In this document: piece by piece, positions 1-64,000 of the stretch | Layout: each line of letters begins with the position of its first letter | Numbering within the stretch: position 1 is the first letter of the stretch | Source of the DNA: a virus | Lineage: Duplodnaviria > Caudoviricetes | Length of the DNA: 64,000 nt | Virus record (IMG/VR): IMGVR_UViG_3300025838_000035 | Span: 14,778-78,777 of that record | Direction: 5' to 3' (one strand) | The notes under the pieces: generated by a model | What the model saw: only the letters and a program-made list of their open reading frames with translations | The model's database searches: none | What the model was told of the DNA's origin: nothing | Translations under genes and position numbers: made by a program

Positions 1-349
1 GTGAGCCATCATTGTATGCTTGCACATAATGGCTAAGCCTGAATGGAATCATGTCATCAGCAATTTGTTTTTCAGCTTCTTTTAATGCTTTGGCAACATT
101 AGGAAACTGCTTTTTAACTAAATGGTTGACATCTGAGATATACATCTCTGGAAGGTCATGGCATAAAGCTATTTTAAGGGCTTTGTCTAGGTCAAACCGA
201 TAATCAGCTCTAAGAAGCATAACAGCAAGAGCCACAAAATAGCTATGTGTTGCTACGCTTTCTTGAAGTATGACAGGCTTCATGCTATACCGCTTGGTGT
301 GTTCCAATGTATAGCTTTCCATGAAGAACTTCTCATTTGCTTCATTCAT
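1..349 (-). CDS. HD-domain deoxynucleotide phosphohydrolase (YfbR/DatZ-like), 3' end runs off the window
   Basis: Not in the ORF track; hand translation from ATG 349: MNEANEKFFMESYTLEHTKRYSMKPVILQESVATHSYFVA...KIALCHDLPEMYISD, matching the R..ESVAxHS / HD..E..SD pattern. Confidence 0.85.
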   Translation of the reverse strand, partial: MNEANEKFFMESYTLEHTKRYSMKPVILQESVATHSYFVALAVMLLRADYRFDLDKALKIALCHDLPEMYISDVNHLVKKQFPNVAKALKEAEKQIADDMIPFRLSHYVQAYNDGS

Positions 350-546
350 TTTTTCATGTTCCTTACAAATGCTGCAAATGATTGTGAGGTATTGCCAAAC
401 ATCATTTTGTCAAACTCTTGTGCAACCTCTTCAAGCACTGCATTCCGTAATTCTTCTGATAAGAACTTCATGTCTGTGTTTATTCTTGTTTGTTGTTGAG
501 CAATACGCTCAAACTCTTCATCTTCAGGGTCTTTAAAGTTACTCAT
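346..546 (-). CDS. Hypothetical protein
   Basis: ORF with ATGA-type coupling to both neighbours; likely start MSNFK at 546. Confidence 0.6.
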   Translation of the reverse strand: MSNFKDPEDEEFERIAQQQTRINTDMKFLSEELRNAVLEEVAQEFDKMMFGNTSQSFAAFVRNMKK

Positions 547-1000
547 AATCCATTGCCTCCTCCGACCAGTTTTTAGCCTCAAATGTACCTGATTGCTTGA
601 TTTCTTTTAGCGCTTGATCTAGTTGGTCATAAGACCGAACAACTGCGCCTGATGCGGCCAGCACTAAATTAAATTTCTGACCTTCTTTACCGCCAAGCCA
701 ATTGTAAATGATAGGTATGCCTTGAGCATAACACCAACCAGCTTCAAACAATGTTCCAGGGTCCTTACCGTCGGTTACACAAACCGTTAAGTCAGTGTTG
801 TACAAAGCCTGTATATTCACCTTTAAAACATCGGCAGGTGTCATTGTGTGTGGGTCATATAGCATATCATCTTTTGGACTAAAGTAAGATAGGCCATTAC
901 GTTTTAGAACATCTTTGATGTTTTCTACGACTGTGACTTCACGTTCATTAAAGAACGGTGATGCAATATAAACAGATGGATTACGGTTAATGGATTTCAT
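539..1000 (-). CDS. Nucleoside 2-deoxyribosyltransferase / dNMP N-glycosidase family protein
   Basis: Motifs VYIASPFF, FSPKD, DPGTLFEAGWCYAQGIP. Confidence 0.88.
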   Translation of the reverse strand: MKSINRNPSVYIASPFFNEREVTVVENIKDVLKRNGLSYFSPKDDMLYDPHTMTPADVLKVNIQALYNTDLTVCVTDGKDPGTLFEAGWCYAQGIPIIYNWLGGKEGQKFNLVLAASGAVVRSYDQLDQALKEIKQSGTFEAKNWSEEAMDYE

Positions 1001-1009
1001 GATTTCCTT

Positions 1010-1276
1010 TCAGTTGAGTTTAAGGCTTTCACATACGTTACATTTGCATGTATATGCCATTTTTATGATATTAAGAACACTTTCAATAGAATCTTCACCA
1101 AACATATGACTACAATCATCACCATTGCCTTCACCAGGTCCATCAATACATTTACCAACCAATGTGATGATATAACCATTGCCATAGTTACGTTCATCTG
1201 ACCAGTCTTCAATATGCTTGCTGTACTTTTTAGGAATGTACTTAGGAGTTGTTTTAGAAGTCTTATATGTTTGCAT
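1010..1276 (-). CDS. Hypothetical protein
   Basis: 88-aa ORF with AGGA RBS directly after a promoter. Confidence 0.6.
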   Translation of the reverse strand: MQTYKTSKTTPKYIPKKYSKHIEDWSDERNYGNGYIITLVGKCIDGPGEGNGDDCSHMFGEDSIESVLNIIKMAYTCKCNVCESLKLN

Positions 1277-1326
1277 TTGAGTTCCTTTGAAGTTTAGAAT
1301 TAAGTGTTTAACAAGTAAACAATTAC

Positions 1327-1354
1327 ATTATACCATGCTTTTGACATAAGTAAA
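1327..1354 (-). promoter_or_regulatory. Sigma70-type promoter for the NDT/HD operon
   Basis: Minus strand TTTACT-N16-TATAAT with extended -10 TGG, at the 3' end of the helicase gene. Confidence 0.6.
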
Positions 1355-2752
1355 CAGTTTACTTAACTTATTTTCAGTCTCTGGGCTTTTATTTGCATAG
1401 TCTTTAATGGCATTCATCAAAGCTTGTTGAGTTTTGTCTTTGCTATGAATAGCTTTTACAATTGCTTCATCGATCGTGTCTTTAGCAATGATTTGATGCA
1501 CAATGATATTGTTTCTTTGACCTTGGCGCCACAAACGTCTTATGAACTGTTCATAGATTTCCAATGACCATGTATTGCTAAACCAGATAACTGCATAGCC
1601 TGCACCTTGTAGGTTAAGACCGTGGCCTGCACTTTGTGGGTGTGCCAATAAAACAGGATGTTTGCCTTGGTTCCAATCATCAATGGTTGTTTGCATTTCT
1701 TTGCCGGTTATCCCTGAGCCAATGTGCGGTGCATTAGGAAAAAGCTTTTGCAGTCGTGTTAAGTCATGCCTAAAATGATAGCCAATTAAGCATGGCTTAC
1801 CATTTAACCCTTCAACAAGTTCCTCAACTGCATTTAACTTCTCATCATGCATAGGCTGAACATCTTTGTCTTCGCCATCAAGATAAATAGCACCATTGGC
1901 AATTTGTTGGCATTTACCAACTGCTACTGCAGCTGTTGATGCCGTTACTTTATTGTCATTGATGTCAAGCAACAACTTGTCTTCAAGCTCTTTGTACATC
2001 TTCTTTGCTTTACTTGGCAAGTTAATATACACTTTGTTTGTGATTAGCTCAGGCATGTCAAGATAGTCTTCAGCTTTCATGCGTAAAACTTTGTCAGATA
2101 ACTTGTCATAAATGACTGTATCCATACCTTGCTTAAGCTCCCATGAATAGCCGCCATAGCCAGTTGGGTAGAAGTATGTTGTTCTAAAATGAGTGATAAA
2201 TCGTCCAAATGTAGCACCACGATCAATTACTAACTGTGGACCAAATATATCCATTAAACTATTCGGAGCTGGTGAGCCTGTTAAGCCAAACCGACGTTTG
2301 AATAAGTCCAGCATAGGTGCAAGCGACTTAAATCTTTCTGTTCTTGTGTTTTTAAGGTAGCTAATCTCATCTACAATCAATGCATCATACGGAAAATGCT
2401 GTTTAAGCAATGGCACATTCTTGATTAACCACTGTAAGCCTTCAAAGTTAATGACATGAATGAATGACTTGTCATTTAAGTATTTGTCTTTGTTTGGTCC
2501 GTGAAGCACACTGATGGTTAGGTCTTCAAAGTTTTCCCATTTAGAGACTTCTTGTGGCCATACAGCATAGCACGGCCTTAATGGTGCTAAGACAAGTACT
2601 TTGTTAATTGCTTTTGCCGACCGTAGAATCTTCAATGCTTGCAGTGTGATGCTGGTCTTCCCTAATCCGGGATCCAGCCAAAGTTGTCCTGAGCCGTTTT
2701 CTACTAGAAACTTTACGGCTTTTGTTTGGTAATTGTGTGGACTCCAATACAT
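1328..2752 (-). CDS. SNF2-family phage helicase
   Basis: LDPGLGKT, DEIS, LTGSPAPN, QSAGHGLNLQ, RLWRQGQ; start MYWSPHNYQ at 2752 has an AGAGG RBS. Confidence 0.93.
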   Translation of the reverse strand: MYWSPHNYQTKAVKFLVENGSGQLWLDPGLGKTSITLQALKILRSAKAINKVLVLAPLRPCYAVWPQEVSKWENFEDLTISVLHGPNKDKYLNDKSFIHVINFEGLQWLIKNVPLLKQHFPYDALIVDEISYLKNTRTERFKSLAPMLDLFKRRFGLTGSPAPNSLMDIFGPQLVIDRGATFGRFITHFRTTYFYPTGYGGYSWELKQGMDTVIYDKLSDKVLRMKAEDYLDMPELITNKVYINLPSKAKKMYKELEDKLLLDINDNKVTASTAAVAVGKCQQIANGAIYLDGEDKDVQPMHDEKLNAVEELVEGLNGKPCLIGYHFRHDLTRLQKLFPNAPHIGSGITGKEMQTTIDDWNQGKHPVLLAHPQSAGHGLNLQGAGYAVIWFSNTWSLEIYEQFIRRLWRQGQRNNIIVHQIIAKDTIDEAIVKAIHSKDKTQQALMNAIKDYANKSPETENKLSKLFTYVKSMV

Positions 2753-3011
2753 TTGTGATTTCCTCTTTAGTTCGTAAAACAAGAATTTTGTGATTTAAGC
2801 CTCTAAGTAACTCATGGACAGCTATTTGTCTAGGACTAAGCACACCGGTTAATGTCTTTAGTTCTACCCATATAACTTTTTTATTAATAACTACAATCCG
2901 ATCTGGCCAACCAGTGGAGAAACGTAAGTGTAGTTTTAAAGATGTCACGCCAAGACGTTTGCATTCTTGACTAAAATGACGTTCTAATTGTTTTTCTAGC
3001 ACTTTAGTCAT
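2604..3011 (-). CDS. VRR-NUC domain nuclease
   Basis: GWPDRIV...WVELK...SPRQ PD-(D/E)xK motif; usual neighbour of phage SNF2 helicases. Confidence 0.88.
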   Translation of the reverse strand: MTKVLEKQLERHFSQECKRLGVTSLKLHLRFSTGWPDRIVVINKKVIWVELKTLTGVLSPRQIAVHELLRGLNHKILVLRTKEEITNVLESTQLPNKSRKVSSRKRLRTTLAGSRIREDQHHTASIEDSTVGKSN

Positions 3012-3111
3012 TGTTCAATAGCATGCATGCTAACCAGATAAATGTAAGTACTAATGCCGCATTGATCAATGCAGCTAAAAGCGCAAATGTGATCATCATT
3101 GTATCAATCAT
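3004..3111 (-). CDS. Small single-TM peptide (35 aa)
   Basis: Hand translation MIDTMMITFALLAALINAALVLTFIWLACMLLNND; overlaps both neighbours. Confidence 0.55.
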   Translation of the reverse strand: MIDTMMITFALLAALINAALVLTFIWLACMLLNND

Positions 3112-3379
3112 GTGTGTTCTTCTCCTTCAGCTTGGCTTCAATGTATTGAATAAGTTTGGAAGTCGGTATGCGACCACTACCTTCTTCTTTGAACTCTACC
3201 CAACGCTCAACTTCATCACAATCCTCATCAGTCAGCCCTACCCATTCTTGTTTTGTATAAAGCTGTATGACTGGCTGCTCCCAATCTTTTGCCATCTCTT
3301 CATGGGCAGTCAACACCACTTGCCATTCAAGCCCCTTTTGGGGAACGAGTTCTTTCATCCATGCTATTGGTTTTCTCAT
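3104..3379 (-). CDS. Small accessory protein (WVGLTDE family), paralog of 63758-64000
   Basis: Near-identical to the ORF at the right end; ends IEAKLKEKNT. Confidence 0.75.
   Translation of the reverse strand: MRKPIAWMKELVPQKGLEWQVVLTAHEEMAKDWEQPVIQLYTKQEWVGLTDEDCDEVERWVEFKEEGSGRIPTSKLIQYIEAKLKEKNTHD
3123..3352. repeat. Direct repeat copy 1 (230 bp)
   Basis: Matches 63771-64000 with about 6 mismatches by eye. Confidence 0.92.
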
Positions 3380-3633
3380 GTGTTCTTCTCCTTGAGGTAT
3401 TTTTCGTAGTCGTTCATTAAAGATACTGCCGTTTTTCTGTCCCAGTTTGATGGGTAATACGCAACAACAAATTGCGCTTTTTCCTCATCAGTCAGTCCTA
3501 CCCATTCACGCTTGCCCATTGAGTTGACTGCCTTGTCTACACTTGATTGCATTTGCTTTTGCATACCGTCAATAAAGCCTTGCTCATATTCACTAGCGTC
3601 TTCACGCCATGCATTAGGATCATATACAGTCAT
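3376..3633 (-). CDS. Small accessory protein (WVGLTDE family)
   Basis: REWVGLTDEE motif, ends LKEKNT; ATGA coupling. Confidence 0.7.
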   Translation of the reverse strand: MTVYDPNAWREDASEYEQGFIDGMQKQMQSSVDKAVNSMGKREWVGLTDEEKAQFVVAYYPSNWDRKTAVSLMNDYEKYLKEKNT

Positions 3634-4190
3634 GTGTTCTTCTCCTTTAGTTTGGCTTCAATGTCTCTAGCAAAGTCGTCCATCCATGCACCATAAACAA
3701 TTCGCCATTCAGCAGAAAGCAGTTTTAAATCTTCTTCTGTTAGTACCACCCATGTGCGTTGTGGTGTGGTGTAGAGAGGTGTTGTATATTCACCTTCTTC
3801 ACGCTCATGTTCTTCAGGGCAGATTACATCAAGGATAACACCGTCCTTTTCCATGCCCCATGCAACAAGATGGTTTGGCTTTGGAGCATATGCAAAAACA
3901 TGAGGCCATGTTCTTGGATCAGGATTGTGATTTGGATGCATGGCTTTTAGGTCAATAAACTCCCATAGCAAACGTTCTAATTTATCCGACACAGGCTCAT
4001 CTTTTGTTTTTAGTTGTTCTTTGTAGGTAGATTTAGAGGCCATGTTTTGCATATCTTTTGTCATTCCTTCGTACTCAAGGATTGCTCTAGCAAACAATAC
4101 AGGAAAGTCAGCCTTGCCAGTTGCTTCAACCAACCCTTCTGCTTTGCCACTCATGTGCAAATAAATGTTGTGTATTTCTTCGTCAGTCAT
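3630..4190 (-). CDS. Accessory protein, mosaic of small-ORF modules
   Basis: Starts MTDEEIH; contains PLYTTPQRTWVVLTEED and ends IEAKLKEKNT. Confidence 0.7.
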   Translation of the reverse strand: MTDEEIHNIYLHMSGKAEGLVEATGKADFPVLFARAILEYEGMTKDMQNMASKSTYKEQLKTKDEPVSDKLERLLWEFIDLKAMHPNHNPDPRTWPHVFAYAPKPNHLVAWGMEKDGVILDVICPEEHEREEGEYTTPLYTTPQRTWVVLTEEDLKLLSAEWRIVYGAWMDDFARDIEAKLKEKNT

Positions 4191-4369
4191 TCATGCCACC
4201 CTTTTTCTTTCAGCCAAGCTTCAATCATTGCCCAGCATTCATCTTCTAGCGCCTCAGGTAAACTAAACTCAATCCATGTTGTTTCTACTGCGTTTGGATT
4301 GGGTACAAAGTCATGCCCAAAGACTGGCTCACCCTCACCCTTTACTTCTGCCATTCCAAATTTATTCAT
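4187..4369 (-). CDS. Hypothetical protein
   Basis: 60-aa ORF coupled in the array. Confidence 0.55.
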   Translation of the reverse strand: MNKFGMAEVKGEGEPVFGHDFVPNPNAVETTWIEFSLPEALEDECWAMIEAWLKEKGWHE

Positions 4370-4550
4370 TATTTCCCCTTGCTCGGATTTGTTCTGCTAT
4401 TGCTTTAGGACTGCCTTGCCACGGTTCTTCTGCAATCTTTGCACATTCCTCACGTTCACGCTCTGCCACCATTCTGGCAAATACAATCAGTGAAAAAAGA
4501 CCATTGAAGCCAGCCTTACTAGACATCTCTATGATTTCGTCATCAGTCAT
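4362..4550 (-). CDS. Small accessory protein (AEREREECA family)
   Basis: MTDDEIIEM...FARMVAEREREECAKIAE...IRARG; paralog of 4717-4974. Confidence 0.7.
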   Translation of the reverse strand: MTDDEIIEMSSKAGFNGLFSLIVFARMVAEREREECAKIAEEPWQGSPKAIAEQIRARGNNE

Positions 4551-4720
4551 TTTGCATCCTCCCAAATCCATCCCAACAATTCTGTTGTGTTTTTGATTTG
4601 TTCATTAGTAGGTTTTGCATACATTGCAAATTTTGTTGTATGTCCACCTCCATACAAACACCAATAACCAACTGGTTTAGGTGGTTTATAAATAGTAAAT
4701 CCTGTTTTTTGTTCAGTCAT
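4547..4720 (-). CDS. Hypothetical protein
   Basis: Likely start MTEQK at 4720; coupled to both neighbours. Confidence 0.6.
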   Translation of the reverse strand: MTEQKTGFTIYKPPKPVGYWCLYGGGHTTKFAMYAKPTNEQIKNTTELLGWIWEDAK

Positions 4721-4974
4721 TCTTGTTCCCTTGCTCGGATTGCACCAGCACATTCGCTTGCTCCCTCACCCATGAATTCATATCTACCTTGTATGTCTAT
4801 CCATGATAAGTAAAAACCATCACAAATTTCAGCACACGCCTCACGTTCTTTCTCTGCTACCAGTTTGGCAAAAGATAAAAGCTCTTCTGTAAAACAAACC
4901 CAATCATCTGATGTCATTGGTATTTTTTCAAAACCAGCTTGGCAAGCCATCTCTATGATTTCATTATTCGTCAT
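4717..4974 (-). CDS. Small accessory protein (AEKEREACA family)
   Basis: MTNNEIIEM...FAKLVAEKEREACAEIC...AIRARE. Confidence 0.7.
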   Translation of the reverse strand: MTNNEIIEMACQAGFEKIPMTSDDWVCFTEELLSFAKLVAEKEREACAEICDGFYLSWIDIQGRYEFMGEGASECAGAIRAREQE

Positions 4975-5080
4975 CGTTATTCCTTATAAAGACGGTGTAG
5001 CCACATCTCCAGCAGACCCAATGCATCCGAGCCTCTGTCAGCTCCATCTCGCCTAATTTACAAATAGGACAATCATTCAT
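4964..5080 (-). CDS. Small zinc-ribbon peptide (38 aa)
   Basis: Hand translation MNDCPICKLGEMELTEARMHWVCWRCGYTVF (CxxC...CxxC). Confidence 0.6.
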   Translation of the reverse strand: MNDCPICKLGEMELTEARMHWVCWRCGYTVFIRNNDDE

Positions 5081-5186
5081 GTACCAACGCCCAGTAAGCT
5101 ACCCACATACATGCCAATGCCAATCCTGCACTCACCAAAGCACAGATCAACGCAATGGCAATCAGTACAAAATTGATCAGCTCCAT
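5073..5186 (-). CDS. Small single-TM peptide (37 aa)
   Basis: MELINFVLIAIALICALVSAGLALACMWVAYWALVHE; TAATG coupling with the upstream gene. Confidence 0.55.
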   Translation of the reverse strand: MELINFVLIAIALICALVSAGLALACMWVAYWALVHE

Positions 5187-5383
5187 TAGGTCACCTCGGT
5201 CAATAGCTTATTTGCTGCCTGTCTAATCTCATTCAAAACCAAACTAGGATCACGACCAGATGTGATCGACTGATCAGCCTTGATCACAATGTGCTGCAAA
5301 AAGTGAGCTATCTTCTCAGCTCTATGCGACACTTCAAACTTAACCTTGTCCCTTGGAAACTCAAACTCAAGCGTTATTTTCAT
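5186..5383 (-). CDS. Hypothetical protein
   Basis: 65-aa ORF, GAGG RBS. Confidence 0.65.
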   Translation of the reverse strand: MKITLEFEFPRDKVKFEVSHRAEKIAHFLQHIVIKADQSITSGRDPSLVLNEIRQAANKLLTEVT

Positions 5384-5534
5384 TTAACCTACTCCTCTTT
5401 TCCTTCAACAACCAATTACTTCCCAACGCACGAATAGACCTGATCCATTTCCTCTGGTTAGCTCTGTTCTCCCAGTAGGGTATGTAGTCCACATTCCATA
5501 ACCGTCTTGCCATCTTTAAATAAGTAACGTCCAT
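5367..5534 (-). CDS. Hypothetical protein (55 aa)
   Basis: Hand translation MDVTYLKMARRLWNVDYIPYWENRANQRKWIRSIRALGSNWLL; AAGGAG RBS. Confidence 0.7.
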   Translation of the reverse strand: MDVTYLKMARRLWNVDYIPYWENRANQRKWIRSIRALGSNWLLKEKRSRLNENNA

Positions 5535-5639
5535 GTAATCTCCTTGTAAGAGCTTACATTATATCATAGTTTATTGTAGAGAAGTGTGTAGTATTACTAC
5601 TTAATACAAAATAAGTAATGAAAGGACAATAGTATGCCC

Positions 5640-5870
5640 AAGGGTGATAAGCCCTGGCTTTCACTCCTCTCCCAGCTTTAGCTCACTTCTCGATACTAAG
5701 CCTAGAGTACGCATAACGCAGCGATTTATCGACATGAGCTTGTCTCACCATGTAACTCATATCTTGTCTAGTCCCTCGCTGACAGGCTAGTCGGGTCTGT
5801 GGGGTGATATCACAGCCCTGTCTTTTCTTCCACGCAGCCGATGCAGGCTCTTTCTATCGTGTGGAGTACG
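5640..5870 (-). ncRNA. Candidate structured non-coding RNA (tandem hairpins)
   Basis: No ORF; successive stems TCCAC/GTGGA, AGCC/GGCT, GGGCTGTG/CACAGACCC, CTAG/CTAG, CTGG/CCAG, AGGG/CCCT. Confidence 0.45.
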
Positions 5871-5883
5871 ACATTTATGGACG

Positions 5884-6000
5884 AAAAAAAACCGCTTAGT
5901 GATGCATTCAAGGTGGCCGCCTTGCCTAATGACTCTCCCACGAAAGCATTAGGTAAAGCATGAATACATCGCTAAACGGTTTCTCATTACCGGCCACAGT
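5884..6000 (-). ncRNA. C4/CI-like antisense or attenuator RNA
   Basis: 22-bp stem (5982-5961 with 5910-5889) followed by a U-run, inner hairpin 5953-5925, and 5' GTGGCCG complementary to internal CGGCCAC. Confidence 0.55.
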
Positions 6001-6011
6001 AATGTGATATC

Positions 6012-6039
6012 AGTATATCAAATCTAATAATTTCTGCAA
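6012..6039 (-). promoter_or_regulatory. Sigma70-type promoter upstream of the C4-like RNA
   Basis: TTGCAG-N16-TATACT. Confidence 0.6.
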
Positions 6040-6044
6040 TAGGT

Positions 6045-6190
6045 TGTTGGTGCTCACATAAAGCAGTGTCTTTAACTGGAGTAAATGTTTACCTTACCCT
6101 CAACGGCGCTAACCCGTTGCACACCAACATGAATGGAGACTGCACTTACAGTCGGAACTCGTCCCACGGCTATGCATCGCCTCAATCTCC
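6045..6190 (-). ncRNA. Two tandem four-way-junction (cloverleaf) RNA candidates
   Basis: 6190-6135 closed by GGAGAT/GTCTCC with three arms; 6129-6045 closed by TGTTGGTG/CACCAACA with three arms; G-U pairs favour the minus strand. Confidence 0.45.
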
Positions 6191-6200
6191 ATACATCTTG

Positions 6201-6225
6201 GTATGGTGAAGCCGCTTCATCATAC
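6201..6225. promoter_or_regulatory. 25-bp pseudo-palindrome site 1
   Basis: GTATGGTGAAGCCGCTTCATCATAC; overlaps the -10 of a minus-strand promoter. Confidence 0.7.
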
Positions 6226-6248
6226 TTTGAATGATGAGTCCGACTCAA
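6219..6248 (-). promoter_or_regulatory. Sigma70-type promoter embedded in palindrome sites 1 and 2
   Basis: TTGAGT-N18-TATGAT pointing into the cloverleaf elements. Confidence 0.45.
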
Positions 6249-6253
6249 CATAA
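6229..6253. promoter_or_regulatory. 25-bp pseudo-palindrome site 2
   Basis: GAATGATGAGTCCGACTCAACATAA. Confidence 0.75.
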
Positions 6254-6282
6254 AAAAAGGGAGAGACTTTTGATCTCTCCCT
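6252..6282 (-). terminator. Intrinsic terminator
   Basis: AGGGAGAGA-loop-TCTCTCCCT then a T-run, downstream of 6332-6616. Confidence 0.8.
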
Positions 6283-6331
6283 AAGGCTTCTTTACAAGGA
6301 GGAAAAGAAAGCAACTATGGAGGCTATTTTA

Positions 6332-6616
6332 CTACACCTTGGCCAATATGTCCAATGCTTGCTCTACAGACTCCACAATAGCCAGTACGCCACCCGTCCA
6401 ATCGTCAAAGAACTTCTGCTCCGCCTCGGTTAATTTCCTACCGCTAGGCGGTTTATTGCCATCTTTGACCTCAAATAACAACGTCTGCCCCAAGTAGCCT
6501 ACCAATAAATCAGGTATCCCGTCCCCCTGAGAAATGATCCGAACCGTAGCCCCTTGCTTACGCAAAGCCTCTACGATCTCATTTTGATTGGCGTCAATTC
6601 TGTTGGCGTATCTCAT
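6332..6616 (-). CDS. VRR-NUC / PD-(D/E)xK resolvase-like nuclease
   Basis: MRYANRIDANQNEIV...GIPDLLVG...LFEVKDG...LTEAEQKF. Confidence 0.85.
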   Translation of the reverse strand: MRYANRIDANQNEIVEALRKQGATVRIISQGDGIPDLLVGYLGQTLLFEVKDGNKPPSGRKLTEAEQKFFDDWTGGVLAIVESVEQALDILAKV

Positions 6617-6622
6617 ACCGTA

Positions 6623-6663
6623 TTTATACCACAATTGCAAAACAATAATATATGTGGTACATT
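6623..6663. promoter_or_regulatory. Divergent promoter region with TACCACA/TGTGGTA inverted repeat
   Basis: Plus strand TTGCAA-N17-TACATT; minus strand extended -10 TGGTATAAA; point of gene divergence. Confidence 0.6.
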
Positions 6664-6692
6664 ACACTCCCACTCAACACATAGGAGGAAAC

Positions 6693-6926
6693 ATGACAAG
6701 GAAACAAATAGCTGAAGAGAATGTCATAGCTGGTAAAGAAAGGGCGGTAGAAATTACAAACTTTCTATTTGCGAATCAAACCGATGAATACATAACGGAT
6801 GTTTTGGGTTTAGCCATTACTTATGTTTCAATGGGATTAACCGCTGGTTTAACTGGTGTTCAATTGATAACCATCATAGGCGCTACGCTTGACGAGGCAC
6901 ACGAACCAAATGGGACGATGCAATGA
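6693..6926 (+). CDS. Hypothetical protein
   Basis: AGGAGG RBS, start MTRKQ. Confidence 0.7.
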   Translation: MTRKQIAEENVIAGKERAVEITNFLFANQTDEYITDVLGLAITYVSMGLTAGLTGVQLITIIGATLDEAHEPNGTMQ

Positions 6927-7141
6927 ACAAAGAACAAAAAGAAGAAGTGGAGGCTAAATACAAAATAGCAGAAATGAACATGAAGTCTTACCAACTATGG
7001 GAAAACTATAGATGGGACAAGGCAAAGAATCCGTTTGAGGCTTGGCAAGAATTTAAGAGATGGCGTCCTAAACGCCACGTTGTTGTCAAAGAATACTTAG
7101 ACGCAAAAGAGTTATTAATGAAAGCTAGAACCAAGGAGTAG
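6923..7141 (+). CDS. Hypothetical protein
   Basis: 72-aa coupled ORF. Confidence 0.65.
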   Translation: MNKEQKEEVEAKYKIAEMNMKSYQLWENYRWDKAKNPFEAWQEFKRWRPKRHVVVKEYLDAKELLMKARTKE

Positions 7142-7143
7142 AA

Positions 7144-7317
7144 ATGACAGAGACAGAATTTAGCAGATTACTTGTAGACGCATTCAGGTACAGATGGCTT
7201 AGAAAAGAATATGCTGCTGGTCGAGAAACAGATCTTGCAGAAGGATTGCCGACTGAAGAAGATCTCGATAACTATATAGACAGGAAAGCCATCAATGAAA
7301 CTCACGAACAAGTTTAA
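7144..7317 (+). CDS. Small protein with DAxRYRWLR motif
   Basis: Hand translation MTETEFSRLLVDAFRYRWLRKEY; AAGGAG RBS. Confidence 0.65.
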   Translation: MTETEFSRLLVDAFRYRWLRKEYAAGRETDLAEGLPTEEDLDNYIDRKAINETHEQV

Positions 7318-8188
7318 TCTACCACAGACGTTTGTTAATGTGATCAAACGTCCTACTTACTCAAAAGGTAAGTCACACATATCAGCTACTGAGCTGATTA
7401 ACAGTCCCAAGATTGTTGCGCTTAAACGTGAGCATTGGGAAGAGCTAGAGCAAGATGCATCAGAGATGGTGTGGGCACTATTCGGCTCAGCCGTTCACGG
7501 CATATTGGAGCATGGCAAAGGGGATAACCATATCGTTGAAGAGCGCTTGCACATCGAGGTAGATGGTTGGAAGTTATCAGGAGCTATTGATCTACAAGAA
7601 GTTGAAGATGAAGGCATTGTGATCAAGGATTACAAAGTAACTGGCGCATGGGCGGTGATGAATGAGAAACAAGACTGGCACGATCAGCTCAACATATACG
7701 CTTGGTTGGTAGAAGCAGTAAAGAAGAAACCAGTTAAGAAGTGTGAGATTGTTGCCATCATCAGAGATTGGTCAGCTAGAGAGGCGCAGAACAAAGAGGG
7801 CTATCCTCAATCCCCAGTAGCGGTTATTGATATACCGATATGGGATTTTGAGAAGAGAGATACGTTTATCAAAAGCAGAATAGCAGCACATGCATCAGCA
7901 CAGTTTGAACTTGATTCAAACGGGGAACTACCAAATTGCACAGAGTCCGAGATGTGGGAAAAGCCTACACGCTATGCAGTAAAGAAGAAAGGAGGAGTAA
8001 GAGCAAAGAGCGTACATGACACAGAAGAAGACGCACAACACATTCTCAATCAAATGGGCAAAGACTATTTTATTGAGATAAGACAGGGTGAGAGAACGAG
8101 GTGTGAAAGCTATTGCCAAGTAGCACCATTTTGTAAACAGTACAAGGAGTATAAAGATGCCAAGGAAACCAACCAATTGGAGAGCTGA
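7295..8188 (+). CDS. Cas4-like PD-(D/E)xK exonuclease
   Basis: GSAVHGILE, LSGAIDL...IKDYKVT, QLNIYAWL, terminal C..YCQVAPFC Fe-S-type cysteines. Confidence 0.88.
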   Translation: MKLTNKFNLPQTFVNVIKRPTYSKGKSHISATELINSPKIVALKREHWEELEQDASEMVWALFGSAVHGILEHGKGDNHIVEERLHIEVDGWKLSGAIDLQEVEDEGIVIKDYKVTGAWAVMNEKQDWHDQLNIYAWLVEAVKKKPVKKCEIVAIIRDWSAREAQNKEGYPQSPVAVIDIPIWDFEKRDTFIKSRIAAHASAQFELDSNGELPNCTESEMWEKPTRYAVKKKGGVRAKSVHDTEEDAQHILNQMGKDYFIEIRQGERTRCESYCQVAPFCKQYKEYKDAKETNQLES

Positions 8189-8399
8189 ATATATTGAGGC
8201 TAAAAAAATAGGCGAGCTACATAAGCAAGCCAACGATGCACTTCACCTTGAAATGGAGAAACAAATCAAGAACTACGACAAGATGATTGTTGATTCTAAA
8301 CGCTTAAGAGAAATGCTTTACGAGCAAAGAGGCGTAATAGGATTTCTTGAGGCTAAGATTGAAAAGCTAGTGGAGAGTAAAAATGAACATAACGCTTAA
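8157..8399 (+). CDS. Coiled-coil hypothetical protein
   Basis: 80-aa ORF in the operon. Confidence 0.6.
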   Translation: MPRKPTNWRAEYIEAKKIGELHKQANDALHLEMEKQIKNYDKMIVDSKRLREMLYEQRGVIGFLEAKIEKLVESKNEHNA

Positions 8400-8826
8400 C
8401 TTTGAAAACCATAAAGAGCACGTTGATTATTGTTTGCTCATTGTAAGAAGTTTTTATAGTGGCCAATTGATTTCTATTGATGAATTCAAAAGGCTTGAAA
8501 GTTTATACAACGAACAAACTGCATTACTTAATCAAGAAAAACAAAAGTTAATTCATTGGGAGAAACTTTACGGAAAACACAAAAAGACCATAGAAGAAAT
8601 TGAAGAACGAATCAAAAATGCCAAAAAGATAGAGGATATGAATTTAACTTTAAGAACATTCAATTGTTTGAAGGCAGTAAAAGTCAATACAGTTGACGAA
8701 CTGATAAATCATACTGAACAAGAATTGTTAACCATACAAAACTTTGGCAGAAAATCACTTAACGAGGTTAAAGATAAATTAAGAGAAATGAATCTTTCTC
8801 TATTATCAAGAAGGGTAAATACATGA
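8383..8826 (+). CDS. Protein with RNA polymerase alpha-CTD domain
   Basis: IEDMNLTLRTFNCLK...ELLTIQNFGRKSLNEVKDKL closely follows the RpoA CTD consensus. Confidence 0.88.
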   Translation: MNITLNFENHKEHVDYCLLIVRSFYSGQLISIDEFKRLESLYNEQTALLNQEKQKLIHWEKLYGKHKKTIEEIEERIKNAKKIEDMNLTLRTFNCLKAVKVNTVDELINHTEQELLTIQNFGRKSLNEVKDKLREMNLSLLSRRVNT

Positions 8827-9506
8827 CTGTACATAAAAAACTAATGCAAGCTAGAGTTAAATTACTCGACACAAAGCTTGAGAAGTCTGGCCACAACAAG
8901 TTTGCAGGCTATAAGTATTTTGAATTGGGGGACTTCTTGCCTCCCACTACAAGGATATTTAACGAGCTTGGACTATGCGGTGTGATCACGTTCACAACAG
9001 AGTACGCTACGCTTAACATCACAGACGTTGACGATGGATCAATGATTGTCATCACTTCACCTATGGCCCATGCGGAGCTCAAAGGCGCACACGACATTCA
9101 AAATCTTGGTGCTTGCGAAACCTACCAAAGAAGATACCTATGGTCTGCTGCGATGGAGCTCACAGAGAATGACCCTATTGATGCGACTGCTGGATCAGAA
9201 CCACCACCTAAGCCAAAGGCAGAACACAAACCCAAAGCTCCTCCTGTTATAGAAGGTAAACCTGGCGAATGGCAAATCAAGATCGAATCCAAGACAGACG
9301 ATATTGACGTATGGGCAGACGTAGTGATCGAAGCTGCGGTCATGTTGGCGGAAACGGCTAAAGAACCCCAACATGTAACAAAGATCTATCAGGTCAACAA
9401 GACCATCATGGACGCCTTGAAAGAGGCTAAAAAAGATAGATTCGATCAACTCATGCTAGATTTCAAGAACATCAAAGACAAACTTACAGAGGCACAAAAT
9501 GGCTAA
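8823..9506 (+). CDS. ERF-family single-strand annealing protein
   Basis: KSGHNKFAGYKYFELGDFLP, QNLGACETYQRRYLW. Confidence 0.88.
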   Translation: MTVHKKLMQARVKLLDTKLEKSGHNKFAGYKYFELGDFLPPTTRIFNELGLCGVITFTTEYATLNITDVDDGSMIVITSPMAHAELKGAHDIQNLGACETYQRRYLWSAAMELTENDPIDATAGSEPPPKPKAEHKPKAPPVIEGKPGEWQIKIESKTDDIDVWADVVIEAAVMLAETAKEPQHVTKIYQVNKTIMDALKEAKKDRFDQLMLDFKNIKDKLTEAQNG

Positions 9507-9789
9507 TCAATTTCCCAATAGCGGTAAACTTTCCCCAAACAAGTACAAAGACAATCCAAAGAAACCTGATATGACAGGTGAATTGGTAATGACCAAAGAC
9601 GCCATCAAAGAGCTATTGGCAGAAAGCCCTGCTGATGAAGTCACCATCAAGCTAGGCGCATGGAAGATGCAAGGTGCTAATGGAGAATGGGTACGCTTAT
9701 CATGGAATAACTACAAGCCCAAAGCACCAGTTAATCCATACGTTCAGCCCAAGCAAGACACATTAGATGACTCGGATATTCCCTTTTGA
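9499..9789 (+). CDS. Single-stranded DNA-binding protein (short phage type)
   Basis: NSGKL...KKPDMTG...GAW and acidic DDSDIPF tail; follows ERF. Confidence 0.75.
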   Translation: MANQFPNSGKLSPNKYKDNPKKPDMTGELVMTKDAIKELLAESPADEVTIKLGAWKMQGANGEWVRLSWNNYKPKAPVNPYVQPKQDTLDDSDIPF

Positions 9790-10202
9790 CCATGCAAACG
9801 ATTCAATATGAGGCAATCAAGGTAGCATTAAAGCAAGATAAGACTGGCTTTATGCTCACCTTGAACATACACCCAGACGATATACCTGATGATCTTGTGC
9901 GTGACTTTGTAGGCGCAAGGTATCAGGTAGTTATGGTTCGGCTTGACGCTGAAGACAAACCAATGGATAGAAAAGAGAACATGCGTGATCCAGTCAGACT
10001 GGCAGGCATACTCTGTAAAGATCCTCTGTTCCATGAATTCTTACATGAATCAGGAAACATCTTTGTGAAAGACGAAGACTCAGTAGTCAAATGGTTGAGA
10101 GAGGAACTAAAGATCCTTTCTCGCACCGAGCTCAAGCACAACATAGAAGCTGCAAAGCAACTATTTACAATCAATGAGGAATTCAAAGCATGGAAAAACT
10201 GA
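9786..10202 (+). CDS. Hypothetical protein
   Basis: 138-aa coupled ORF. Confidence 0.7.
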   Translation: MTMQTIQYEAIKVALKQDKTGFMLTLNIHPDDIPDDLVRDFVGARYQVVMVRLDAEDKPMDRKENMRDPVRLAGILCKDPLFHEFLHESGNIFVKDEDSVVKWLREELKILSRTELKHNIEAAKQLFTINEEFKAWKN

Positions 10203-10492
10203 TTCCGTATTCAGTCCATTTGCCTGAAGATATCTATATCCAAATGAAAGCCGCTGCTGGAGAACGAAAGGGCTCAGCATTGATCAGAGAGGCGCTAACG
10301 TCTTATCTGTCGGGCGGTTCAGAGCTTGAAGCTGGATATACAAAAGGCATTAACGACTGCATCAAGGTAATCCTGAAGGATCCTTTTCTTTCAGGATTGT
10401 CCATCAAGAACAAGGCAATGGACTTGCACTTGGCATCACAACTCCAATCACTTCATAGGAAAAGCAATGGCAAGAAAAAAAGAGGGGATTGA
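10190..10492 (+). CDS. Ribbon-helix-helix DNA-binding protein
   Basis: YSVHLPEDIY...SALIREALTSYL, CopG/Arc-like pattern. Confidence 0.65.
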   Translation: MEKLIPYSVHLPEDIYIQMKAAAGERKGSALIREALTSYLSGGSELEAGYTKGINDCIKVILKDPFLSGLSIKNKAMDLHLASQLQSLHRKSNGKKKRGD

Positions 10493-10667
10493 ATTGCTAC
10501 GCCCCAAGCAAGACCCTGTACCAATAGAACAGATCACTCTATTGGATTGGTATGCAGCCTTTGGAGCTAACTGTATCAGCATGATACATGACGATCCAGA
10601 GCTGAACGCCAAAGCGGTGTTTGAATTTGCAGACGCTTGTTTGCGTGAACGAGCACTAAGAGTTTGA
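10467..10667 (+). CDS. Small protein (LxDWxA family), distant paralog of 62718-62930
   Basis: TLLDWYAAFG...FEFADACLRER. Confidence 0.6.
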   Translation: MARKKEGIELLRPKQDPVPIEQITLLDWYAAFGANCISMIHDDPELNAKAVFEFADACLRERALRV

Positions 10668-10942
10668 ACAATCAACTAAATGCCAAAGAGAGAGCGTACG
10701 TCAGGCTTGTTAAGAGTCTGCCGTGCTCTGTCTGCGATGCATCAGGCCCAAGTGATGCACACCACGTTAAGCAACATCGTCAATACACCGTTGTTGCCCT
10801 CTGTAAATCATGCCACCAAGGAGCCATCATGGGTTGGCATGGCCAGAAAAGAATGTGGGCTATTAAAAAAATGGACGAGATGGACGCCCTTGATATCACG
10901 ATTCAACGTGCGATCAAGGAGCTTTCTTCAGCGATTTTCTAA
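10664..10942 (+). CDS. HNH-like zinc-binding nuclease (DUF968/Ref-like)
   Basis: LPCSVC...DAHH...VALCKSCHQG. Confidence 0.75.
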   Translation: MNNQLNAKERAYVRLVKSLPCSVCDASGPSDAHHVKQHRQYTVVALCKSCHQGAIMGWHGQKRMWAIKKMDEMDALDITIQRAIKELSSAIF

Positions 10943-13900
10943 TTTCCTCAGCATGTTGTGCAACCTGAGATATCAACAGATCTAAACGTTGAATCTCTTG
11001 TTGCTTCTGCTCCCCAGTCATTGACCTGTTCTGTGGGTTAGCAATCTGTAACTTCTGCTTACGGATACTGGCAATATCCTTGGCAGTCTTATCGTATAGC
11101 TTAGCCAGAGCAATATCGTCTTTCTTCTCAGTCAATATCTCTTTGACCTTTTCCGATTGACCCAACTCGGCATAGTGCCTCATGTCAGCATAAGACTCAG
11201 ATATCCTCTGATTGTTCTGATAGAAGTCAGTTACATAAGTAGACTGTGTTGCAGGCAACTTCTGAACAAAGCCCAAGCTCATGCGCTTAGTCCAGTCAGC
11301 ATCAGGATATACACCATCGTTAAACGGCATCATGGCGTATTGGGAAGTAGTCTCAATCGTACCGCCCAACCACCCCATGTATCCACGGATCATGTAGTCA
11401 ATCTGTACTGGAGAAAGCTCCGTTCCCGCTATGGGAGCAAATACATGGGACACACCACCCAAAGCCTTAGCGATAGCACTTGTATCGTTGCTCACACGCT
11501 CTTGCTTGGATAGACGCTCCATACCAGCAGTCTCGATAGGCGCATTGGTAAATGAATCCTTATTTGCATAAACGTCCACCAAAGGCTTGAAGAACTGAGG
11601 AGTAGGATTCATAGAGAATGTCTGGAAGACCATGCGCTGAATGCTATCTCCAAACACTTTACCCTCTACGCCCTTATCAACGATCTGCTCCAAGCTGCGC
11701 TCAGCCAATGTACCAAATGAGCCAAACTCGAAAGGCTTAGGAATGCGAAACACTTCATTTGTTCCTGGAATCTTGAACCACCAGAAGAAGTCACGATCCC
11801 ATTGCTCACGTTTCTTGAAGTCTTCATCATCTTTGAACGCCATGTACAAAGCCATAGACGCCAAAGTAACTGCGCCTGCGACAGTAGAAAACGACTTGGC
11901 TTTCTGTATATCGTCCTGAATGATTGGCTTACCTGTAGCGGTGTTGTAAAAAACACGAACAGTAGGGTTTATCCCGTCCCGACCAAGCTTGTACAAACCC
12001 TGTAGACGAGCATTCAAGAACGGAACGATCTGAGACAAGTAACGAATAGCGCCTGATGATCCACTCATGGAGAAGTCCATCAAGTCACGAGCTTCGAAAC
12101 TAGCTTCCAAGTGTGTCTTGCCTTCAGCTCTGAGCTTCTTATACAAGGCTATGCGGTTGATGTTCTCTGAACGGTTACCAATCTCTTCATACTTGTGCCA
12201 AAGCTTCTTGAGGAAGTGTTCGACCTTTTCTTTGGTATCGACAATGTTCTCACCGTTCACACCACTAGCAAGCAGTTTCTTAACCACTTGACTGCGATCA
12301 CCCTCTAGCGTTGTTCCGTAGTTGAATACGCCACCACCAGCCAAAGCAGCGATATAAGTAGCGGAACCTGGCTTACTGTCAGCAAAACCATCATAGACAT
12401 TCTTAACAAAGTTGTTGGACAAACCAGACAAACCAGCAGACTGAATCGAATCCTTGATCAAGTTACTGGCTTTAAAGGCAGGAGATAAAGTGACGCCAAA
12501 CCGCAAGTAGTTCTTGAAGTTCCTCATCACATCCAAGACCTTAGACTGTGGCCCAAGGTATGTAATAGCCCCAATAGACTCTAAGAGCATGGGATCATTC
12601 ACATGGAAGTAGGCATCCTTACCATTGATCAAAACCTTAACGGTATCCTTGCCTGAATCCGTCATGCTGACCAAATACTTTTTGCCGTCTTCATCTACAC
12701 GCTCTTGGACAACATCACCGTTTCCTACGATTTTGCCACTTTCAGCAGAGTGAACTGCACCGTCAGCCCAGTAAAGACCAGGCTTCAAGTTAGGAGTAAC
12801 TGCCCCTTGACCAGAGGCATCTTGGATAATCGTGACCGCTGCTTGATTCTTCATCGAGGCAGACAGAATGTGTGACCAGTTACGCATCACGTTTTCCATC
12901 AAATCCCCAAATGGCTTTTCATTCTGACCTTTGAGCATCTTAGAGAATTGCTGATTGGTCAACCTAGACGCAGCTCTAATGGACTCAATCTTTCCATCTT
13001 CCATCGCACGATAGAAAGGAATATAGAAAGCGTCATTGGCAAAGCGCTCATAGGCTTCTTTATCAATCGTCCCTGTATCTAAGGCTACGTCCAGAACAGA
13101 CTTGTTAATGGCCATCATGTCTTTGCGAGCTTGCTCATAAAGCTTAGCCCTAGACACACCATTCAAGTCACCCTTGATCAAGTCATTGCGCTGAGAAACC
13201 ATGCTCGACAAGTTGGGAGAACGCTTTTCATCAGGCAGATTGGCTTCTCTGTTCAAAGCCATCCAGACTTGGAAACGATCTACTTCCTTACCAAGGGGAG
13301 CAAGAGCTTGCATCAAGCCCTTGTGATTGTCCCCAGTTTTAATATTCAAAGCGCCATCATCAAGGAACGCATGGCCATAATGCAAAATACCCTCCAAAGC
13401 TCCGTCAGTAGCCTTGGATAAACGGGCTTGCATGTAGCCGATAGGCGAATAGTCTTTAACCGTCCTCAGCTCATCAACCATCTTCTGAGCCAATGTGTTC
13501 CAGAAGTTACCCTTCATACTTACAACACGATCCAATATCGTCTTATTGGGAGCATAGAACGTACTCTGAATCTGTGACGTTAGCTTAGGATCAACGCCTG
13601 CAAAGGCATCTACATTCATGGGAGAACGCTTCTGTAGGGCTTGCTGAACCTTATCCCCCAAAACACGACCTGCTTCATGGGCGGTCATCATCTTAAGGTA
13701 GTCTTCCTCTTGATGGGATATTGAGTCCGACTCAACATACTTTTGGTAGGAAGGCATATTCATCAAACGATCCATCACACGATCTTGAGGATCCTGATGT
13801 TCGTATAACGCATCCATGATAGCCTGTGGCCTAGACTTGCCTTGAGCAACGCCATTCAGAATAGATGATCTAACCTGACTGGCATCAGCAGTTACATTTG

Positions 13901-16900
13901 TATCAGGAGACAACAACGCAACCGTATGGAGCAGAGGATTTAACTTTGTATCTGATGCAGCGCCCAAGAAGTGTATCGCTTTAGGCTTTACTTCTTTCAG
14001 GAACTGGTCGAGGTCAGCACGGGAAACGGCTTTCTCGTTGGAAGGTATTCCAACAATAAAATTATCCGTGCCTAAGGTTTTGACCAAATGCTTATAAACA
14101 TCAGCCAAAGACATAGCGCCTTTTTGAATTGGAATAATTGGTCTGCTTATATTGAAATTAAGTTCAGCCTGAATCCAATTCTTATGCTTATCAATCAAGT
14201 CCAAAGAGGCTTTTTGATCGCCAACAATGTCAGGCATCACAAATAAAGGTCTTGGATACTCTGATTCCTCTACATCATTTAATCTTTGAATTGCCTCTTC
14301 AATCGCATCATACTTTGCAAGAATGGCATCAAAGTCTAAAGGCTTAGGCTTATTCCCTTTCAACTGTTGCCTGAAATTACTGAACGCACCAGAGTCAACA
14401 AATACTGGCGTCTTCATATTCAAAACAGTATGCGCTATTTGGTTAATCGCATTCTGAGAAATCAAGCCTACGTCCACGCCAATACCGTGATTGGTATGCC
14501 CACTTCTAGCCCGTGTAGCATTTTCAAGATCAGAAATACCACTCATACCAGACGCAAACCGAACTAAGTTTTCTTTGACATGGGCAAGATTCTTTTCTTC
14601 TTCAGTCTCACCAAATAAACTTTGTTGTTGCTTGGCCTGTTCTTTCTTACCAAACCCTTCTAATCTAGGTTGAGTAAATGCAGTAGTAGCTTTCTTGGCT
14701 TTACCCAAGGCATAGCTCTGCTTGATCATTCCATTTTTAAGATCAACCAAGTCGCTGCTCACAATAGAATCTGTGGTGCTAACCAACTTATCCAAGGCAG
14801 TCTCAAACGGCTTAGCAATGCCAAGCAACTCACGGATCAAGGAAACAATGTGATTGAATACAGTCTTTTCCCCGACTTTGATATCGTTCAAGAACTTCTG
14901 TACGCCCTCATCAGTCATACCCCAAGATACAAGCTCGTCCATATTGGACAACGCATTGTTCTTGCCACGCATGAACTCTTGGATAACCAAAGGCAGATCT
15001 GCACCTTTGTTCTTAGCAAACTCAGCGTTATAGTGCCTAACAACTTGGTTATACAAGGTAGCAAGCTCTTTGACCAACGGATCAGTAGACTTCAGGAATC
15101 TCAACTGACCACGGGTAGCAACGTGCAATAGCTCATGCATCACCACCTTGTAGCTCATGCCAGATGGATAGCCCAATTGATTTGCTACGACTGGATGACC
15201 ATTGAGCAATATACGCATGTGCGTATGATCACCATTCTGCCCCCAGTAGAAAGTCGTTACCCCATTAGCATCAAACAACTGACTATTGCGCTGATCTCCG
15301 TCTTGGATCTCAAACTCATAAGTCACGCCTTCTTTAGCCAAAGCCTGAATCCTGTTCAGGACTTTCTGCATCACAAACTTTGTAAACTTATTGGGCGCAT
15401 TGTTGATAGCCCATTGAGCTACCTGAACCATTGACTTGCCCGTCAACTCTTTCTGAATCTTTGCTTGCTCAGAAGTAGGCTTAGGCGCTTGCTCAATAGC
15501 TCCTGTCTTAGACTTTAACGTACCCTCACCAGACTGAGACTTCAATGTCTCAACCCTATCGTGCAACTTGTCCCGAACAGCAGCCATCAAAGCATTATGT
15601 CCCTCACGCTGATAATCAGCTTCTTGAGGGTGTTGATAGCGTACTGCCGTCAATATAGGATCAGGATTGATGCCTAAAGTTTGAGCATTGTCATAGAGCT
15701 CAGGCAATGTCTGACTCTCAAACCAATCCTCAGTAACTGGCCCACGCAAAGCCTTGTCAGCCTCAAACTGACGCTCTTCCTCTGCAACCTGTTGCTCTTT
15801 ATAAGCACCACCAATCTTCTCAATGTCTTCAGGTTTTACCGCATTAGTCGCAATGGCTTGTCTTGCTTCTGCTTGATCTTCATTCTGAATGTAACCAGCC
15901 TGATGCAAAGCTTCAGTAACCTGATCCATCCTGAATCCGTTGGGTCTGAACAAAGGTCTGTTACCAACCTGTTCATTCTTGTCGTAATTCATGTTTGCCA
16001 TTTCGTCTGTATGCAAACCACCACGGCTTGCAACAAACGCCTTAGCACCAATGATAGGCTCACCAGATGCAGTCATGGGTAGACCAATTTGACTCTTTGC
16101 TTCACGATCAAGCTCAGCCTGTGTCTTAGGAGACAGCACAAACTTACCCGCAACCTTGATCATCTTCATGGTCGGATTAAGCTTCTGCGCTGCCTTAGCC
16201 TGAATAGGATTATCAAATGGCACACCGCCATCCTTGATCAGAACGTTATCTTTACCCACATTCAATGGGTGCTCAGAAGCTTTAAAGAACGGCCCTGGAG
16301 CTTTCTTTTCTTTAGGCTCAAAGCCTTGGGCTTGCCAGACTTCTTCAGGCGTCCTAGGCGCAATAAGGTTACCTTCCTTATCCACTTTGGGCTTGGTAGG
16401 CTTGCCCTCTTCTTGAGCTGCTGCTTCGTTGATCGCCTGTTGTTGCTCTAAATCATATTGAACAATGTATGCCTCTTTCTCTTCAGGAGACATAGATGCC
16501 CACTTTTCTTGGGTCATCCGCACCTTTTGAGGAGCATATTTGGCTTCAAATTCCTGTTGCTCATTCAGCGCAACTTGACCGCTAGGCATTACTTTAGGAA
16601 CACCAGCCAATGGAGAATAGCCTAACTGAGGAGGCGTAGCAGCTACTTCTGCTTTATTTAAATTGGGTTGTGGAGCATACTTAGCCTCGAACTGAGACTG
16701 GTTGTACGCATCAAGATCAGCCTGAGTAAGCGCTACCGATCCATCTGGCAAAGCTTGTGGAGTGAATGGCTTATTCATACCAAGAGCTAAAGGCGCAGCA
16801 GGAGGAGGAGCTTCAGGAGGAGCAATCTCTTGTTGTGGTACTTCCAATGGTACTTCAGCAGGAGCTTGGATAGCAGGAGCATTCATCCTAGTCCTGATAC

Positions 16901-17969
16901 CGCCCACACCACCAGGTACTGCACCCATGACAAATGCACCGCCTGCAGTATTGATGTACTCGTTAATAGCGTCTTTGTCATTAACCGACAAGCCTGCACC
17001 ATAACGCTCTGCGGCCTGTTGCAACTCTTCAGCAGGTACTTCCTTAGCACCAGTAGCCAACATACCTTTGCCTACATCAAGCAATAGGTTTCTAGTCGAT
17101 TTGTTAGCAATGTTGCTTAGCCCACCAAGACCAATCTTCTCACCCGCATAATCAGCAAGAGAGTGAACGGCTACGGCAGGAGCTAAACGACTCATGTCGA
17201 TCTGCTCAGGATCATAACCAGCTTCTTGCAAAGCACGACTTGTCGTTTCACCTGTACCGTGAAATACCGCTTGTCCAGCCATGCCTAAGTTTTGACCATA
17301 AGCCGCTGCGCCAGACTTGGCCAGTTTGCTTAGCTCTTCACCATTCAAGCTATCAATAGCATGAGCAGCCACATAATCAGCCGTTGCTTTCTTGGCTTCT
17401 TCTTTAGTAGCACCACTAGCCAATTGCTCTTGAAGTATTTTTTCCGCTGCTTCTTTGATGCCTTTTCTGACCAAAGAACGGTTAACTACACTTTCCATAG
17501 CACCCGCGGCAGTACCAGCTCCTGGAGCTACGGCAGATCCAAGTAGTCCACCAGCCAAAGCAAACGCACCAGTTTCCATGATGTTGGCCATACCCTGACC
17601 AACCTGATAAGGCAACCAATCGGTTACGACTGTACCGATGCCTTGCTTCCATGCCTCTTGCAAATCATCAGACTTCTTGGCTTCTCTCTGCTGAGCTTCA
17701 TTGGCTTCATGGATATTCTTAGCGCCCTTACCCAATAGGTAATCGGATACCACGCCCTGACCAAGAACGTGCTTAGCACCAGCTCCAAGTAGCGTTTGCA
17801 TACCACCAAGAACTTCTTTGTCTGAATCTGCAAGAGACTCAAAGCCACGGACAAAATCACCCTTATCAACACCCAGAAGACCTTGTACCGTTTTATCTAT
17901 TACGCTATGGTCTGTACCATCTGGGAATTCAAGAATACGGCCGTCTGGGAGTTCTGCTTCGATGGTCAT
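10914..17969 (-). CDS. Giant polyvalent ejection protein (2351 aa): zincin metallopeptidase-like, TGT/DpdA-like and C-terminal LPD38 domains
   Basis: HELLH at aa 945-949; VFVDSGAFS...PDIVGD...IHFLG...ADAS at aa ~1135-1375; WDRDFFWWFKIP...RIPKPFEFG LPD38-type tail; last gene of the virion block. Confidence 0.85.
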   Translation of the reverse strand: MTIEAELPDGRILEFPDGTDHSVIDKTVQGLLGVDKGDFVRGFESLADSDKEVLGGMQTLLGAGAKHVLGQGVVSDYLLGKGAKNIHEANEAQQREAKKSDDLQEAWKQGIGTVVTDWLPYQVGQGMANIMETGAFALAGGLLGSAVAPGAGTAAGAMESVVNRSLVRKGIKEAAEKILQEQLASGATKEEAKKATADYVAAHAIDSLNGEELSKLAKSGAAAYGQNLGMAGQAVFHGTGETTSRALQEAGYDPEQIDMSRLAPAVAVHSLADYAGEKIGLGGLSNIANKSTRNLLLDVGKGMLATGAKEVPAEELQQAAERYGAGLSVNDKDAINEYINTAGGAFVMGAVPGGVGGIRTRMNAPAIQAPAEVPLEVPQQEIAPPEAPPPAAPLALGMNKPFTPQALPDGSVALTQADLDAYNQSQFEAKYAPQPNLNKAEVAATPPQLGYSPLAGVPKVMPSGQVALNEQQEFEAKYAPQKVRMTQEKWASMSPEEKEAYIVQYDLEQQQAINEAAAQEEGKPTKPKVDKEGNLIAPRTPEEVWQAQGFEPKEKKAPGPFFKASEHPLNVGKDNVLIKDGGVPFDNPIQAKAAQKLNPTMKMIKVAGKFVLSPKTQAELDREAKSQIGLPMTASGEPIIGAKAFVASRGGLHTDEMANMNYDKNEQVGNRPLFRPNGFRMDQVTEALHQAGYIQNEDQAEARQAIATNAVKPEDIEKIGGAYKEQQVAEEERQFEADKALRGPVTEDWFESQTLPELYDNAQTLGINPDPILTAVRYQHPQEADYQREGHNALMAAVRDKLHDRVETLKSQSGEGTLKSKTGAIEQAPKPTSEQAKIQKELTGKSMVQVAQWAINNAPNKFTKFVMQKVLNRIQALAKEGVTYEFEIQDGDQRNSQLFDANGVTTFYWGQNGDHTHMRILLNGHPVVANQLGYPSGMSYKVVMHELLHVATRGQLRFLKSTDPLVKELATLYNQVVRHYNAEFAKNKGADLPLVIQEFMRGKNNALSNMDELVSWGMTDEGVQKFLNDIKVGEKTVFNHIVSLIRELLGIAKPFETALDKLVSTTDSIVSSDLVDLKNGMIKQSYALGKAKKATTAFTQPRLEGFGKKEQAKQQQSLFGETEEEKNLAHVKENLVRFASGMSGISDLENATRARSGHTNHGIGVDVGLISQNAINQIAHTVLNMKTPVFVDSGAFSNFRQQLKGNKPKPLDFDAILAKYDAIEEAIQRLNDVEESEYPRPLFVMPDIVGDQKASLDLIDKHKNWIQAELNFNISRPIIPIQKGAMSLADVYKHLVKTLGTDNFIVGIPSNEKAVSRADLDQFLKEVKPKAIHFLGAASDTKLNPLLHTVALLSPDTNVTADASQVRSSILNGVAQGKSRPQAIMDALYEHQDPQDRVMDRLMNMPSYQKYVESDSISHQEEDYLKMMTAHEAGRVLGDKVQQALQKRSPMNVDAFAGVDPKLTSQIQSTFYAPNKTILDRVVSMKGNFWNTLAQKMVDELRTVKDYSPIGYMQARLSKATDGALEGILHYGHAFLDDGALNIKTGDNHKGLMQALAPLGKEVDRFQVWMALNREANLPDEKRSPNLSSMVSQRNDLIKGDLNGVSRAKLYEQARKDMMAINKSVLDVALDTGTIDKEAYERFANDAFYIPFYRAMEDGKIESIRAASRLTNQQFSKMLKGQNEKPFGDLMENVMRNWSHILSASMKNQAAVTIIQDASGQGAVTPNLKPGLYWADGAVHSAESGKIVGNGDVVQERVDEDGKKYLVSMTDSGKDTVKVLINGKDAYFHVNDPMLLESIGAITYLGPQSKVLDVMRNFKNYLRFGVTLSPAFKASNLIKDSIQSAGLSGLSNNFVKNVYDGFADSKPGSATYIAALAGGGVFNYGTTLEGDRSQVVKKLLASGVNGENIVDTKEKVEHFLKKLWHKYEEIGNRSENINRIALYKKLRAEGKTHLEASFEARDLMDFSMSGSSGAIRYLSQIVPFLNARLQGLYKLGRDGINPTVRVFYNTATGKPIIQDDIQKAKSFSTVAGAVTLASMALYMAFKDDEDFKKREQWDRDFFWWFKIPGTNEVFRIPKPFEFGSFGTLAERSLEQIVDKGVEGKVFGDSIQRMVFQTFSMNPTPQFFKPLVDVYANKDSFTNAPIETAGMERLSKQERVSNDTSAIAKALGGVSHVFAPIAGTELSPVQIDYMIRGYMGWLGGTIETTSQYAMMPFNDGVYPDADWTKRMSLGFVQKLPATQSTYVTDFYQNNQRISESYADMRHYAELGQSEKVKEILTEKKDDIALAKLYDKTAKDIASIRKQKLQIANPQNRSMTGEQKQQEIQRLDLLISQVAQHAEEIRKSLKKAP
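13716..13740. promoter_or_regulatory. 25-bp pseudo-palindrome site 3 (intragenic)
   Basis: GGATATTGAGTCCGACTCAACATAC; encodes YVESDSIS. Confidence 0.7.
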
Positions 17970-17972
17970 GTT

Positions 17973-20291
17973 TTATCCGATTTGTTTTCCGCTGCTATCG
18001 TATTTGATTCTGGTTGCGCCTGTGGTTGTAGGTTGCGTATTAGCAAAAGGATCAGGCAATCCTAATTTCTGATGAGCTTGTCTATAGTAAGCATTACCCA
18101 TCAAAGCTTTACGTTTCATTTCAGCTCTTGCTTGCTCAAGTTGAGCAGGGTTCATATTCATTAATATATCACCCTTGGTATTCGCTACTGCATTTAACTC
18201 TGCATCTTTCTCTGCTTTAGAAATGTAGTCCGACAAGTCTTTCTGTTGTCGCTCATTTAAAGACGCTTGCCTTTGAGCCAAGTTAGCCGCAGCACTTGTT
18301 GACTTACGCTCTGTCTCAGCCTTCTGAGCTTCTGAACGTTGAGCCAATGCATCTCTACGCATTTGATCGTAAAGCTCTGTCTTAGACAATCCAAGCTGAG
18401 CAGCCATGATCTGTTTCTGCTCATCGCCACGTTGCTTGTTAGCAGTAGCCAAGTATTGCAGACCCTGTGCTCCGCCTTGACCAATGTTAGACATAGCATA
18501 CTGTGAAGTACCACCCATCATACCAAGACCTGCCTGTAAAACAGCAAGCCACATATCCTGCTCTTTAGACTTCTTGCTATCGAACTCCATGTCTTTAAGC
18601 TTCTGTCTAAAGTCAGAAATGTCTGAGCTCTCTTCAGGTTTAGTAGGCAACGCCTCAATTCCCGTAGGTCTTTTCTCGGGCTCACCAGTAGGTTCAAACT
18701 GATTAGCACCAAATCCAATATCCATGTCACCCAAAGGAGGAGTAGTAGGCGTACTATTGTATGCCTCGACTTCACCGTACCCAGGTCCACCTTTTGTGCG
18801 ATGACCGATAGTAGCCGCAGGCAATGGCTTAGAAGGCGTTACATCAGCAGGAGCAGGTAACAAAGAAGTGATCGCAGTTGGAGCTTCATCTTTTCTAATT
18901 GGAACGTTCTGTGTAATACGCTTTTTACCCATATTAGGATAGATCAAAGCAGGGTGTTTTGCTGCTTCAATTTCTTCCAAAGTAGCTCCACCTGGGTTAG
19001 CACCCAAAGCGGTAGGAATGTCAGCATTGTTAGGGCCAGTCAAACCTTTATATGCCATTGTTGCAGCAATAGGAGCACCTAAACCTACAATGCCTGCTGG
19101 GGTTAAAAGCCCTGCTGCGCCAGCTTCTGCTGCGCCAGAGGCAAGAGGATACTTGGGGACAAAGTTGCTCGCTGCCTTTGCTCTTTGAACGCCAGCCGCT
19201 AATTCATCCGCAGTAAATGCATTAGACGGAGCACTGCTTGCAGCAGTAGAAGTACCGAGATTACCAATGCCACCCGAGGATTGAAATGCATTGTTAGCTC
19301 CTAAACTGTATGGTTCACCACCAGCAATATCACTAAACACAAGGCTACCACCTGCACCTTGATAGTGCTTTACTTCTCCGCCAGAAGCCAAACCAACAAT
19401 GCCACCTCTAGCAAAGTTAATACCCTTGATATAGTTCTGGGTTTCTTTCGGGAGCTTGGAGATATCTGCACCGTTAGCAAGCCATTTGTCAGCATTTCCA
19501 GTCCCCCAGTTATAAGCAATAGCTGCAAGTGTAGGATTCTGATACTTATGCAACAACGCATCAGCATACTGTTCGCCTACCCTTTTCAACTCATCAGGAT
19601 TGTTAACATCTTTAGCAGGTGCAATACCAAAACCTGGATCCTTGGCGGTTGCAGGCATGACTTGCATTTCACCCAAAGCGCCCTCAGAAGACTTCAGCAA
19701 GTGACCTTCTTTGTCATAACGCTTACCACCACTTTCTTTTCCAAGAATGTGGCGTCTTAATTTCTCACTCTCATCCAACTGAGCTATTCCTTGAGGAGCA
19801 GCTTGGGGCATAGCTTGAGGCGCAGGTTGTAATGCGGCAATAGCCTGATGCTGTGCTTGTGGTTGCTCAGGTTGCGTCATGTTGACGTCAATATCTTCAT
19901 CTTCTTCACCAGAAACTGGAGCCTGAAGTCTTCCCAATAACGACTTAAACAGAGCAGAATCTTGACGCTCTTCTTCATCATCATCGTCATCTTCACTCAA
20001 ACCGCCATCAGCAAAAGCAACGATGCCACCGCCACTAGCACCTACTGGCATATTGCTAGGCAACGCAGTTACACCTTGACCAGCTTCAGACATGATGCCT
20101 TGAGCAATGGTCTGTTGCGGTTGGTTCTTAGCCGCCGCTAAACCTTGAGCAGTCTTTTGTTGGTTAACCTTGTCTTGCAACATAGGTACGCCAACATAAG
20201 CAGGAATAGTCCCGTCTTGAATTGCCTTTTGCAATTGCTCTACCGACAAATTCTCGGCAGTATATTCACGGCTTGCTAATGATCCAATCAT
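17973..20291 (-). CDS. Internal virion/ejection protein with SLT lytic transglycosylase domain
   Basis: ILGKESGG...GALGEMQVMPATA...AIAYNWGTGN. Confidence 0.88.
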   Translation of the reverse strand: MIGSLASREYTAENLSVEQLQKAIQDGTIPAYVGVPMLQDKVNQQKTAQGLAAAKNQPQQTIAQGIMSEAGQGVTALPSNMPVGASGGGIVAFADGGLSEDDDDDEEERQDSALFKSLLGRLQAPVSGEEDEDIDVNMTQPEQPQAQHQAIAALQPAPQAMPQAAPQGIAQLDESEKLRRHILGKESGGKRYDKEGHLLKSSEGALGEMQVMPATAKDPGFGIAPAKDVNNPDELKRVGEQYADALLHKYQNPTLAAIAYNWGTGNADKWLANGADISKLPKETQNYIKGINFARGGIVGLASGGEVKHYQGAGGSLVFSDIAGGEPYSLGANNAFQSSGGIGNLGTSTAASSAPSNAFTADELAAGVQRAKAASNFVPKYPLASGAAEAGAAGLLTPAGIVGLGAPIAATMAYKGLTGPNNADIPTALGANPGGATLEEIEAAKHPALIYPNMGKKRITQNVPIRKDEAPTAITSLLPAPADVTPSKPLPAATIGHRTKGGPGYGEVEAYNSTPTTPPLGDMDIGFGANQFEPTGEPEKRPTGIEALPTKPEESSDISDFRQKLKDMEFDSKKSKEQDMWLAVLQAGLGMMGGTSQYAMSNIGQGGAQGLQYLATANKQRGDEQKQIMAAQLGLSKTELYDQMRRDALAQRSEAQKAETERKSTSAAANLAQRQASLNERQQKDLSDYISKAEKDAELNAVANTKGDILMNMNPAQLEQARAEMKRKALMGNAYYRQAHQKLGLPDPFANTQPTTTGATRIKYDSSGKQIG

Positions 20292-21961
20292 TTTCTACCT
20301 TTCAGCGCATTGGCTATACCAAGGCACACAATTCCCCCACCAGCATATCTCGGCTCTTTGATCTTACCGCCCTTTTTCTTGGTCAGTTGATAAGCCGCTA
20401 AACCTGCAGTTCCCAATCCAGTCGCAGCAGATAGCGCTGAAGGAGGAGCTTGATAGGTTGTAGACGTAGTATTAGTAGGCGTATTACGAAGCAAGTTCAT
20501 AACATTGGTAGCCTGCGTCATCGGGTAGTTTTGTGTATTACCGTAATTAGAAATGGCTTGGTTAAGAACATTCTGTTGCTGAGCTTGTTGCTGACCACCC
20601 AAAGTATTTTGGGTATTCATAATGTTCATCTGTGCGGCTTGGCAAGCAGTACCAATATTGGATAAAGTACCAGCTGCTTGATTTGCTCCTGCATAACCTG
20701 CTTGAGCTCCTTGAACACCTTGCAAACCAACCTGTGCGCCTTGCATACCTTGAGCCGTACCAGCCAACTGAGTATTGACGCCTTGGAGTCCTGCTTGAGC
20801 ACCTTGAATGCCTGTTTGATAAGCTCGGTTAGCAGCGCATACACCCTGAAGTCCTTGAGCATTTCCAGTCAAAGCAGTACCGATACCAGACAATCCTAGT
20901 TGTCCGCCACCCAAAGCAGTTCCTAAACCTGTTTGTGCTCCAGCCAAACCTTGCAATCCAAGCTGAGAGCCTTGCAACATATAGTTTGTAGCAGCGCAAT
21001 AGGCTTTGTTGTAACCGCAAGCAATCATTTTTTGATTTGCTAAGTTCTGGTTAAGCGTATTCTGTGCGGACAAAACTGCACAACGACCACCACCAAAAGC
21101 ACCTGCCTGAGTAGCTGCGGCTTGTTGATTAGCCTGTTGTTGACCATATTGCTGATTCATCAAAGCCATTTGAGCTTTTAAAGAATCTTGCAAATATGGA
21201 TTCATATTTGACTGAATCAATGCGGCACATTGAGCTTGCTTAGCAAAGTTAGCGCCTGCTGCGGCTTGCTGAGCTGCATAACACTTAGATCTTGCAGCAA
21301 TACACGCACCTTGAGCTTGTGCAGCCAAACCCATCTGACCAATCTGAGAGCCTAAACTGCCATAACCTGTAGCACATTTAGCCAAGTTAGCACCTTGAGC
21401 GCCATAACCTGCACCCATTGATCCATAATAACCACCGCCTTGGACTCCTAGATTTTGACCCAACATGCCCGACTGATAACCTGCGTTACCATATCCAAGA
21501 GCTTGTGCTGCACTAGCCAAATCACCTTGACCCGCTGCACTAGCTAAGTTAGTAGCCGCACCGAACTGACCAGGCATCTGCATATTTGCAGCTTCACTTT
21601 GTGCCTGTTGTTGCAAAGGAGAAAAGCCTGCTACTGCCTGTTGTGCCGCCGCCATTTGCTGAGCACCAAAGCCTGCTGGCCCCATAACGGGATTACCGCT
21701 TGAATCAAGTAAAGGTTGACCGTTGGCGTTGGTTTGAGGAACCATTTGACCAAAAGCCGTATAGCCTTTTTGACTTGTCGGAATGTAGTTTCCTGCCGCA
21801 TCAGTAGCCAAAGAACCATCAGGATTGGTCTGATAGTTGAATTGATTCATCATCTGTGAACCAAGCAACGTATTAGCTAACCCCTGAAATTGGGTTGGAA
21901 TGCTACTCGTATTTACTGTTTGTGTTGCGGGTGCTGTAGACCCACCGCCTCCGCCACTCAT
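20288..21961 (-). CDS. Internal virion DNA-transfer protein (G/Q/A-rich)
   Basis: MSGGGGG start, AGFSPLQQQA, AGAFGG motifs, position in the ejection cluster. Confidence 0.75.
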   Translation of the reverse strand: MSGGGGGSTAPATQTVNTSSIPTQFQGLANTLLGSQMMNQFNYQTNPDGSLATDAAGNYIPTSQKGYTAFGQMVPQTNANGQPLLDSSGNPVMGPAGFGAQQMAAAQQAVAGFSPLQQQAQSEAANMQMPGQFGAATNLASAAGQGDLASAAQALGYGNAGYQSGMLGQNLGVQGGGYYGSMGAGYGAQGANLAKCATGYGSLGSQIGQMGLAAQAQGACIAARSKCYAAQQAAAGANFAKQAQCAALIQSNMNPYLQDSLKAQMALMNQQYGQQQANQQAAATQAGAFGGGRCAVLSAQNTLNQNLANQKMIACGYNKAYCAATNYMLQGSQLGLQGLAGAQTGLGTALGGGQLGLSGIGTALTGNAQGLQGVCAANRAYQTGIQGAQAGLQGVNTQLAGTAQGMQGAQVGLQGVQGAQAGYAGANQAAGTLSNIGTACQAAQMNIMNTQNTLGGQQQAQQQNVLNQAISNYGNTQNYPMTQATNVMNLLRNTPTNTTSTTYQAPPSALSAATGLGTAGLAAYQLTKKKGGKIKEPRYAGGGIVCLGIANALKGRK

Positions 21962-22638
21962 ACTTTACCTCCTTTGTACAAGTCTTGCGTGGTTTGACCG
22001 CTTGCAGGCGGAGTCAAATTGCCAGCTGCTTGATTGTAGTTAACCGCAGGCGCAGTAGTTGGCGCAGGAGCAGCAGTAGCCTGTTGTGGCCCTTGGTAAT
22101 AATTCATCATAGTACCCATTGGACTATATCCACCACCATAACCACCAAATGCACCAAAACTACCTAAACCGTTATAGCCTTGATTAAGACTATAAGGATT
22201 CGATGCAAACGGATTCTGCATTTGAGGAACAAAGTTAGATGCTTCTGATCCGTACAATCCACCTCCAAACTGACCAGAAAATCCACCGCCAGTTGGTTGT
22301 TGAGGCGTATAACCGCTTGGATTCATATTCGCAGATGCTTGGCTAGGAGTAAAATTACCACCGCCAATAGCCCCATAACCATAAGGATTGATATTTAAAA
22401 ACCCTTGTGAATAGTTCTGTGGCATACCAGCGCCTTGATTGGTAAAGTAAGTATTGGGAGGAGGAACATCATTGCCGTAGATGTTTCCATAAATAGTATT
22501 CGGCTGCATAGGCGCTTGAGTGTTGTAGCCTCCCCAGTTGCCAAGCGAAGAACCACCAAAATTTTGTGGGGTTGTGTTTTGTTGTTGTGGAGCATTCATG
22601 TTCCCAACTGCTGATCCCATATTTCCTAGTCCTGCCAT
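21958..22638 (-). CDS. Low-complexity G/N/Q/Y/P-rich protein
   Basis: 226 aa, only 5 charged residues; coupled in the virion operon. Confidence 0.7.
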   Translation of the reverse strand: MAGLGNMGSAVGNMNAPQQQNTTPQNFGGSSLGNWGGYNTQAPMQPNTIYGNIYGNDVPPPNTYFTNQGAGMPQNYSQGFLNINPYGYGAIGGGNFTPSQASANMNPSGYTPQQPTGGGFSGQFGGGLYGSEASNFVPQMQNPFASNPYSLNQGYNGLGSFGAFGGYGGGYSPMGTMMNYYQGPQQATAAPAPTTAPAVNYNQAAGNLTPPASGQTTQDLYKGGKV

Positions 22639-22647
22639 ATCGTTCTC

Positions 22648-23052
22648 CTAAAGCTTGGTTTCTACAAGCATTGATCGTTCTTCAAATCCGTACCGCTTCC
22701 ACAAACGTGCAATAGACGGTCTTGCCATTCCCTGAATCTTTGTCGCACCATGCGCCTTGAATATGTCACCCATCTTCTTAAATGTATCTCGGTTTGAAAT
22801 TAATCTACCGCCAATACAAGTAATAAAAGCTACCCTGTCATTTGGATAGTTGATAAAAGAAACAGAGGCCGCCCCATGTATCTTTCCATCTTCTACCGCT
22901 ACCAACAAGATCCATTGACCTTGTGATAAAAACATCCTAATCTGGTCGAGCGTGTAGTCACCATGACTATATTGCAACGCTGCTTCAAAATACTCCCGAA
23001 CAGATTCCCAGATTTGATTAACAAAATTTTGTGGAATTTGTTGAATGATCAT
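22648..23052 (-). CDS. GNAT-fold protein (internal virion protein A-like)
   Basis: WILLVAVEDGKIHGAA...AFITCIGG...ARLWKRYGF. Confidence 0.6.
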   Translation of the reverse strand: MIIQQIPQNFVNQIWESVREYFEAALQYSHGDYTLDQIRMFLSQGQWILLVAVEDGKIHGAASVSFINYPNDRVAFITCIGGRLISNRDTFKKMGDIFKAHGATKIQGMARPSIARLWKRYGFEERSMLVETKL

Positions 23053-23933
23053 CAGGGTAAGAATTTTTCAGGTTTAATCTGTTTGCCTTGCTTAGGATTG
23101 CCTGTTCTAGCAGCCCTAACTCTGTCCATCATTTTATACAAATGCTTTGCTCCTGCATCAGTAGAACCATTACCCAAATGGGAAACTACGTCAGCAGGAA
23201 CTACAAATTCTCCATCAGCTAAACGAGCTTCTTGTTTGCCCGCAATCGTTGCTGGAATATCGTCACTCATGCCGTCACCTGGGCCTTTGAGCAAGTGACC
23301 GCCATCAGAATAAGATCCTAAGTTTGATTGATGATGCAAACCAGTAATACCACCATGAGCATAAGAAGCAAACAATCTATTGGGTGTAAAGTTTTGTGCA
23401 TTGAATCCCACGGCATTCTTATTCATAGCTCCTGGATAATTAGGAGCACCAGGTATTGTGGGTCTAGGCATTAAGGCATAAGCTCCCAAAGCACCAGCTC
23501 CAAGAGCCCAAGGCATCACTTGATTAGCCGTGTAAGTCGTACCTAATAAGTTATTAATGCCACTTGTAATGCTTGAACCAATCCCCGATCCTTCGGCAGC
23601 AGTTGGGCCTCCACCAATAGGCGTATATGGTTGACCTCCTGGCGCTGGAACATATGAGCTTTCAGTAGGAAACAATCCACTAGGTGTTAAACCTTGAGCT
23701 GGCAACGTTTCAGCTAAAGGAATTGTTGCTTTATTAACAGCAGTATCTGCTATGGTAGGAGACAAGATAGATTGCGTAATTGGATCGGTATAAACGCCAC
23801 TACCCAAAGTACCTGCTTGCGCCATGCCAAGGTCAGTCAATCCACTCATGGCATCAGCGCTGCCTGAATCCATCAAAAGGCTTGGGCCTAAATCATCTAA
23901 TCCAATAGTTGCCATTACATCAGCAAATGCCAT
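23052..23933 (-). CDS. Virion protein with GPGDGMSDDIPA..DGEFVV domain
   Basis: C-terminal motif of the type seen at the ends of tape-measure/ejection proteins. Confidence 0.7.
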   Translation of the reverse strand: MAFADVMATIGLDDLGPSLLMDSGSADAMSGLTDLGMAQAGTLGSGVYTDPITQSILSPTIADTAVNKATIPLAETLPAQGLTPSGLFPTESSYVPAPGGQPYTPIGGGPTAAEGSGIGSSITSGINNLLGTTYTANQVMPWALGAGALGAYALMPRPTIPGAPNYPGAMNKNAVGFNAQNFTPNRLFASYAHGGITGLHHQSNLGSYSDGGHLLKGPGDGMSDDIPATIAGKQEARLADGEFVVPADVVSHLGNGSTDAGAKHLYKMMDRVRAARTGNPKQGKQIKPEKFLP

Positions 23934-23934
23934 G

Positions 23935-24339
23935 TCATTTCTCCTCTAGCAAAGGCGTTTCAATAAACATACTTTCCAATTTTTCTACATCAGTTTCATT
24001 GGTAGAAAATATGTTTTGGAACACCACGGTTTCTAATATGTAAGCTACTTTTCTTCCTGGAGGAGCCATGAAAGTCATGGGCGCTTTTAGCTCTTTTCTG
24101 CTTCCATCAGGATTAACAATGATCATGTGTCCTGATAGCATATTGCACAAATGATGCGTCTTATGTGGCTTACCAATCACCACAGCACCTTTAGGCATTA
24201 CCAATTCTTTGATGTAAATATTGGGGCCAAAATAATGTCTTTCTTCTGGAACCAAAGCAGGTAGCTTTTTTACCTCTGCAATAAGATTCTCAACCTTATT
24301 TGCATATTGATTGGCAATTGAATGCACTACTTCAGTCAT
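23935..24339 (-). CDS. Cupin-fold protein
   Basis: HYFGPNIYIKELVMPKG...GKPHKTHH. Confidence 0.7.
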   Translation of the reverse strand: MTEVVHSIANQYANKVENLIAEVKKLPALVPEERHYFGPNIYIKELVMPKGAVVIGKPHKTHHLCNMLSGHMIIVNPDGSRKELKAPMTFMAPPGRKVAYILETVVFQNIFSTNETDVEKLESMFIETPLLEEK

Positions 24340-24779
24340 ATCATTGCCTTGGTTTTATACTTAGGAATGTCAGAAGGAAGTATTCGTGCTCCCGACATTT
24401 GTAATGCTTTCGTTAATGATGAGTCGGACTCAGCATCATAAATTACTTTAATGCCCTTGCTACGCAAGAAATTTAGGAAGTGATGAACAGAAATATCAAA
24501 GTTATGTGGATTGTCTTCTGTGAAAAAATGAAACTGCGCTATGTTTTGACTTAGGATTTTATAAGCCATTACAGTATCTTTATAGCGCATAAGCTTTACG
24601 CCTTGCTGCAATCCAAGCAATACCGCTTTCATTGCCTTTTGGACTGGGACATTATGGTCAGCAAAATACTTTTTGAGGATATATGCAGTAGAGTTTGTAT
24701 CGGAAACGTTAGATCCACGGCTACCCATTGCCGTTTGAAGTAAGTGCATTTCCCCAGTATCTATTCCACCACCAGCCAT
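24336..24779 (-). CDS. Hypothetical protein
   Basis: 147-aa coupled ORF. Confidence 0.65.
   Translation of the reverse strand: MAGGGIDTGEMHLLQTAMGSRGSNVSDTNSTAYILKKYFADHNVPVQKAMKAVLLGLQQGVKLMRYKDTVMAYKILSQNIAQFHFFTEDNPHNFDISVHHFLNFLRSKGIKVIYDAESDSSLTKALQMSGARILPSDIPKYKTKAMI
24414..24438. promoter_or_regulatory. 25-bp pseudo-palindrome site 4 (intragenic)
   Basis: TAATGATGAGTCGGACTCAGCATCA; encodes DAESDSSL. Confidence 0.7.
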
Positions 24780-24826
24780 AATTCACCTCGCAATTTTGTA
24801 TATTATCGACTTAAAAACGTTAAGCA

Positions 24827-25171
24827 TCAAGTACCTTGACCACCACTAATTGTGATTGTCAAGCCCGTTGCAGAGGCTTTAAAGTAAATAGTTCCACCTG
24901 AATTCATAATCATTGTTCCAGTCCACTCTAGCGTAGCATTGGCCGCAACTGATGTGCCGTAATAAACTGCATTACCTGTTCCTGCCGTACCGCCAAATGG
25001 GACTAAATGAAGATTGAACGTGATAGGGCTGCCAGTTGTATTGCAGATCATCATGTTCTTAACAAAGGTCAAAGTAGGCGGTGTACTTGGAACCGTATAG
25101 ATCGTAGCTCCTGCTGTCGTAGAAGCTGCTTGAGCAAGCTGATAGCCAACGATGTTTTGAAAGTTAGCCAC
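24827..25171 (-). CDS. Virion structural protein (beta-rich)
   Basis: TIYTVP..TFVKNMMICNTTG pattern; tail region. Confidence 0.65.
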   Translation of the reverse strand: MANFQNIVGYQLAQAASTTAGATIYTVPSTPPTLTFVKNMMICNTTGSPITFNLHLVPFGGTAGTGNAVYYGTSVAANATLEWTGTMIMNSGGTIYFKASATGLTITISGGQGT

Positions 25172-25356
25172 TATATACCCCCAAGCCAGTTAATGGTTTG
25201 CTGACTGTTATCGTCAACAATCAACAATTGAATGGCATTATCTACAGTTTTGAAATAAAGCCTAAGCGCATTCTCAATGACATTGATTGTATTGGGATCA
25301 TATGTAACCGAGGGAGCAGGTAAGTTGGGGGCAATTGTGTTCTGAATATTAGACAT
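25171..25356 (-). CDS. Small tail-associated protein
   Basis: APNLPAPSVTYD...LRLYF, directly after the tail nozzle gene. Confidence 0.6.
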   Translation of the reverse strand: MSNIQNTIAPNLPAPSVTYDPNTINVIENALRLYFKTVDNAIQLLIVDDNSQQTINWLGGI

Positions 25357-27803
25357 TATCCACCCCTTCTACCGTCTGTTCTGATATCAATACGAGGAGC
25401 ACCCAACTGCCATGCTGTTCCTAGCTGAGCATTCTCAATCTTAAATACGAGCTGACGTCCCCTAACTCGGGTGTATAAATACTGCGTAAACTGCTCGACT
25501 GGATAGGAAATAGTCTCTGTCAATGTGCCTGAATTAGTACCGCCAACTGAAGCTGGATTGGTATAGCCTGCACCTGAACTGGCCAATGGATAAAGGAACA
25601 TGGTAGCTTGAGGATTGGTAGCCGTAGAACCTGTAAAGGTAATATCAGGCAATATCCTCCAAACAAAACCAAACTGTTCGCCATCTTCAATGTCAAATTC
25701 AGAAGAGGTAATGTAGGCATCCATAGGCTGAGGCGTACCCGTTGAATTGTCATCAAGACCAAATTCGTGGTTAAGCAACTTGCCTGTTTGTGTGACTGGA
25801 TCGTAGATAGCTGCCGTAGGATAGGTGCTGATACCGCTATCAATCCAAGCAGTCCTAGACATTTGACCGTAGTACCAAATGTTATCTAAGTAGTTATAGA
25901 CAACATAGCTATCGTTTTCCAAAGCATTAGCTGATGGATAGAACCACCAAACTTCATTAAACGCCTCATTGGTAGAAGCATAAACTTGGGTGCGTTGATT
26001 CTGATTGATGTTGGTAAATACATACCTTCTCAAGTCGCAATTAAGCGTATTAACTGCTCCGCCACTATAGACGTAGAACTTATCAAAGCCCATCCAGTAA
26101 ACAGCTCCTGAAGCCAAAACTGCTGCGTTTTGCCCCATGATAGAAATGTTATCTGTAAGTAAGTATGTACCCCAGAAGTAAGGAGCTCCAACGTATTGGA
26201 GGGAATAAGTAGCCGAATCAGTAATCACCAAAACCTCTTGGCGTGTCTGAATGGCGGTAACAATCTGTGAACCCCTAGATAGCAAAGAGCTACCCGCTTG
26301 ATTGGTAATAGAAGGAGCCCAAGTGGTCAAACTGTTTTGATCCGCCCAACGAATCAGCATGGGATTTTGAACAGTCGTGCCATAGTCGTTGCATCCAAAA
26401 GCAAAGACAAAACGATAAATATCAGAAACAAAAGTAACGTTGTTAACTACAGGAGTGTCAACATCAGCATTAGCAAGATTGACGAGATTAATGCCTCGTG
26501 TGCTGATAGATTGAACACCAGAACCGGCAGCATAAGTATTAACCCCACTTCCACCGACAGTAGTAGAAACGTTGCAAGTATTGCCAGATACGTTGATAAC
26601 ATAATAAATAGTTCCTAACTGAAGTCCAGCAGGCAACGCACCAGTCGTAGAAAACTGAATAGCCGTTCCAACTGTCAACGGATAAGTCAAAGTAATAATA
26701 GCAGGCGAACCTACTGAAATAGCCACTTGAAATCCAGTTAAAGGAACATTAGGATTCCAGTAATACATTCCGCCACCACGGACGCCAAAAACCAGTCCTG
26801 CGCCAAAGTTCTTCTGACTCCAAAGCTGAATGCTATTCGCAGTAGCCTGACCATTACCCCAAGAGCCAAAGCCCCAAGCACCAGTTCCCCAACCGCTATT
26901 GGAAATCACATAAGCTGGCCCAGTATTGATTTGGTACTCAGCTATCACACCTAGCCCCAACGTATACGTCAAACCAGTAGGTGTACCAGCAGTAGTTGTA
27001 ACGGCAGTTCCTCCCCTAGTTGTTGATAACTGGAAAGTGGTTGAGCCGTTCGTGGCAATGATGTAATAAGTCGTTGGATTAGCATAGCCTGAAATACTTC
27101 CTGTTCCGCCAAACGTTCCGCTAATGGTTATAGGCTGACCCACATAAAGCGTATTGGCAGGAGATGAGCAAGCAAAATCACCTGTCGTATCTGTGATCGT
27201 AATGCCAGTCAAAGTAGTTGTGTCTGAAGCTCCAGTACCAGTACCAATACCCCAAGTACCGCCACCCCAAGGCCCTGCACCCCAACCAACAACGCCAGTA
27301 GTAGATGCTTGAATAGTGTAGTTATTGCTATCAATAACCGTTACCTGATATTCACCAGTAATCGTGACTCCATCAAAAGTAATGGTGTTGTAATAGGTTA
27401 CAAAGTCACCTGTTATAGCTCCATGCCCAGGATCATTGACCTTAACCGTATACGATCCGCCAGTTACCGTGAAGCTTGTTTCTGGTATGACACTTGTGTA
27501 GCGAATAGGCGTGATATCGTAATAAGCAGCGCCTAGTTCAATGTAATACTTGAGATTTGTACCAACGCCAATTAAGTTTTCAGCGCTGATTAATGATGAT
27601 TCATTGAATAAAGTAGACCAATTCCAAAGAGCTCTACAAACACCTTTAAAAGTGTTGTTGGAGATGATACTCCATCCTCCCAGTTTCTCAGGGCTACCTT
27701 GGCGAAACCGTATGTTATTACAGTCAAACCACCCGCCCTCAGTGGTATATCTTGTGTTCTCACGGTTGACGCCAGCTTTGAATAGAAGCTTCTTTAGTGG
27801 CAT
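25356..27803 (-). CDS. Tail nozzle / head-stabilisation protein (P22 gp10-like) with inserted beta domains
   Basis: GVNRENTRYTTEGGWFDCNNIRFRQG, LIRWADQ, VYWMGFDKFYVY, RVRGRQ..DGRR; WGxGxWG repeats. Confidence 0.75.
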   Translation of the reverse strand: MPLKKLLFKAGVNRENTRYTTEGGWFDCNNIRFRQGSPEKLGGWSIISNNTFKGVCRALWNWSTLFNESSLISAENLIGVGTNLKYYIELGAAYYDITPIRYTSVIPETSFTVTGGSYTVKVNDPGHGAITGDFVTYYNTITFDGVTITGEYQVTVIDSNNYTIQASTTGVVGWGAGPWGGGTWGIGTGTGASDTTTLTGITITDTTGDFACSSPANTLYVGQPITISGTFGGTGSISGYANPTTYYIIATNGSTTFQLSTTRGGTAVTTTAGTPTGLTYTLGLGVIAEYQINTGPAYVISNSGWGTGAWGFGSWGNGQATANSIQLWSQKNFGAGLVFGVRGGGMYYWNPNVPLTGFQVAISVGSPAIITLTYPLTVGTAIQFSTTGALPAGLQLGTIYYVINVSGNTCNVSTTVGGSGVNTYAAGSGVQSISTRGINLVNLANADVDTPVVNNVTFVSDIYRFVFAFGCNDYGTTVQNPMLIRWADQNSLTTWAPSITNQAGSSLLSRGSQIVTAIQTRQEVLVITDSATYSLQYVGAPYFWGTYLLTDNISIMGQNAAVLASGAVYWMGFDKFYVYSGGAVNTLNCDLRRYVFTNINQNQRTQVYASTNEAFNEVWWFYPSANALENDSYVVYNYLDNIWYYGQMSRTAWIDSGISTYPTAAIYDPVTQTGKLLNHEFGLDDNSTGTPQPMDAYITSSEFDIEDGEQFGFVWRILPDITFTGSTATNPQATMFLYPLASSGAGYTNPASVGGTNSGTLTETISYPVEQFTQYLYTRVRGRQLVFKIENAQLGTAWQLGAPRIDIRTDGRRGG

Positions 27804-27817
27804 AACTTATTGTCCCA

Positions 27818-28408
27818 TTAGGCGCTTAAAACCGCAAGAGTTTTAGCAGTTAATTCCTTGCGTTCATTCAGTCCAAACAAACCACCATTGATTCTCTTAC
27901 AAAGCGCTTCATCATTATCAACTAAGTTATTGCACCCGTGCGTAGCCCAAAACCAACCACCACTCATTGCTGCATACATAGGTGTTTTTACCAAGTCTGG
28001 ATTCTTTACAAAGTCCTGACCAAGGGCTTGGCCACAATGCCAGTAGTTATCGTGAAAGGTGAGCTGGATCGTACCTCTTCCCCTGTACAAAAAACCGTCC
28101 CCACTTGCCTCATTCCTATTACCTCCACGATTAGCGTAAATGCGGTTGGCAATCTTTTGAGGTTGATGGGCAAAAAGGGCATACTCCTCTGGTTTAAAGT
28201 GAGTATGAAAGAGAGCTTGAAGGGTTTCAGCTCTATAGTTTAAGTTCTCTTCCAAAGTGCGGAAGTGATTGCATTCATGGGAAAGCTGACCAATAAAAGC
28301 CGCCTGCTCTTTAACGGTAAAGATGTTGAACTTTGTGATCGTTGCATTAAGTGGCTCAACCCATTCTGGCCCAATCTGTAAGGCATGAAGCTTTTCAACT
28401 GTAATCAT
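27818..28408 (-). CDS. GH19-family endolysin
   Basis: AAFIGQLSHEC...LEENLNY...YRGRGTIQLTFHDNY...KRINGG..GLNER. Confidence 0.92.
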   Translation of the reverse strand: MITVEKLHALQIGPEWVEPLNATITKFNIFTVKEQAAFIGQLSHECNHFRTLEENLNYRAETLQALFHTHFKPEEYALFAHQPQKIANRIYANRGGNRNEASGDGFLYRGRGTIQLTFHDNYWHCGQALGQDFVKNPDLVKTPMYAAMSGGWFWATHGCNNLVDNDEALCKRINGGLFGLNERKELTAKTLAVLSA

Positions 28409-28977
28409 TTCACACCCTCATTCACGGTCTTCATCACTTCGTTGTATTGGCTAATGCAGGCATTGAGCTTGACGATTGCTTTGTCTCCGTCTGCTGCGAT
28501 GGAGACAATATCTTTAACAGTCTGTCTGTTAGATTCGGCTCCATTGGCTTGATCTCCATTGGGGGCATCTGCACTGGCTTGTACACCACAGGTGGAGGGG
28601 AGGCGCAACTCGCCAGCATCAATGCGAGCATTAATACTAGCTTGCTTTGTTTTGATATCATTTTTAGCCTGCTTTAATTGACTGGTGGCTCTTGAGAGCT
28701 TTTGTCCGAGCTCTGCTTCTTTTGCCCGAGCATCTCCATTAAGGCGCTCAATTTCTGCTTTATCTTCTGCAACCCGTCTTTCATAGCCGTGATGATCTGA
28801 GACATAGTAACCTCCTAATATAAACAAAACTGCTCCAGCAACTTTTATCAAAAGTGCATGAGCTTTTAACAACGGGAAAATGCCCGCAAAAAAACCAACT
28901 ACAAAAATGGCCATACCGCCAAACAAGGCGGCCAACGCCAAATAATACATGATGTTACCGAATAGCCAACTAATCAT
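28405..28977 (-). CDS. Rz-like inner-membrane spanin
   Basis: N-terminal TM segments, coiled coil, AADGDKAIVKLNACISQY tail; adjacent to the endolysin. Confidence 0.8.
   Translation of the reverse strand: MISWLFGNIMYYLALAALFGGMAIFVVGFFAGIFPLLKAHALLIKVAGAVLFILGGYYVSDHHGYERRVAEDKAEIERLNGDARAKEAELGQKLSRATSQLKQAKNDIKTKQASINARIDAGELRLPSTCGVQASADAPNGDQANGAESNRQTVKDIVSIAADGDKAIVKLNACISQYNEVMKTVNEGVK
28434..28661 (-). CDS. Rz1-like outer-membrane lipoprotein spanin embedded in Rz
   Basis: Alternative frame within Rz; lipobox LALMLASC then Pro-rich ASPPPVVYKPVQMPP. Confidence 0.8.
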   Translation of the reverse strand: MISKQSKLVLMLALMLASCASPPPVVYKPVQMPPMEIKPMEPNLTDRLLKILSPSQQTETKQSSSSMPALANTTK

Positions 28978-29447
28978 ATTGCTTGTGCCCTAGCGTTAGC
29001 CATTCTTTCCCTCTCATGGTCAGGTTCTAAGTAAGGCGGTGTTTGAGGAGGAAAAGGTGGCGTCCAGTTGGGTGGTGTAGATGGGGCCATCATTACGACT
29101 GGAGCTGGTGGTGGGGGAGGCGGAGCAACATAGGCAGCAGTATTAGCTTTTGCTGCGTTCATCATGTTCGTAGCCTCATTGGTTACGCCCTTGGTCAATA
29201 TTCCACCAATACCGCCAACAATCAAAAGCACAATATCGTTCAGCATCTTGGAGAAAGCTTGATCTATTGGGGCCATTTGTTTGATTGGTTGAGAAACAAA
29301 CATAATGCTATAGATCAATGTGACCACAATAAAGAACAGAATCAAGGTCACCATGATAATCACAAAAGCCCTTACACGGACTTCTATGTCATCGGCAGAC
29401 AGGCGTTCCTTGGGACTGTTGAGGAATGCTAGAAGTAATTCCTTCAA
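28974..29447 (-). CDS. Two-TM membrane protein (holin-like candidate) with Pro-rich tail
   Basis: Two hydrophobic helices; lysis cluster. Confidence 0.6.
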   Translation of the reverse strand: MKELLLAFLNSPKERLSADDIEVRVRAFVIIMVTLILFFIVVTLIYSIMFVSQPIKQMAPIDQAFSKMLNDIVLLIVGGIGGILTKGVTNEATNMMNAAKANTAAYVAPPPPPPAPVVMMAPSTPPNWTPPFPPQTPPYLEPDHERERMANARAQAI

Positions 29448-29649
29448 TTTTCTTCTCCAAAATGGGGGCTACTAAATATTCAGGGCAAGTTTGCGTAAAC
29501 TCACACATCGGTTTTTGGCATTCTTGATCCTGAAAGTGTGCAGGGTCTTGGCATGTATAGCGATAAGAATCATGGCAACCTGTACACAAAAATGGAAAAA
29601 ATATACATATTAGTATAGATGTGTATATAAAACTGGCTTTTTTAATCAT
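29389..29649 (-). CDS. Cys-rich lipoprotein
   Basis: Signal peptide and LCTGC lipobox, then YRYTCQDP...CQKPMCEFTQTCPE. Confidence 0.7.
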   Translation of the reverse strand: MIKKASFIYTSILICIFFPFLCTGCHDSYRYTCQDPAHFQDQECQKPMCEFTQTCPEYLVAPILEKKIEGITSSIPQQSQGTPVCR

Positions 29650-29888
29650 TTGCCTTCAATCCTTTGTAGGGCCTTGTTAACCCTCAGCTCCATCTGCCTT
29701 ACATCCACATACATCCAAGCAATCAACGGAATCAGTAAAAGCAAAACAACCAACAAAACAATGATCAATAAGATGGCGAGTGTGTCATGCTGAGAATCAT
29801 TAGCCATGCCCACATTAGCATCAGCACTGTAATTGCTGAAGCCACCATTCTTCCCTTTATTAGATCCGCCTTTTGCTCCCGTTGCCAT
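29646..29888 (-). CDS. Single-TM membrane protein
   Basis: LAILLIIVLLVVLLLLIPLIAWMY; true start uncertain. Confidence 0.6.
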   Translation of the reverse strand: MATGAKGGSNKGKNGGFSNYSADANVGMANDSQHDTLAILLIIVLLVVLLLLIPLIAWMYVDVRQMELRVNKALQRIEGK

Positions 29889-30481
29889 TTTGCCCTACGC
29901 TCCTTCAGCATTTCCTCTCGTCTTGCAAGCGCCTGCACATTGGCAATGTGACCAATTTGCTGATTGACCCGAGTATACAAATCCTTCAATTCAAGAGGAA
30001 CGTGGTACACCATGTAATCACTCAGCTCCGTATTCAATTTCTCCATCTGCAAATTGGCAATCGTTATGTTAATTGCAGCCTCTTGGCCTTCCTCGTTATT
30101 TGCATGAAGAGCAAACTCTTCCTGTTCTTTCGTATAGTTTTTTAGGGCGTTGTACGCTCTATAGAACTTGATGAGAGCATCACTGACCTGTTGGTAAATG
30201 AGGTTTTCATCAAACTCTGGAGGAGCCTCTTTCTTCTTTTTAGCCTTTTTAGTAGGTTGAGCAACTTGTGGTTGCTCTTCCTCTTTCTTACCAAATACGC
30301 TAGTTAAGAACCCAAGAAGCCCTTTGGCTTTTTTTTGTACTGCCTTAGCGTCTTTGACAACTCCATCAACTTCATGGGCAATATCAACAACAATTTGCCT
30401 ACCCTCTTTGTACATCTCACAAGCATCTTTACAGAGCTTGAAAGCGCCAGAGGCAAGGGCAACAAGAGTGAATGGATCAAT
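29765..30481 (-). CDS. Membrane-anchored coiled-coil protein, possible ATT start at 30481
   Basis: Frame open 22 codons upstream of ATG 30415 (IDPFTLVALASGAFKLCK) with TAAGG SD; C-terminal TM. Confidence 0.65.
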   Translation of the reverse strand: MDPFTLVALASGAFKLCKDACEMYKEGRQIVVDIAHEVDGVVKDAKAVQKKAKGLLGFLTSVFGKKEEEQPQVAQPTKKAKKKKEAPPEFDENLIYQQVSDALIKFYRAYNALKNYTKEQEEFALHANNEEGQEAAINITIANLQMEKLNTELSDYMVYHVPLELKDLYTRVNQQIGHIANVQALARREEMLKERRAKWQREQKADLIKGRMVASAITVLMLMWAWLMILSMTHSPSY

Positions 30482-30492
30482 TTTGACACCTT

Positions 30493-30514
30493 AAAAAACC
30501 CCTCCAAAGAGGGG
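30493..30514 (-). terminator. Intrinsic terminator
   Basis: CCCCTC-TTTG-GAGGGG-TTTTTT. Confidence 0.8.
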
Positions 30515-30522
30515 CTTGGATT

Positions 30523-30777
30523 TTAGTTAGTTGCAGGAGCTGGAGTAGCGTCTGCGGGGGCAGCAGCAGGCTCAGCGGGGGCAGCAACCGCATCTGGCAA
30601 AGCATCGTGAGTAACGGTGTAACCGTGGTCTGTGAGCAATGTGATTGCGTCTTGAATGTTTTGTTGCTCTTGTGTGAGGAAGTCAGCAAACTTAGAAGCA
30701 GCATCGTGCTCGGCAGAACCTTGAGAAAAACCCAACTTGGCAATGAAATCTTGAAGGGATTGGATAACGTTAATCAT
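30523..30777 (-). CDS. Hypothetical protein with Ala/Pro tail
   Basis: 84 aa, AAGGA RBS. Confidence 0.65.
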   Translation of the reverse strand: MINVIQSLQDFIAKLGFSQGSAEHDAASKFADFLTQEQQNIQDAITLLTDHGYTVTHDALPDAVAAPAEPAAAPADATPAPATN

Positions 30778-30845
30778 GTTTATTCCTTAAAAAATACAGT
30801 CAAGTGACTGCTCTTAAATTTTCTTATAAATGAATGAATAATCAA

Positions 30846-31043
30846 TTACAAACCAAAGATTTTCTTAAATATTTCAGCCGCTGCACCAGGTCCCATGAGC
30901 ACAGCAATGATGACGGCATAAAGCAAATACTCAATCTTTGACATCCTCTTGGAACCATCCATCAAAGACTTGGAGATTGAGTTATATCGCTCTGTACAGA
31001 CTGCTTCATGCACAGCTAAACGCTTATCTACATCGTCACTCAT
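30846..31043 (-). CDS. XhlA-like small membrane protein (holin/antiholin candidate)
   Basis: RLAVHEAVCTERY coiled coil plus one TM. Confidence 0.65.
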   Translation of the reverse strand: MSDDVDKRLAVHEAVCTERYNSISKSLMDGSKRMSKIEYLLYAVIIAVLMGPGAAAEIFKKIFGL

Positions 31044-31216
31044 TTGTGCATGTGCTTTAAAGTTTCAGCTAGACGAGCTCTTTGACCAAGCTTGCCTGGA
31101 GCCTTAGCTGCTTTAGCCAGTTTCTTCGCAGGAATCTTTTTGCCTTCAGGAACATGCAACTGCTCTCTCAAAGCGCCTGCATGTTTAATTGCTTTCTGTA
31201 TCCACTTCTCAGCCAT
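31040..31216 (-). CDS. Small basic protein
   Basis: MAEKWIQKAIKHAGALREQLHVPEGKKIPAKKL...RARLAETLK. Confidence 0.7.
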   Translation of the reverse strand: MAEKWIQKAIKHAGALREQLHVPEGKKIPAKKLAKAAKAPGKLGQRARLAETLKHMHK

Positions 31217-31217
31217 G

Positions 31218-31451
31218 TCACTCTCCTTTGTTAATCGTTGCAGTTGACGTTGCACGATCTATCGTCATAACGCCTTCGCACACCACATTCCAATCCTGTC
31301 CATTAGCCTCAATCTCGCTATTGCTTGGCACATTTAATATAAAATGTTTTAGCAAGTATTCTTTTTCCCCTTCGAATACTCGCCAAACATGCTCCATTGA
31401 ACCTCTGCCTGCTTGACCTCTGGACTTGTTAAACCGAATCCTGTACTTCAA
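31218..31451 (-). CDS. Hypothetical protein
   Basis: MKYRIRFNKSRG...HVWRVFEG. Confidence 0.65.
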   Translation of the reverse strand: MKYRIRFNKSRGQAGRGSMEHVWRVFEGEKEYLLKHFILNVPSNSEIEANGQDWNVVCEGVMTIDRATSTATINKGE

Positions 31452-32146
31452 ACCACTTCTACTGGCGTAGTAGCAGGGGGAGCTACATTAGCCAGTTGAA
31501 CACCAAGGTTAAAATGAATAAACCGCATAGGCTTAGCCGATGCATGTCTAGTAAATGAATGAGCAAGCCAAGCATTGGTAAACATAAATGTTCCAGGCTC
31601 AGGCTTAAAGTTAATCATATTGCTTGCATAAGTAGCATTAGCAGGAACCAACTCATCAATGTTGATCATTATCTTTGCTGCTTTAGGATCATGGAATACA
31701 ACATGAGATGAATCTGGAGGGCAGTCGATAAAGTAAAAACCTACAATCTGAGATCCAAATCCATGAACATGCTGCTCCATTGCAGAATGCTTGTGATGAT
31801 GCTGACACCACATTTCGCTGAAATAAGTTGTTTTATTGATCATGTTATATCCTTGTGACTCAAGAATATTCCATGCCGTCTGGCCAACAAATGTTGAAAA
31901 CTCAAACATTCGTTCATCGGTAAATAAATTTTCAGTCATTATGACTGGATAAATTGGATCAAGCTTTTTACCTTTTTTAACTTTGTTCAAATACTCAGTA
32001 GTAACTTGTCTAGTTAATTCCAAATATTCTGGCCTATTTACCGTATAGACGGCAGTAGGAAAATAATAAAGAGCTTGCAATTGATTCTGCGGTGGAGCTT
32101 CCTCCTTAACCTCAGTTTCCCCAATAACTTCAGCAGCAGAACACAT
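31448..32146 (-). CDS. 2OG-Fe(II) oxygenase (TIGR02466-type)
   Basis: MEQHVH...VGFYFI...FHDP...KPEPGTFMFTNAWLAH. Confidence 0.8.
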   Translation of the reverse strand: MCSAAEVIGETEVKEEAPPQNQLQALYYFPTAVYTVNRPEYLELTRQVTTEYLNKVKKGKKLDPIYPVIMTENLFTDERMFEFSTFVGQTAWNILESQGYNMINKTTYFSEMWCQHHHKHSAMEQHVHGFGSQIVGFYFIDCPPDSSHVVFHDPKAAKIMINIDELVPANATYASNMINFKPEPGTFMFTNAWLAHSFTRHASAKPMRFIHFNLGVQLANVAPPATTPVEVV

Positions 32147-32175
32147 TGTCTTTCCTTTGGTTGTAAAAAACTACA

Positions 32176-32667
32176 TTATGCACCAGGAGTAGGAGTAACT
32201 ACAACCCACGTTGCTGTTGCAATGTCTAATTTATAGTCTTTTCCATCACTTGGGTAAGGAGGTCTTATTTGCCATGTATTTGTTGTTCCTTGCCAAAAAT
32301 ACTGTTGTCCATCTGTTGGCATTGGAATAGGAGGAACGTAAGAACAAGTTACCTCATCAAATGTCCATGCGGTTAAATTTGGTCTGGGTTTTGAATTCCA
32401 AGCATCTTTCACAGATTGTTGTTTGGCTATTTTTTCTGCGTCTGTCATGTCACGCAAGGCCCAAACATCTGTCCAAACACCGTTAACCTTTTGATATGTC
32501 GGTTCTTGGCTATCAAGAACTTGATATACCGTAGGTGTTGGAATTTCTACACGAGTGAATGGCTCCCAATTAGACGGAATTGAACCAAATGCTTGCAAAA
32601 GATTTTCTTCAAAAGCAGGATGGTTAATTGGATTTCCGTTGCTATCAGTTTCAATGTATAAATTCAT
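32176..32667 (-). CDS. Tail fibre assembly-like protein
   Basis: WTDVWALRDMT, WTFDEVTCSYVPPIPMPTDG..YFW repeats; follows the fibre gene. Confidence 0.65.
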   Translation of the reverse strand: MNLYIETDSNGNPINHPAFEENLLQAFGSIPSNWEPFTRVEIPTPTVYQVLDSQEPTYQKVNGVWTDVWALRDMTDAEKIAKQQSVKDAWNSKPRPNLTAWTFDEVTCSYVPPIPMPTDGQQYFWQGTTNTWQIRPPYPSDGKDYKLDIATATWVVVTPTPGA

Positions 32668-32668
32668 A

Positions 32669-33796
32669 TTATGGAACTCCTACACAAGTTGATGGGAATG
32701 TTCTTGAGCATCCAGGCCACACAATTCTCACAAATCCACCTCCACCATGTTGTGTAGTGCCTCCTCCTCTCCCAGAGCCACCAGCACCTCCTCCATAATT
32801 ACCTCCCGAACCACCTTTATTTCCTAAAGAACAAACACCAGATCCACCAGAAGAACCACCAGCACCTCCAGAACCAACTCTTGAATTAGCAATTCCAGAA
32901 GAACCTTGTCCGTAAAAACCTACACCACCACCTCCACCAGCGCCAAGGCAAGCGGAAATTGCTCTTTGTCCACCAGCACCACCTCCACCAGAACCTGATG
33001 TGCTATTTGTACATCCATAGCCACCAGCTCCACCAGTCCCTGAATAACCACCAGCCCCACCACCCCCTGAAGTACGGTTGTAATAATTTCCATTGCCTGA
33101 ACCACCATTGCCACCACCACACCCACCATGATTTCCACCACACTCACCTTGTCCGCCACCACCTTTTACTATACCTGTGTTTGCAAAATAACTGCATCCA
33201 CCAGATCGGCAGCCACCACCACCAGCACCAACAGTAATGCAATAAGAAGATCCAGGTGTAACTGCGTAATTATTTTTATAACCTAATCCACCTCCAGCGC
33301 CTCCGCCGCCCCCAAAAGGATTTCCACAACAACATCCGCCACAATTACCTGATCCACTGCCTCCACCAACAGCGACAATAGAAATTTTAGTTACTCCAGC
33401 AGGAGCTACCCATGTGAATGTGCCGGGTGTAGTATAAAGTTGTGAACCTTTAACAACTGGTGTAACGCTATTACTGTTTCCGCTATATGCACCATATCCT
33501 ACCGAATTAGTTGCTCTAACTTTAAATGTATAAGCTGTACAGTTTGTAAGACCAGTAATTTGAATTGGAGAGCTAGAACCAGTTGCAGTATGAGTTCCTG
33601 TTGCTACGCATGTTGCTTGATAGCCAGTAATACCAGGAGGAATTCCTGTGCATGATGGGGCAGTAAATGCTACGCAAGCAAGTGCATTTCCAGCCGTAGC
33701 TGTTCCAATTGTTGGAGCTCCAGGTGCTTTACCTACAAAACCAGCAAAGCCAAAACCTTTAGCTGAAGCTGCACCTCTAGTTATAATTAGTGGCAT
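32669..33796 (-). CDS. Gly-rich tail fibre/receptor-binding protein with FN3 domain, Cys-rich
   Basis: PGAPTIGTATAG...YTFKVRATNSVG FN3; YTTPGTFTWVAPAGVTKISIVAVGGG glycine-rich domain. Confidence 0.8.
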   Translation of the reverse strand: MPLIITRGAASAKGFGFAGFVGKAPGAPTIGTATAGNALACVAFTAPSCTGIPPGITGYQATCVATGTHTATGSSSPIQITGLTNCTAYTFKVRATNSVGYGAYSGNSNSVTPVVKGSQLYTTPGTFTWVAPAGVTKISIVAVGGGSGSGNCGGCCCGNPFGGGGGAGGGLGYKNNYAVTPGSSYCITVGAGGGGCRSGGCSYFANTGIVKGGGGQGECGGNHGGCGGGNGGSGNGNYYNRTSGGGGAGGYSGTGGAGGYGCTNSTSGSGGGGAGGQRAISACLGAGGGGGVGFYGQGSSGIANSRVGSGGAGGSSGGSGVCSLGNKGGSGGNYGGGAGGSGRGGGTTQHGGGGFVRIVWPGCSRTFPSTCVGVP

Positions 33797-33806
33797 TGTT
33801 TACCTC

Positions 33807-34943
33807 TTAAAATTGAACTAAAGATCCCAACACGGTATATGTTGGAGTTGAAGAAGTTTTAATTATTGTATATGTATATACATCAATACCGTTTGCATTT
33901 CCAGATGTTGGAGCTGATCCACCCTGCCAAGAAACAGTTTGAGAATTACTATCCACAGTAACTGCCGTATTGTAATAAGCAGTAGATCCTTGAGTTACCA
34001 AAAATGCTACGCTGATTACATCGCCTACTGCCATAGCAGTATTCAATGTCGTTCCTGATGAGAAGGATAAATTAACTGTCCAATTAGAAGTTGCTGCTGC
34101 GGTTGAATAAATAACTGCACCGCTTGCTACATACAAATTGACTGCGCCAGCTATTCCTGTCCCCGTCAATACCGCAGATTCAGCAGCATTTAAAAGTTTA
34201 ATAGCTTCTTTTGAGCTTGTGCCTGTAAAGTTTTGAGTGCCAGTCCATGTGTTGTTAGCTGCTAACTGTACGCCACAAGCGGGTTGGAAAGACAATACTC
34301 CAGAACCATTGGTCGCTATTACTTGCCCAGATGTTCCGTCTGCCGCAGGCAACTGCCATTGAATATTGGTTGATCCACAAGGAGCACCTTTGAATCCAAC
34401 ATAATGAGTATTTGCAGTATTACCAAACTTGATACCACCACCCGATCCAACGTAAGCATTAGTACCGTCAAATGTAAAATTAGATGATGCACCTAAAGAT
34501 CCAGAACAGTTAAATTGCAACTGTGAATTTGAACCAGCAGCATTGATACTAGCTCTTACAAAATCTGAACCATTCCAAACAACAACTGCATTTGAATTGG
34601 CTGCTATTACAACACCAGTTGTAGCAGATGCTTTAACAGTCACAGTAGAATTTGACTGATTAACAATAATGTATGTTTTGCTTTGAGCTGGAGCTATGAT
34701 GTTTCTGTTTACACCAGGTGTACCAGTAGGAATAAGGATAGCCTGTCTAGCTTGATTAGCTGCTCCTGAACCAGTTGTGGTCAGCGTCCAATCTGCTGAA
34801 GTGACGCTTTGAGTAGCTGAACCTGCTACTGCACATTCAACCAATTGCGTAATATTGTTATTTACTACAGTTCCCCAAGTGCCAGACAAGCACCCCGTAG
34901 TAGGTAACGCTAAGCCCAACAATGACGTATAACTTGTTGACAT
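33807..34943 (-). CDS. Tail fibre protein
   Basis: LGLALPTTG..SGTWG N-terminus; GIDVYTYTIIKT C-terminal domain shared with 35608-37386. Confidence 0.78.
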   Translation of the reverse strand: MSTSYTSLLGLALPTTGCLSGTWGTVVNNNITQLVECAVAGSATQSVTSADWTLTTTGSGAANQARQAILIPTGTPGVNRNIIAPAQSKTYIIVNQSNSTVTVKASATTGVVIAANSNAVVVWNGSDFVRASINAAGSNSQLQFNCSGSLGASSNFTFDGTNAYVGSGGGIKFGNTANTHYVGFKGAPCGSTNIQWQLPAADGTSGQVIATNGSGVLSFQPACGVQLAANNTWTGTQNFTGTSSKEAIKLLNAAESAVLTGTGIAGAVNLYVASGAVIYSTAAATSNWTVNLSFSSGTTLNTAMAVGDVISVAFLVTQGSTAYYNTAVTVDSNSQTVSWQGGSAPTSGNANGIDVYTYTIIKTSSTPTYTVLGSLVQF

Positions 34944-34952
34944 TTTATTTCC

Positions 34953-35606
34953 TTACACCGTTTTTACTGCAATCCATGTTGCCGATTGAGTATCGTTAAC
35001 ATTTTCCCAAAAGTATCTACCAGCAAATGAATCAGTTGTTGAAATTGATTCTACTGTATTACCCACGAATTTACTATTGCCACCAACAACATCTGACAAA
35101 GTAACTGGCTCTGAAACCGCCCCAACAAATACACCTCGCATAGTAAAGTTGTCAGAGAAATTAATGGTTTCATTTACAGAACCATTTTGACCTCTAAATG
35201 CAGTTATGGCATCGCTTAAAGTAACAGTTTCAGATACCGATCCTGAAAAAGCTATACCTCCAACTTGTAAAACAGTTAAAGTTATAGTATCTGCAATAGA
35301 TCCTGCAAATGCACCTGCACCTGTATACGCATCAGAAAAGCTAAATGATTCAGGAACGGTTACATAAGAACCAAATCCACCTGTCTCAGCATCCGTAACT
35401 GTAATACTATCTGTTACAGTTTCATAGAAAATGAACGTTGCGGGCTCTAAATCTGTTAAGCTGAACGACTCAACTGTAGCTCCAACAAGGTATGATGAAG
35501 CGGACTCAACATCCGATAGCGTTACAGTTTCTGTAACCGCAACGGCATTGATAACAGTCGGATTCCCCGCAAAAGATGTTGCAGAAAATGATGTTATCCC
35601 AAACAT
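34953..35606 (-). CDS. Repetitive virion structural protein
   Basis: MFGITSFSATSFA, repeated VxETxTLSD units. Confidence 0.7.
   Translation of the reverse strand: MFGITSFSATSFAGNPTVINAVAVTETVTLSDVESASSYLVGATVESFSLTDLEPATFIFYETVTDSITVTDAETGGFGSYVTVPESFSFSDAYTGAGAFAGSIADTITLTVLQVGGIAFSGSVSETVTLSDAITAFRGQNGSVNETINFSDNFTMRGVFVGAVSEPVTLSDVVGGNSKFVGNTVESISTTDSFAGRYFWENVNDTQSATWIAVKTV
35490..35514. promoter_or_regulatory. 25-bp pseudo-palindrome site 5 (intragenic, hybrid half-sites)
   Basis: GTATGATGAAGCGGACTCAACATCC; encodes DVESASSY. Confidence 0.6.
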
Positions 35607-35607
35607 A

Positions 35608-37386
35608 TTAGAACTGGGTCTGTGAAGCTAATACGGTATAAGTAGCACTAGCTGTCTTAATGACCGTATAAGTATAAACATCAATGCCTGTTGCATAGCC
35701 TTTTGTAGGGGCTGAACCGCCTTGCCAATAAACAGTTACACCCGAAGCAGATCCATCCACGTTTACGGCAGTAGGATAATAGCTTGCGCCACTTGATCCT
35801 TGCGTCACAAGAATAGCAAATGTAGCAGCTTGGTTTGTAGACAAAGCACTATTCATTGTTGTGCCAGAGCTAAACGTCAAATTCTGCGTCCATGTTGCTG
35901 AGGCGGCAGTCGTGTAATAGCTTACTGATCCAGTATTCAAATAAGCCGTAGCATTAGCATTTACTGTTCCTGCAACCGTATTTACTGTTTCTGCTGCGTT
36001 AGCTAAGACTTCACCCAATACACTAGTTGATCCGCTAAACGTTTGTGTATTAGTCCAAGAATTAGCAGCGCTTAGAGAAACAGTAGACAATGTACCTGAT
36101 GTAGGCAAAGTTACTGAAGTTGAACCAGTAGCAGTCAATGTTATTGGATAGGCGCCAGAAGTAGCAAAGTTACCTGTTATTGTTATGGTGTTGGATCCAT
36201 TATTGACGCCAGTTCCACCATATGTACCAGTAATAACGTTAGCATTCCAAGTACCCGAAGTAACTGTTCCAACGGTAGTAATGCTTGCTGATCCAGCCAA
36301 AGGAGATGCGCCAATGGTGTTATAGGATAAAGTAACTGCGCCTGACCCGTTGTAAGTTGTACCCGAACTAGCACCAGATCCGCTATTGTTCAAGGTCAAA
36401 GAATTGGTTACTGATCCTGCGCTACCAGCAGTAGCAGCATTCAAGTTAGCCACTTGCGTTGTACTGGAAACCACGAATGGAGCAGTTCCTGTAGCAACTG
36501 TATTGGTCAATTGTCCAGACATACTCAAGGTTGTAACACCCTGAAGATACTGACCAGACATATTTAAACCTGCAGTACCCCAAGTTAAGGGTGCAGTAGA
36601 GCTATTTCCTGGAGGCAATAAATAGCCAGCCCAATTACCTGTAGCCGTGCTATTGGACAAAGAATAAATCCAACCAGCTCCACCAGGTATGGCAGTAGCT
36701 AAAGTATTTCCTGCGCTATCCTGAACTGTTACGTTTCCAGTTGAATCATTATCAACAATATATCCCATTGCAACGGGAATAGTTGTTTCATCTGGAAGTT
36801 TCAAAGTCTGTGTGCTTGTGCCACTAAAGTGCTGATACCTTGTACCAGATGCGGTAATAGTAGTTGTTCCAGCTGCGGTAACTACGTTGGTATATCCAGG
36901 TGCTTCATTATTCCAAGTGATATTGGAATTGGCATCTTTAGTCATTACACCACTTGCACCGTTAGCCGTATTGCCTAAAGCAGTAGCTACGCCAGTACCA
37001 AGCCCACTTACGCCAGTTGCAATAGGCAAATTAGTCGCATTGGTCAAAGTGCCAGAGCTTGGTGTACCCAAGGGGCCACCTGACCACAAGGCATACTCTG
37101 ATGGGTAAGTGATGAATACATTGACCGTTCCACTGAACGTGACCGCACTACCCGAATTGCTAGACGAGTAGATGGTTGTTCTACTTAGTGTAGGCCCAGT
37201 AGTGGAATACGTTCCAAGACCCACCTCCCAGTTACCAGCTCCGTCAAAAGCTGCGTAATAAGTGGTGTTGCCATTACCAACAACGGCAAACGACTGATAC
37301 CCAGTTACTGATCCACTTAATGTGAAACTAACTGTGGTGTTAGCCGATGCCGTCTGCTGAACTCGATCATATATTGCAAAAGCCAT
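35608..37386 (-). CDS. Tail fibre protein
   Basis: DRVQQTA...WEVGLGTYS...SRTTIYSSSNSG N-terminus; T/G/S-rich; shared C-terminal domain. Confidence 0.8.
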   Translation of the reverse strand: MAFAIYDRVQQTASANTTVSFTLSGSVTGYQSFAVVGNGNTTYYAAFDGAGNWEVGLGTYSTTGPTLSRTTIYSSSNSGSAVTFSGTVNVFITYPSEYALWSGGPLGTPSSGTLTNATNLPIATGVSGLGTGVATALGNTANGASGVMTKDANSNITWNNEAPGYTNVVTAAGTTTITASGTRYQHFSGTSTQTLKLPDETTIPVAMGYIVDNDSTGNVTVQDSAGNTLATAIPGGAGWIYSLSNSTATGNWAGYLLPPGNSSTAPLTWGTAGLNMSGQYLQGVTTLSMSGQLTNTVATGTAPFVVSSTTQVANLNAATAGSAGSVTNSLTLNNSGSGASSGTTYNGSGAVTLSYNTIGASPLAGSASITTVGTVTSGTWNANVITGTYGGTGVNNGSNTITITGNFATSGAYPITLTATGSTSVTLPTSGTLSTVSLSAANSWTNTQTFSGSTSVLGEVLANAAETVNTVAGTVNANATAYLNTGSVSYYTTAASATWTQNLTFSSGTTMNSALSTNQAATFAILVTQGSSGASYYPTAVNVDGSASGVTVYWQGGSAPTKGYATGIDVYTYTVIKTASATYTVLASQTQF

Positions 37387-37398
37387 CAGAGGCTCCTA

Positions 37399-37989
37399 TT
37401 AGCCTGCGGCTGATAATGTGTAGCTAACGTTGATTGTGTCACCATTACTGACTGTCTTTGATCCAGCAGTAAAGTTTCCAGCGCTGAACAATGTGCCTGT
37501 TGTGTTATCAATGGTTGATGAACCAGAGGCATTAATGAACGCACCGTACACAGTACCCGAGCTAGTCATGTTGAACACAACTGATGCGCTAGTAGCCAAT
37601 ACAGCTGGATTAGCCGTAGTGGTTGTGGTAAAGCTAGGTGTCTTGCGTGTGCCAGAATAGGTAGGAGCATTCGTTCCGCCAACTTCCAACCAACCAGAAT
37701 GGCTTGATTGTGTGTCTGTATAGGCAGGAGTAGATGAACCACCGCTTGCACCCATCAAACCCATCACAATTGCATTAGTTGAAGCAGGACTTACAAAGTA
37801 AAACTGCAATAAGTTCTGACGGCCAACGTTAGTGGTCAAGTTTTGAATCGTATCTTGCCACTTGATGTTTCCATCTTTGTCGTAACAAACCGCTTCATAG
37901 ACTCCTTCTAAGCCCATGATCTCGGTTGTGCCTGCGCCACGAGTGACTGTAGCATCACAAGTATCTCCAAATTTTGCTATTTCGCTCAT
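37399..37989 (-). CDS. Virion structural protein
   Basis: DGNIKWQDTIQNLTTNVG...GTLFSAGNF...GDTINVSYT. Confidence 0.7.
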   Translation of the reverse strand: MSEIAKFGDTCDATVTRGAGTTEIMGLEGVYEAVCYDKDGNIKWQDTIQNLTTNVGRQNLLQFYFVSPASTNAIVMGLMGASGGSSTPAYTDTQSSHSGWLEVGGTNAPTYSGTRKTPSFTTTTTANPAVLATSASVVFNMTSSGTVYGAFINASGSSTIDNTTGTLFSAGNFTAGSKTVSNGDTINVSYTLSAAG

Positions 37990-37998
37990 AAAAACTCC

Positions 37999-38418
37999 TT
38001 AAGATATCCTTAATAATGCTGTCGTATTTGTGTTCGCAGGCATCGTTACAGTAAAGGAATTACTGCAAGTTTTGTCTGAACCAAAGTTTAACACAGCGAT
38101 TGACGCATTGTTCTTTGACTTATCATAGATCAATGCTCCTCTGCATGTAAACGCTGCTGGACTCCATACAACATTTGCCCAATTAATAAATACCGTGTTG
38201 CTCTGATTGTCAAAGCTCACCGATATATTGGTCATCAACTGACCGCCTGCCGTATAGCCTGTTCCTACCACCTCATTGACTGAAGTGTAGACCGCAGTTG
38301 TATTATCTAAGGCCGCATTACCGTTGTAAAGTGCCATGTAGATTTGATCTGTCTGCAAATTGATATTGCCCAACAAAGCATTGTAGGTAAACGAAGTGGT
38401 GACGGTTTGAACTATCAT
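37999..38418 (-). CDS. Virion structural protein
   Basis: MALY..NAALDNTTAVY..NEVVGTGYTAGG...RGALIY..VLNFGSDKT. Confidence 0.7.
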   Translation of the reverse strand: MIVQTVTTSFTYNALLGNINLQTDQIYMALYNGNAALDNTTAVYTSVNEVVGTGYTAGGQLMTNISVSFDNQSNTVFINWANVVWSPAAFTCRGALIYDKSKNNASIAVLNFGSDKTCSNSFTVTMPANTNTTALLRIS

Positions 38419-39320
38419 TTAACTGGATACCTAACTTGACCATCTCTGTAAGCATCGCCACGGTCTTTGCCATCGCCCAATTGCTTGAGAAGAAGTAATG
38501 CCTCGTCATAACGTTTTGTATATACGGCCATGATATCCGCATCACCTTTCATAAAGGTGTAAGCCTCGATCAAAGAACCATATAGCAAAGACGATTCAAA
38601 ATTGTTACCCAACCAAGATGTACCAGATGGATTGGTTGTATTGGTCACACTAAACGTGCATCCTGAACCTTGTCCATTAATTGGAGAAATACTGCATACA
38701 TCTCCAACCAAATACAATGAACCGCCTGCATCAATCGTGACATTGGTAACTGATCCGCCAACCACGGTTACCGTAGCCAAAGCTCCTGATCCTGCTCCAC
38801 CAGTTACTGAAATGTTGTAGTAAGTGCCATTAGGATACCCAATTCCAGGTTGAGTAATGGACACCAAATACATACTTCCCTGAACAATAGAAGTAGGATA
38901 GTAGAAATAATGCAGTTCTACCTCATAGCTCTGATCTGGGGTTGGCCCCATCATAAAGGTAAGGAAATCTTCATTGTCTGATCTAGGCCCAAATATGGCG
39001 TAGTAGGCAGGAGTATTGTAGTAAGTTGGACTGGGGAAAGAAGCTCTGATGAAGTTAACATCCTTGTCTAGCAAGTAGTAATACTCACCAGTAGTAGGAT
39101 TAATTACCGCAAAAGAAAAGACAGACAAGAAATCCAAAGGAGCTTGCAAATACGGATTCTGTGCTGACAAATATGCAGTCACATTCCTTCTCAAAGACGG
39201 CAATTGAACAGAGTTTAATATCCTCTGTTCTGCGCTGATGATGAATGTGTTCAGCTCTACCTGAGTAAATGTATTCTCAGTGTAGTCCTGAATAGCATTT
39301 GTAAGCTGAATGTAGTTCAA
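38415..39320 (-). CDS. Head-tail adaptor / tail tubular protein with inserted beta domain
   Basis: MNYIQLTNAIQDYTEN...AEQRI...LLYGSLIEAYTFMKG...DAYRDG. Confidence 0.7.
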   Translation of the reverse strand: MNYIQLTNAIQDYTENTFTQVELNTFIISAEQRILNSVQLPSLRRNVTAYLSAQNPYLQAPLDFLSVFSFAVINPTTGEYYYLLDKDVNFIRASFPSPTYYNTPAYYAIFGPRSDNEDFLTFMMGPTPDQSYEVELHYFYYPTSIVQGSMYLVSITQPGIGYPNGTYYNISVTGGAGSGALATVTVVGGSVTNVTIDAGGSLYLVGDVCSISPINGQGSGCTFSVTNTTNPSGTSWLGNNFESSLLYGSLIEAYTFMKGDADIMAVYTKRYDEALLLLKQLGDGKDRGDAYRDGQVRYPVK

Positions 39321-39595
39321 GCCATTGGCCCTCTGGACATAATGCCCTTAGTAGCTGCACCAGTTCCACGAATCTTGATACCGCTTGTTTTGGGATGCTG
39401 CTCGCCTACAGTCTTGCTTACACCATTGACGGTCATGCTAAGATTCTCAAGCTTGCTGCGATCCACTCTGGAATCCAACTCAGGCATAGCCTCAATGTAA
39501 CGACCTGCATATTCCTCAGCAGGGCCATTATCAGGATTCTTGCCTACCTTTAGAGCTGGACTATTTTTAGTCGTTGCTTTAATTTGAGTAGCCAT
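39317..39595 (-). CDS. Small virion-block protein
   Basis: GIKIRGTGAATKGIMSRGPMA tail. Confidence 0.65.
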   Translation of the reverse strand: MATQIKATTKNSPALKVGKNPDNGPAEEYAGRYIEAMPELDSRVDRSKLENLSMTVNGVSKTVGEQHPKTSGIKIRGTGAATKGIMSRGPMA

Positions 39596-39783
39596 TATTT
39601 GCTCCCAGGTTTCTGGTTATGTGCTCTAGCCAAGTTACGACCAACTGCTTTCATAGCTTTACTGGTCACACCGCCTTTAGCCATTTTAGTAGGCTTAGCA
39701 CCTTTGTGCATGTGTTTTTCATGCTTGTGAACTTCTTTTGCAGCTTCTTTATCTGCAATCTTTGTTACTTGTTTCTTGTCCAT
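39595..39783 (-). CDS. Small basic His/Lys-rich protein
   Basis: VHKHEKHMHKG...KMAKGG...GRNLARA. Confidence 0.65.
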   Translation of the reverse strand: MDKKQVTKIADKEAAKEVHKHEKHMHKGAKPTKMAKGGVTSKAMKAVGRNLARAHNQKPGSK

Positions 39784-39792
39784 TTCAAACTC

Positions 39793-40221
39793 CTACGTTG
39801 TCGTGATTGTTACTGTACCTACTGCCCATTTAGGATTGAGATCATTTGGTGTCAAACCATCATCAAAGTTTCTCGATCCGCCAATAGGTTGCCACCCCCA
39901 TTGTATTTGCCTACTGCCGTCTTGTGGGAATCCTGACTGTTGCTTGCACGTTCCGCAACCAACTTGTGTCATTAAACCACTAACGCCAGACTGGTAATAG
40001 CTCTTGTCATTCCTTGGATCCCTGACCGCTTGTGGATCATTTACTGGATACAAACCTAACGACAACTGAGGCTGATCTGGATCCCAACATGTTGGACATA
40101 CCTTGATGTTGAAAAGCCGAGTCTTGATGATCTCTTTTTTTAGCTCCTTGAGCATGTAGCGCTGACCACACCGATCACACTCCGCAATTGCATACTTGCC
40201 TGATGCAAACCTATTTGGCAT
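39793..40221 (-). CDS. Zinc-finger virion-block protein
   Basis: ECDRCG...VCPTCWDPDQPQL. Confidence 0.7.
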   Translation of the reverse strand: MPNRFASGKYAIAECDRCGQRYMLKELKKEIIKTRLFNIKVCPTCWDPDQPQLSLGLYPVNDPQAVRDPRNDKSYYQSGVSGLMTQVGCGTCKQQSGFPQDGSRQIQWGWQPIGGSRNFDDGLTPNDLNPKWAVGTVTITTT

Positions 40222-40223
40222 GT

Positions 40224-41171
40224 CTATCTCACATAGAACATGTTGCGAGGTACAAATCGGACAGGAGCAGTCTCTCTATCCTCTTGAGCCGCTAGATCAT
40301 ACTGCTGTTCATAATCCGCCTTCAATCCCATGATTCTGTTTGGATCAGTACCAGGTATCTTCATTGATAGGTAATATGAAAGTCCTGCAACCATTGCAGG
40401 GATAAATCTGAACGGTATATCTTGTATCTCGATACCATTGCCCGAATCTTGGACTCTACGCATTCTCCAATATACGAATACATATCCACCCCCTGCATTT
40501 GGTGCTGGCCATACATTAATGTTTGGCAACCAATTCTGGTATACCAAAGTCCCCACACTATGGTCTGCGGCAGTTGTTCCGTTTTGTCCACGGAAACAGT
40601 TCTGCAACTGCGTACCATAGTTAACATTGGAATAGTAAATAGTCTCATTGTCTAGGTTGATAAACCCTGATGAGGCTAAAGGAGTAGTCGTAGTGACGTT
40701 AATAACAGTATCTGTAGACAAGACTGCACTAGAAACTGTTACCGATGTAGCGTTTACATTACCGCTTTGACGGTTAAACCATACCTGAATAGGACGTCCT
40801 TGCGTCAATTTATTAGGTAAAGTCGAGTATGTTGATTCAGAAATACGGCTGATATTGACGTCTGTTTGGTTGGACGTATTGCCCTGATACTGTCGAATCA
40901 CATGATCCAACAAGTCAATCGTATCAACTGGGACGGGATAAGCTACCTGTCCAGTTACCATTGGAATAGCGCCTTCTTCAACCGTCCACAAATTAATGCC
41001 TCGGTTAGCCCATTCAATGGTCAATAGATTCAAACTGCGCCTTGCAGTCCTAAGATCATATCCAGTACGCAACTGAGAACCACAACGCTCAAAAGCCTCC
41101 TCAACTAAATCATTTACATTTAGATTAAAGGAGGTCGTTCCAGTAGTCGTTGTGGATATTGGATAGCTCAT
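40224..41171 (-). CDS. Head-to-tail connector / tail tubular protein
   Basis: LVEEAFERCG..GYDLRTARRSLNLLTIEWANRGINLW...PFRFIPAMVAGLSYY. Confidence 0.72.
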   Translation of the reverse strand: MSYPISTTTTGTTSFNLNVNDLVEEAFERCGSQLRTGYDLRTARRSLNLLTIEWANRGINLWTVEEGAIPMVTGQVAYPVPVDTIDLLDHVIRQYQGNTSNQTDVNISRISESTYSTLPNKLTQGRPIQVWFNRQSGNVNATSVTVSSAVLSTDTVINVTTTTPLASSGFINLDNETIYYSNVNYGTQLQNCFRGQNGTTAADHSVGTLVYQNWLPNINVWPAPNAGGGYVFVYWRMRRVQDSGNGIEIQDIPFRFIPAMVAGLSYYLSMKIPGTDPNRIMGLKADYEQQYDLAAQEDRETAPVRFVPRNMFYVR

Positions 41172-41419
41172 TTGCTTGCCATTCTCATGTTGTCAACCAA
41201 ATTTGGATATCTTCTGCCAGCTTTCTTAGCAGCCTTTTTAGCAGCCGCTTTCTTTTCTGGACTAAGCTTTTTATGTTTTGTTTTGGGGTTGGGTTTATCC
41301 CAGACAGCGCCGCCTTCTTTGTAGACCTCTACATCGTTAGGATTATCCTTACGATGTATGATCTTCTTACCAGGCATTTTAGAGGGATTGATATCCCCCA
41401 TGCCGCGGCTTGCCATCAT
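41168..41419 (-). CDS. Small basic protein
   Basis: MASRGMGDINPSK...YPNLVDNM. Confidence 0.65.
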   Translation of the reverse strand: MMASRGMGDINPSKMPGKKIIHRKDNPNDVEVYKEGGAVWDKPNPKTKHKKLSPEKKAAAKKAAKKAGRRYPNLVDNMRMASK

Positions 41420-41943
41420 CAGCAGATTCTCCCTTTGGTACGGCCCTTCATGGCAATACCGTCTGCACGTTTAGATGCTGAGCTAACATGACCACCAGAA
41501 GCCATCTTCTTAACGTGATGATGCTTAACCTTACCACCCTTTTTCATGGGCATACCAAGCATACTCATGTCTTTAGGCTCATCTGTTGGAGGAGCTTTTC
41601 CTGCGTAGGTGAATCCCATAGAGTCATCATCAGGCATCGTAGGTTTTCTAGAAACATAGTTGGCCGTAGTCATTTCTTGACCTGCCTTGTTTCCAGCGTA
41701 ATCAGATTGTGCTTTGTTCAAATTACGAACAATAGCCTCTCTTTCTTCGCCTGAAGCTGCTGACTTCTTAGCCGCATCAAGTGCATTCTTGTAGAAAGCA
41801 ATGTTCTTACCCTGAGTTTCTCTCTCAGTATCAGGCATTTCTTCCTTCATCTTAGTGGTGTAAGTTTTACCATTAAAGGTAAAAGTCTTATCACCTGCAT
41901 CTCTTGCTGCTCTAAAAGCTTTACCAAATGCACTTGTTGCCAT
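41419..41943 (-). CDS. Basic virion-block protein
   Basis: FGKAFRAARDAGDKTFTFNGKTYTT; RADGIAMKGRTKGR tail. Confidence 0.7.
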   Translation of the reverse strand: MATSAFGKAFRAARDAGDKTFTFNGKTYTTKMKEEMPDTERETQGKNIAFYKNALDAAKKSAASGEEREAIVRNLNKAQSDYAGNKAGQEMTTANYVSRKPTMPDDDSMGFTYAGKAPPTDEPKDMSMLGMPMKKGGKVKHHHVKKMASGGHVSSASKRADGIAMKGRTKGRIC

Positions 41944-41952
41944 GATAGCTCC

Positions 41953-42156
41953 TTACTTGTGACTCATGCCACCGTAGCACATAGCTTTAACGTGCTCGTG
42001 GTGCATCTTGTGACCATGACTATGCTCATGGTACATGTGCTTTACTTTGTGTTGCTCATGCATATGATCATGTCCATGACCGTAGTGGTGCTCAACGTGA
42101 TCCACATTGTGCTTGTGGTGTGGAGCTGCTTCGTGCATTTCTTTGTGGTGTTTCAT
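41953..42156 (-). CDS. His-rich protein (23 His in 67 aa)
   Basis: Hand count; AAGGAG RBS. Confidence 0.7.
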   Translation of the reverse strand: MKHHKEMHEAAPHHKHNVDHVEHHYGHGHDHMHEQHKVKHMYHEHSHGHKMHHEHVKAMCYGGMSHK

Positions 42157-42836
42157 TAGATCATCCTACCTTTCATCTTAGGTTGCATTGCCTTTGTGTG
42201 GCCCTTCTTTTGAACAGGGTGCTCACCATGTTTCAAATGACCGCCAGCTTCAACGTGCTTCATGTGTGTTTCTTTAACATGACCGCCAGTAGCCATTTTC
42301 TTCACATGAGCTTTACCGCCATGCTTATAGTTACCAACGTCATTGCCCTTCATCTTTTCTTCCAAAGCACGGGTATGACCACGCTTTTGAACAGCATGTT
42401 CACCATGCTTAAGATGCTTTTCACCTGCTTCAATTTCAGGATCCTCAACTGGGCCACCGTGAGCCATCTTCTTCGTGCCACCTTTGTGCATATGGAGATG
42501 ATGCTCTGCCATAGCCAAGTGATGATGAGCTAATGTCTTATGGTGTTCTTTGCTCAAGCCACCATGCTTCATGCCCATAGGAGCAGCACCAGGCATTTGA
42601 GCTCCCATCATAGGAGTAGCAGCTACCGTAGGAGCTGGACGTCTTGCGGCCATCTTCATGGCTCTAACTGCGTTAGGATTGATTGGCATATCTCCACCTT
42701 TTCTAAAATGTTTGCCTTTATCGGCTTCTACAAAGTCCTTACCCACGGATTGCGGTATTCCTACCTTCTTGGCCATCTTTGGATTGTGGGCAACCATTTC
42801 CATAAGACGGTGTTGCTTAGCTGATTTACTTGGCAT
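42156..42836 (-). CDS. His/Lys/Met-rich protein with internal duplication
   Basis: MPSKSAKQHRLMEMVAHNP start; HLKHGEHxVQKxGHTxA repeated twice. Confidence 0.7.
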   Translation of the reverse strand: MPSKSAKQHRLMEMVAHNPKMAKKVGIPQSVGKDFVEADKGKHFRKGGDMPINPNAVRAMKMAARRPAPTVAATPMMGAQMPGAAPMGMKHGGLSKEHHKTLAHHHLAMAEHHLHMHKGGTKKMAHGGPVEDPEIEAGEKHLKHGEHAVQKRGHTRALEEKMKGNDVGNYKHGGKAHVKKMATGGHVKETHMKHVEAGGHLKHGEHPVQKKGHTKAMQPKMKGRMI

Positions 42837-42837
42837 A

Positions 42838-43083
42838 TCAACAGTTCCAAGCTCTCAAAGACTTGTTGATCCTACTATTAGGATCTTTTGCAGTCTTTGT
42901 TGAAGTTAATTCTCTCTTCATGCCTTCCATTCTGGCGCAGAAAGAATCCCTACGCTTACCGCCTTTTGGCTGGGGAGGTTTTAAATTCATCCCCTGTTTC
43001 TTAGCGGAAGCACGACCCTTTGCGTTTAAACCGCCGTTCGGGTTCTTACCCTCTTTGCGTTGCCAAGCTGGGGTCGTTGCCAT
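42838..43083 (-). CDS. Small basic conserved phage protein (DUF6321-like)
   Basis: PAWQRKEGKNPNGGLNAKGRAS...RRDSFCARM...SRINKSLRAWNC. Confidence 0.7.
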   Translation of the reverse strand: MATTPAWQRKEGKNPNGGLNAKGRASAKKQGMNLKPPQPKGGKRRDSFCARMEGMKRELTSTKTAKDPNSRINKSLRAWNC

Positions 43084-43084
43084 G

Positions 43085-43867
43085 TTATGCGCTTCCAGAG
43101 TCCGAGTTGAAAACCTGATATCCCTCAACAACAATACCAGCACCAACTGTTCCTGTGCCAATCTTTAGCTGATACTGAATATCAGTCTTAGGGCCAAACT
43201 GGAATGGAATACTTTTGGTCACAATAAAGTTATTGACGAAAGGCTCTTGCAACACACTTAACTGAGCACCAGAAATACTGTTATAAGATACAGCTTGATA
43301 TACAAGTGTAGATGTTCCTGATGCCGTGTAAGCGTTGTTAGTGTTAATTGTTACTTGAGTAAAGTAAAAATTACAGTTGTTTGGAACGGTATAAACCGCC
43401 ATCTGACTCTTGCCAATACCAGCATTAATGTACGCATAAACATTGGTGTTTGTTGCTGTACAAGTAATCTGACCAATATTGGTTTTTTGTGATCCAGCTG
43501 GGGTGTTTAAAACCAATCCCTGAATTCTTAGATAGTTATTTACAGTAGTAGCAGTAGCTCCAGAGCCACCACTAGCCATAATAACAATCTCAGAAATAGG
43601 ATTAAAGTTCTTGTCCAAACCATTAACAATAATAGTTGCACCAACATCTGATGCGCTATTACTGCCAATCGTCATTACAGAAGGACTGGTCAAATAAGCT
43701 GGATATGTAGCAGCAGTTTCCCAAATTGGAATGAATGAAGTTCCAACTGATGCTTGATATCCAAAAATATTAATAGCACTGTGTTGTGCTATCTGACCAC
43801 GAGCTACTTGTAGGGCAAACGGTTCCGTCTTCCCGTTACGGGTGATGGAAGAAGTTTGTGCAGACAT
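43085..43867 (-). CDS. Virion structural protein
   Basis: EPFALQVARGQI...NIFGY...IWE. Confidence 0.65.
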   Translation of the reverse strand: MSAQTSSITRNGKTEPFALQVARGQIAQHSAINIFGYQASVGTSFIPIWETAATYPAYLTSPSVMTIGSNSASDVGATIIVNGLDKNFNPISEIVIMASGGSGATATTVNNYLRIQGLVLNTPAGSQKTNIGQITCTATNTNVYAYINAGIGKSQMAVYTVPNNCNFYFTQVTINTNNAYTASGTSTLVYQAVSYNSISGAQLSVLQEPFVNNFIVTKSIPFQFGPKTDIQYQLKIGTGTVGAGIVVEGYQVFNSDSGSA

Positions 43868-43881
43868 AATTAATCTCCTTT

Positions 43882-43902
43882 AAAGAGGGGGCCGAAGCCC
43901 CC
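43882..43902 (-). terminator. Intrinsic terminator
   Basis: GGGGGC-TTCG-GCCCCC-TCTTT. Confidence 0.75.
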
Positions 43903-43908
43903 GATTAA

Positions 43909-44622
43909 TTAGTCAAAGTTACCGTAGGGGTAAGTTGTAGAGTTACCGATGTTCATGTCATTCTGGTTGTAACGAATTGTTACTTCAACTTGACCAGAAG
44001 AAAGACCAGCTACTGAAGTAGTCATCTTCAATGTAACAACAACTTGAGAGAACCATGAAGGTTGTTGACCAGGCTGCAAGTTTTGGAAATCTTGCAATGT
44101 GGCGTTGCTGTTTGTTAACTGTGAGCCAACATAAGTACCTGTGTATCTTTGAGCAGCAGGGCTAGAGATATTGGCAAATGTTGCATACACGCCAGTAGAT
44201 GTTGCAAAGTTATTTGAAACATAAGGCTGGATAGCGGTCACAGCCAAAGGTGTGCCAGCACTATCTTTAGGTATTGTACCAATGTCAAGGATAACATCGG
44301 TAATGTTACAGCTATAGGGCAAATAGAATACTACGCCACGATAAACTGTAGTTGTAGCATCAGCCGTAGGAGCCGTAGCTACCGTTGGGCCTGTTGCGCT
44401 ATACACGCCAGATTGAGGCGTATAAATAACACCATTGCTATTTGGAATGTTGTTCGAAGCTACAAACTGACCAGAACCACCACCATAGTTAGCGGTATTA
44501 GCCGTTGTAACTGAAAAATCCAATAGAGCTGTTTGAACTAAATCTGTATAGCCAATATCTCTAACGGGGCCAAATCTATTGTCACCCGATAGGATTGGGC
44601 CTTCAAAGGTACTGCGTCCCAT
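43909..44622 (-). CDS. Virion structural protein downstream of MCP
   Basis: MGRSTFEGPILSG start; beta-rich. Confidence 0.7.
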   Translation of the reverse strand: MGRSTFEGPILSGDNRFGPVRDIGYTDLVQTALLDFSVTTANTANYGGGSGQFVASNNIPNSNGVIYTPQSGVYSATGPTVATAPTADATTTVYRGVVFYLPYSCNITDVILDIGTIPKDSAGTPLAVTAIQPYVSNNFATSTGVYATFANISSPAAQRYTGTYVGSQLTNSNATLQDFQNLQPGQQPSWFSQVVVTLKMTTSVAGLSSGQVEVTIRYNQNDMNIGNSTTYPYGNFD

Positions 44623-44639
44623 AATAATTCCTTATGCAA

Positions 44640-44705
44640 AAGTCTCTTGTTAATCGTTGCATCGTCTGCTGGGCCAGTAGCAACAAGAGGAAAACTCCCA
44701 GATGC
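44640..44705 (-). ncRNA. Candidate pseudoknot leader RNA
   Basis: GCATCTGGG pairs with CCCAG..GATGC; loop CTCTTGTT pairs with downstream AACAAGAG just before the RBS of 43909-44622. Confidence 0.5.
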
Positions 44706-44750
44706 TTAATATTACTACTTTTTAAAATTAATGCAAATGTTTTTTACAAT

Positions 44751-44777
44751 AAAAAAGCCCCACTTTTTGGGTGGGGC
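44751..44777 (-). terminator. Intrinsic terminator after MCP
   Basis: GCCCCAC-loop-GTGGGGC-TTTTTT. Confidence 0.82.
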
Positions 44778-44802
44778 CAAAAGCTCAGGGGGGAGCTTTT
44801 AA

Positions 44803-45705
44803 TTAATAGGAACCGTAGATTCCCAATGGATCAGACCATCCGAAGCTATAACGCTCACGAGACTTGTAACGAACGTTACCAGTATCGAAGTCACCATCCA
44901 TGCTATTTTGCAAGGGGGTGCGAACGAAGTGCTTCATACCGTTAGGTACATCAGTAGTCAAGAACCAAGCATTGGTAGCTGTCAAGAAGTGGTTAATGGT
45001 GTAACCCTCTGGAACAGAACCGTTGTTCTTGATAGCGTTGATGTCGTTGTTGTTTGTACCAACACGCAATTCAGTATCGAGCAAACGAGTTGCAACGAAC
45101 TGGAGAGCAGGAGGAACAATCAACTTCTGGGGACGGGCAGCGATCAATAAGCCACGCTCATCTGTCCATGCAGCGATTTGAATAACTGCATTTTCCAATG
45201 CGGTTTCATTCAAGTCAGCAGGAGTAGAAGGAGTGTTAGCGTTAGTACCACCAGACACCAAGGGGTGAGCTGTATTGAACAGAGACACGCCATCACCACC
45301 AACGTAGGCAGAGTTGAAACCGTTGTTCAAAACGGCAGCAGCTTTAACCTGTTTGGTGTATGCCATCGCACGAGCCAAGCCTTTGGTATAGCGAGCAGAC
45401 AAAGAATCGTAGAGGTTATCTTCGATAGCTTCTTCTGTTAAGCTAAAGCCAAGGGCAATAGTTTCGTGGTTGTAGCGAGCAGTCCATGCTTCTTGTGCAT
45501 TGTCATAGCTGATGGCAGTACCTTCAGGCTTGACTGGTGCAGCAGAAAAACCAGACAGTTTTGTCTCTTCTTCAAAAGAACGCTCAGAGGTTTCTGTTTC
45601 ATAGATCTCTTTGTGTTCTTCACCATAACGTGCATACTCTAAACCGAACAAAGCGTTCAAGCCTGGGAGCAGCTCTTTCAATAGTTGTGCGCGTGAAATA
45701 GCCAT
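44803..45705 (-). CDS. Major capsid protein
   Basis: MAISRAQLLKELLPGLNALFGLEY...RYKSRERYSFGWSDP; 300 aa; strong RBS and terminator. Confidence 0.9.
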   Translation of the reverse strand: MAISRAQLLKELLPGLNALFGLEYARYGEEHKEIYETETSERSFEEETKLSGFSAAPVKPEGTAISYDNAQEAWTARYNHETIALGFSLTEEAIEDNLYDSLSARYTKGLARAMAYTKQVKAAAVLNNGFNSAYVGGDGVSLFNTAHPLVSGGTNANTPSTPADLNETALENAVIQIAAWTDERGLLIAARPQKLIVPPALQFVATRLLDTELRVGTNNNDINAIKNNGSVPEGYTINHFLTATNAWFLTTDVPNGMKHFVRTPLQNSMDGDFDTGNVRYKSRERYSFGWSDPLGIYGSY

Positions 45706-45720
45706 TTGTTAGCTCCTTAA

Positions 45721-46608
45721 TTAAACGCCAGTAGCATTAAAGTATGAATGGTAACCAAAGTTCCATTGTACTAATGCTTCAGGGAAACCGACAAAACTGT
45801 ATGTCGAACCAGACGCTGTTGTACCGATAGCGTTAGCTACAGTGACAGACGTACCACTTACTTGAGTTACATAGTTGTAATTACCTTGAGCACTGTTAGT
45901 CGCTCCAGATGCAGTACAAATGACTTGCATACCAGGTTGAATAGCAGAGTTGGCAGATGACAACGTAATGGTAGAGCTCGATGATGAACCAGTTGCTTGA
46001 ACCACAACTTGTGTATCAGTTACTGTTTGGATGATGCGGAAAGCGCCACCGCTAGTATTGCGAGTATTACCTTGAGTTGTACCACCAGCAAGGAAAGTAC
46101 CAGTCAAACCCATACCAGAGTCACCAGTAGTAGTGTTGCCAGAAGCAGAACCACCATTAGAACCATTGGTAATCAAGAGAGCATTTGTACCCACGAAAGC
46201 TTCACTGATATAACCAACGGCCGTACCAGGTGTGTTGCTAACTGAGCTAGTGCTTTGAGTTTGGAATGCTGCTTTGAAGACAACTTGAGGATCATCAACG
46301 ATGTAAGCAACTGCATAGTTCGACACTGTACTGGCAGGCCAGTATTGTGAACGAATAATTTGGCCTGAAGAGTTGGTGTATTCACAACCAACAAACACGC
46401 CAATAGTACCGTTAACAGGAGAAGTTGCTGCGCCCAAAGTAGTTACTGCAAGAGTACCACCTGAGAGCTGAACTACGTCACCGTTAAAAAAGTTGTAACC
46501 ATAACCAGAAGAAATAGGAACCATACGAGTAGAACCCGCAAACACCCTACCTCCAGTTAAGCTTACTGGTTTTAAGCCGTACACGGCTGAAACGACAGGA
46601 TAAGCCAT
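45721..46608 (-). CDS. Capsid decoration/minor capsid protein
   Basis: MAYPVVSAVYGLKPV...FVGCEYT; directly upstream of MCP. Confidence 0.7.
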   Translation of the reverse strand: MAYPVVSAVYGLKPVSLTGGRVFAGSTRMVPISSGYGYNFFNGDVVQLSGGTLAVTTLGAATSPVNGTIGVFVGCEYTNSSGQIIRSQYWPASTVSNYAVAYIVDDPQVVFKAAFQTQSTSSVSNTPGTAVGYISEAFVGTNALLITNGSNGGSASGNTTTGDSGMGLTGTFLAGGTTQGNTRNTSGGAFRIIQTVTDTQVVVQATGSSSSSTITLSSANSAIQPGMQVICTASGATNSAQGNYNYVTQVSGTSVTVANAIGTTASGSTYSFVGFPEALVQWNFGYHSYFNATGV

Positions 46609-46625
46609 TTTGAACTCCAAAAGTT

Positions 46626-47078
46626 TTAGACAGAACCTCTGCCAAATGTAGTCGTAGACTTCCTCTCATTGAAGATCGGCATTCTAGGATCACTCTGGCG
46701 CATAAGATTGTTATCTACTGCATCTGTTTGTTGACGGGTAACATTGGCATAGTATGCCTTTTCTTGTTGCCCCATCTCCTCTGGACGCTTGCAAAGTAAC
46801 AATCCGCCAATCAAGATGTTGTCTTTATAACGTCCATCAGGATCAGCTAACAATTTCATATGCGGCTGCTCTTCAATTCTGACTGCCTCCCAACCTTCTC
46901 TGTATGAGGAAGAAATATTCCTCTGGTCAGGTTCATTCAAAATCGAAACCCGCTTCCAGTGATATTCATAACCAGCTTCCTTGATCGGCTCTGGAAGAGT
47001 TTCAGGCGGCCTCCATTGTTGGGGACGGGCGCTTTTCTCTCTATTACTTAATTCACGGGGTACTCTGTTCTCAGCCAT
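46626..47078 (-). CDS. Conserved head-region protein
   Basis: WRPPETLP..P..GYEYHWKR...REGWEAV...GGLLLCK. Confidence 0.72.
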   Translation of the reverse strand: MAENRVPRELSNREKSARPQQWRPPETLPEPIKEAGYEYHWKRVSILNEPDQRNISSSYREGWEAVRIEEQPHMKLLADPDGRYKDNILIGGLLLCKRPEEMGQQEKAYYANVTRQQTDAVDNNLMRQSDPRMPIFNERKSTTTFGRGSV

Positions 47079-48034
47079 TATTGATTCTCCAAGTTACGTT
47101 TAGCATCAGCATATTGTTGTGGGGTTAAACCTAGTTTCTTGGCTATTGCCATTTCACTCTGTTTCATTTTGACCACTTTCGAAGCGGTGCTTCTAGTCGC
47201 GGGGGCCACAACAGTGCTCGGTTTTGTACGAGTTTCGCTTTTCTCTTCAACTGGTTCATCAAAACTTTCTGGGAACCGCCTACGCATTGTCTTGTCTAAC
47301 GTTGAGTAGTATGCTTCAGAGCCAACTGCCACACCTTGCCTCTCTAGTTTCCTATGAAGGCCAAGAGCTGCTGCTGTCATTTCCTCGTCTTGTCCGAACC
47401 AAGGATTTCGTTCCTGCCATTCCTGCGCTTTTCTGTCAGCACGGGGAGCTTGAACTTGCTCTTGTTGCGTTTGTACCTCAAATTTTTCCTCCTGTAAAGG
47501 GGGCATTTTGAAGCTTTGCGCTTGCAAAAGGCGCAAATTCGCTTGTTGCATCTTGTTTTGAGCTTCAACAATAGCGTCTGTATCACCAGACTCATATGCC
47601 TGTTTATAGGCATTTTTTGCCATCTGAAGCTCAAGATTTGCTGCATTATTGAGGGTATTTGCGTACTCTTGACCCCCAGATTGCAACATTCCCTTGATGC
47701 GTTTGTTCTCTTCTAGCAAACGTTGCGCTAAAGTGACGGCCTGCTGTTGCTCTCGCTGTGCGGCTTCCTTCTCTCTACGCTCGTCATGCCACACTCGCTT
47801 CATTTGAATGAGCTTGTCTTTGGCATCTTTGCTATATTTGTCGAGATCATCTGTCTCGACTTCAAGATTCTTGACAAATTCTTGCGGAACGGGCTTGCGG
47901 CCACGGTCTTCTGGAGGAGTATCGTCCTCAATTTCAATTTCAACGGATGATGAGTCCGACTCATCATTCACTTTAGTATTACTTTCTTCAAGTTCATCTG
48001 GAAACTTGAAGTCAAATTTATCATTTTCAGCCAT
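47078..48034 (-). CDS. Scaffolding protein
   Basis: Acidic N-terminus, long coiled coil, WQERNPWFG, AKKLGLTPQQYA tail. Confidence 0.78.
   Translation of the reverse strand: MAENDKFDFKFPDELEESNTKVNDESDSSSVEIEIEDDTPPEDRGRKPVPQEFVKNLEVETDDLDKYSKDAKDKLIQMKRVWHDERREKEAAQREQQQAVTLAQRLLEENKRIKGMLQSGGQEYANTLNNAANLELQMAKNAYKQAYESGDTDAIVEAQNKMQQANLRLLQAQSFKMPPLQEEKFEVQTQQEQVQAPRADRKAQEWQERNPWFGQDEEMTAAALGLHRKLERQGVAVGSEAYYSTLDKTMRRRFPESFDEPVEEKSETRTKPSTVVAPATRSTASKVVKMKQSEMAIAKKLGLTPQQYADAKRNLENQ
47945..47969. promoter_or_regulatory. 25-bp pseudo-palindrome site 6 (intragenic)
   Basis: GGATGATGAGTCCGACTCATCATTC; perfect 10-bp arms; encodes NDESDSSS. Confidence 0.75.
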
Positions 48035-48044
48035 GTTCAGCTCC

Positions 48045-48449
48045 TTAGTTTGAACGCTTGATGCCGCGTGGATCGTCTACCACCGCTTCAACCGTGTCAT
48101 CGTTGATCATTCTGAATTCTCTACCATGAATCAGCAATCGTGAGCCCGAATTCGGTCTAACAATCACAAAATCACCCTTTTTACACCACGGACCACTAGG
48201 GAAACGTGCAGTATCGGAGTAACAATCAGGGCCAAGATCGACAACGAAAAGGACTGTAGCCAGTTTCTCTTCAAAGTTGACTGTCGAATCGGCTTTAACA
48301 ATGCCGCTTTCGAACTCTTTTTCAACCTCAGGGATAGCGCAAAGAATGCGATAACCACTTGGCTTGGGTAGTTGTGTAGCCTTCTCTTCAGCAGGTACAT
48401 TTAATAGTGCGGATAAGTCCACCGCTTGGGTTAAATCAACATCATTCAT
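48045..48449 (-). CDS. groES: GroES-like co-chaperonin
   Basis: PKPSGYRIL..ESGIV...VVDLGPDCY...PWCKKGDFV...FRMINDDTVEAVV. Confidence 0.82.
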   Translation of the reverse strand: MNDVDLTQAVDLSALLNVPAEEKATQLPKPSGYRILCAIPEVEKEFESGIVKADSTVNFEEKLATVLFVVDLGPDCYSDTARFPSGPWCKKGDFVIVRPNSGSRLLIHGREFRMINDDTVEAVVDDPRGIKRSN

Positions 48450-48636
48450 CGTCCGAATGCTCCATTTTCTTTTTCAAGTCTAATATGTTTTGTCGTGCGA
48501 CCAGCAGACCTCGTATCTCGCCGCACAAATTTAAATACTCAGAATAGTCTTTGGCTTGCCCGCTAGCTAACCAATCCTTGAGCATTACTACATTTGATTC
48601 CAGTTGTTGTACCAGAACATCTGATGCATCCATCAC
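48442..48636 (-). CDS. Small conserved head-region protein
   Basis: LASGQAKDYSEYLNLCGEIRGL. Confidence 0.7.
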   Translation of the reverse strand: MMDASDVLVQQLESNVVMLKDWLASGQAKDYSEYLNLCGEIRGLLVARQNILDLKKKMEHSDDE

Positions 48637-51266
48637 TCTCCTTTAGGTTTCTTACTTGCCATTCGCTCTTGATGTTTGACCTGCATGATTGACTTCATGC
48701 CGTCTGCAACAAGCTCGTCCTTAGCCCGAGTATCAGCAGTTCTGTCTGCTAAATACTGCTTGGCCATCTCAACACCATGAGCAACCGAATCGGAATGCTT
48801 TTTGGTCTTGATCTCTGCCACCTTGGAAGCTGCTTCCATGTGTATCTTTTTCTCACCTATTTCATTAGCTTGTTGTCCAAGCATATGTTTAGATGCCGTT
48901 TGCGCCATTGCAATTTGTTGCTTAGATTGGTTTTGCGCCATAGCCACTTGTTGTTGTGACTGAATACGCATCTGCTCAATCTGCAACTGCTGCTGCTTGA
49001 TCTGCAACTGCATTGCATCCATCTGGGCTTTCTGCTGTTGGGCTTGAGCCTTAAGCTGCAACTCTTGTTGTTGCATCTGAATAATTGGATCTTGCGCTTG
49101 TTGTTGAGCTTGTTGTTGTGCTGCTTGACCTTGAGATTGTTGTAACAATCTTTGAGCCGCCTGAGCAAGCAACGGAGCCAATTGAGCTTCCACCTTGGGA
49201 TCCATCTTTTCCTGTTCGCCAGACTCGTCTGTCTGTGGAGGTAATGCAAATCCTAGTTGTTGCTCAATCTGCACCCTATACTCAAAGCCAATGTGCTCAT
49301 TAATATGAGCCATAAGTGCTTGAGTAATAAGAGGAGCTTGTGGGTTACTCTGCAATAATTGTTGGGTTTTTGGATCCTGCATTGCAGACATATGGACTGT
49401 AATGTGCGCCTGATGATCCTGATAAGAAAAAGCTTTAAGCGGTTTCATTACCAAAGCGTTTTGATTCTCCGTGACTGGATCAGTCGGAGCTTGGTCTTCA
49501 GCCATAGGAATCAGCTTGTTAACATCCTTAATACCTAAAACATCAAGCATCTGCTTATGCAATAGGGGCATGTTATATAGCTGAGGAGCCTGTGAAGCTA
49601 ACTGTAAAACCGCCTGATATTGAACAATCTTCTGCGCCATCGTGGACGCATTAGGATCAGCTACTGGGATTACATCGACATTGTGATAGTCAGATTTCTT
49701 GGCTTTTCTACTACCTTCTTCAGGATCATAGTCGTAATCTTCAGGCGTATAGTCAGCAATGATCTCCTTCAAAAGACCCAACTCTTGCTGCATCGAATAG
49801 TAAATTCGAGCCTGAATAGCAGTCGTTACCTTTAGCGTTCTCTCCAAAATAGCCAAAGTCGTACCAACTGGAGACTGTCCAGACATATCACTAATCTGCA
49901 AGTCAGCCGTATTAGCAAAGCGTCTTCCGTCTTCAACGATCTGATTCAACAAAGCCATCAATACTTGGCTAGGTTCCTTATAAGGCAACGGCAATAAGTT
50001 GTCTTTAATAGATCCGCTAGGAACGTCAACGTCCCTGAACTCTCCAGGTGCAATCGGTGTATCGTCACCTTTCACCCTCAAGCCACGAGTCTTGAATCCA
50101 CCAGGCAAGTTACTCAGCGTACCCGCATCAACCAACTGTCTAATTAAAGACGTACCAGACTTGGCAAAAGCTCCAATTAAATGGATCAAACCAAAGTGAT
50201 AGAAACCAAATCCAGGTACATATCCATAGTGGACAAAATGCTGTCTCTTGGCCTTAGTCGGATCATCTGGTGACCAGTTTCTCCTTACCGCCAATACGCT
50301 TGTAGTACCTTTTTCAATCGTAACTATATAAGGCAAAGCAATGCCAGTCGGCTCACCATGCTTATCTACATCTTCAAATCCAGGTAAATCCAAGTCCACA
50401 TGGATCTCTAATACCTTGTATCTATCGTCCGAAGTAGCTCTAAAGCCAAGCTTTTCAGCAATCTTCTTCTCGACTTCATCTAATATATTATCTGGGTGAC
50501 CGAGATCTACATCTCTATAGAAACCAGCAACCTGTAATCTTCTCAACTCATTTTCCGTCTTCCTCATCACATGAGTAATACGGGGAGCACTCTCTAAACT
50601 ACTGGCTCCATAAGGAACAACCACATCCTCGGCAGGAGCAAACATCGACACCTGTCTTCTCATATGGGGATCGTAATACACTTTCTTAAATGCATTACCC
50701 GCTAACCCTAGGCCCCACAACATCCTCTCATGCTCAGGACGGTACTCTTTCATAACGTCCATCAACTGATAGTTCATGTCATTCTGAACTCGCTCAGCAG
50801 CTTCCTTCTTAGCCTGAGTCTCTTTCCCAACGATCTGAGTCTTTACTGGCCCAGCCGCAGGAAACGTACTCATCATTGTTTCAGCTTGGAATTTGACCAA
50901 AGCCTCAGCCAACAACGGGTGAAACACTCCACATGCTCCCTCCCAAGGCTCCGTCCTCTCCTCAATCTTCAATCCCAACAACTCTAGTCCATCGACATAA
51001 GTCTGCATCCATTCTTTTCTAGACGCCAAGTCAGAATCAAAATCCCCAATCAATTCTGTCGCAATACTCAATAACTCCTGCTCTCCAATGAAGTCAGCTA
51101 AGTTATCGTCAAAAGCAATATCGTGATCCTTGCCCATTTCAATATCCAACCCATCAGCGTGAATGCTCACACTCTCAGGATCTTCTATCTCTATCTCTAT
51201 TTCTGGGCCATCGTTTAATAAATCTTCCAGTCCACTAGGAGCCCGATTAAGTGCTTTTTCCAACAT
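48633..51266 (-). CDS. Portal protein (P22-like) with Gln-rich C-terminal barrel
   Basis: SRKEWMQTYVDGLELLG..EPWEGACGVFHP...AGTLSNLPGG..PLPYKEPS. Confidence 0.92.
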   Translation of the reverse strand: MLEKALNRAPSGLEDLLNDGPEIEIEIEDPESVSIHADGLDIEMGKDHDIAFDDNLADFIGEQELLSIATELIGDFDSDLASRKEWMQTYVDGLELLGLKIEERTEPWEGACGVFHPLLAEALVKFQAETMMSTFPAAGPVKTQIVGKETQAKKEAAERVQNDMNYQLMDVMKEYRPEHERMLWGLGLAGNAFKKVYYDPHMRRQVSMFAPAEDVVVPYGASSLESAPRITHVMRKTENELRRLQVAGFYRDVDLGHPDNILDEVEKKIAEKLGFRATSDDRYKVLEIHVDLDLPGFEDVDKHGEPTGIALPYIVTIEKGTTSVLAVRRNWSPDDPTKAKRQHFVHYGYVPGFGFYHFGLIHLIGAFAKSGTSLIRQLVDAGTLSNLPGGFKTRGLRVKGDDTPIAPGEFRDVDVPSGSIKDNLLPLPYKEPSQVLMALLNQIVEDGRRFANTADLQISDMSGQSPVGTTLAILERTLKVTTAIQARIYYSMQQELGLLKEIIADYTPEDYDYDPEEGSRKAKKSDYHNVDVIPVADPNASTMAQKIVQYQAVLQLASQAPQLYNMPLLHKQMLDVLGIKDVNKLIPMAEDQAPTDPVTENQNALVMKPLKAFSYQDHQAHITVHMSAMQDPKTQQLLQSNPQAPLITQALMAHINEHIGFEYRVQIEQQLGFALPPQTDESGEQEKMDPKVEAQLAPLLAQAAQRLLQQSQGQAAQQQAQQQAQDPIIQMQQQELQLKAQAQQQKAQMDAMQLQIKQQQLQIEQMRIQSQQQVAMAQNQSKQQIAMAQTASKHMLGQQANEIGEKKIHMEAASKVAEIKTKKHSDSVAHGVEMAKQYLADRTADTRAKDELVADGMKSIMQVKHQERMASKKPKGE

Positions 51267-51268
51267 AA

Positions 51269-51703
51269 TTAATCCTTATTTTTTGCAGTTCCAGTCGTGT
51301 TATGACTCTTATCATCCCAGTCATAACCCACTGATGTAGGTTCCCCTTTTAACCATTTCTGTATGGATAAAAAGCAACCCCCTCGTTCCCCAAATTTCCC
51401 ACCGTGCCATGCAGTCGGCAACACCCTTATCGTATCACCAAGTGACGTCTGAGAAAACACCTGATCGTCACAACTAAACTCAATGTCCCCCGTCATAAAC
51501 ACTTCAAACGAATCTACATTTGGGTGTATATGCGGCTCAATCACAGAATTAGGCTTTACAGTAAACAATTGCACCTGATAAGGCGCATCCCTAAACAACA
51601 CCACGCCATGAAGATTCCCCGAATAATCCAATCCCATTTCCATAGGACTATTGATCGGTCGATGCGCCATCCAATAATTCATAAACTTTTCTAAATCATC
51701 CAT
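51269..51703 (-). CDS. Cupin-fold protein
   Basis: IEPHIHPNVDSFEVF...PTAWHGG. Confidence 0.7.
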   Translation of the reverse strand: MDDLEKFMNYWMAHRPINSPMEMGLDYSGNLHGVVLFRDAPYQVQLFTVKPNSVIEPHIHPNVDSFEVFMTGDIEFSCDDQVFSQTSLGDTIRVLPTAWHGGKFGERGGCFLSIQKWLKGEPTSVGYDWDDKSHNTTGTAKNKD

Positions 51704-53193
51704 TAGTAATATGGAACCTTTCTTCTAAAGTGTCTTGGCTCATCTTCTTCATCTGTATCCAACCTCAAAAACCCACCAGCCCTAAACCGAATCAAAGCCT
51801 GCGTACTGCTATCCACCAAGTCATCATGCTCACTATTTGGAAAACTGGCCATCTGCTCAACAACCTCATCCGCCCACCTCGTCTCAGGACACCACACCTT
51901 CCCCGACCTGAACAAGTCCGTCACAGAATTCAACCTGACAAACTTATCATTCCCCCTCGTAGGAGTAAACTCACTCACAGGTATCCCCATCCTCCTCAAC
52001 TCAAAGATCAACGGACTACCCGCAGCTTTTGCCTCAATGATAAAAGCATCAGGACTCCACTCCCGATAATAACTATAAGCCGCTTCCTTCAGCTCAGGAA
52101 ACTCCATCCTCCTTTGCACCGCATCCAACAAAATCACGTTCACATCATTGGGGTCTTCATTCAAATTAAACACCCCCCATGTCGTACACGCACTATAGTC
52201 AGACCTCTCATTCTTCGTAAAAGCCGTATCCCATGACTGAATAATAAAACTGCAAGGAGGCGGTCTATCTTCCTTCCATCTCCTCCACCACTCCCTCTTA
52301 ACCAACGCCCCCTCTTCACCAGTCGGCCTTTGCTGATATTGAGCATTCCACTTAGATATTGGCAACTCATCCCTCAGCGCACTCAGCTCATCCAAACTCC
52401 AAAACTCTGGCCACAAAGGATTCCCATTCGGCATGATCGCAGGCAACTCAATCAGCTCCCACTGCTCACCCTTCTCCCTCTGTATCGCATCCCTCAATAC
52501 CCGACCCGTTAAATCCCCATCCCCCCAACGGGTCATCACAATCACAATACTCCCACCTGGCTGTAAACGTTGCCGCGGCCCAGACGTATACCACTCATAA
52601 ACCTTCGCATAAACATCAGGATTCCCCGCCGCCATAGCAGCTTCCTGTTCTGAATGCGGATCATCAATAATCAACAAATCCGCACCCTTACCCGTTACCG
52701 TACCCCCAACACCAATCGCAAAATATTCCCCATTCTTATTCGTACTCCACCTACCCGCCGCCTTACTATCCTGTCTCAAATTTACCTCTGGAAACACAGT
52801 CTTATACTGCTCACTCCCCACCAAGTTCCTAACCTTCCTACCAAACCCAACCGCTAACTCAGCAGTATTCGAACACTGAATCACCTTCTTACTAGGGTAC
52901 TTACCCAAAAACCAACTAGGCAATAAATAACTCGCAAACTCACTCTTTGTATGACGAGGCGCCATATTGATAATCAACCGCTTACTCTCACCCCTCGCAA
53001 TAGCCTCAAACTTTTTCGCCATCACCGAATGATGCCTACCCCCAACAAACCCAGGCCACATCATCTTCACATACGCCATAAAACTGTCCTGAGCCTCCTC
53101 CCTCAAGACACTCTCCTTCACCGCATACACCTTCTCCATGAATGCTTCATATTCATCCTTACTTAACTTCGATATCAATTCTTCTAAATTCAA
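51703..53193 (-). CDS. terL: Terminase large subunit
   Basis: INMAPRHTKSE, GKGADLLIIDDPH, QSWDTA, IEAKAAG, HDDLVDS. Confidence 0.95.
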   Translation of the reverse strand: MNLEELISKLSKDEYEAFMEKVYAVKESVLREEAQDSFMAYVKMMWPGFVGGRHHSVMAKKFEAIARGESKRLIINMAPRHTKSEFASYLLPSWFLGKYPSKKVIQCSNTAELAVGFGRKVRNLVGSEQYKTVFPEVNLRQDSKAAGRWSTNKNGEYFAIGVGGTVTGKGADLLIIDDPHSEQEAAMAAGNPDVYAKVYEWYTSGPRQRLQPGGSIVIVMTRWGDGDLTGRVLRDAIQREKGEQWELIELPAIMPNGNPLWPEFWSLDELSALRDELPISKWNAQYQQRPTGEEGALVKREWWRRWKEDRPPPCSFIIQSWDTAFTKNERSDYSACTTWGVFNLNEDPNDVNVILLDAVQRRMEFPELKEAAYSYYREWSPDAFIIEAKAAGSPLIFELRRMGIPVSEFTPTRGNDKFVRLNSVTDLFRSGKVWCPETRWADEVVEQMASFPNSEHDDLVDSSTQALIRFRAGGFLRLDTDEEDEPRHFRRKVPYY

Positions 53194-53414
53194 TCTTTCT
53201 TCCTCACAAACTTAATATATACCGGCCTTACACTCCGCCTATTCTTCATCCTCTTCACCGCACCTAACTTCTCCAGCCGATCAATGATCTTCTTCACCCC
53301 ACTCACACCACTAACCCCCCGTATCTGCGCTATATCCCTATAACTAGGACTACACGCATACTTAACCCAATACCTCTCAATGATCTCATAAACCTCACTC
53401 TGCACTGGCGTCAT
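53190..53414 (-). CDS. LexA-type winged-helix DNA-binding protein (no peptidase domain)
   Basis: MTPVQSEVYEII...SPSYRDIAQIRG...KIIDRLEKLGAVKR, like the LexA N-terminus. Confidence 0.75.
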   Translation of the reverse strand: MTPVQSEVYEIIERYWVKYACSPSYRDIAQIRGVSGVSGVKKIIDRLEKLGAVKRMKNRRSVRPVYIKFVRKKD

Positions 53415-54196
53415 ATACCCCCCATCGTATGGAACCCACTACTTTTCATAGGGGGAGGGTTTTCCCTGGTGTATGTTGAGTCGGACTCATCATGCGAATT
53501 AGGGGGTGGGGGGTCACTTTGTAAATTTTGGGATAGGGTGTCTGGAATAGTATGTACCTCATTCAGGGACTCCTGAACGCTATTTGGGGGGGTCGGGGAT
53601 GCGCCCTCGCTTGCTGCCACATCTTCGCCTGGGTAGCCCGTCAATTCTGAAAGTAGAGAATGAGCTTCAACATCGACAATATCATTAGAGCTATCCCTCT
53701 TGAGCAGTCGCTTGATCTCTTCGAGCAAATCGTCTTTAGCCATTGTTGAATGCTTAGCTTGTTTTTCTGTTGTTTGCTCTTTAAACATATCGACACCAGT
53801 AATGGAGCCAATTACACGAGACGCATTGATCTTGTCGGAATGCTTAGCTCCATCATCTAATAGAACTTGAGCCAAACTATCCACAACCAATGCCCTCAAT
53901 TGTGGGGGCGCATAATACGCACTACGCTCTACCGCCAGTCTAACCCGTTCTATCTCTAGGGAAATTTTAGGCGTATTTGCCAACTTATGTGCATCTACAC
54001 CTATTACGTTAGGATTTGCCTTAGTGTTATACGTCTTCCTATATGCATTGGCTTTGCTCTCCCCATTGATTACGATCTCTTTAACAAAGCGCTTTTGTTT
54101 TTCTGTTAATTGTCTCTCCGCCTTATTACTGATGATTGAGCTTATTGGTATTTGATCTAATGCTTCATTGATCTGGTCTTTTGTCATCTTATGCAT
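53411..54196 (-). CDS. terS: Terminase small subunit
   Basis: LTEKQKRFVKEI...ANAYRKTY HTH; upstream of terL; disordered Pro-rich tail. Confidence 0.82.
   Translation of the reverse strand: MHKMTKDQINEALDQIPISSIISNKAERQLTEKQKRFVKEIVINGESKANAYRKTYNTKANPNVIGVDAHKLANTPKISLEIERVRLAVERSAYYAPPQLRALVVDSLAQVLLDDGAKHSDKINASRVIGSITGVDMFKEQTTEKQAKHSTMAKDDLLEEIKRLLKRDSSNDIVDVEAHSLLSELTGYPGEDVAASEGASPTPPNSVQESLNEVHTIPDTLSQNLQSDPPPPNSHDESDSTYTRENPPPMKSSGFHTMGGI
53471..53495. promoter_or_regulatory. 25-bp pseudo-palindrome site 7 (in terS 3' end)
   Basis: GTATGTTGAGTCGGACTCATCATGC; encodes HDESDSTY. Confidence 0.75.
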
Positions 54197-54271
54197 AACT
54201 GCTCCGCTTCGCTTAATTGGGACAATTGTATGGTGAACAAACGATTAAAACAATACAGACCGCCCGATTTT

Positions 54272-54296
54272 GTATGTTGAGCCCGACTCATCATTC
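54272..54296. promoter_or_regulatory. 25-bp pseudo-palindrome site 8 (intergenic, upstream of terS)
   Basis: GTATGTTGAGCCCGACTCATCATTC. Confidence 0.72.
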
Positions 54297-54364
54297 AATG
54301 CTGCAACTAAATGATTACATAGCCTGGTGAACTTAAAACGTTTTTCCCCTAGGGTTTTTAGTTG

Positions 54365-54395
54365 TTGACAATTGCAACGCATTGTAAGAATATCC
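54365..54395 (+). promoter_or_regulatory. Probable early promoter
   Basis: TTGACA then TGTAAGAAT (imperfect -10) at the head of the early gene run. Confidence 0.45.
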
Positions 54396-54436
54396 ATGCA
54401 CTTGCAAATAACTGCAAGGGATTACAAGGAGAACCA

Positions 54437-54751
54437 ATGAGAGATTATTTATATATCGGATCAGCACCACACGAAGAGGAATGCGCCCAAGTAGGACAAG
54501 CAGACTATTCAATTAAAGCAAAAGCAGAATGCAAACGCTTTGCCGAGCAAATTGACCGCCATTACCCATTACCCGATAACGCATCAATGGGTTATCTCAA
54601 AATCAAAGCAAACTACCACGATTTTGGAACTTACTACGAAGTTGTTGCAGTATTTGATGATGAATGCGAACTCAGCACCAATTGGGCTTTCTCCATTGAG
54701 GCAGATGAGCTTGGAGTATTAAGCAATTGGGACGAACTCGAAACAAACTAA
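54437..54751 (+). CDS. Early protein
   Basis: AAGGAG RBS, MRDYLYIGSAPHEEECAQVG...HDFGTYYEV. Confidence 0.78.
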   Translation: MRDYLYIGSAPHEEECAQVGQADYSIKAKAECKRFAEQIDRHYPLPDNASMGYLKIKANYHDFGTYYEVVAVFDDECELSTNWAFSIEADELGVLSNWDELETN

Positions 54752-54764
54752 AGAAAGAAAACAA

Positions 54765-54953
54765 ATGTTAACCCTATCCATGAAAACACCCAGTAACTAT
54801 TTCACACCAAAACAAGCACAGTTTATTGTCTATCAAAACAATGCTGACGAGCTTGATGGATGGACATATAAAGTAATTGATATAAGCAATTCTTTTGGGC
54901 TTGTAGCCATTCAAGTATTTGACGAAGAAGGTCAATTATTAGGTTATTTTTAA
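54765..54953 (+). CDS. Early hypothetical protein
   Basis: 62-aa ORF. Confidence 0.6.
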   Translation: MLTLSMKTPSNYFTPKQAQFIVYQNNADELDGWTYKVIDISNSFGLVAIQVFDEEGQLLGYF

Positions 54954-55019
54954 ATCAATATGGAAAGCCTTTCTAGGCTTTTCGGATTGTTTTTACCACC
55001 ACCACAAGGAGCTAAACCA

Positions 55020-55199
55020 ATGAACGTGATCCAAGTAAGAATCGACAAGCACTATGGGCAAATTGTCCTATATCCACAATGTGCTAAATCCCATTTATTT
55101 TGTGCCATCGCCAAAACCAAAACCATCACATTAGAAATGGAAAAGCACATTAGACAATTGGGCTTTGACATTATAGAAAAAACACTTTCAAGGAGCTAA
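55020..55199 (+). CDS. Early hypothetical protein
   Basis: AAGGAG RBS; YGQIVLYPQC...IAKTKTIT...LGFDI. Confidence 0.7.
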   Translation: MNVIQVRIDKHYGQIVLYPQCAKSHLFCAIAKTKTITLEMEKHIRQLGFDIIEKTLSRS

Positions 55200-55202
55200 A
55201 AC

Positions 55203-55355
55203 ATGATTGATTTTGTAATTATCGTTTTATCAGTAGCTTGTCACTTGATTAGCGTTTACTTAGTGCTTAATGCTTTTCTACTGTTCGGGCTTTGCTTTCT
55301 CGGACTTGGGACATTAGGTTTTTTATCAGTATTTGAAGAGGAGCTATTCAGATGA
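55203..55355 (+). CDS. Small hydrophobic membrane protein (50 aa)
   Basis: Hand translation MIDFVIIVLSVACHLISVYLVLNAFLLFGLCFLGLGTLGFLSVFEEELFR; AAGGAG RBS. Confidence 0.65.
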   Translation: MIDFVIIVLSVACHLISVYLVLNAFLLFGLCFLGLGTLGFLSVFEEELFR

Positions 55356-55645
55356 GATACCTACAAGAATTCCCAGACTATCCCGAGCCACTCCCCCAAA
55401 TTGATGGCTTTGAGGATATCTCATATAAAAACGATATATGCCCTTCATTGGGAAAACAAATAAAAGCCGATGTGTGGCTTACCCTCTTTTGCGACTACCC
55501 CAATTTTGAGGATAGAGAAACAGGAGGAAAACGCTACGCTTTTTTTGTTCAGGACGAAGGAGCAGACGATTACCTATTCACAACGGACGATCTCGAATCA
55601 ATGAAACACTTTATCAATGGATTTTTGAAAGGAATTGAAAAATGA
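55352..55645 (+). CDS. Early hypothetical protein
   Basis: FEDISYKNDICPS motif; GAGGAG RBS. Confidence 0.7.
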   Translation: MRYLQEFPDYPEPLPQIDGFEDISYKNDICPSLGKQIKADVWLTLFCDYPNFEDRETGGKRYAFFVQDEGADDYLFTTDDLESMKHFINGFLKGIEK

Positions 55646-55890
55646 TTACTTATGATTACAAACTAGCCGAGCATTGGATATGTCCCCTTATTTATGGGGA
55701 CTGCTCAGGACTTGAAGACGAAGAAGAAAAACAACTCAATGATTTTCTCGCTTCACTTCCAAAACATTATTACTTTAAAGCACCAATGCACCACCATTGG
55801 GACGTACAAGAAGAAGAATGCGAATTCACAGAAGACGAGATATCGGGACTCATGGCGAATTGTGCAAGCGTTAAATTAATTTTTATCTAA
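55642..55890 (+). CDS. Early hypothetical protein
   Basis: WICPLIYGDCSGLEDEEE. Confidence 0.7.
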   Translation: MITYDYKLAEHWICPLIYGDCSGLEDEEEKQLNDFLASLPKHYYFKAPMHHHWDVQEEECEFTEDEISGLMANCASVKLIFI

Positions 55891-55902
55891 AGGAACATAA
55901 AC

Positions 55903-56181
55903 ATGATCGCAATTCACACGAAATTTATTAAGCCTACTAATTCAAGAGGCGCTCGCATAAAAGCCTATACCGCCAATTGGGGAGACAGAAAAGGGTTTTC
56001 TGTAACTATTCCCTACCCATACGATCAAAGCTATCACTTGAGCCACTTTGAGGCAGTTAAAGAGCTTGTAAAAAAGCACAAACTTGAATGGAGCTTATCG
56101 GACATGAGATATGGGGACTCAGCCGATGGAAAGGGCTACTGCTTTTGTTTTAATCATTCAACTGTAGGAGAAAACCAATGA
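55903..56181 (+). CDS. Early conserved phage protein
   Basis: MIAIHTKFIKPTNSRGARIKA. Confidence 0.75.
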   Translation: MIAIHTKFIKPTNSRGARIKAYTANWGDRKGFSVTIPYPYDQSYHLSHFEAVKELVKKHKLEWSLSDMRYGDSADGKGYCFCFNHSTVGENQ

Positions 56182-56360
56182 TTGACCAACTATTAGAACT
56201 AATCCAAGAGACAGACCAAAAAAACCAACTAGCCATGCACTACATTGACAATGGAGAACCACAAAAGGCAATGCAAACACTTGCCCTCAATTACGATCTA
56301 TTGGGGACAATCCACGATCTATTGAGAGAAATACAAAAAACCGAAAAATCATATTATTAA
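56178..56360 (+). CDS. Early hypothetical protein
   Basis: Coupled 60-aa ORF. Confidence 0.6.
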   Translation: MIDQLLELIQETDQKNQLAMHYIDNGEPQKAMQTLALNYDLLGTIHDLLREIQKTEKSYY

Positions 56361-56372
56361 GGAGCTTAAAAC

Positions 56373-56570
56373 ATGGACGAAAGAACGCAATTCATTAGAG
56401 AACAAAAAAAGACTGAAGAACTCGCCAACAACGCATTGGACGAGGCAGTCTATTACATTCAGAGAAAATTGGGCATTGAATCGGGGGATTTTGCGTCCCA
56501 CTTTTTTAGCGATGGGCTCGTTTTAAAAGAGCTTATCCGATACATTGAAGAAGAAAAACAAGAAGTTTAA
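56373..56570 (+). CDS. Early hypothetical protein
   Basis: IQRKLGIESGDFASHFF; AAGGAG RBS. Confidence 0.68.
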   Translation: MDERTQFIREQKKTEELANNALDEAVYYIQRKLGIESGDFASHFFSDGLVLKELIRYIEEEKQEV

Positions 56571-56669
56571 AAGACCACTTTTTCATTTTTTGAATCACGC
56601 TTGTGTTGCGCCAGTAATGGCGCAGCATGAAAAAACTCGTCCGTTCACCAGGACTGCATTACTTTTTTT

Positions 56670-56885
56670 TTGGAGAAAAAAATGTTAATTGAAAATTCTA
56701 ATAATTGGACTTCCAACCAAATATATCAGAGCTTTTACCCCTCTGATTCACAGTTGCCATTAGAGCTAATGGAGCACCTTTGCTCTGTTAATGATGTTCT
56801 TTTGACTGATAACGTGATTAATCTATTGCGCTCCGCTTATGCGGAAACAAAATACAGAGTCACGCTTGAGGGAGTCAGACTATGA
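56670..56885 (+). CDS. Early hypothetical protein
   Basis: ORF; likely start at ATG 56682. Confidence 0.55.
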   Translation: MEKKMLIENSNNWTSNQIYQSFYPSDSQLPLELMEHLCSVNDVLLTDNVINLLRSAYAETKYRVTLEGVRL

Positions 56886-57064
56886 AATACCCCGAAAGTA
56901 TTTTAATAAATTTAGGCTTTAAATTCGAAAAGTGTTTGACAACAAACGATTCTCGGATTATTGCTAATGATATCCGAACTCTATTAAATGAACTGAGTCC
57001 CGAAGATCAAACGGAGGCTAGGAGATTAATAGAGGTCGGACGTAAAGAGGCTAGATTAAATTAA
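56882..57064 (+). CDS. Early hypothetical protein
   Basis: Coupled 60-aa ORF. Confidence 0.6.
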   Translation: MKYPESILINLGFKFEKCLTTNDSRIIANDIRTLLNELSPEDQTEARRLIEVGRKEARLN

Positions 57065-57081
57065 CTACAAGGAGTGTAAAA

Positions 57082-57444
57082 ATGGGATTCTTTTCTAAAA
57101 CGTGCGCTAAAACGCATATGCCAATTGTCAGCAACTTGAGAGGCTATCCACGCTTTCACAACGTTGCAGCATTAAGACCAAATGGCGAAATCGTTAAAGG
57201 TGTTTACGATGGATATGGACGAGTCAATGATGTTGAATTAACTGATGATTGGGACGATGTTAAATTGGTTTTACTATCCAATTATGACAATGAAACATTC
57301 CATGATCTCGGAAAATCTAAAACTGAATTGGGTCAGGGATGGTTTATGGACGATCAATTTTTGCTTTTTTGCTCGCTCAAGGATAGCTTTAAATCTTACG
57401 CTGAATACAAAAAGTATTTTAAAAAATACGCTAACTGGCTTTGA
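57082..57444 (+). CDS. Early hypothetical protein
   Basis: MGFFSKTCAKTH...GVYDGYGRV; AAGGAG RBS. Confidence 0.72.
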   Translation: MGFFSKTCAKTHMPIVSNLRGYPRFHNVAALRPNGEIVKGVYDGYGRVNDVELTDDWDDVKLVLLSNYDNETFHDLGKSKTELGQGWFMDDQFLLFCSLKDSFKSYAEYKKYFKKYANWL

Positions 57445-57592
57445 AAGGATTGAAATGAAACATCTATATGTATTGGTCGAAGAGGTAGACGTAATCGCAG
57501 TATTCACAGACCGAAAAAAAGCGGAAGAGTACGCAAAGATTAACGGCTTGAGAAATTACTACATTCAACAAACACAATTAAAGGATTAAAAA

Positions 57593-57949
57593 ATGATGCT
57601 CAACATTGGCGCTATCAGACGATGCCTAGAACTTTACAAGTATCACCTTTGCCATTGCAAGGATGAAGACGATATATATGGTGATGAAAACTACAATGAG
57701 GCTACCCGAACCCTCATGGAATTCGAGCTTATGCTCATTGAAAAGGTCAGACAAACGCATTCAGTAGACCAATTAAAAGCCCGAATAAAAGATATAAAAA
57801 TAGCTGAGATCAGGGAAAAAATGAAAAGGAGCACATTCGAAAATGTAATGGGTGAACTATTGGAAGAGGGCTTTTTCCCTCTATCCGAAGAATGCGAAAC
57901 CTATATGAGTGAACAAGTCGGGTCTGCTGACATTGTGATACTGCCATGA
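57593..57949 (+). CDS. Early hypothetical protein
   Basis: 118-aa ORF ending before the convergent primase. Confidence 0.62.
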   Translation: MMLNIGAIRRCLELYKYHLCHCKDEDDIYGDENYNEATRTLMEFELMLIEKVRQTHSVDQLKARIKDIKIAEIREKMKRSTFENVMGELLEEGFFPLSEECETYMSEQVGSADIVILP

Positions 57950-58006
57950 GGTCGCAGCAACAAAGAGAAAATCAGGTCAAACAAGGGACAGATTTTCTCG
58001 CTTGTG

Positions 58007-58849
58007 TCACGCTTTGGCTACTAATTTATTTTGGTTTAATAGCTTTACAATCCCTTGCGAAAATTTGAACAACCCTAGGCGAAGATGGTAATCATTTCCA
58101 TCCTCGCCTTTTTTATCGCTTATCCAATAAGGCAAACCTGTTTGTACTGCTGCCTTCTCCCCTGTTTCGCTCTCATCGTTATCCGCTATTACGATTCCTG
58201 AGTCACACTTACTCGCTAACTTCACCAGATTGTTTGCTGAAAAACAAACATGAATCCGATATCTAACCTTGTGGTTTTTCAAAGCTAGCCTCACGCTTAA
58301 CGCAGTAGCGTAACCCTCGCAAAAAATATCCACTCCATGATTATCAATAATGAACTCAGCTTCACTACTCTTTTGGCCATATAGAAACTTTTTCTCCCCA
58401 TTGACGTTAATCATTTGACAACCGACCAAATGCTCGCCAACACGCATTGGAATAATAAGCATTGGCCCATCTTGATGCTCGAAAACGTAGCCTGATTCAC
58501 CCTCGAAACCTTTCTTTCTAAGGTATGGATGGTGTGCGAACGTGCAATTTTTAAGGATGTGTGCAGCCTTATCAGACGCTTGCTTTTGTAACTGCAAAAT
58601 ACGCTCTGATTCACGCTTAGCCATTTCCCTATACTTCACTTGATCCAAGTATGAAATTGAATCAGGCTTCCAAGTAATGATCTTGTCGTGAACTGCATGA
58701 TTCTGAACGAACGCATGAGTACCCATGTACTTAACTGCCCCATTCTTTGACCTTGGATGATCCTCCGTTGGATACCTTTTCCATATGCCAATCGGAGGAT
58801 ATGAATCAATTAATATCCCTTGATCTCTACAAAAATCTATTAAATCCAT
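58007..58849 (-). CDS. Toprim-domain primase (TraC/DUF5710-like)
   Basis: HPYLRKKG, CQMINVNGEKKFL, FCEGYATA, IADND, DGND. Confidence 0.85.
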   Translation of the reverse strand: MDLIDFCRDQGILIDSYPPIGIWKRYPTEDHPRSKNGAVKYMGTHAFVQNHAVHDKIITWKPDSISYLDQVKYREMAKRESERILQLQKQASDKAAHILKNCTFAHHPYLRKKGFEGESGYVFEHQDGPMLIIPMRVGEHLVGCQMINVNGEKKFLYGQKSSEAEFIIDNHGVDIFCEGYATALSVRLALKNHKVRYRIHVCFSANNLVKLASKCDSGIVIADNDESETGEKAAVQTGLPYWISDKKGEDGNDYHLRLGLFKFSQGIVKLLNQNKLVAKA

Positions 58850-60324
58850 TAACGTGCCTTCTTCATTTGTCTGATGTAACGTCTGATGCCTTGGTCAACA
58901 AACTTAACCACTTCTGCGCTTGGAGTAGCCTCAACACTAGCCAAACCCTTGGGCCACACGCCAAACTTTTCCCTGTAAACGTGTGCAGCCCTCCCATTAC
59001 TCCACCCATGATGGTTGATAAAGTAATTCAACTGCGACCACCATGCCTGTTTATCCGCACGAGCTCCGAGGGTAGTCAGCTCCTCCATCTCTCCAGGAAC
59101 TGCTTCAATTTTGTTTTTGCGCTCCCTTACATGACCACAGTTGGAGCAAACGTCCATGTACCCAGGAAAATATGCCTCACACTTTGGACAAGTGGCTTCT
59201 TTCTTTTCCTTCTCACTTGGCTCAGGTCTGGTCTTTTCTGCCCCATCATCTAGCTCGTCTACCCCTTCTGAATAAACCCTCTCCCATTCTTCCCTGAATC
59301 GCAGATAGTTACCCGAATGATCTAGCCACAAAGCAAAATCCTTCCCCTCGCAGCCACGCATTACCCTACCCATCTGCTGAATATGGCTTGATAAAGACTT
59401 CGAAAACGGACGAGCTGACACACCAATCCGTACGTCTGGAACATCGAAACCCTTGGTCAATATGTCTGTTGCGATCAGCCCATGTATCTCTGTATCAGGA
59501 CGAGCAAAGTCTTCGATTACATCCTTTTTAAACTTATCGTCATCTCTGTAGGAGACTGATATAAAGTTAAAACCTTGCTCTGCAAAGCTACGAGCTAAGT
59601 CTGTACCATGCTCCACCCCTGAGCAGAACACAATCGTTTTAACTGGCTTGCCAAAGACTTCATGGGTTTTCTTGATCCACTCCCGAACAATGTCACCAGT
59701 AATGACTTTGCCCCTCTTTGTTGCCTCCTTTTGTGACCACTCGCCAGCAACTTTCTTAGCCCCTGTCATATCTATTTCTTTAGCAATGAACACTTTAAGA
59801 GGAACCAGAACACCCTGATCCACCAAATCTTTGGTGGTCACAGTACAGACTATGTTGTCATAGATATTTCCCAATCCCTTGGTAAATGGCGTAGCAGTCA
59901 AACCAATTACCCTGATCTCAGGATTCTGCTTGATGAACTCGACTGTCTGCTCCCTAGTCTGATGGCATTCGTCAACGATCAATAGCTTTAACTCAGGAAA
60001 CTCATTGCGTTTCTCTAAGGTTTGAGCAGAGCAGACTTGAATCAGCTCATATGGACGATAACGCCAATGCCCTGACTGTAGTACCCCATGCTCTATGGAA
60101 TACTTCTCTAGTCTTTGGGAGGTTTGATCGCATAGAACGATGCGATCTAAGATCATTGCTGCACGATTACTCTTCTGCTTTGTTGCTTCAAGTAATGCAA
60201 TGGCCATCTCTGTTTTGCCAGCCCCTGTTGGGGCATACAGTATTTGCGACTTGTTGCCTGATGCAAAGCCTTTACGCAAAGCATCAAGCGTGTTGACCTG
60301 ATAAGGTCTTAACTCTAAACCCAT
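58849..60324 (-). CDS. SF2 DEAD/DEAH helicase with C-terminal zinc ribbon
   Basis: APTGAGKT, IVDECH, GLTATP, HIQQMGRVMR, CPKC..CSNC. Confidence 0.92.
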   Translation of the reverse strand: MGLELRPYQVNTLDALRKGFASGNKSQILYAPTGAGKTEMAIALLEATKQKSNRAAMILDRIVLCDQTSQRLEKYSIEHGVLQSGHWRYRPYELIQVCSAQTLEKRNEFPELKLLIVDECHQTREQTVEFIKQNPEIRVIGLTATPFTKGLGNIYDNIVCTVTTKDLVDQGVLVPLKVFIAKEIDMTGAKKVAGEWSQKEATKRGKVITGDIVREWIKKTHEVFGKPVKTIVFCSGVEHGTDLARSFAEQGFNFISVSYRDDDKFKKDVIEDFARPDTEIHGLIATDILTKGFDVPDVRIGVSARPFSKSLSSHIQQMGRVMRGCEGKDFALWLDHSGNYLRFREEWERVYSEGVDELDDGAEKTRPEPSEKEKKEATCPKCEAYFPGYMDVCSNCGHVRERKNKIEAVPGEMEELTTLGARADKQAWWSQLNYFINHHGWSNGRAAHVYREKFGVWPKGLASVEATPSAEVVKFVDQGIRRYIRQMKKAR

Positions 60325-60346
60325 TATGATTCTCCACTACCAACAC

Positions 60347-61654
60347 TTATGCTCGTTGGCTTGAGCGTTCTTCTATTCTACTTCCTATCCATGACATGAC
60401 GTTTACAGCCATGCTATTGCCCAATGCTTTGTATCTCAAACCATCAGGAGATTCAGACTTACCACGCCAAGGGATGTTGGTGTGATTGTCTGGAAAACCT
60501 TGCAACCTTTCGCATTCGACTGGAGTCAGCCTTCTAACCGCATTGGTTAAAACTGTACCAATTGATTCACTCGCTCCACCTACTGGGCTTTTGATGGTTT
60601 GATTCACATCACTAACCGAATAGTTATAGGTATCAAATGCTTTAGCTACAAAGGTTTGTGCATGATGGCTTTGAACTGATGGCCACAAAGCGCCTATCGC
60701 ATTAGCCACTTCCAATTCAGTAGCACTAAAGGTGTTAGCTTTAGCATCTTCCCTGATTGAATATGCAACTAAGTCAGTAAACTCTTTGTGATCCCTTGCC
60801 GTCACCGTACTAGCCAATGGCGTATCCCCATATGAATCACTTCTCTGTCTGTTAAAGAAGTTAACCAATGGAACATTACCACCGCCAGTCCCCCATCTAG
60901 CAGACACCGTGCTGCATACATCACCCATCTCTTTGACCCTAGAATCATTGGGATGGTTTTCATAAACAGTTGGAATCAGCTTGCTTGATGTTCTGTTAAA
61001 TCCGTCTGTTCCTGAATCTTTGTAGTCTCGGGCTTGGAGTGGGCCACTAACGTCAATGCTTCCAAGAGCACTTTGGGTAGCTCCTTGCCTCTTTTCTCTG
61101 CTCGGCGGAGGATCCCCCGACATGCAAGAGGGCTCAAAAAGAACTTCTGCGCTATCCCTCCAACCTCCAAGACTTCCGACAACGAACACACGGCGGCGTC
61201 TTTGGGCCACTCCGAAGTATTGAGCGTCAAGCACTCTGTAGCTGAACCCATACCCGAGTTCCGCCACCGCCCCGAGGAAGGAACCAAAATCCCTTCCTCC
61301 ATTTGAACTGAGGACGCCAGGTACGTTTTCCCAAATAAACCACTTGGGCTTAAAGCGGTCAAGTATTCCACAATAGACAAGGGCGAGATTCCCTCTAGGG
61401 TCTTCAAGGCCTTTTCTGAGTCCCGCAACTGAGAAGGATTGACAGGGAGTTCCTCCCACAAGAAGGTCAATTGTTCCAATGTCCCACTCCTTATATTTGT
61501 TCATATCCCCTAGATTTGGGACGTTTGGATAGTGATGCTTGAGCACCGCACTTGGGAATGGCTCGATCTCTGAGAATGCGACTGGCTCCCACCCCAGTCC
61601 ATGCCAAGCAGATGTGGCAGCTTCTATGCCACTACACACAGATAAATATCTCAC
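60347..61654 (-). CDS. dcm: DNA cytosine-5 methyltransferase
   Basis: SVCSGI, GGTPCQSFS, WENVPG, QRRRRVF, RRLTPVECERLQGFPD, YKALGNS. Confidence 0.93.
   Translation of the reverse strand: MRYLSVCSGIEAATSAWHGLGWEPVAFSEIEPFPSAVLKHHYPNVPNLGDMNKYKEWDIGTIDLLVGGTPCQSFSVAGLRKGLEDPRGNLALVYCGILDRFKPKWFIWENVPGVLSSNGGRDFGSFLGAVAELGYGFSYRVLDAQYFGVAQRRRRVFVVGSLGGWRDSAEVLFEPSCMSGDPPPSREKRQGATQSALGSIDVSGPLQARDYKDSGTDGFNRTSSKLIPTVYENHPNDSRVKEMGDVCSTVSARWGTGGGNVPLVNFFNRQRSDSYGDTPLASTVTARDHKEFTDLVAYSIREDAKANTFSATELEVANAIGALWPSVQSHHAQTFVAKAFDTYNYSVSDVNQTIKSPVGGASESIGTVLTNAVRRLTPVECERLQGFPDNHTNIPWRGKSESPDGLRYKALGNSMAVNVMSWIGSRIEERSSQRA
60976..61479 (-). CDS. Overlapping-frame ORF resembling the beta polypeptide of two-component C5 methyltransferases
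   Basis: Same strand, different frame; GGAG-N7-TTG start; SSGRWRNSGM...CSLSEVLE...FFLSPLACRGILRRAEKRGKELP. Confidence 0.7.
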   Translation of the reverse strand: MEQLTFLWEELPVNPSQLRDSEKALKTLEGISPLSIVEYLTALSPSGLFGKTYLASSVQMEEGILVPSSGRWRNSGMGSATECLTLNTSEWPKDAAVCSLSEVLEVGGIAQKFFLSPLACRGILRRAEKRGKELPKVLLEALTLVAHSKPETTKIQEQTDLTEHQAS

Positions 61655-62421
61655 AGAACTCTCTTTTGCATGATAGCCACTTGGCGTTTCAACTGAGCAT
61701 TCTCTCTCTGATACTTATCCATGCTGGTCTTCAGGGCTCGGTTATCAATCTGCAATAGCTCGATCTCCTCCCTCAAAGCCTTGATGGTTTCTTCTGCTGC
61801 GCTCTTGTCTGAGTCAGAACCACCCATCATGGACACGGCTAACTTATCACTAAGCTCTTCATTCTTCTTAGTCAGATACTCAATTACTTCAGCATTCTGA
61901 TCTCTCTCAGGTACACCAATGTCCACCTCTTCTGGCTCGACAACCTTGCCCTTCTTACGCATAAACTCCTTGCCGTTGCGCTTAACAACAACTTTATCAG
62001 GCTTGTTTGTTCTGTATTTGCCTACAAAGGTATGCGATACGCCCATCCACTTGGCTATTTCTGAATCAGTCCACATGGATATCTCTGGGTCTTGGAGAGC
62101 ATCAGAAAGAATTTTTCTCTTGTCTTCAGTAGTCCAAGGCAAACCATGCTTATTGGCTTCCCAACATGCCCACTTGTAATCCCTGAGCGTGCCTGTCTTG
62201 ACTTCAGCTTCTATGCGAAACTTCTTACTGTTAACGTGAGCAAAGTACCTGTGCCATCCGTCAGCCAGTAGCAGATCACCCTCTATCCGATACAAAACTA
62301 TAGGCTCAAAGATTTCTCCATGAGACATTTTGACCGCATACTCTTCGATCTTCTCGTCATTGATCTCTATCCTTGCTTGATAGCTCTTCTTTAAATTGAT
62401 ATCGCTGATTGAAATTAACAT
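61651..62421 (-). CDS. ParB/Srx-fold protein with HTH and coiled coil
   Basis: LLADGWHRYFAH, SEIAKWMGVSHTFVGKYR, C-terminal leucine-zipper-like region. Confidence 0.8.
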   Translation of the reverse strand: MLISISDINLKKSYQARIEINDEKIEEYAVKMSHGEIFEPIVLYRIEGDLLLADGWHRYFAHVNSKKFRIEAEVKTGTLRDYKWACWEANKHGLPWTTEDKRKILSDALQDPEISMWTDSEIAKWMGVSHTFVGKYRTNKPDKVVVKRNGKEFMRKKGKVVEPEEVDIGVPERDQNAEVIEYLTKKNEELSDKLAVSMMGGSDSDKSAAEETIKALREEIELLQIDNRALKTSMDKYQRENAQLKRQVAIMQKRVL

Positions 62422-62548
62422 TTACTTCCCCTGATTCATTGTCCAACCCAAGAGGAAATAGCTCCACTTGGTATTAATATTTACGTTTGAGTATTTATGG
62501 CCCGTCCAAAGTTCAGAGATATCCCTTCCCTTTGTTGCCATGTAATTC

Positions 62549-62734
62549 TCAAATGCCGTTCTCGCTTGCTTCATCTGTATGCTCCTCGCACTTATGTTTC
62601 TCCGCTACTAAAATTGAACTGAAATAAATCCCACACTCCTTGCAACGATAAATAACACCAACAATCACTTTTGTTCTTTGATTACGAATGCCTTCATCGT
62701 CACGCTGACTGTAGGTTTTAATCGCTTCGATCAT
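62549..62734 (-). CDS. Small zinc-finger protein
   Basis: YRCKECG...HKC. Confidence 0.6.
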   Translation of the reverse strand: MIEAIKTYSQRDDEGIRNQRTKVIVGVIYRCKECGIYFSSILVAEKHKCEEHTDEASENGI

Positions 62735-62930
62735 TTCTTGCTTTCATCATTTCATCTGCCAATGTATATGCGTCTAATGCAATAACACTTGCTGGCGCAT
62801 CTTCATAATCAGGTCTTCCATTCATTGTTTGCATGGCAAGACCAGCGAACCAATCCCTCAAATCCATGCCGTGCTCTTGTGTGTTGTGTGGGTCTGCAAA
62901 TGCTTTCATGGTTACTCCTCTGTTGGCCAT
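62718..62930 (-). CDS. Small accessory protein (MDLRDWFA family)
   Basis: GMDLRDWFAGLAMQ...AYTLADEMMKAR. Confidence 0.72.
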   Translation of the reverse strand: MANRGVTMKAFADPHNTQEHGMDLRDWFAGLAMQTMNGRPDYEDAPASVIALDAYTLADEMMKARNDRSD

Positions 62931-63142
62931 ACGCTATAAACTGCTGGCTTGCCTTTTAAGCTCAGCTTTCCCTTGGTCGTGGATACAAATTCACTAGGGC
63001 TTACTTGTGGTAAATCATTGATCCACAATGGAGTCACCGTGCAGCCTTGCTGAATAGATCTGTCTACCCTGATTGTCTCGGTGTTATCACAAATGAACGA
63101 CTGTCCATCCTTTTCGATCAAAAGCCACTTCGTTTCTCTCAT
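62912..63142 (-). CDS. Hypothetical protein
   Basis: 76-aa coupled ORF. Confidence 0.6.
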   Translation of the reverse strand: MRETKWLLIEKDGQSFICDNTETIRVDRSIQQGCTVTPLWINDLPQVSPSEFVSTTKGKLSLKGKPAVYSVWPTEE

Positions 63143-63618
63143 GTTTTTTCCTTTTCAATAATTGCTCTAGCTCGTTTGTTAATAATTGTCTTGGTCACAT
63201 AGTCTGTCGCTAACTCTATGTCCTTTACTGTTGAGGCTTCTAACTGAGAATCATGCAACTGCATCACAAAGTTGATAGCCTTAAGCTCTGGGCCTTTGAC
63301 TATAAACCTGTAATTCATATCCACCCCACGCTTGGCGCAGTCGAACAGTGCGTCCTGTGCTTCATTGATTTCCTTTGCATACTCAGCACCAATGTCTGCC
63401 TTGGCTAAAGCTTCTGTGATGTTGAATGCGTTAATCAATGTATCAATGTCATCTTTGACCGCAGTACCCAGGCGCAAAGCTTCTAGGGCTAAATGATTCT
63501 TCAATTGGAGAGATACCAACTGATCCTTCATGCTGCTCATGCTTTGCATACCCGACATGACATAAGCCATCGTGTCCAAAATGACTGGTCTGGGCCTGTA
63601 CTTTGATCTTTTCCTCAA
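63139..63618 (-). CDS. Conserved phage protein
   Basis: MRKRSKYRPRPV...NHLALEALRLG...NITEAL. Confidence 0.72.
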   Translation of the reverse strand: MRKRSKYRPRPVILDTMAYVMSGMQSMSSMKDQLVSLQLKNHLALEALRLGTAVKDDIDTLINAFNITEALAKADIGAEYAKEINEAQDALFDCAKRGVDMNYRFIVKGPELKAINFVMQLHDSQLEASTVKDIELATDYVTKTIINKRARAIIEKEKT

Positions 63619-63757
63619 AGCTCTTTCTCCTTATCGCTCTCCAATACTCTAAGCCCACAAAATAAAAAGAATGCAAACCAAGGATGATCATTCATTACAA
63701 AATAAATGATTGCAGCAATCAACACTAAATTTGTAATCAGTTGAAACCAATATGCGT

Positions 63758-64000
63758 TCATGTATTGCGTTCCTTCAGCTTGAATTCAATGTATTGGATA
63801 AGTTTGGAAGTCGGTATGCGACCACTACCTTCTTCTTTGAACTCTACCCAACGCTCAACTTCATCACAATCCTCATCAGTCAGTCCTACCCATTCTTGTT
63901 TTGTATAAAGCGGTATGACTGGCTGCTCCCAATCTTTTGCCATCTCTTCATGGGCAGTCAACACCACTTGCCACTCAAGCCCCTTTTGGGGAACGAGTTC
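63758..64000 (-). CDS. Small accessory protein (WVGLTDE family), 5' end outside the window
   Basis: Paralog of 3104-3379. Confidence 0.72.
   Translation of the reverse strand, partial: ELVPQKGLEWQVVLTAHEEMAKDWEQPVIPLYTKQEWVGLTDEDCDEVERWVEFKEEGSGRIPTSKLIQYIEFKLKERNT
63771..64000. repeat. Direct repeat copy 2 (230 bp, cut by the window end)
   Basis: Matches 3123-3352. Confidence 0.92.

Follow-up and report, generated by a model that had tools for sequence, protein, structure and literature searches.

Eight copies of one palindrome are dispersed along the genome of this freshwater phage, where selection acts on them at the DNA level, and their form supports the view that they are putative binding sites of one dimeric protein. 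The palindrome sequence is confined to this phage species, while its arrangement, as judged from the sequences compared, is common to the clade, in which palindromes are linked to the gene of a small LexA-like winged-helix protein and occupy shared positions. We consider it likely, though well short of certain, that the eight palindromes are operators of this protein, acting on its own gene, on the promoter of a noncoding RNA and on the late operon. We infer the identity of the binder, its binding as a dimer and the sign of the regulation. Most likely, the small LexA-like protein and its sites make up a familiar kind of phage control circuit.

Sequence and positions of the palindromes

The eight copies of a 25-bp palindrome described by the original prediction are all present in the window, the 64,000-nt stretch of DNA that was analyzed. 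They are listed here with the genes and elements around them.

5819–6143, minus strand: noncoding region, conserved and structured, just downstream from the two tandem palindromes
6201–6225: palindrome copy 1, proximal half of the tandem pair, giving a minus-strand -10-like TATGAT
6229–6253: palindrome copy 2 of the tandem pair, giving a -35-like TTGAGT and abutting the terminator T-run
6219–6248, minus strand: promoter-like TTGAGT-18-TATGAT formed by the two palindromes (consensus match only)
6258–6282, minus strand: intrinsic terminator of the nuclease gene (6332–6616), its T-run entering palindrome copy 2
13716–13740: palindrome copy within the gene of a 2351-aa virion protein, codons about 1410–1417
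24414–24438: palindrome copy within a 147-aa gene, in its 3' part
35490–35514: palindrome copy, codons about 31–39 of a 217-aa gene
47945–47969: palindrome copy with the top score of the eight, in the gene of a 318-aa head-module protein (phrog_28737)
51703–53193, minus strand: large terminase gene (terL), the anchor for collecting relatives
53190–53414, minus strand: winged-helix gene, 74 aa, a stand-alone homologue of the LexA N-terminal domain and the putative binder
53411–54196, minus strand: terS-like gene, 261 aa, a rival candidate binder
53471–53495: palindrome copy within the terS-like gene, in the codons for its C-terminal tail, a clade-conserved position
54272–54296: intergenic palindrome copy in the divergent control region upstream of terS

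The site has the layout ATGWTGAGTC-N-GACTCAWCAT, with 10-bp half-sites (ATGWTGAGTC) flanking one central base. Seven of the eight sites agree with the consensus of the original prediction with at most three mismatches, and this consensus found no match in 100 dinucleotide shuffles; the remaining site, 24414, has the identical perfect 13-bp core. A symmetrized 25-bp matrix built from the eight sites and scanned over the whole 78,777-bp record gave exactly eight matches of 29.7–38.3 bits, with the next best position at 8.3 bits, a clear gap to the background. The scan found no site at 1–6200 or 54297–64000 of the window, nor in the part of the record before the window (14.7 kb). The proposal that these are binding sites of one dimeric protein gains support, the symmetry residing in the two half-sites and not in base pairing.

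Five copies lie within genes and, as had been predicted, force near-identical peptides, all in one shared reading frame: YVESDS, DAESDS, DVESAS, NDESDS and HDESDS (x-E-S-D/A-S). The peptide ES[DA]S occurs nowhere else in the proteome. The number of coding matches exceeds that in 200 shuffles of synonymous codons that kept the peptides (five observed, against a mean of 0.38 and a maximum of 3). The intragenic copies fall in poorly conserved acidic linkers; site 13716 is located where the alignment of the virion protein with its homologues breaks, and the codons of site 47945 lie in the acidic N-terminal linker of the head-module protein. Site 35490 carries a GAAGC variant in one half-site, and site 24414 lies 75–100 bp upstream of the next start codon.

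The centers of copies 6201 and 6229 are 28 bp apart. This tandem pair was said to cover the -10 and -35 of a promoter, and a promoter-like element is indeed formed at 6248–6219 of the minus strand, directly after the intrinsic terminator 6282–6258; such elements are consensus matches, not more numerous than in shuffles. The noncoding RNA region is probably the regulated target. It has no Rfam match at the gathering threshold or at E up to 1, and no tRNAs were found. Relatives too have a palindrome placed after the terminator T-run and before the conserved RNA, the counterpart of the 6201/6229 pair in the window; it overlaps promoter-like elements, and its flanks are conserved. In all six genomes readable at both places, it is the same palindrome as that upstream of the genome's own winged-helix gene.

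The two copies that were noted to flank terS do so, 53471 within its 3' end and 54272 upstream of its start. The former lies 57–81 bp upstream of the winged-helix gene and the latter 76–100 bp upstream of the terS-like start, where the relative G001 has a palindrome at the equivalent position. A fixed spacing of 41 nt from the site to a TACAAT/TACGAT hexamer is seen at 54272 and 53471; since neither the remaining sites nor G001 repeat it, it is given no weight as evidence.

The winged-helix protein and its linkage to palindromes in relatives

The 74-aa protein matches Pfam PF01726 with 27.8 bits (cut-off 23.7), and its family profile matches LexA chains over 63 positions with E about 2e-5. The AlphaFold2 model (pLDDT 90) consists of three helices and a wing only, and its best Foldseek matches are the LexA-DNA complexes 3JSO/3JSP (TM 0.80, rmsd 1.5 Å); the modeled fold is that of a LexA-type DNA-binding domain. 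The C-terminal S24 peptidase/dimerization domain of LexA, with its Ser-Lys dyad, is absent from the protein, no other evident dimerization domain is present, and a word search for a longer fused form found none. Most matches of the winged-helix profile are 60–130 aa long. Some database homologues are tandem two-domain proteins, which fit a two-unit binding mode.

Eighty relatives (785 kb) were collected by terL. Scanned with the matrix of this phage (G000), they gave no match above 14 bits, so each relative's own palindromes were searched. A 74-aa LexA-N-domain homologue lies just upstream of terL in 76 of the 80. At 33 of 66 loci a palindrome scoring at least 9 is found within 340 bp upstream of the winged-helix gene, compared with one of 330 random windows of the same loci. 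The sequence of this palindrome varies from phage to phage and is identical where the winged-helix proteins are identical; in some relatives, an AT-rich spacer preceding the gene contains 3–5 copies in tandem.

Further copies of a genome's own palindrome occur elsewhere in six whole genomes (G001, G002, G003, G005, G006 and G010). The palindromes are 21–25 bp long and number 2–8 per genome, with eight in G000 and six each in G001 and G002; those of G000 are two-fold symmetric, while the G002 sites show a one-base asymmetry with no consistent orientation. G000 and G001, with unrelated site sequences, have sites at three corresponding positions, two of them upstream of genes (the winged-helix gene and terS) and the third following the terminator of the nuclease gene. 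The intragenic positions are not kept in L011, the nearest relative that is distinct, where 13 kb hold a single copy. The original prediction had stressed the wide spread of the copies; the positions conserved best are ordinary regulatory ones, upstream of both the regulator gene itself and terS, and across the promoter of the noncoding RNA.

An exact-pattern scan of IMG/VR returned six short contigs only, all 97–98% identical to the window. In such contigs sites 53471 and 47945 are unchanged, and site 54272 is changed only at W/N positions or toward the consensus, with its flanks differing at 13–20 of 300 positions. Contig ends cluster 370–570 bp upstream of terL, at C-runs; this may be an assembly effect and therefore gives no evidence for genome termini.

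Among cultured phages, terL places this phage near 023Pt_psg01, HTVC027P/023P and MinM2 (47–56% identity); megablast against cultured phages gave no DNA match, and tblastn of the 74-aa protein gave none either. 023Pt_psg01 and HTVC027P have no winged-helix gene (no match at E up to 1). Their palindrome groups are at chance level only, and the hairpins upstream of their terL are single copy. Presence and absence of the winged-helix gene and of the repeat family agree in these sequences.

The correspondence between protein and site is looser in its details. Winged-helix pairs that are 95–97% identical can have sites differing in spacing or inner bases, and pairs only 40% identical can share a half-site. 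Comparison of the third helix of the protein with the site revealed no recognition code. Partial Mantel tests of motif similarity against winged-helix and TerS identity gave partial r of 0.09 and 0.12 (both P about 0.06) and did not discriminate between the two proteins; motif similarity appears to correlate no better with the winged-helix protein than with TerS. Three more distant winged-helix homologues have no palindrome upstream of their genes and are uninformative for this clade. Among the four binders originally proposed, the comparative evidence favors the LexA-like protein.

Proposed circuit and rival explanations

The half-site centers are about one helical turn apart, so that two winged-helix units could share one DNA face. 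Bound to 53471, upstream of its own gene, the winged-helix protein would be autoregulatory, and bound to 54272 it would be placed upstream of terS. As a pair on 6201/6229, after the nuclease-gene terminator, it would cover the -35 and -10, and the promoter 6219–6248, from which transcription would pass into the structured, conserved noncoding RNA and then the next block of genes, would consequently be repressed. The five copies within the 43-kb late operon probably serve as extra holding or road-block sites, which is the least certain step; a genome with almost no intergenic space would account for their location in tolerant acidic linker codons. Against the proposal, road-blocks in an operon that also holds the regulator gene make no obviously useful design.

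It is unlikely that the sites are operators read by some other phage protein or by a host factor. The lack of a code linking helix sequence to site would agree with such a reader, and several small early proteins are without annotation; however, a host factor cannot explain a palindrome that differs in each close relative, and of the proteins common to all six genomes, TerS and the winged-helix protein alone have their genes beside a site, the first early gene beside 54272 having a homologue in G005 only. TerS itself, either unaided or through the winged-helix protein as adaptor, might read the palindromes as packaging-specificity sites, the pair bracketing terS being the pac region and the phage-specific sequences preventing cross-packaging between co-infecting relatives. 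The regulator gene does lie between terS and terL, one universal site is located at the 3' end of terS, adjoined by a unique conserved C-run/G-run hairpin, and two sites bracket terS in G000 and G001 alike. TerS contains an HTH region near its N terminus and varies more than the winged-helix protein does, its gene is as near to the conserved site, and motif similarity follows TerS no less well. What makes packaging an improbable function is that six more copies occur genome-wide, including the pair over the noncoding RNA promoter, outside a pac model, and that several initiation sites would give heterogeneous ends. Moreover, six genomes keep a palindrome at the position preceding the RNA, relatives with terL but without the winged-helix gene also lack the repeat family, and we know of no TerS ring that reads a simple two-fold palindrome.

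The preference of the original prediction for parS-type or genome-organizing sites was not sustained, and loading of the ParB-like protein (61651–62421) at the palindromes is very unlikely. Residues 1–137 of this protein match phrog_1033, named a ParB-like partition protein (E 5e-16), and the plasmid prophage N15 has dispersed centromere-like palindromes. On the other side, ParA (PF13614) is absent from G000, G001, G002 and G005, all control genomes being positive, and ParB_N scores 16.5–21.7 bits (16.5 in G000) against a cut-off of 26.3. Pfam shows no HTH in the ParB-like protein, only weak coiled-coil-like matches; its gene sits beside a DNA methyltransferase, several kb from the nearest site in those four genomes. 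Integrase (PF00589), resolvase (PF00239) and PF13614 were all absent when lysogeny genes were sought, no prophage copies were found, and relatives in MAGs occur only on phage-sized contigs; with no integrase, resolvase or prophage copies there would be no plasmid state that needs partitioning. Initiator iterons, with the small winged-helix protein marking one or more origins, are likewise highly improbable. Residues 12–67 of the protein weakly match phrog_270, a replication initiation protein, and the tandem copies in AT-rich spacers of some relatives, as well as the location of some sites within coding linkers, would suit replication, but the copies in G000 are dispersed and not clustered, the protein has no domain beyond the DNA-binding fold, and the primase and helicase genes are in the site-free part of the genome. 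Finally, it is scarcely credible that no protein is involved and that the copies are RNA or DNA hairpins (for processing, stability or termination) or a small mobile palindromic element. Stable folding is predicted for some copies (-11.7 and -12.4 kcal/mol), and at site 6201 both arms deviate symmetrically from the consensus; yet arm position 6 is non-complementary in six of the eight sites, site 35490 has four broken pairs (-1.0 kcal/mol, in a range over the sites of -1.0 to -12.4), and the intragenic copies are not followed by a T-run. Structure alone does not require one sequence common to all copies of a genome, and neither flanking duplications nor element ends mark a mobile element.

The RHH protein (10190–10492), another of the proposed binders, was dropped; it has no family match and no site nearby.

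Possible roles and known systems of dispersed sites

HTVC023P-like podophages belong to the most abundant viruses of aquatic habitats. The winged-helix protein and its proposed operators offer a testable circuit for a large freshwater branch of these phages, its putative parts being the 74-aa LexA-type protein, a phage-specific operator, the conserved noncoding RNA as target and the linker-coded sites. An unlikely extension is that, in virulent freshwater phages, protein and palindrome diverge fast as a specificity pair and have an immunity-like or timing role, the conserved noncoding RNA, under the protein's control, being the effector arm. In an immunity role, protein produced in an infected cell would silence the RNA and early promoter, and stop the late operon, of a superinfecting phage that is of its own type but not of one of a variant type, which would make an immunity group without lysogeny. 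In a timing role, the protein would be titrated by the many sites of each genome as replication multiplies them, and this would set the moment of change to late expression. The operator variety among close relatives would also be a natural series for studying changes of winged-helix specificity.

The principle is not new. Families of dispersed operators have been described in mycobacteriophages, P1 and phiC31. In Cluster A mycobacteriophages (L5 gp71, Bxb1), one phage protein reads many genome-wide stoperators, some in promoters and most not, with a consensus that differs between phages and tracks the repressor (PMC6550527). As in that case, many copies of one site occur, well above chance, in G000, G001 and G002. 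Stoperators are 13-bp, asymmetric and oriented with transcription, and they number 20–30 per genome in short intergenic gaps of temperate phages (PMC6550527), whereas the sites described here are two-fold symmetric, 21–25 bp long and 2–8 per genome, more than half of them inside genes, no lysogeny genes were found, and the putative binder is a LexA-N-domain-only protein of the packaging module. Cluster O mycobacteriophages carry a 17-bp palindromic repeat, TGTTCGGNNNCCGAACA, which is similarly an odd-centered palindrome dispersed along the genome; the available part of its description (PMC4351075) identifies no binder and gives no link to a regulator gene or RNA promoter. That repeat is common to its cluster, whereas here the palindrome is different in each relative.

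The protein shares the fold and sequence family of the LexA DNA-binding domain (PDB 3JSO), and LexA, as a dimer, recognizes an operator that is a palindrome of about 20 bp, a site form similar to that found here. The 74-aa protein differs in having no S24 peptidase/dimerization domain, so that RecA-triggered cleavage is not expected, and its putative site is unlike the E. coli SOS box (CTGT-N8-ACAG).

The operators of the phage P1 C1 repressor and the CIR sites of the phiC31 repressor also provide many scattered operators for one repressor. Both of these phages are temperate, the P1 operators are asymmetric and the protein families differ from that of the winged-helix protein. The iterons of lambda O resemble the present sites in being palindromes for a winged-helix dimer, located in the flexible-linker codons of the O gene and having phage-specific specificity, but unlike the dispersed sites of this phage they form a cluster at a single origin, and the initiator that reads them has two domains.

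Palindrome sites of the phage genome

The eight 25-bp palindromes claimed for the window (6201, 6229, 13716, 24414, 35490, 47945, 53471 and 54272) were all confirmed. A symmetrised matrix scanned over the whole record recovers exactly these eight, at 29.7-38.3 bits with the runner-up at 8.3 bits, and dinucleotide shuffles give 0 matches. As predicted, the five intragenic copies encode near-identical peptides, being read in the common frame GAG-TCN-GAC-TCA to yield x-E-S-D/A-S, and all ES[DA]S peptides of the proteome stem from them. Synonymous shuffles that keep the peptides (n=200) produce a mean of 0.38 and a maximum of 3 motif matches, versus 5 observed. The stretches hosting these copies are acidic and poorly conserved, and three of them lie as follows:

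47945, N-terminus of a 318-aa head-module protein
53471, C-terminal tail of TerS
13716, inside the giant (2351-aa) virion protein, at a break between alignable parts

Contigs 97-98% identical to the window show sites 47945 and 53471 unaltered. Changes in site 54272 are confined to degenerate W/N positions or bring it closer to the consensus, against 13-20 differing positions out of 300 in its flanks. Judging from the matrix, shuffle, peptide-frame and near-identical-contig results, the palindrome sites are real and are maintained at the DNA level.

The palindromes are symmetric as two half-sites rather than as the arms of a stem. A hairpin reading was rejected, with arm position 6 (W) non-complementary in 6 of the 8 copies and four broken pairs in site 35490. 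Predicted folding energies over the eight copies range from -1.0 to -12.4 kcal/mol.

The winged-helix protein and the palindromes of relatives

The 74-aa product of the gene between terS and terL (53190-53414) matches the LexA DNA-binding domain of Pfam above cut-off, its family profile matches LexA chains across 63 positions, and its model (pLDDT 90) superposes on DNA-bound LexA with a TM of 0.80. It lacks a peptidase/dimerisation domain. Among 1.84 billion representatives, a profile search found 5806 relatives at E <=0.001, most of them stand-alone proteins of 60-130 aa and some with two tandem copies of the domain. The latter are 150-190 aa long (search entries P0048, P0059, P0065, P0068 and P0076; locus L117:3001-3474), and the gene of one has a primase gene directly downstream.

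Among loci gathered via terL, a homologue is present upstream of terL in 76 of 80, and six clade genomes have one copy of the gene each. Within 340 bp upstream of it, 33 of 66 loci contain a strong palindrome (score >=9), compared with 1 of 330 windows drawn at random from these loci. A scan of 785 kb of related loci did not recover the palindrome sequence of the window's phage (G000); the relatives' palindromes, 14-29 bp long, diverge widely. Many follow the pattern TGNNAACGTTNNCA; TAGAAA-N10-TTTCTA characterises one group and TTAACA-N1-2-TGTTAA another; that of G005 measures 29 bp. Identical winged-helix proteins have identical palindromes at their loci, proteins 95-97% identical can have sites differing in spacing or inner bases, and no recognition code linking protein to site emerged. 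In whole records, the palindrome upstream of the winged-helix gene recurs elsewhere within the same genome.

Copies of the own palindrome in whole genomes of relatives
G001: 6
G002: 6
G003: 4-6
G005: 2
G006, G010: further copies present

In the cultured relatives 023Pt_psg01 and HTVC027P the winged-helix gene is absent, no genuine dispersed palindrome family was found, and the hairpins upstream of terL are single copy. The palindromes are probably operators of the winged-helix protein; that it binds them, that it does so as a dimer and in which sense it regulates are inferred.

G000 and G001 have three positions in common despite unrelated site sequences:

upstream of the winged-helix gene
divergent control region, upstream of terS
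directly past the terminator of a small nuclease gene

Conservation does not extend to the intragenic positions in the closest distinct relative, and the role of these sites is the weakest part of the model.

G001 (28821), G005 (35538) and G004 (13778) have a copy exactly where the recombination genes meet the end of the giant virion gene in convergent orientation. This junction lacks a copy in G000, whose nearest, 13716, is within the giant gene. In all six sites of G002 (loci L090-L093; 5379, 16857, 16884, 20785, 36975 and 49572) one half is ACATTAAC and the other ACTTTAAC (or ACTCTAAC), a consistent one-base asymmetry, and these sites therefore are not strictly two-fold symmetric. A separate element separates terS from the winged-helix gene:

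53414-53455, minus strand, C-run ... G-run hairpin followed by TATAT(ATTTT)

Found once per genome and retained throughout the clade (at this place also in G002, G005 and many loci), it may be a terminator, promoter or packaging signal. Several metagenomic contigs end at its C-runs.

A conserved noncoding RNA and its putative promoter

The position past the nuclease-gene terminator proved the most informative of the three. On the minus strand of G000, the nuclease gene (6616-6332) is followed by an intrinsic terminator (6282-6258), two palindromes and ~660 bp without a convincing ORF, parts of which are kept in G002, G003 and G005. In the alignment, the terminator T-run and a block starting near AACACGCATGGGGATTG are conserved, and the intervening palindrome is each phage's own.

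5819-6143, minus strand, conserved structured noncoding RNA downstream of the tandem pair (also L101:3185-3330 and L204:6938-7138)

The core pattern of this element is found in at least 119 IMG/VR contigs, and the consensus fold of ten sequences contains 17 pairs, 4 with compensatory changes; an Rfam search of the region gave no match. In the fold, a closing helix GUUGGUG/CACCAAC surrounds a hairpin whose loop is GUUAGCG. In many loci the RNA precedes a strong TTGACA/TATAAT promoter and a second conserved block.

The palindrome before the RNA is the same as that upstream of the winged-helix gene in all six genomes readable at both places (G000, G001, G002, G003, G006 and G010). In G002, G003, G006, G010 and several other loci, its distal half reads as an extended -10-like TGnTAnAnT, placed a few bases ahead of where the conserved RNA begins. 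The original prediction placed the tandem pair 6201/6229 over a -10 and -35; the two copies together do supply TTGAGT-18-TATGAT in G000, which is, like the other promoter calls, a consensus match only. Repressor operators classically sit in this way, across core promoter elements.

Alternative readers, known systems and genome layout

TerS might instead read the palindromes: its gene adjoins the conserved site, it is more variable than the winged-helix protein, and a partial Mantel test does not separate the two. A transcription factor accounts more readily than a packaging protein for the site over the RNA promoter. The proposed parS-type reading, with the ParB-like protein as binder, was not supported, as there is no ParA, the ParB_N match is below cut-off and in four genomes the gene has no site nearby. 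The gene of this protein (weak ParB_N match, coiled-coil tail) directly precedes that of a 435-aa DNA methyltransferase (pair at 60347-62421, minus strand), a pairing which a nuclease or modification role fits better than partition.

For the palindromes as operators of the winged-helix protein, the closest described systems are the stoperators/operators of Cluster A mycobacteriophages and the dispersed palindrome of Cluster O; P1 C1 operators and phiC31 CIR sites are similar. Cluster A genomes contain 20-30 repressor sites each, with a consensus that differs between heteroimmune relatives (PMC6550527), and a dispersed 17-bp palindrome is described for Cluster O phages (PMC4351075). What sets the present case apart is a LexA-N-domain-only protein whose gene lies in the packaging module, sites with two-fold symmetry, copies lying within protein linkers, a conserved noncoding RNA among the probable targets, and an apparently virulent phage. 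There is no sign of a prophage state: a search for lysogeny genes found no integrase or resolvase, and terL relatives in genome collections are on phage-sized MAG contigs only. The terL product shares 47-56% identity with its counterparts in 023Pt_psg01, Pelagibacter phages HTVC027P and HTVC023P, and cyanophage MinM2; terminases 70-82% identical to it are encoded on about 600 IMG/VR contigs. The window (bases 14778-78777 of the 78,777-bp IMG/VR virus record) is arranged as follows:

6588-10942, recombination genes, exonuclease and Erf among them
10914-54196, minus strand, one long packaging/head/tail block (terS-like, terL, portal, major head protein, 2351-aa virion protein)
54362-57949, small early genes
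58007-63967, primase, helicase, methyltransferase and ParB-like protein genes

The record start before the window (genome bases 1-about 13000) holds no palindrome copies. It carries tail genes on the plus strand, inverted relative to window 27818-28977, with products 82-87% identical to those encoded there; probably two related phages have been joined into a chimera here, or the tail module has been duplicated. The record measures 78.8 kb versus 60-67 kb for the genomes of relatives.

Follow-up and report, generated by a model that had tools for sequence, protein, structure and literature searches.

The 2,351-amino-acid protein encoded by the final gene of the late structural operon in the window (the whole 64,000-nucleotide stretch of a Caudoviricetes virus analysed here) very probably carries, at about residues 1123-1403, a barrel with a predicted intact catalytic centre, which is a member of a large, uncatalogued clade within the TGT/DpdA (deazaguanine transglycosylase) superfamily, its nearest described relatives being the phage DpdAs, enzymes that exchange guanine in DNA for 7-deazaguanine. 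As to its function, our best reading, whose chances seem about even, is a cargo transglycosylase that uses 7-deazaguanine from the host and presumably acts on DNA. A sequence-only reading had placed a TGT/DpdA-type TIM barrel here, and the predicted fold, the profile match, the order of the motifs and both aspartates it had named (D1192 and D1362) agree with this. All seven motifs it had quoted were found at the given positions in the translated ORF; they occupy residues 1137-1364 (window 13878-14561), inside a domain whose bounds, set by HMM coverage and the model, slightly exceed those first drawn. This set of motifs lies far outside what chance would produce.

Table 1. Features of the giant protein gene and its neighbour, with positions in the window; residue counts are from the best 150 relatives
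Feature	Residues	Position	Strand	Basis or remark
Gene of the 2,351-aa polyvalent protein		10914..17969	-	ORF list and translation
C-terminal carrier module	1440-2351	10917..13652	-	Pfam, tblastn, hydropathy
LPD38	2048-2210	11340-11828	within minus-strand giant ORF	Pfam
DpdA/TGT-like (beta/alpha)8 barrel	~1123-1403	13761..14603	-	HMM coverage, AF2, hhalign
RFASGMSG	1137-1144
VFVDSGAF	1189-1196			includes D1192
D1192 codon, predicted general acid/base		14394..14396	-	aligns with 9g DpdA D72; D 143/143
VMPDIVGDQ	1244-1252			includes D1247
D1247 codon (PDIVGDQ), predicted base-recognition Asp		14229..14231	-	aligns with phage DpdA D114, itself invariant; D 149/149
IIPIQKG	1278-1284			includes Q1282
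Q1282 codon (IPIQKG), base-edge-reading position		14124..14126	-	aligns with 9g DpdA H141
IVGIPS, strand 6 and its loop	1305-1310	14040..14057	-
IHFLG	1332-1336			includes H1333
H1333 codon		13971..13973	-	equivalent of 9g DpdA His196 (hhalign); H 148/148
TADAS	1360-1364			includes D1362
D1362 codon, predicted nucleophile		13884..13886	-	aligns with 9g DpdA D215 (9g-only hhalign); D 146/147
HELLH, possible zincin-type processing peptidase motif, upstream of barrel	945-949	15123..15137	-	motif search
Upstream neighbour, 772-aa virion protein with lysozyme-like domain		17973..20291	-	PHROG

An AlphaFold2 model of the barrel, built with an alignment of 50 homologues, has eight strands alternating with helices (pLDDT 89.9, pTM 0.85). 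The AlphaFold and structure comparison that had been proposed did return TGT/DpdA matches: among 48,161 PDB representatives, five clusters of the TGT superfamily are in the top 10 (1iq8, Z 15.3; Cap10 9ntn, Z 14.2; 3unt, Z 13.8; DpdA 7ui4, Z 13.6; QTRT2, Z 12.7), and the best named viral matches in BFVD are phage 'queuine tRNA-ribosyltransferases'. Class II aldolases also score high, up to Z 15.2, and by structure alone the predicted barrel is not separable from them. At the profile level, hhalign of the barrel family against 11 diverse phage DpdAs gave 97.3% (E 2.4e-11), in an alignment that ends one strand short of the nucleophile strand, and against phage 9g DpdA alone 90% (E 1.5e-6), from the DSGAF motif through the strand-8 Asp; with E. 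coli Tgt the figure is 2%. The barrel is unmatched by the Pfam families TGT (PF01702), DpdA (PF23859) and Beta_protein (PF14350), and neither a PDB sequence search nor PADLOC gave a match. Two other kinships gained no support from hhalign: class II aldolases (control FbaA, 0.2%) and, at the sequence level, P4 beta/TIM-B (0.4%).

A full HMMER scan over 1.84 billion representatives found 682 relatives of the barrel at E<=1e-3, 316 at E<=1e-10 and 56 at E<=1e-30; conservation was counted in non-gap rows of the best 150, sharing at most 50% identity. At the strand-5 base-edge position, where TGT has Gln, these relatives have Q (133), P (9) or H (7). D72 of phage 9g DpdA lies in the DSGAF motif, as does D95 of S. 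Montevideo DpdA (PMC10164549), and His196 of phage 9g is a DpdA hallmark (PMC6884629). In IVGIPS, P1309 is found in 149 of 149 rows and S1310 in 124; judging from strand order, G-x-P-S appears to stand in place of the Gly-rich loop which, in TGT/DpdA, reads the 7-substituent (PMC10164549). After strand 8 the model shows helices only, in place of the hairpin by which members of the superfamily position the macromolecule (2026 preprint), and, since a residue count gives zero cysteines across the whole giant, there is no zinc site. The sequence-only reading, which was right about the barrel family, the missing queuosine genes and LPD38, had missed the loss of the zinc site, the change of the beta6 loop and the loss of the hairpin. 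Because all three elements are altered or missing, base and substrate may differ from those of DpdA, i.e. specificity is more open than the name 'DpdA' implies.

That the giant is an LPD38 polyvalent protein is borne out by Pfam and by its gene closing the structural operon. Its C-terminal half matches phrog_18222 and phrog_9854, the carrier module contains a single hydrophobic segment (residues ~2027-2045), and the 772-aa neighbour matches the PHROG families 'virion structural protein' and 'endolysin'. Its conserved LPD38 carrier at the C-terminus suggests that the giant may be among virion-internal or ejected proteins: packaging or ejection would follow from homology to phi24B gp47, an LPD38 protein detected in virions by mass spectrometry/proteomics, for which ejection is a proposal. 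The HELLH region has no Pfam match. The language-model neighbours of residues 800-1100 are LPD23, LPD1 and MuF_C clusters, a lead only.

Far from being an isolated insertion, the barrel represents a large family that recurs in the giant proteins of phages and conjugative elements. All but one of the 28 IMG/VR copies lie within ORFs whose lengths range from 1,600 to more than 6,100 aa, and the giants that bear it also hold LPD1, ART-PolyVal, LPD38, InPase, RadC, AAA_34 and N6_Mtase. By tblastn, the C-terminal carrier module is present in 72 phage records; the barrel gave no match in 50,697 phage records. In two scanned records of the 72, the same carrier has other cargo upstream, namely a helicase, a methyltransferase and GNAT in Vibrio phage 1.232.O, and InPase and LPD3 in Achromobacter phage CF418P1; the barrel is thus one exchangeable cargo module of the polyvalent protein. 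Homologues also occur as solo proteins, for which eight loci were informative: they lie near DarB-like methylase or AAA_34 helicases (4/8), Mom (2/8), PAPS_reduct-like genes (3/8) and large ParB_N/HTH_ParB proteins (5/8), and their neighbourhoods also include ArdC-N with MPTase, and RadC.

In the mechanism that we favour, D1362 would attack the guanine nucleotide targeted at C1', with D1192 donating a proton to the departing base and D1247 and Q1282 holding the purine edge, and the covalent intermediate would then be resolved by an incoming base. That the substrate is DNA, which base comes in and that the giant is delivered by ejection are all inferences; the most likely substrate would be the element's own DNA, at packaging or on entry. 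The earlier observation that the phage is without folE, queD, queE and queC held when these genes were searched for, and QueC is missing here as well as in all 28 other viral records that have the barrel, 17 of which are at least 90% complete. Since barrel-carrying phages do not produce preQ0, they would have to draw the incoming base, preQ0 or preQ1, from what their hosts make; compare phage 9g DpdA, which by itself modifies plasmid DNA in E. coli with dPreQ0, and the 76 phages that have DpdA and no preQ0 genes (PMC6884629). Having no 7-deazaguanine synthesis of its own, the phage thus probably carries a ready-made DNA-rewriting tool that uses host-supplied bases. The absence of QueC fits host scavenging and a chemistry unrelated to 7-deazaguanine equally well.

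One alternative is base excision, in which an N-glycosylase or lyase would take guanine, or a modified purine, out of DNA and put nothing back, and could in this way strip host marks, for example, or damage the host's DNA. The first half-reaction would be chemically identical and the catalytic Asp set is conserved; the lack of the precursor pathway in every carrier phage examined and the changed 7-substituent loop are also consistent with it. We nevertheless consider it unlikely, because the kept D1247 and Q1282 suggest a purine pocket retained for a second base, abasic sites would harm the element's own incoming DNA, and no hydrolytic member of the superfamily was met in the literature, though without a dedicated search.

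The target could also be host tRNA, the ancestral substrate of the superfamily, in which G or Q would be swapped or removed at position 34 or elsewhere so as to disarm anticodon-nuclease defences or retune translation. Structural scores against tRNA TGTs (Z 15.3-15.5) are at least as high as that of DpdA (Z 13.6), and the strand-5 Gln is the state of TGT, not the His of DpdA. However, it is phage DpdA (97%), not E. coli Tgt (2%), that the family profile resembles, the His peculiar to DpdA is conserved, the tRNA-binding zinc subdomain is missing, Pfam detects neither PUA nor any other domain for tRNA binding on the giant, and solo homologues adjoin DNA-modifying genes, all of which makes a tRNA target distinctly unlikely. 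Less probable again is a Cap10-like transfer of a nucleobase to, or its removal from, a protein or small molecule, which might undo or mimic a defence-regulating mark. Cap10 works with a QueC-like partner, and there is none here, in the phage or the 28 viral records; furthermore, the genomic company is DNA-centred and no sequence-level tie to Cap10/TIM-B was seen (P4 beta 0.4%; no PADLOC match). These points stand against the presence of the Cap10-CdnD structure 9ntn among the top matches (Z 14.2), the argument of a 2026 preprint that TGT-related TIM-B barrels regulate effectors via nucleobase transfer, and the many anti-defence, protein-modifying modules of polyvalent proteins (PMC5512222). 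That the barrel has lost catalysis and serves a structural protein as a scaffold or for binding DNA, as the missing zinc site, hairpin and Gly-rich loop might suggest, is very improbable, since the 150 representatives, giants and solos, all keep three Asp, one His and several Gly/Pro unchanged, as is typical where purifying selection maintains an active site.

The known system closest to the proposed cargo DNA transglycosylase is phage DpdA of the 9g gp03 type, which shares the order of DSGAF Asp, xDxxGD Asp, H/Q-x-G, H-x-x-G and strand-8 Asp, a barrel of ~300 residues, no conserved cysteine and carriage by a phage. DpdA, however, is an early or replication-module gene, whereas the barrel is embedded in a presumed virion polyvalent protein; they also differ at strand 5 (His versus Gln), strand 8 ('DSS' versus 'DA(N/S)'), the loop (Gly-rich versus G-x-P-S) and after the barrel (hairpin versus helices). 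S. Montevideo DpdA (7UI4) is likewise a TIM barrel (Z 13.6, rmsd 3.7 Å over 224 residues, 13% identity) and has the catalytic logic that is predicted for ours: D95 is the acid/base, D130 binds the base and D256 is the nucleophile (PMC10164549). It needs the ParB-like ATPase DpdB and is part of a host restriction-modification defence, Dpd, whereas the barrel would serve a mobile element as cargo, for attack or protection; neither DpdB nor DpdC is encoded next to the giant, and the phage's ParB-like gene is ~44 kb distant. The tRNA TGTs, bacterial and ArcTGT, are the best structural matches (2ash and 1j2b, both Z 15.5; 1iq8, Z 15.3-15.4) and share the DSGxF motif and the strand-5 Gln, but the barrel lacks a PF01702 match and the Zn-binding CxCxxC...H. 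TIM-B (PF14350, P4 beta) and Cap10 (type IV CBASS), the latter putting deazaguanine on the N-terminus of the CBASS cyclase, are recently recognised offshoots of deazaguanine-transglycosylase barrels in phage-host conflict; unlike the barrel, a cargo of invading elements with no detected sequence relationship to them, they regulate defence in hosts or satellites and are paired with toxins.

In keeping with the earlier claim of novelty, no paper was found that describes polyvalent or ejection proteins with a TGT/DpdA domain, and the text of the polyvalent-protein survey of Iyer et al. 2017 does not mention one (PMC5512222). A precedent for the arrangement is provided by P1 DarB and the DarB-like methylase-helicases, i.e. 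DNA-modifying enzymes in giant virion-associated multi-domain proteins (PMC5512222), to which the barrel is linked twice: the LPD38 carrier bears a helicase and a methyltransferase in Vibrio phage 1.232.O, and solo barrels adjoin DarB-like genes. If our reading is true, base exchange on the element's own DNA would blunt restriction as packaged P1 DarB does, except that DarB methylates with SAM and the barrel would exchange bases with a free base of the host.

The domain at about aa 1123–1403 of the 2,351-residue giant protein (hereafter the barrel) very probably belongs to the TGT/DpdA (deazaguanine transglycosylase) superfamily, and it is profile comparison, not structure, that decides in favour of its predicted kinship to DpdA. 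An alignment of the barrel segment with 49 solo homologues, i.e. homologues found as separate short proteins, in which conservation is sharp, was compared by hhalign with the DpdA of phage 9g alone (90% probability, E 1.5e-6, 146 columns) and with an alignment of 11 diverse phage DpdAs (97.3%, E 2.4e-11). The family assignment of the sequence-only reading is thereby upheld, the negative controls having scored 0.2–0.4%. One of these, E. coli FbaA at 0.2%, leads us to reject a class II fructose-bisphosphate aldolase, with which the shared barrel is the only thing behind a structural Z of 15.2. The other, the founder P4 beta at 0.4%, together with the lack of a PF14350 match at E≤10, leads us to reject at the sequence level a TIM-B/Beta_protein, an idea suggested by the name ‘T4 beta protein family’ of a language-model neighbour. 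Against E. coli Tgt the barrel alignment reached 2%, with only the DSGxF stretch aligned; since a genuine DpdA profile itself obtains only 8.8% against Tgt, this low score is not evidence against superfamily membership.

Ready-made models are of little help here, and this is a first departure from described members: no Pfam TGT, DpdA or Beta_protein model matches the barrel. PF01702 (TGT) found nothing in the giant protein or in the genome, with 14 of 14 controls matched, and the DpdA model PF23859 did not match the barrel even at E≤10, which is weak evidence because the known 9g-type phage DpdAs also have no precomputed Pfam domain. The segment aa 1100–1420 gave a chance wHTH match only against Pfam at E≤10, sub-threshold noise only against NCBIfam and no real match by tblastn against 50,697 phage records. 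No PDB sequence was matched with phmmer or with the barrel family profile, PADLOC returned nothing relevant to the barrel, and a DUF6610 match was seen in one of the 50 aligned members (E 0.0026).

The proposed TIM-barrel fold was borne out by modelling. From the single sequence AF2 gave a useless model (pLDDT 43.6); the usable one, obtained only with the alignment of solo homologues (pLDDT 89.9, pTM 0.85), shows the alternation of eight beta strands with helices that makes up a TIM barrel, and four more helices after it, and the conserved residues lie at the C-terminal ends of strands 1, 3, 4, 5, 6, 7 and 8. Foldseek against the PDB returned bacterial TGTs and class II aldolases intermixed, both at E about 1e-5, and in a DALI-like re-alignment the TGTs 2ash and 1j2b had a Z of 15.5. 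Among 48,161 representatives searched in the same DALI-like manner, five TGT-superfamily clusters were in the top ten (ArcTGT 1iq8, Z 15.3; Cap10 9ntn, 14.2; bacterial TGT 3unt, 13.8; DpdA 7ui4, 13.6; QTRT2, 12.7), interleaved with aldolases and PdxJ, so that structure is consistent with the superfamily and does not decide. The best match in BFVD was an ‘ART-PolyVal-like’ phage protein (A0A6J5LU57, E 1.9e-14, 24% identity); a Vibrio phage nt-1 protein came next, and then several phage ‘queuine tRNA-ribosyltransferases’.

All the motifs from which a transglycosylase had been proposed were recovered from the translation at the expected positions, and the two aspartates singled out as catalytic align with D72 and D215 of 9g DpdA (see the table). 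The 9g positions paired with the barrel are invariant columns of the DpdA alignment; the pairing of D1362 with D215 comes from one alignment and from strand position, as the comparison with the 11 DpdAs ends before the nucleophile strand. For the DpdA of S. Montevideo, mutagenesis assigns the part of acid/base to D95, base binding to D130, reading of the base edge to H181 and the part of nucleophile to D256, and the substitutions D95A and D256A abolish exchange (PMC10164549). His196 is a DpdA hallmark missing from DpdA2 (PMC6884629), and its counterpart H1333 is invariant in the barrel clade. Such a pattern is that of an active enzyme, with the catalytic set intact and activity predicted. The clade itself is large: when 1.84 billion cluster representatives were scanned exhaustively with HMMER, 682 relatives emerged at E≤1e-3, of which 316 reached E≤1e-10 and 56 reached E≤1e-30, and among the best 150 of the 682, which were re-aligned for the residue counts, 64 exceed 1,000 aa (40 exceed 3,000 aa) and 62 are shorter than 450 aa.

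Features of the giant protein, of its genome and of related loci. Row counts are from the best 150 relatives, re-aligned; barrel motifs are from a motif search of the translation.
Feature	Location	Strand	Conservation (rows) or content	9g DpdA counterpart or source
Giant ORF, 2,351 aa	window 10914..17969	minus		ORF listing and translation of window
Large terminase, operon start	window 51703..53193	minus
Portal	window 48633..51266	minus
HELLH	aa 945-949; window 15123-15137	minus
RFASGMSG	aa 1137-1144	minus
VFVDSGAF, D1192	aa 1189-1196	minus	D1192: D in 143/143	D72 (DSGAF), both hhalign alignments
VMPDIVGDQ	aa 1244-1252	minus	P1246 148/149; D1247 149/149; Q1252 143	D1247 = D114 (xDxxGD), both hhalign alignments
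IIPIQKG	aa 1278-1284	minus	Q1282: Q 133, P 9, H 7; G1284 146	Q1282-x-G = H141-x-G, hhalign
IVGIPS	aa 1305-1310	minus	P1309 149/149
IHFLG	aa 1332-1336	minus	H1333, L1335, G1336 148/148 each	H1333-x-x-G = H196-G-F-G, hhalign
TADAS, D1362	aa 1360-1364	minus	D1362 146/147	D215, hhalign vs 9g DpdA alone
R1367	aa 1367	minus	139
Hydrophobic 19-residue stretch	aa ~2027-2045; window 11835-11891	minus
Separate cluster	window 58849-62421	minus	ParB-like 61651-62421; DNA methyltransferase 60347-61654; helicase 58849-60324
Vibrio phage 1.232.O	L019:1-9876		helicase + methyltransferase + GNAT upstream of LPD38	fetched and scanned
Achromobacter phage CF418P1	L018:1472-9523		InPase + LPD3 on same carrier	fetched and scanned
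Solo loci	L013:7067-15928; L015:8001-16876; L021:227-14420; L023:5858-14198		beside Mom, DarB-like/AAA_34 giants, PAPS_reduct-like (PP-loop), ParB_N/HTH_ParB

The protein carrying this domain is a polyvalent protein of the class of Iyer et al. (2017), with an LPD module, several domains and a gene setting of virion structural functions. LPD38 is its sole Pfam match (aa 2048–2210, E 3.6e-32), and PHROG matches are confined to its C-terminal half. Its gene closes a long late operon on the minus strand which starts with the large terminase and which, between the portal and the giant gene, encodes virion structural proteins, including a 772-aa lysozyme-bearing protein directly upstream of the giant gene. 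Just before LPD38 lies the only strong hydrophobic stretch of the protein, through which the carrier may insert into a membrane. A HELLH motif stands upstream of the barrel, in a stretch with LPD23, LPD1 and MuF_C clusters as its language-model neighbours; as a lead only, it may belong to a Pfam-invisible processing metallopeptidase that frees the modules. None of the 2,351 residues is a cysteine, so there is no TGT-type or Cys-based zinc site; a cysteine-free protein may suit passage across the periplasm.

The domain recurs as cargo of giant proteins, and a survey of 28 viral contigs confirms that this is general: in IMG/VR, open frames of 1,603 to >6,100 aa hold 27 of its 28 copies, and the C-terminal carrier of the present protein (aa 1440–2351, LPD38 included) is shared by four of these frames. 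In 15 barrel giants the partner domains were LPD1 (4), ART-PolyVal (3), LPD38 (3), InPase (2), RadC (2) and AAA_34 (2), with single cases of N6_Mtase, LPD3, LPD5, GGDEF and others. As LPD38 and InPase are of the phage type and RadC of the conjugative type in the 2017 survey (PMC5512222), barrel giants mix partners of both types. The carrier recurs in 72 phage records, and in the two whose upstream cargo was read the cargo differs from the barrel, indicating that the slot of the barrel holds elsewhere a DarB-like DNA methylase. The LPD38 carrier thus behaves as a plug-in delivery chassis.

The solo homologues occur in neighbourhoods that are plasmid/ICE-type anti-restriction islands. Eight loci were informative: large ParB_N/HTH_ParB proteins were present in five, DarB-like methylases or AAA_34 helicases in four, PAPS_reduct-like genes in three and Mom in two, and ArdC-N with MPTase-PolyVal, RadC, Toprim_3 and Mrr were also seen. 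The PAPS_reduct-like neighbour could be a functional partner, since QueC is a PP-loop enzyme too. As for ParB, phage DpdAs often adjoin ParB-like genes, bacterial DpdA requires the ParB-like DpdB, and a ParB-like gene also lies in the window, in a separate cluster with a DNA methyltransferase and a helicase.

That folE, queD, queE and queC are absent, as already remarked upon in the sequence-only reading, was confirmed: QueC, QueD/PTPS, FolE (GTP cyclohydrolase I) and radical-SAM proteins had no match in the phage genome (78,777 bp, IMG/VR completeness rating 100%). Nor was QueC found in any of the 28 other IMG/VR records with a barrel, 17 of which are at least 90% complete, and there were no que genes near the eight informative solo loci. 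Thus, in contrast to the functional DpdA class, no genomic link to preQ0 synthesis or to a DpdB partner was found for the barrel. Singleton DpdAs are known: in 76 phages DpdA is encoded with no precursor gene at all, and the 9g enzyme alone, drawing on the pool of its E. coli host, puts dPreQ0 into plasmid DNA at about 0.3% of G (PMC6884629).

Beyond the well-supported fold, family, intact catalytic set and cargo architecture, we may propose a function by analogy. The barrel would exchange the base of a guanine nucleotide by double displacement, as DpdA does; its substrate would be the DNA of the element itself and the incoming base would come from the host. The reaction might take place in the producing cell, where a late gene product would meet the DNA at packaging, or in the next host, after ejection. 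Packaging in the virion and delivery of the giant protein are suggested only by analogy with gp47 of phi24B, an LPD38 protein present in virions according to proteomics and for which ejection is only proposed. Together, the 9g DpdA and phi24B gp47 precedents support the reading as a DNA transglycosylase that is delivered and draws on the 7-deazaguanine of the host, which we consider plausible, with chances approaching even.

Three other activities stay in contention, because the pocket loop is altered, the hairpin seems to be missing and the decoupling from preQ0 synthesis is complete. The Gly-rich loop after strand 6, which in TGTs and DpdA reads O6 and the 7-substituent (G206-G207 in the S. 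Montevideo enzyme; PMC10164549), is replaced in the barrel clade by a conserved G-[ILV]-P-S, and the barrel model has only helices after strand 8 (DSSP), where members of the superfamily have a C-terminal hairpin; this hairpin with its helix extension is said in a 2026 TIM-B preprint to position the macromolecular substrate. The barrel could then be a glycosylase. It could also act on tRNA. The giant protein differs from tRNA-guanine transglycosylases in that it has no Zn-binding Cys/His subdomain. The third possibility is a nucleobase-protein chemistry like that of Cap10: the 2026 preprint widens the superfamily to TIM-B, citing Cap10-type protein modification, and does not cover the barrel clade. 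A broader and more doubtful proposal, which we regard as rather unlikely, is that of a new base-exchange clade (at least 682 clusters at 50% identity) delivered as protein with the DNA by phages and conjugative elements, and rewriting within minutes purines of the incoming genome or of a host target with the free base of the recipient. Its pocket, remodelled by a G-x-P-S loop, by Gln at strand 5 and by the apparent lack of a hairpin, might install a base other than preQ0. On this view it would be the first DNA transglycosylase to be ‘injected’, and would represent a new anti-restriction strategy of general reach.

Such a domain had been thought to be undescribed in ejection proteins, and our full-text search of the literature likewise turned up no account of a TGT/DpdA domain within proteins of the polyvalent, ejection or leading-region kind. 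In the text of the 2017 polyvalent-protein survey, TGT, queuine and barrel are not mentioned, and ‘potentially enzymatic’ LPDs are named, LPD19 and LPD21 included (PMC5512222). The barrel may correspond to one of these, e.g. LPD19 or LPD21. Both presumably have no Pfam model. If the proposed function is true, it would provide a concrete chemistry for a very large unannotated family, which occurs in giants of 2,000–7,000 residues and in plasmid/ICE anti-restriction islands, and would add to the recorded activities of polyvalent proteins. It might also be part of the explanation for restriction-resistant phages in which current tools recognise no modification genes, and the family would be a natural source of DNA base-exchange enzymes, possibly with a new base or sequence specificity.

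Set against known systems, the enzyme superfamily and the carrier concept are familiar; the clade, its architecture and the precursor-independent logic are new. Modification of DNA with 7-deazaguanine is known from phages, where it is linked to replication, and from bacteria, where it serves as a mark for restriction-modification. In the version carried as cargo by giant proteins of virions or of conjugation, if true, mobile elements would supply the writer and take its ink from the host, with no tie to precursor synthesis at any time; the conceptual model for such a packaged DNA modifier is provided by DarB of phage P1.
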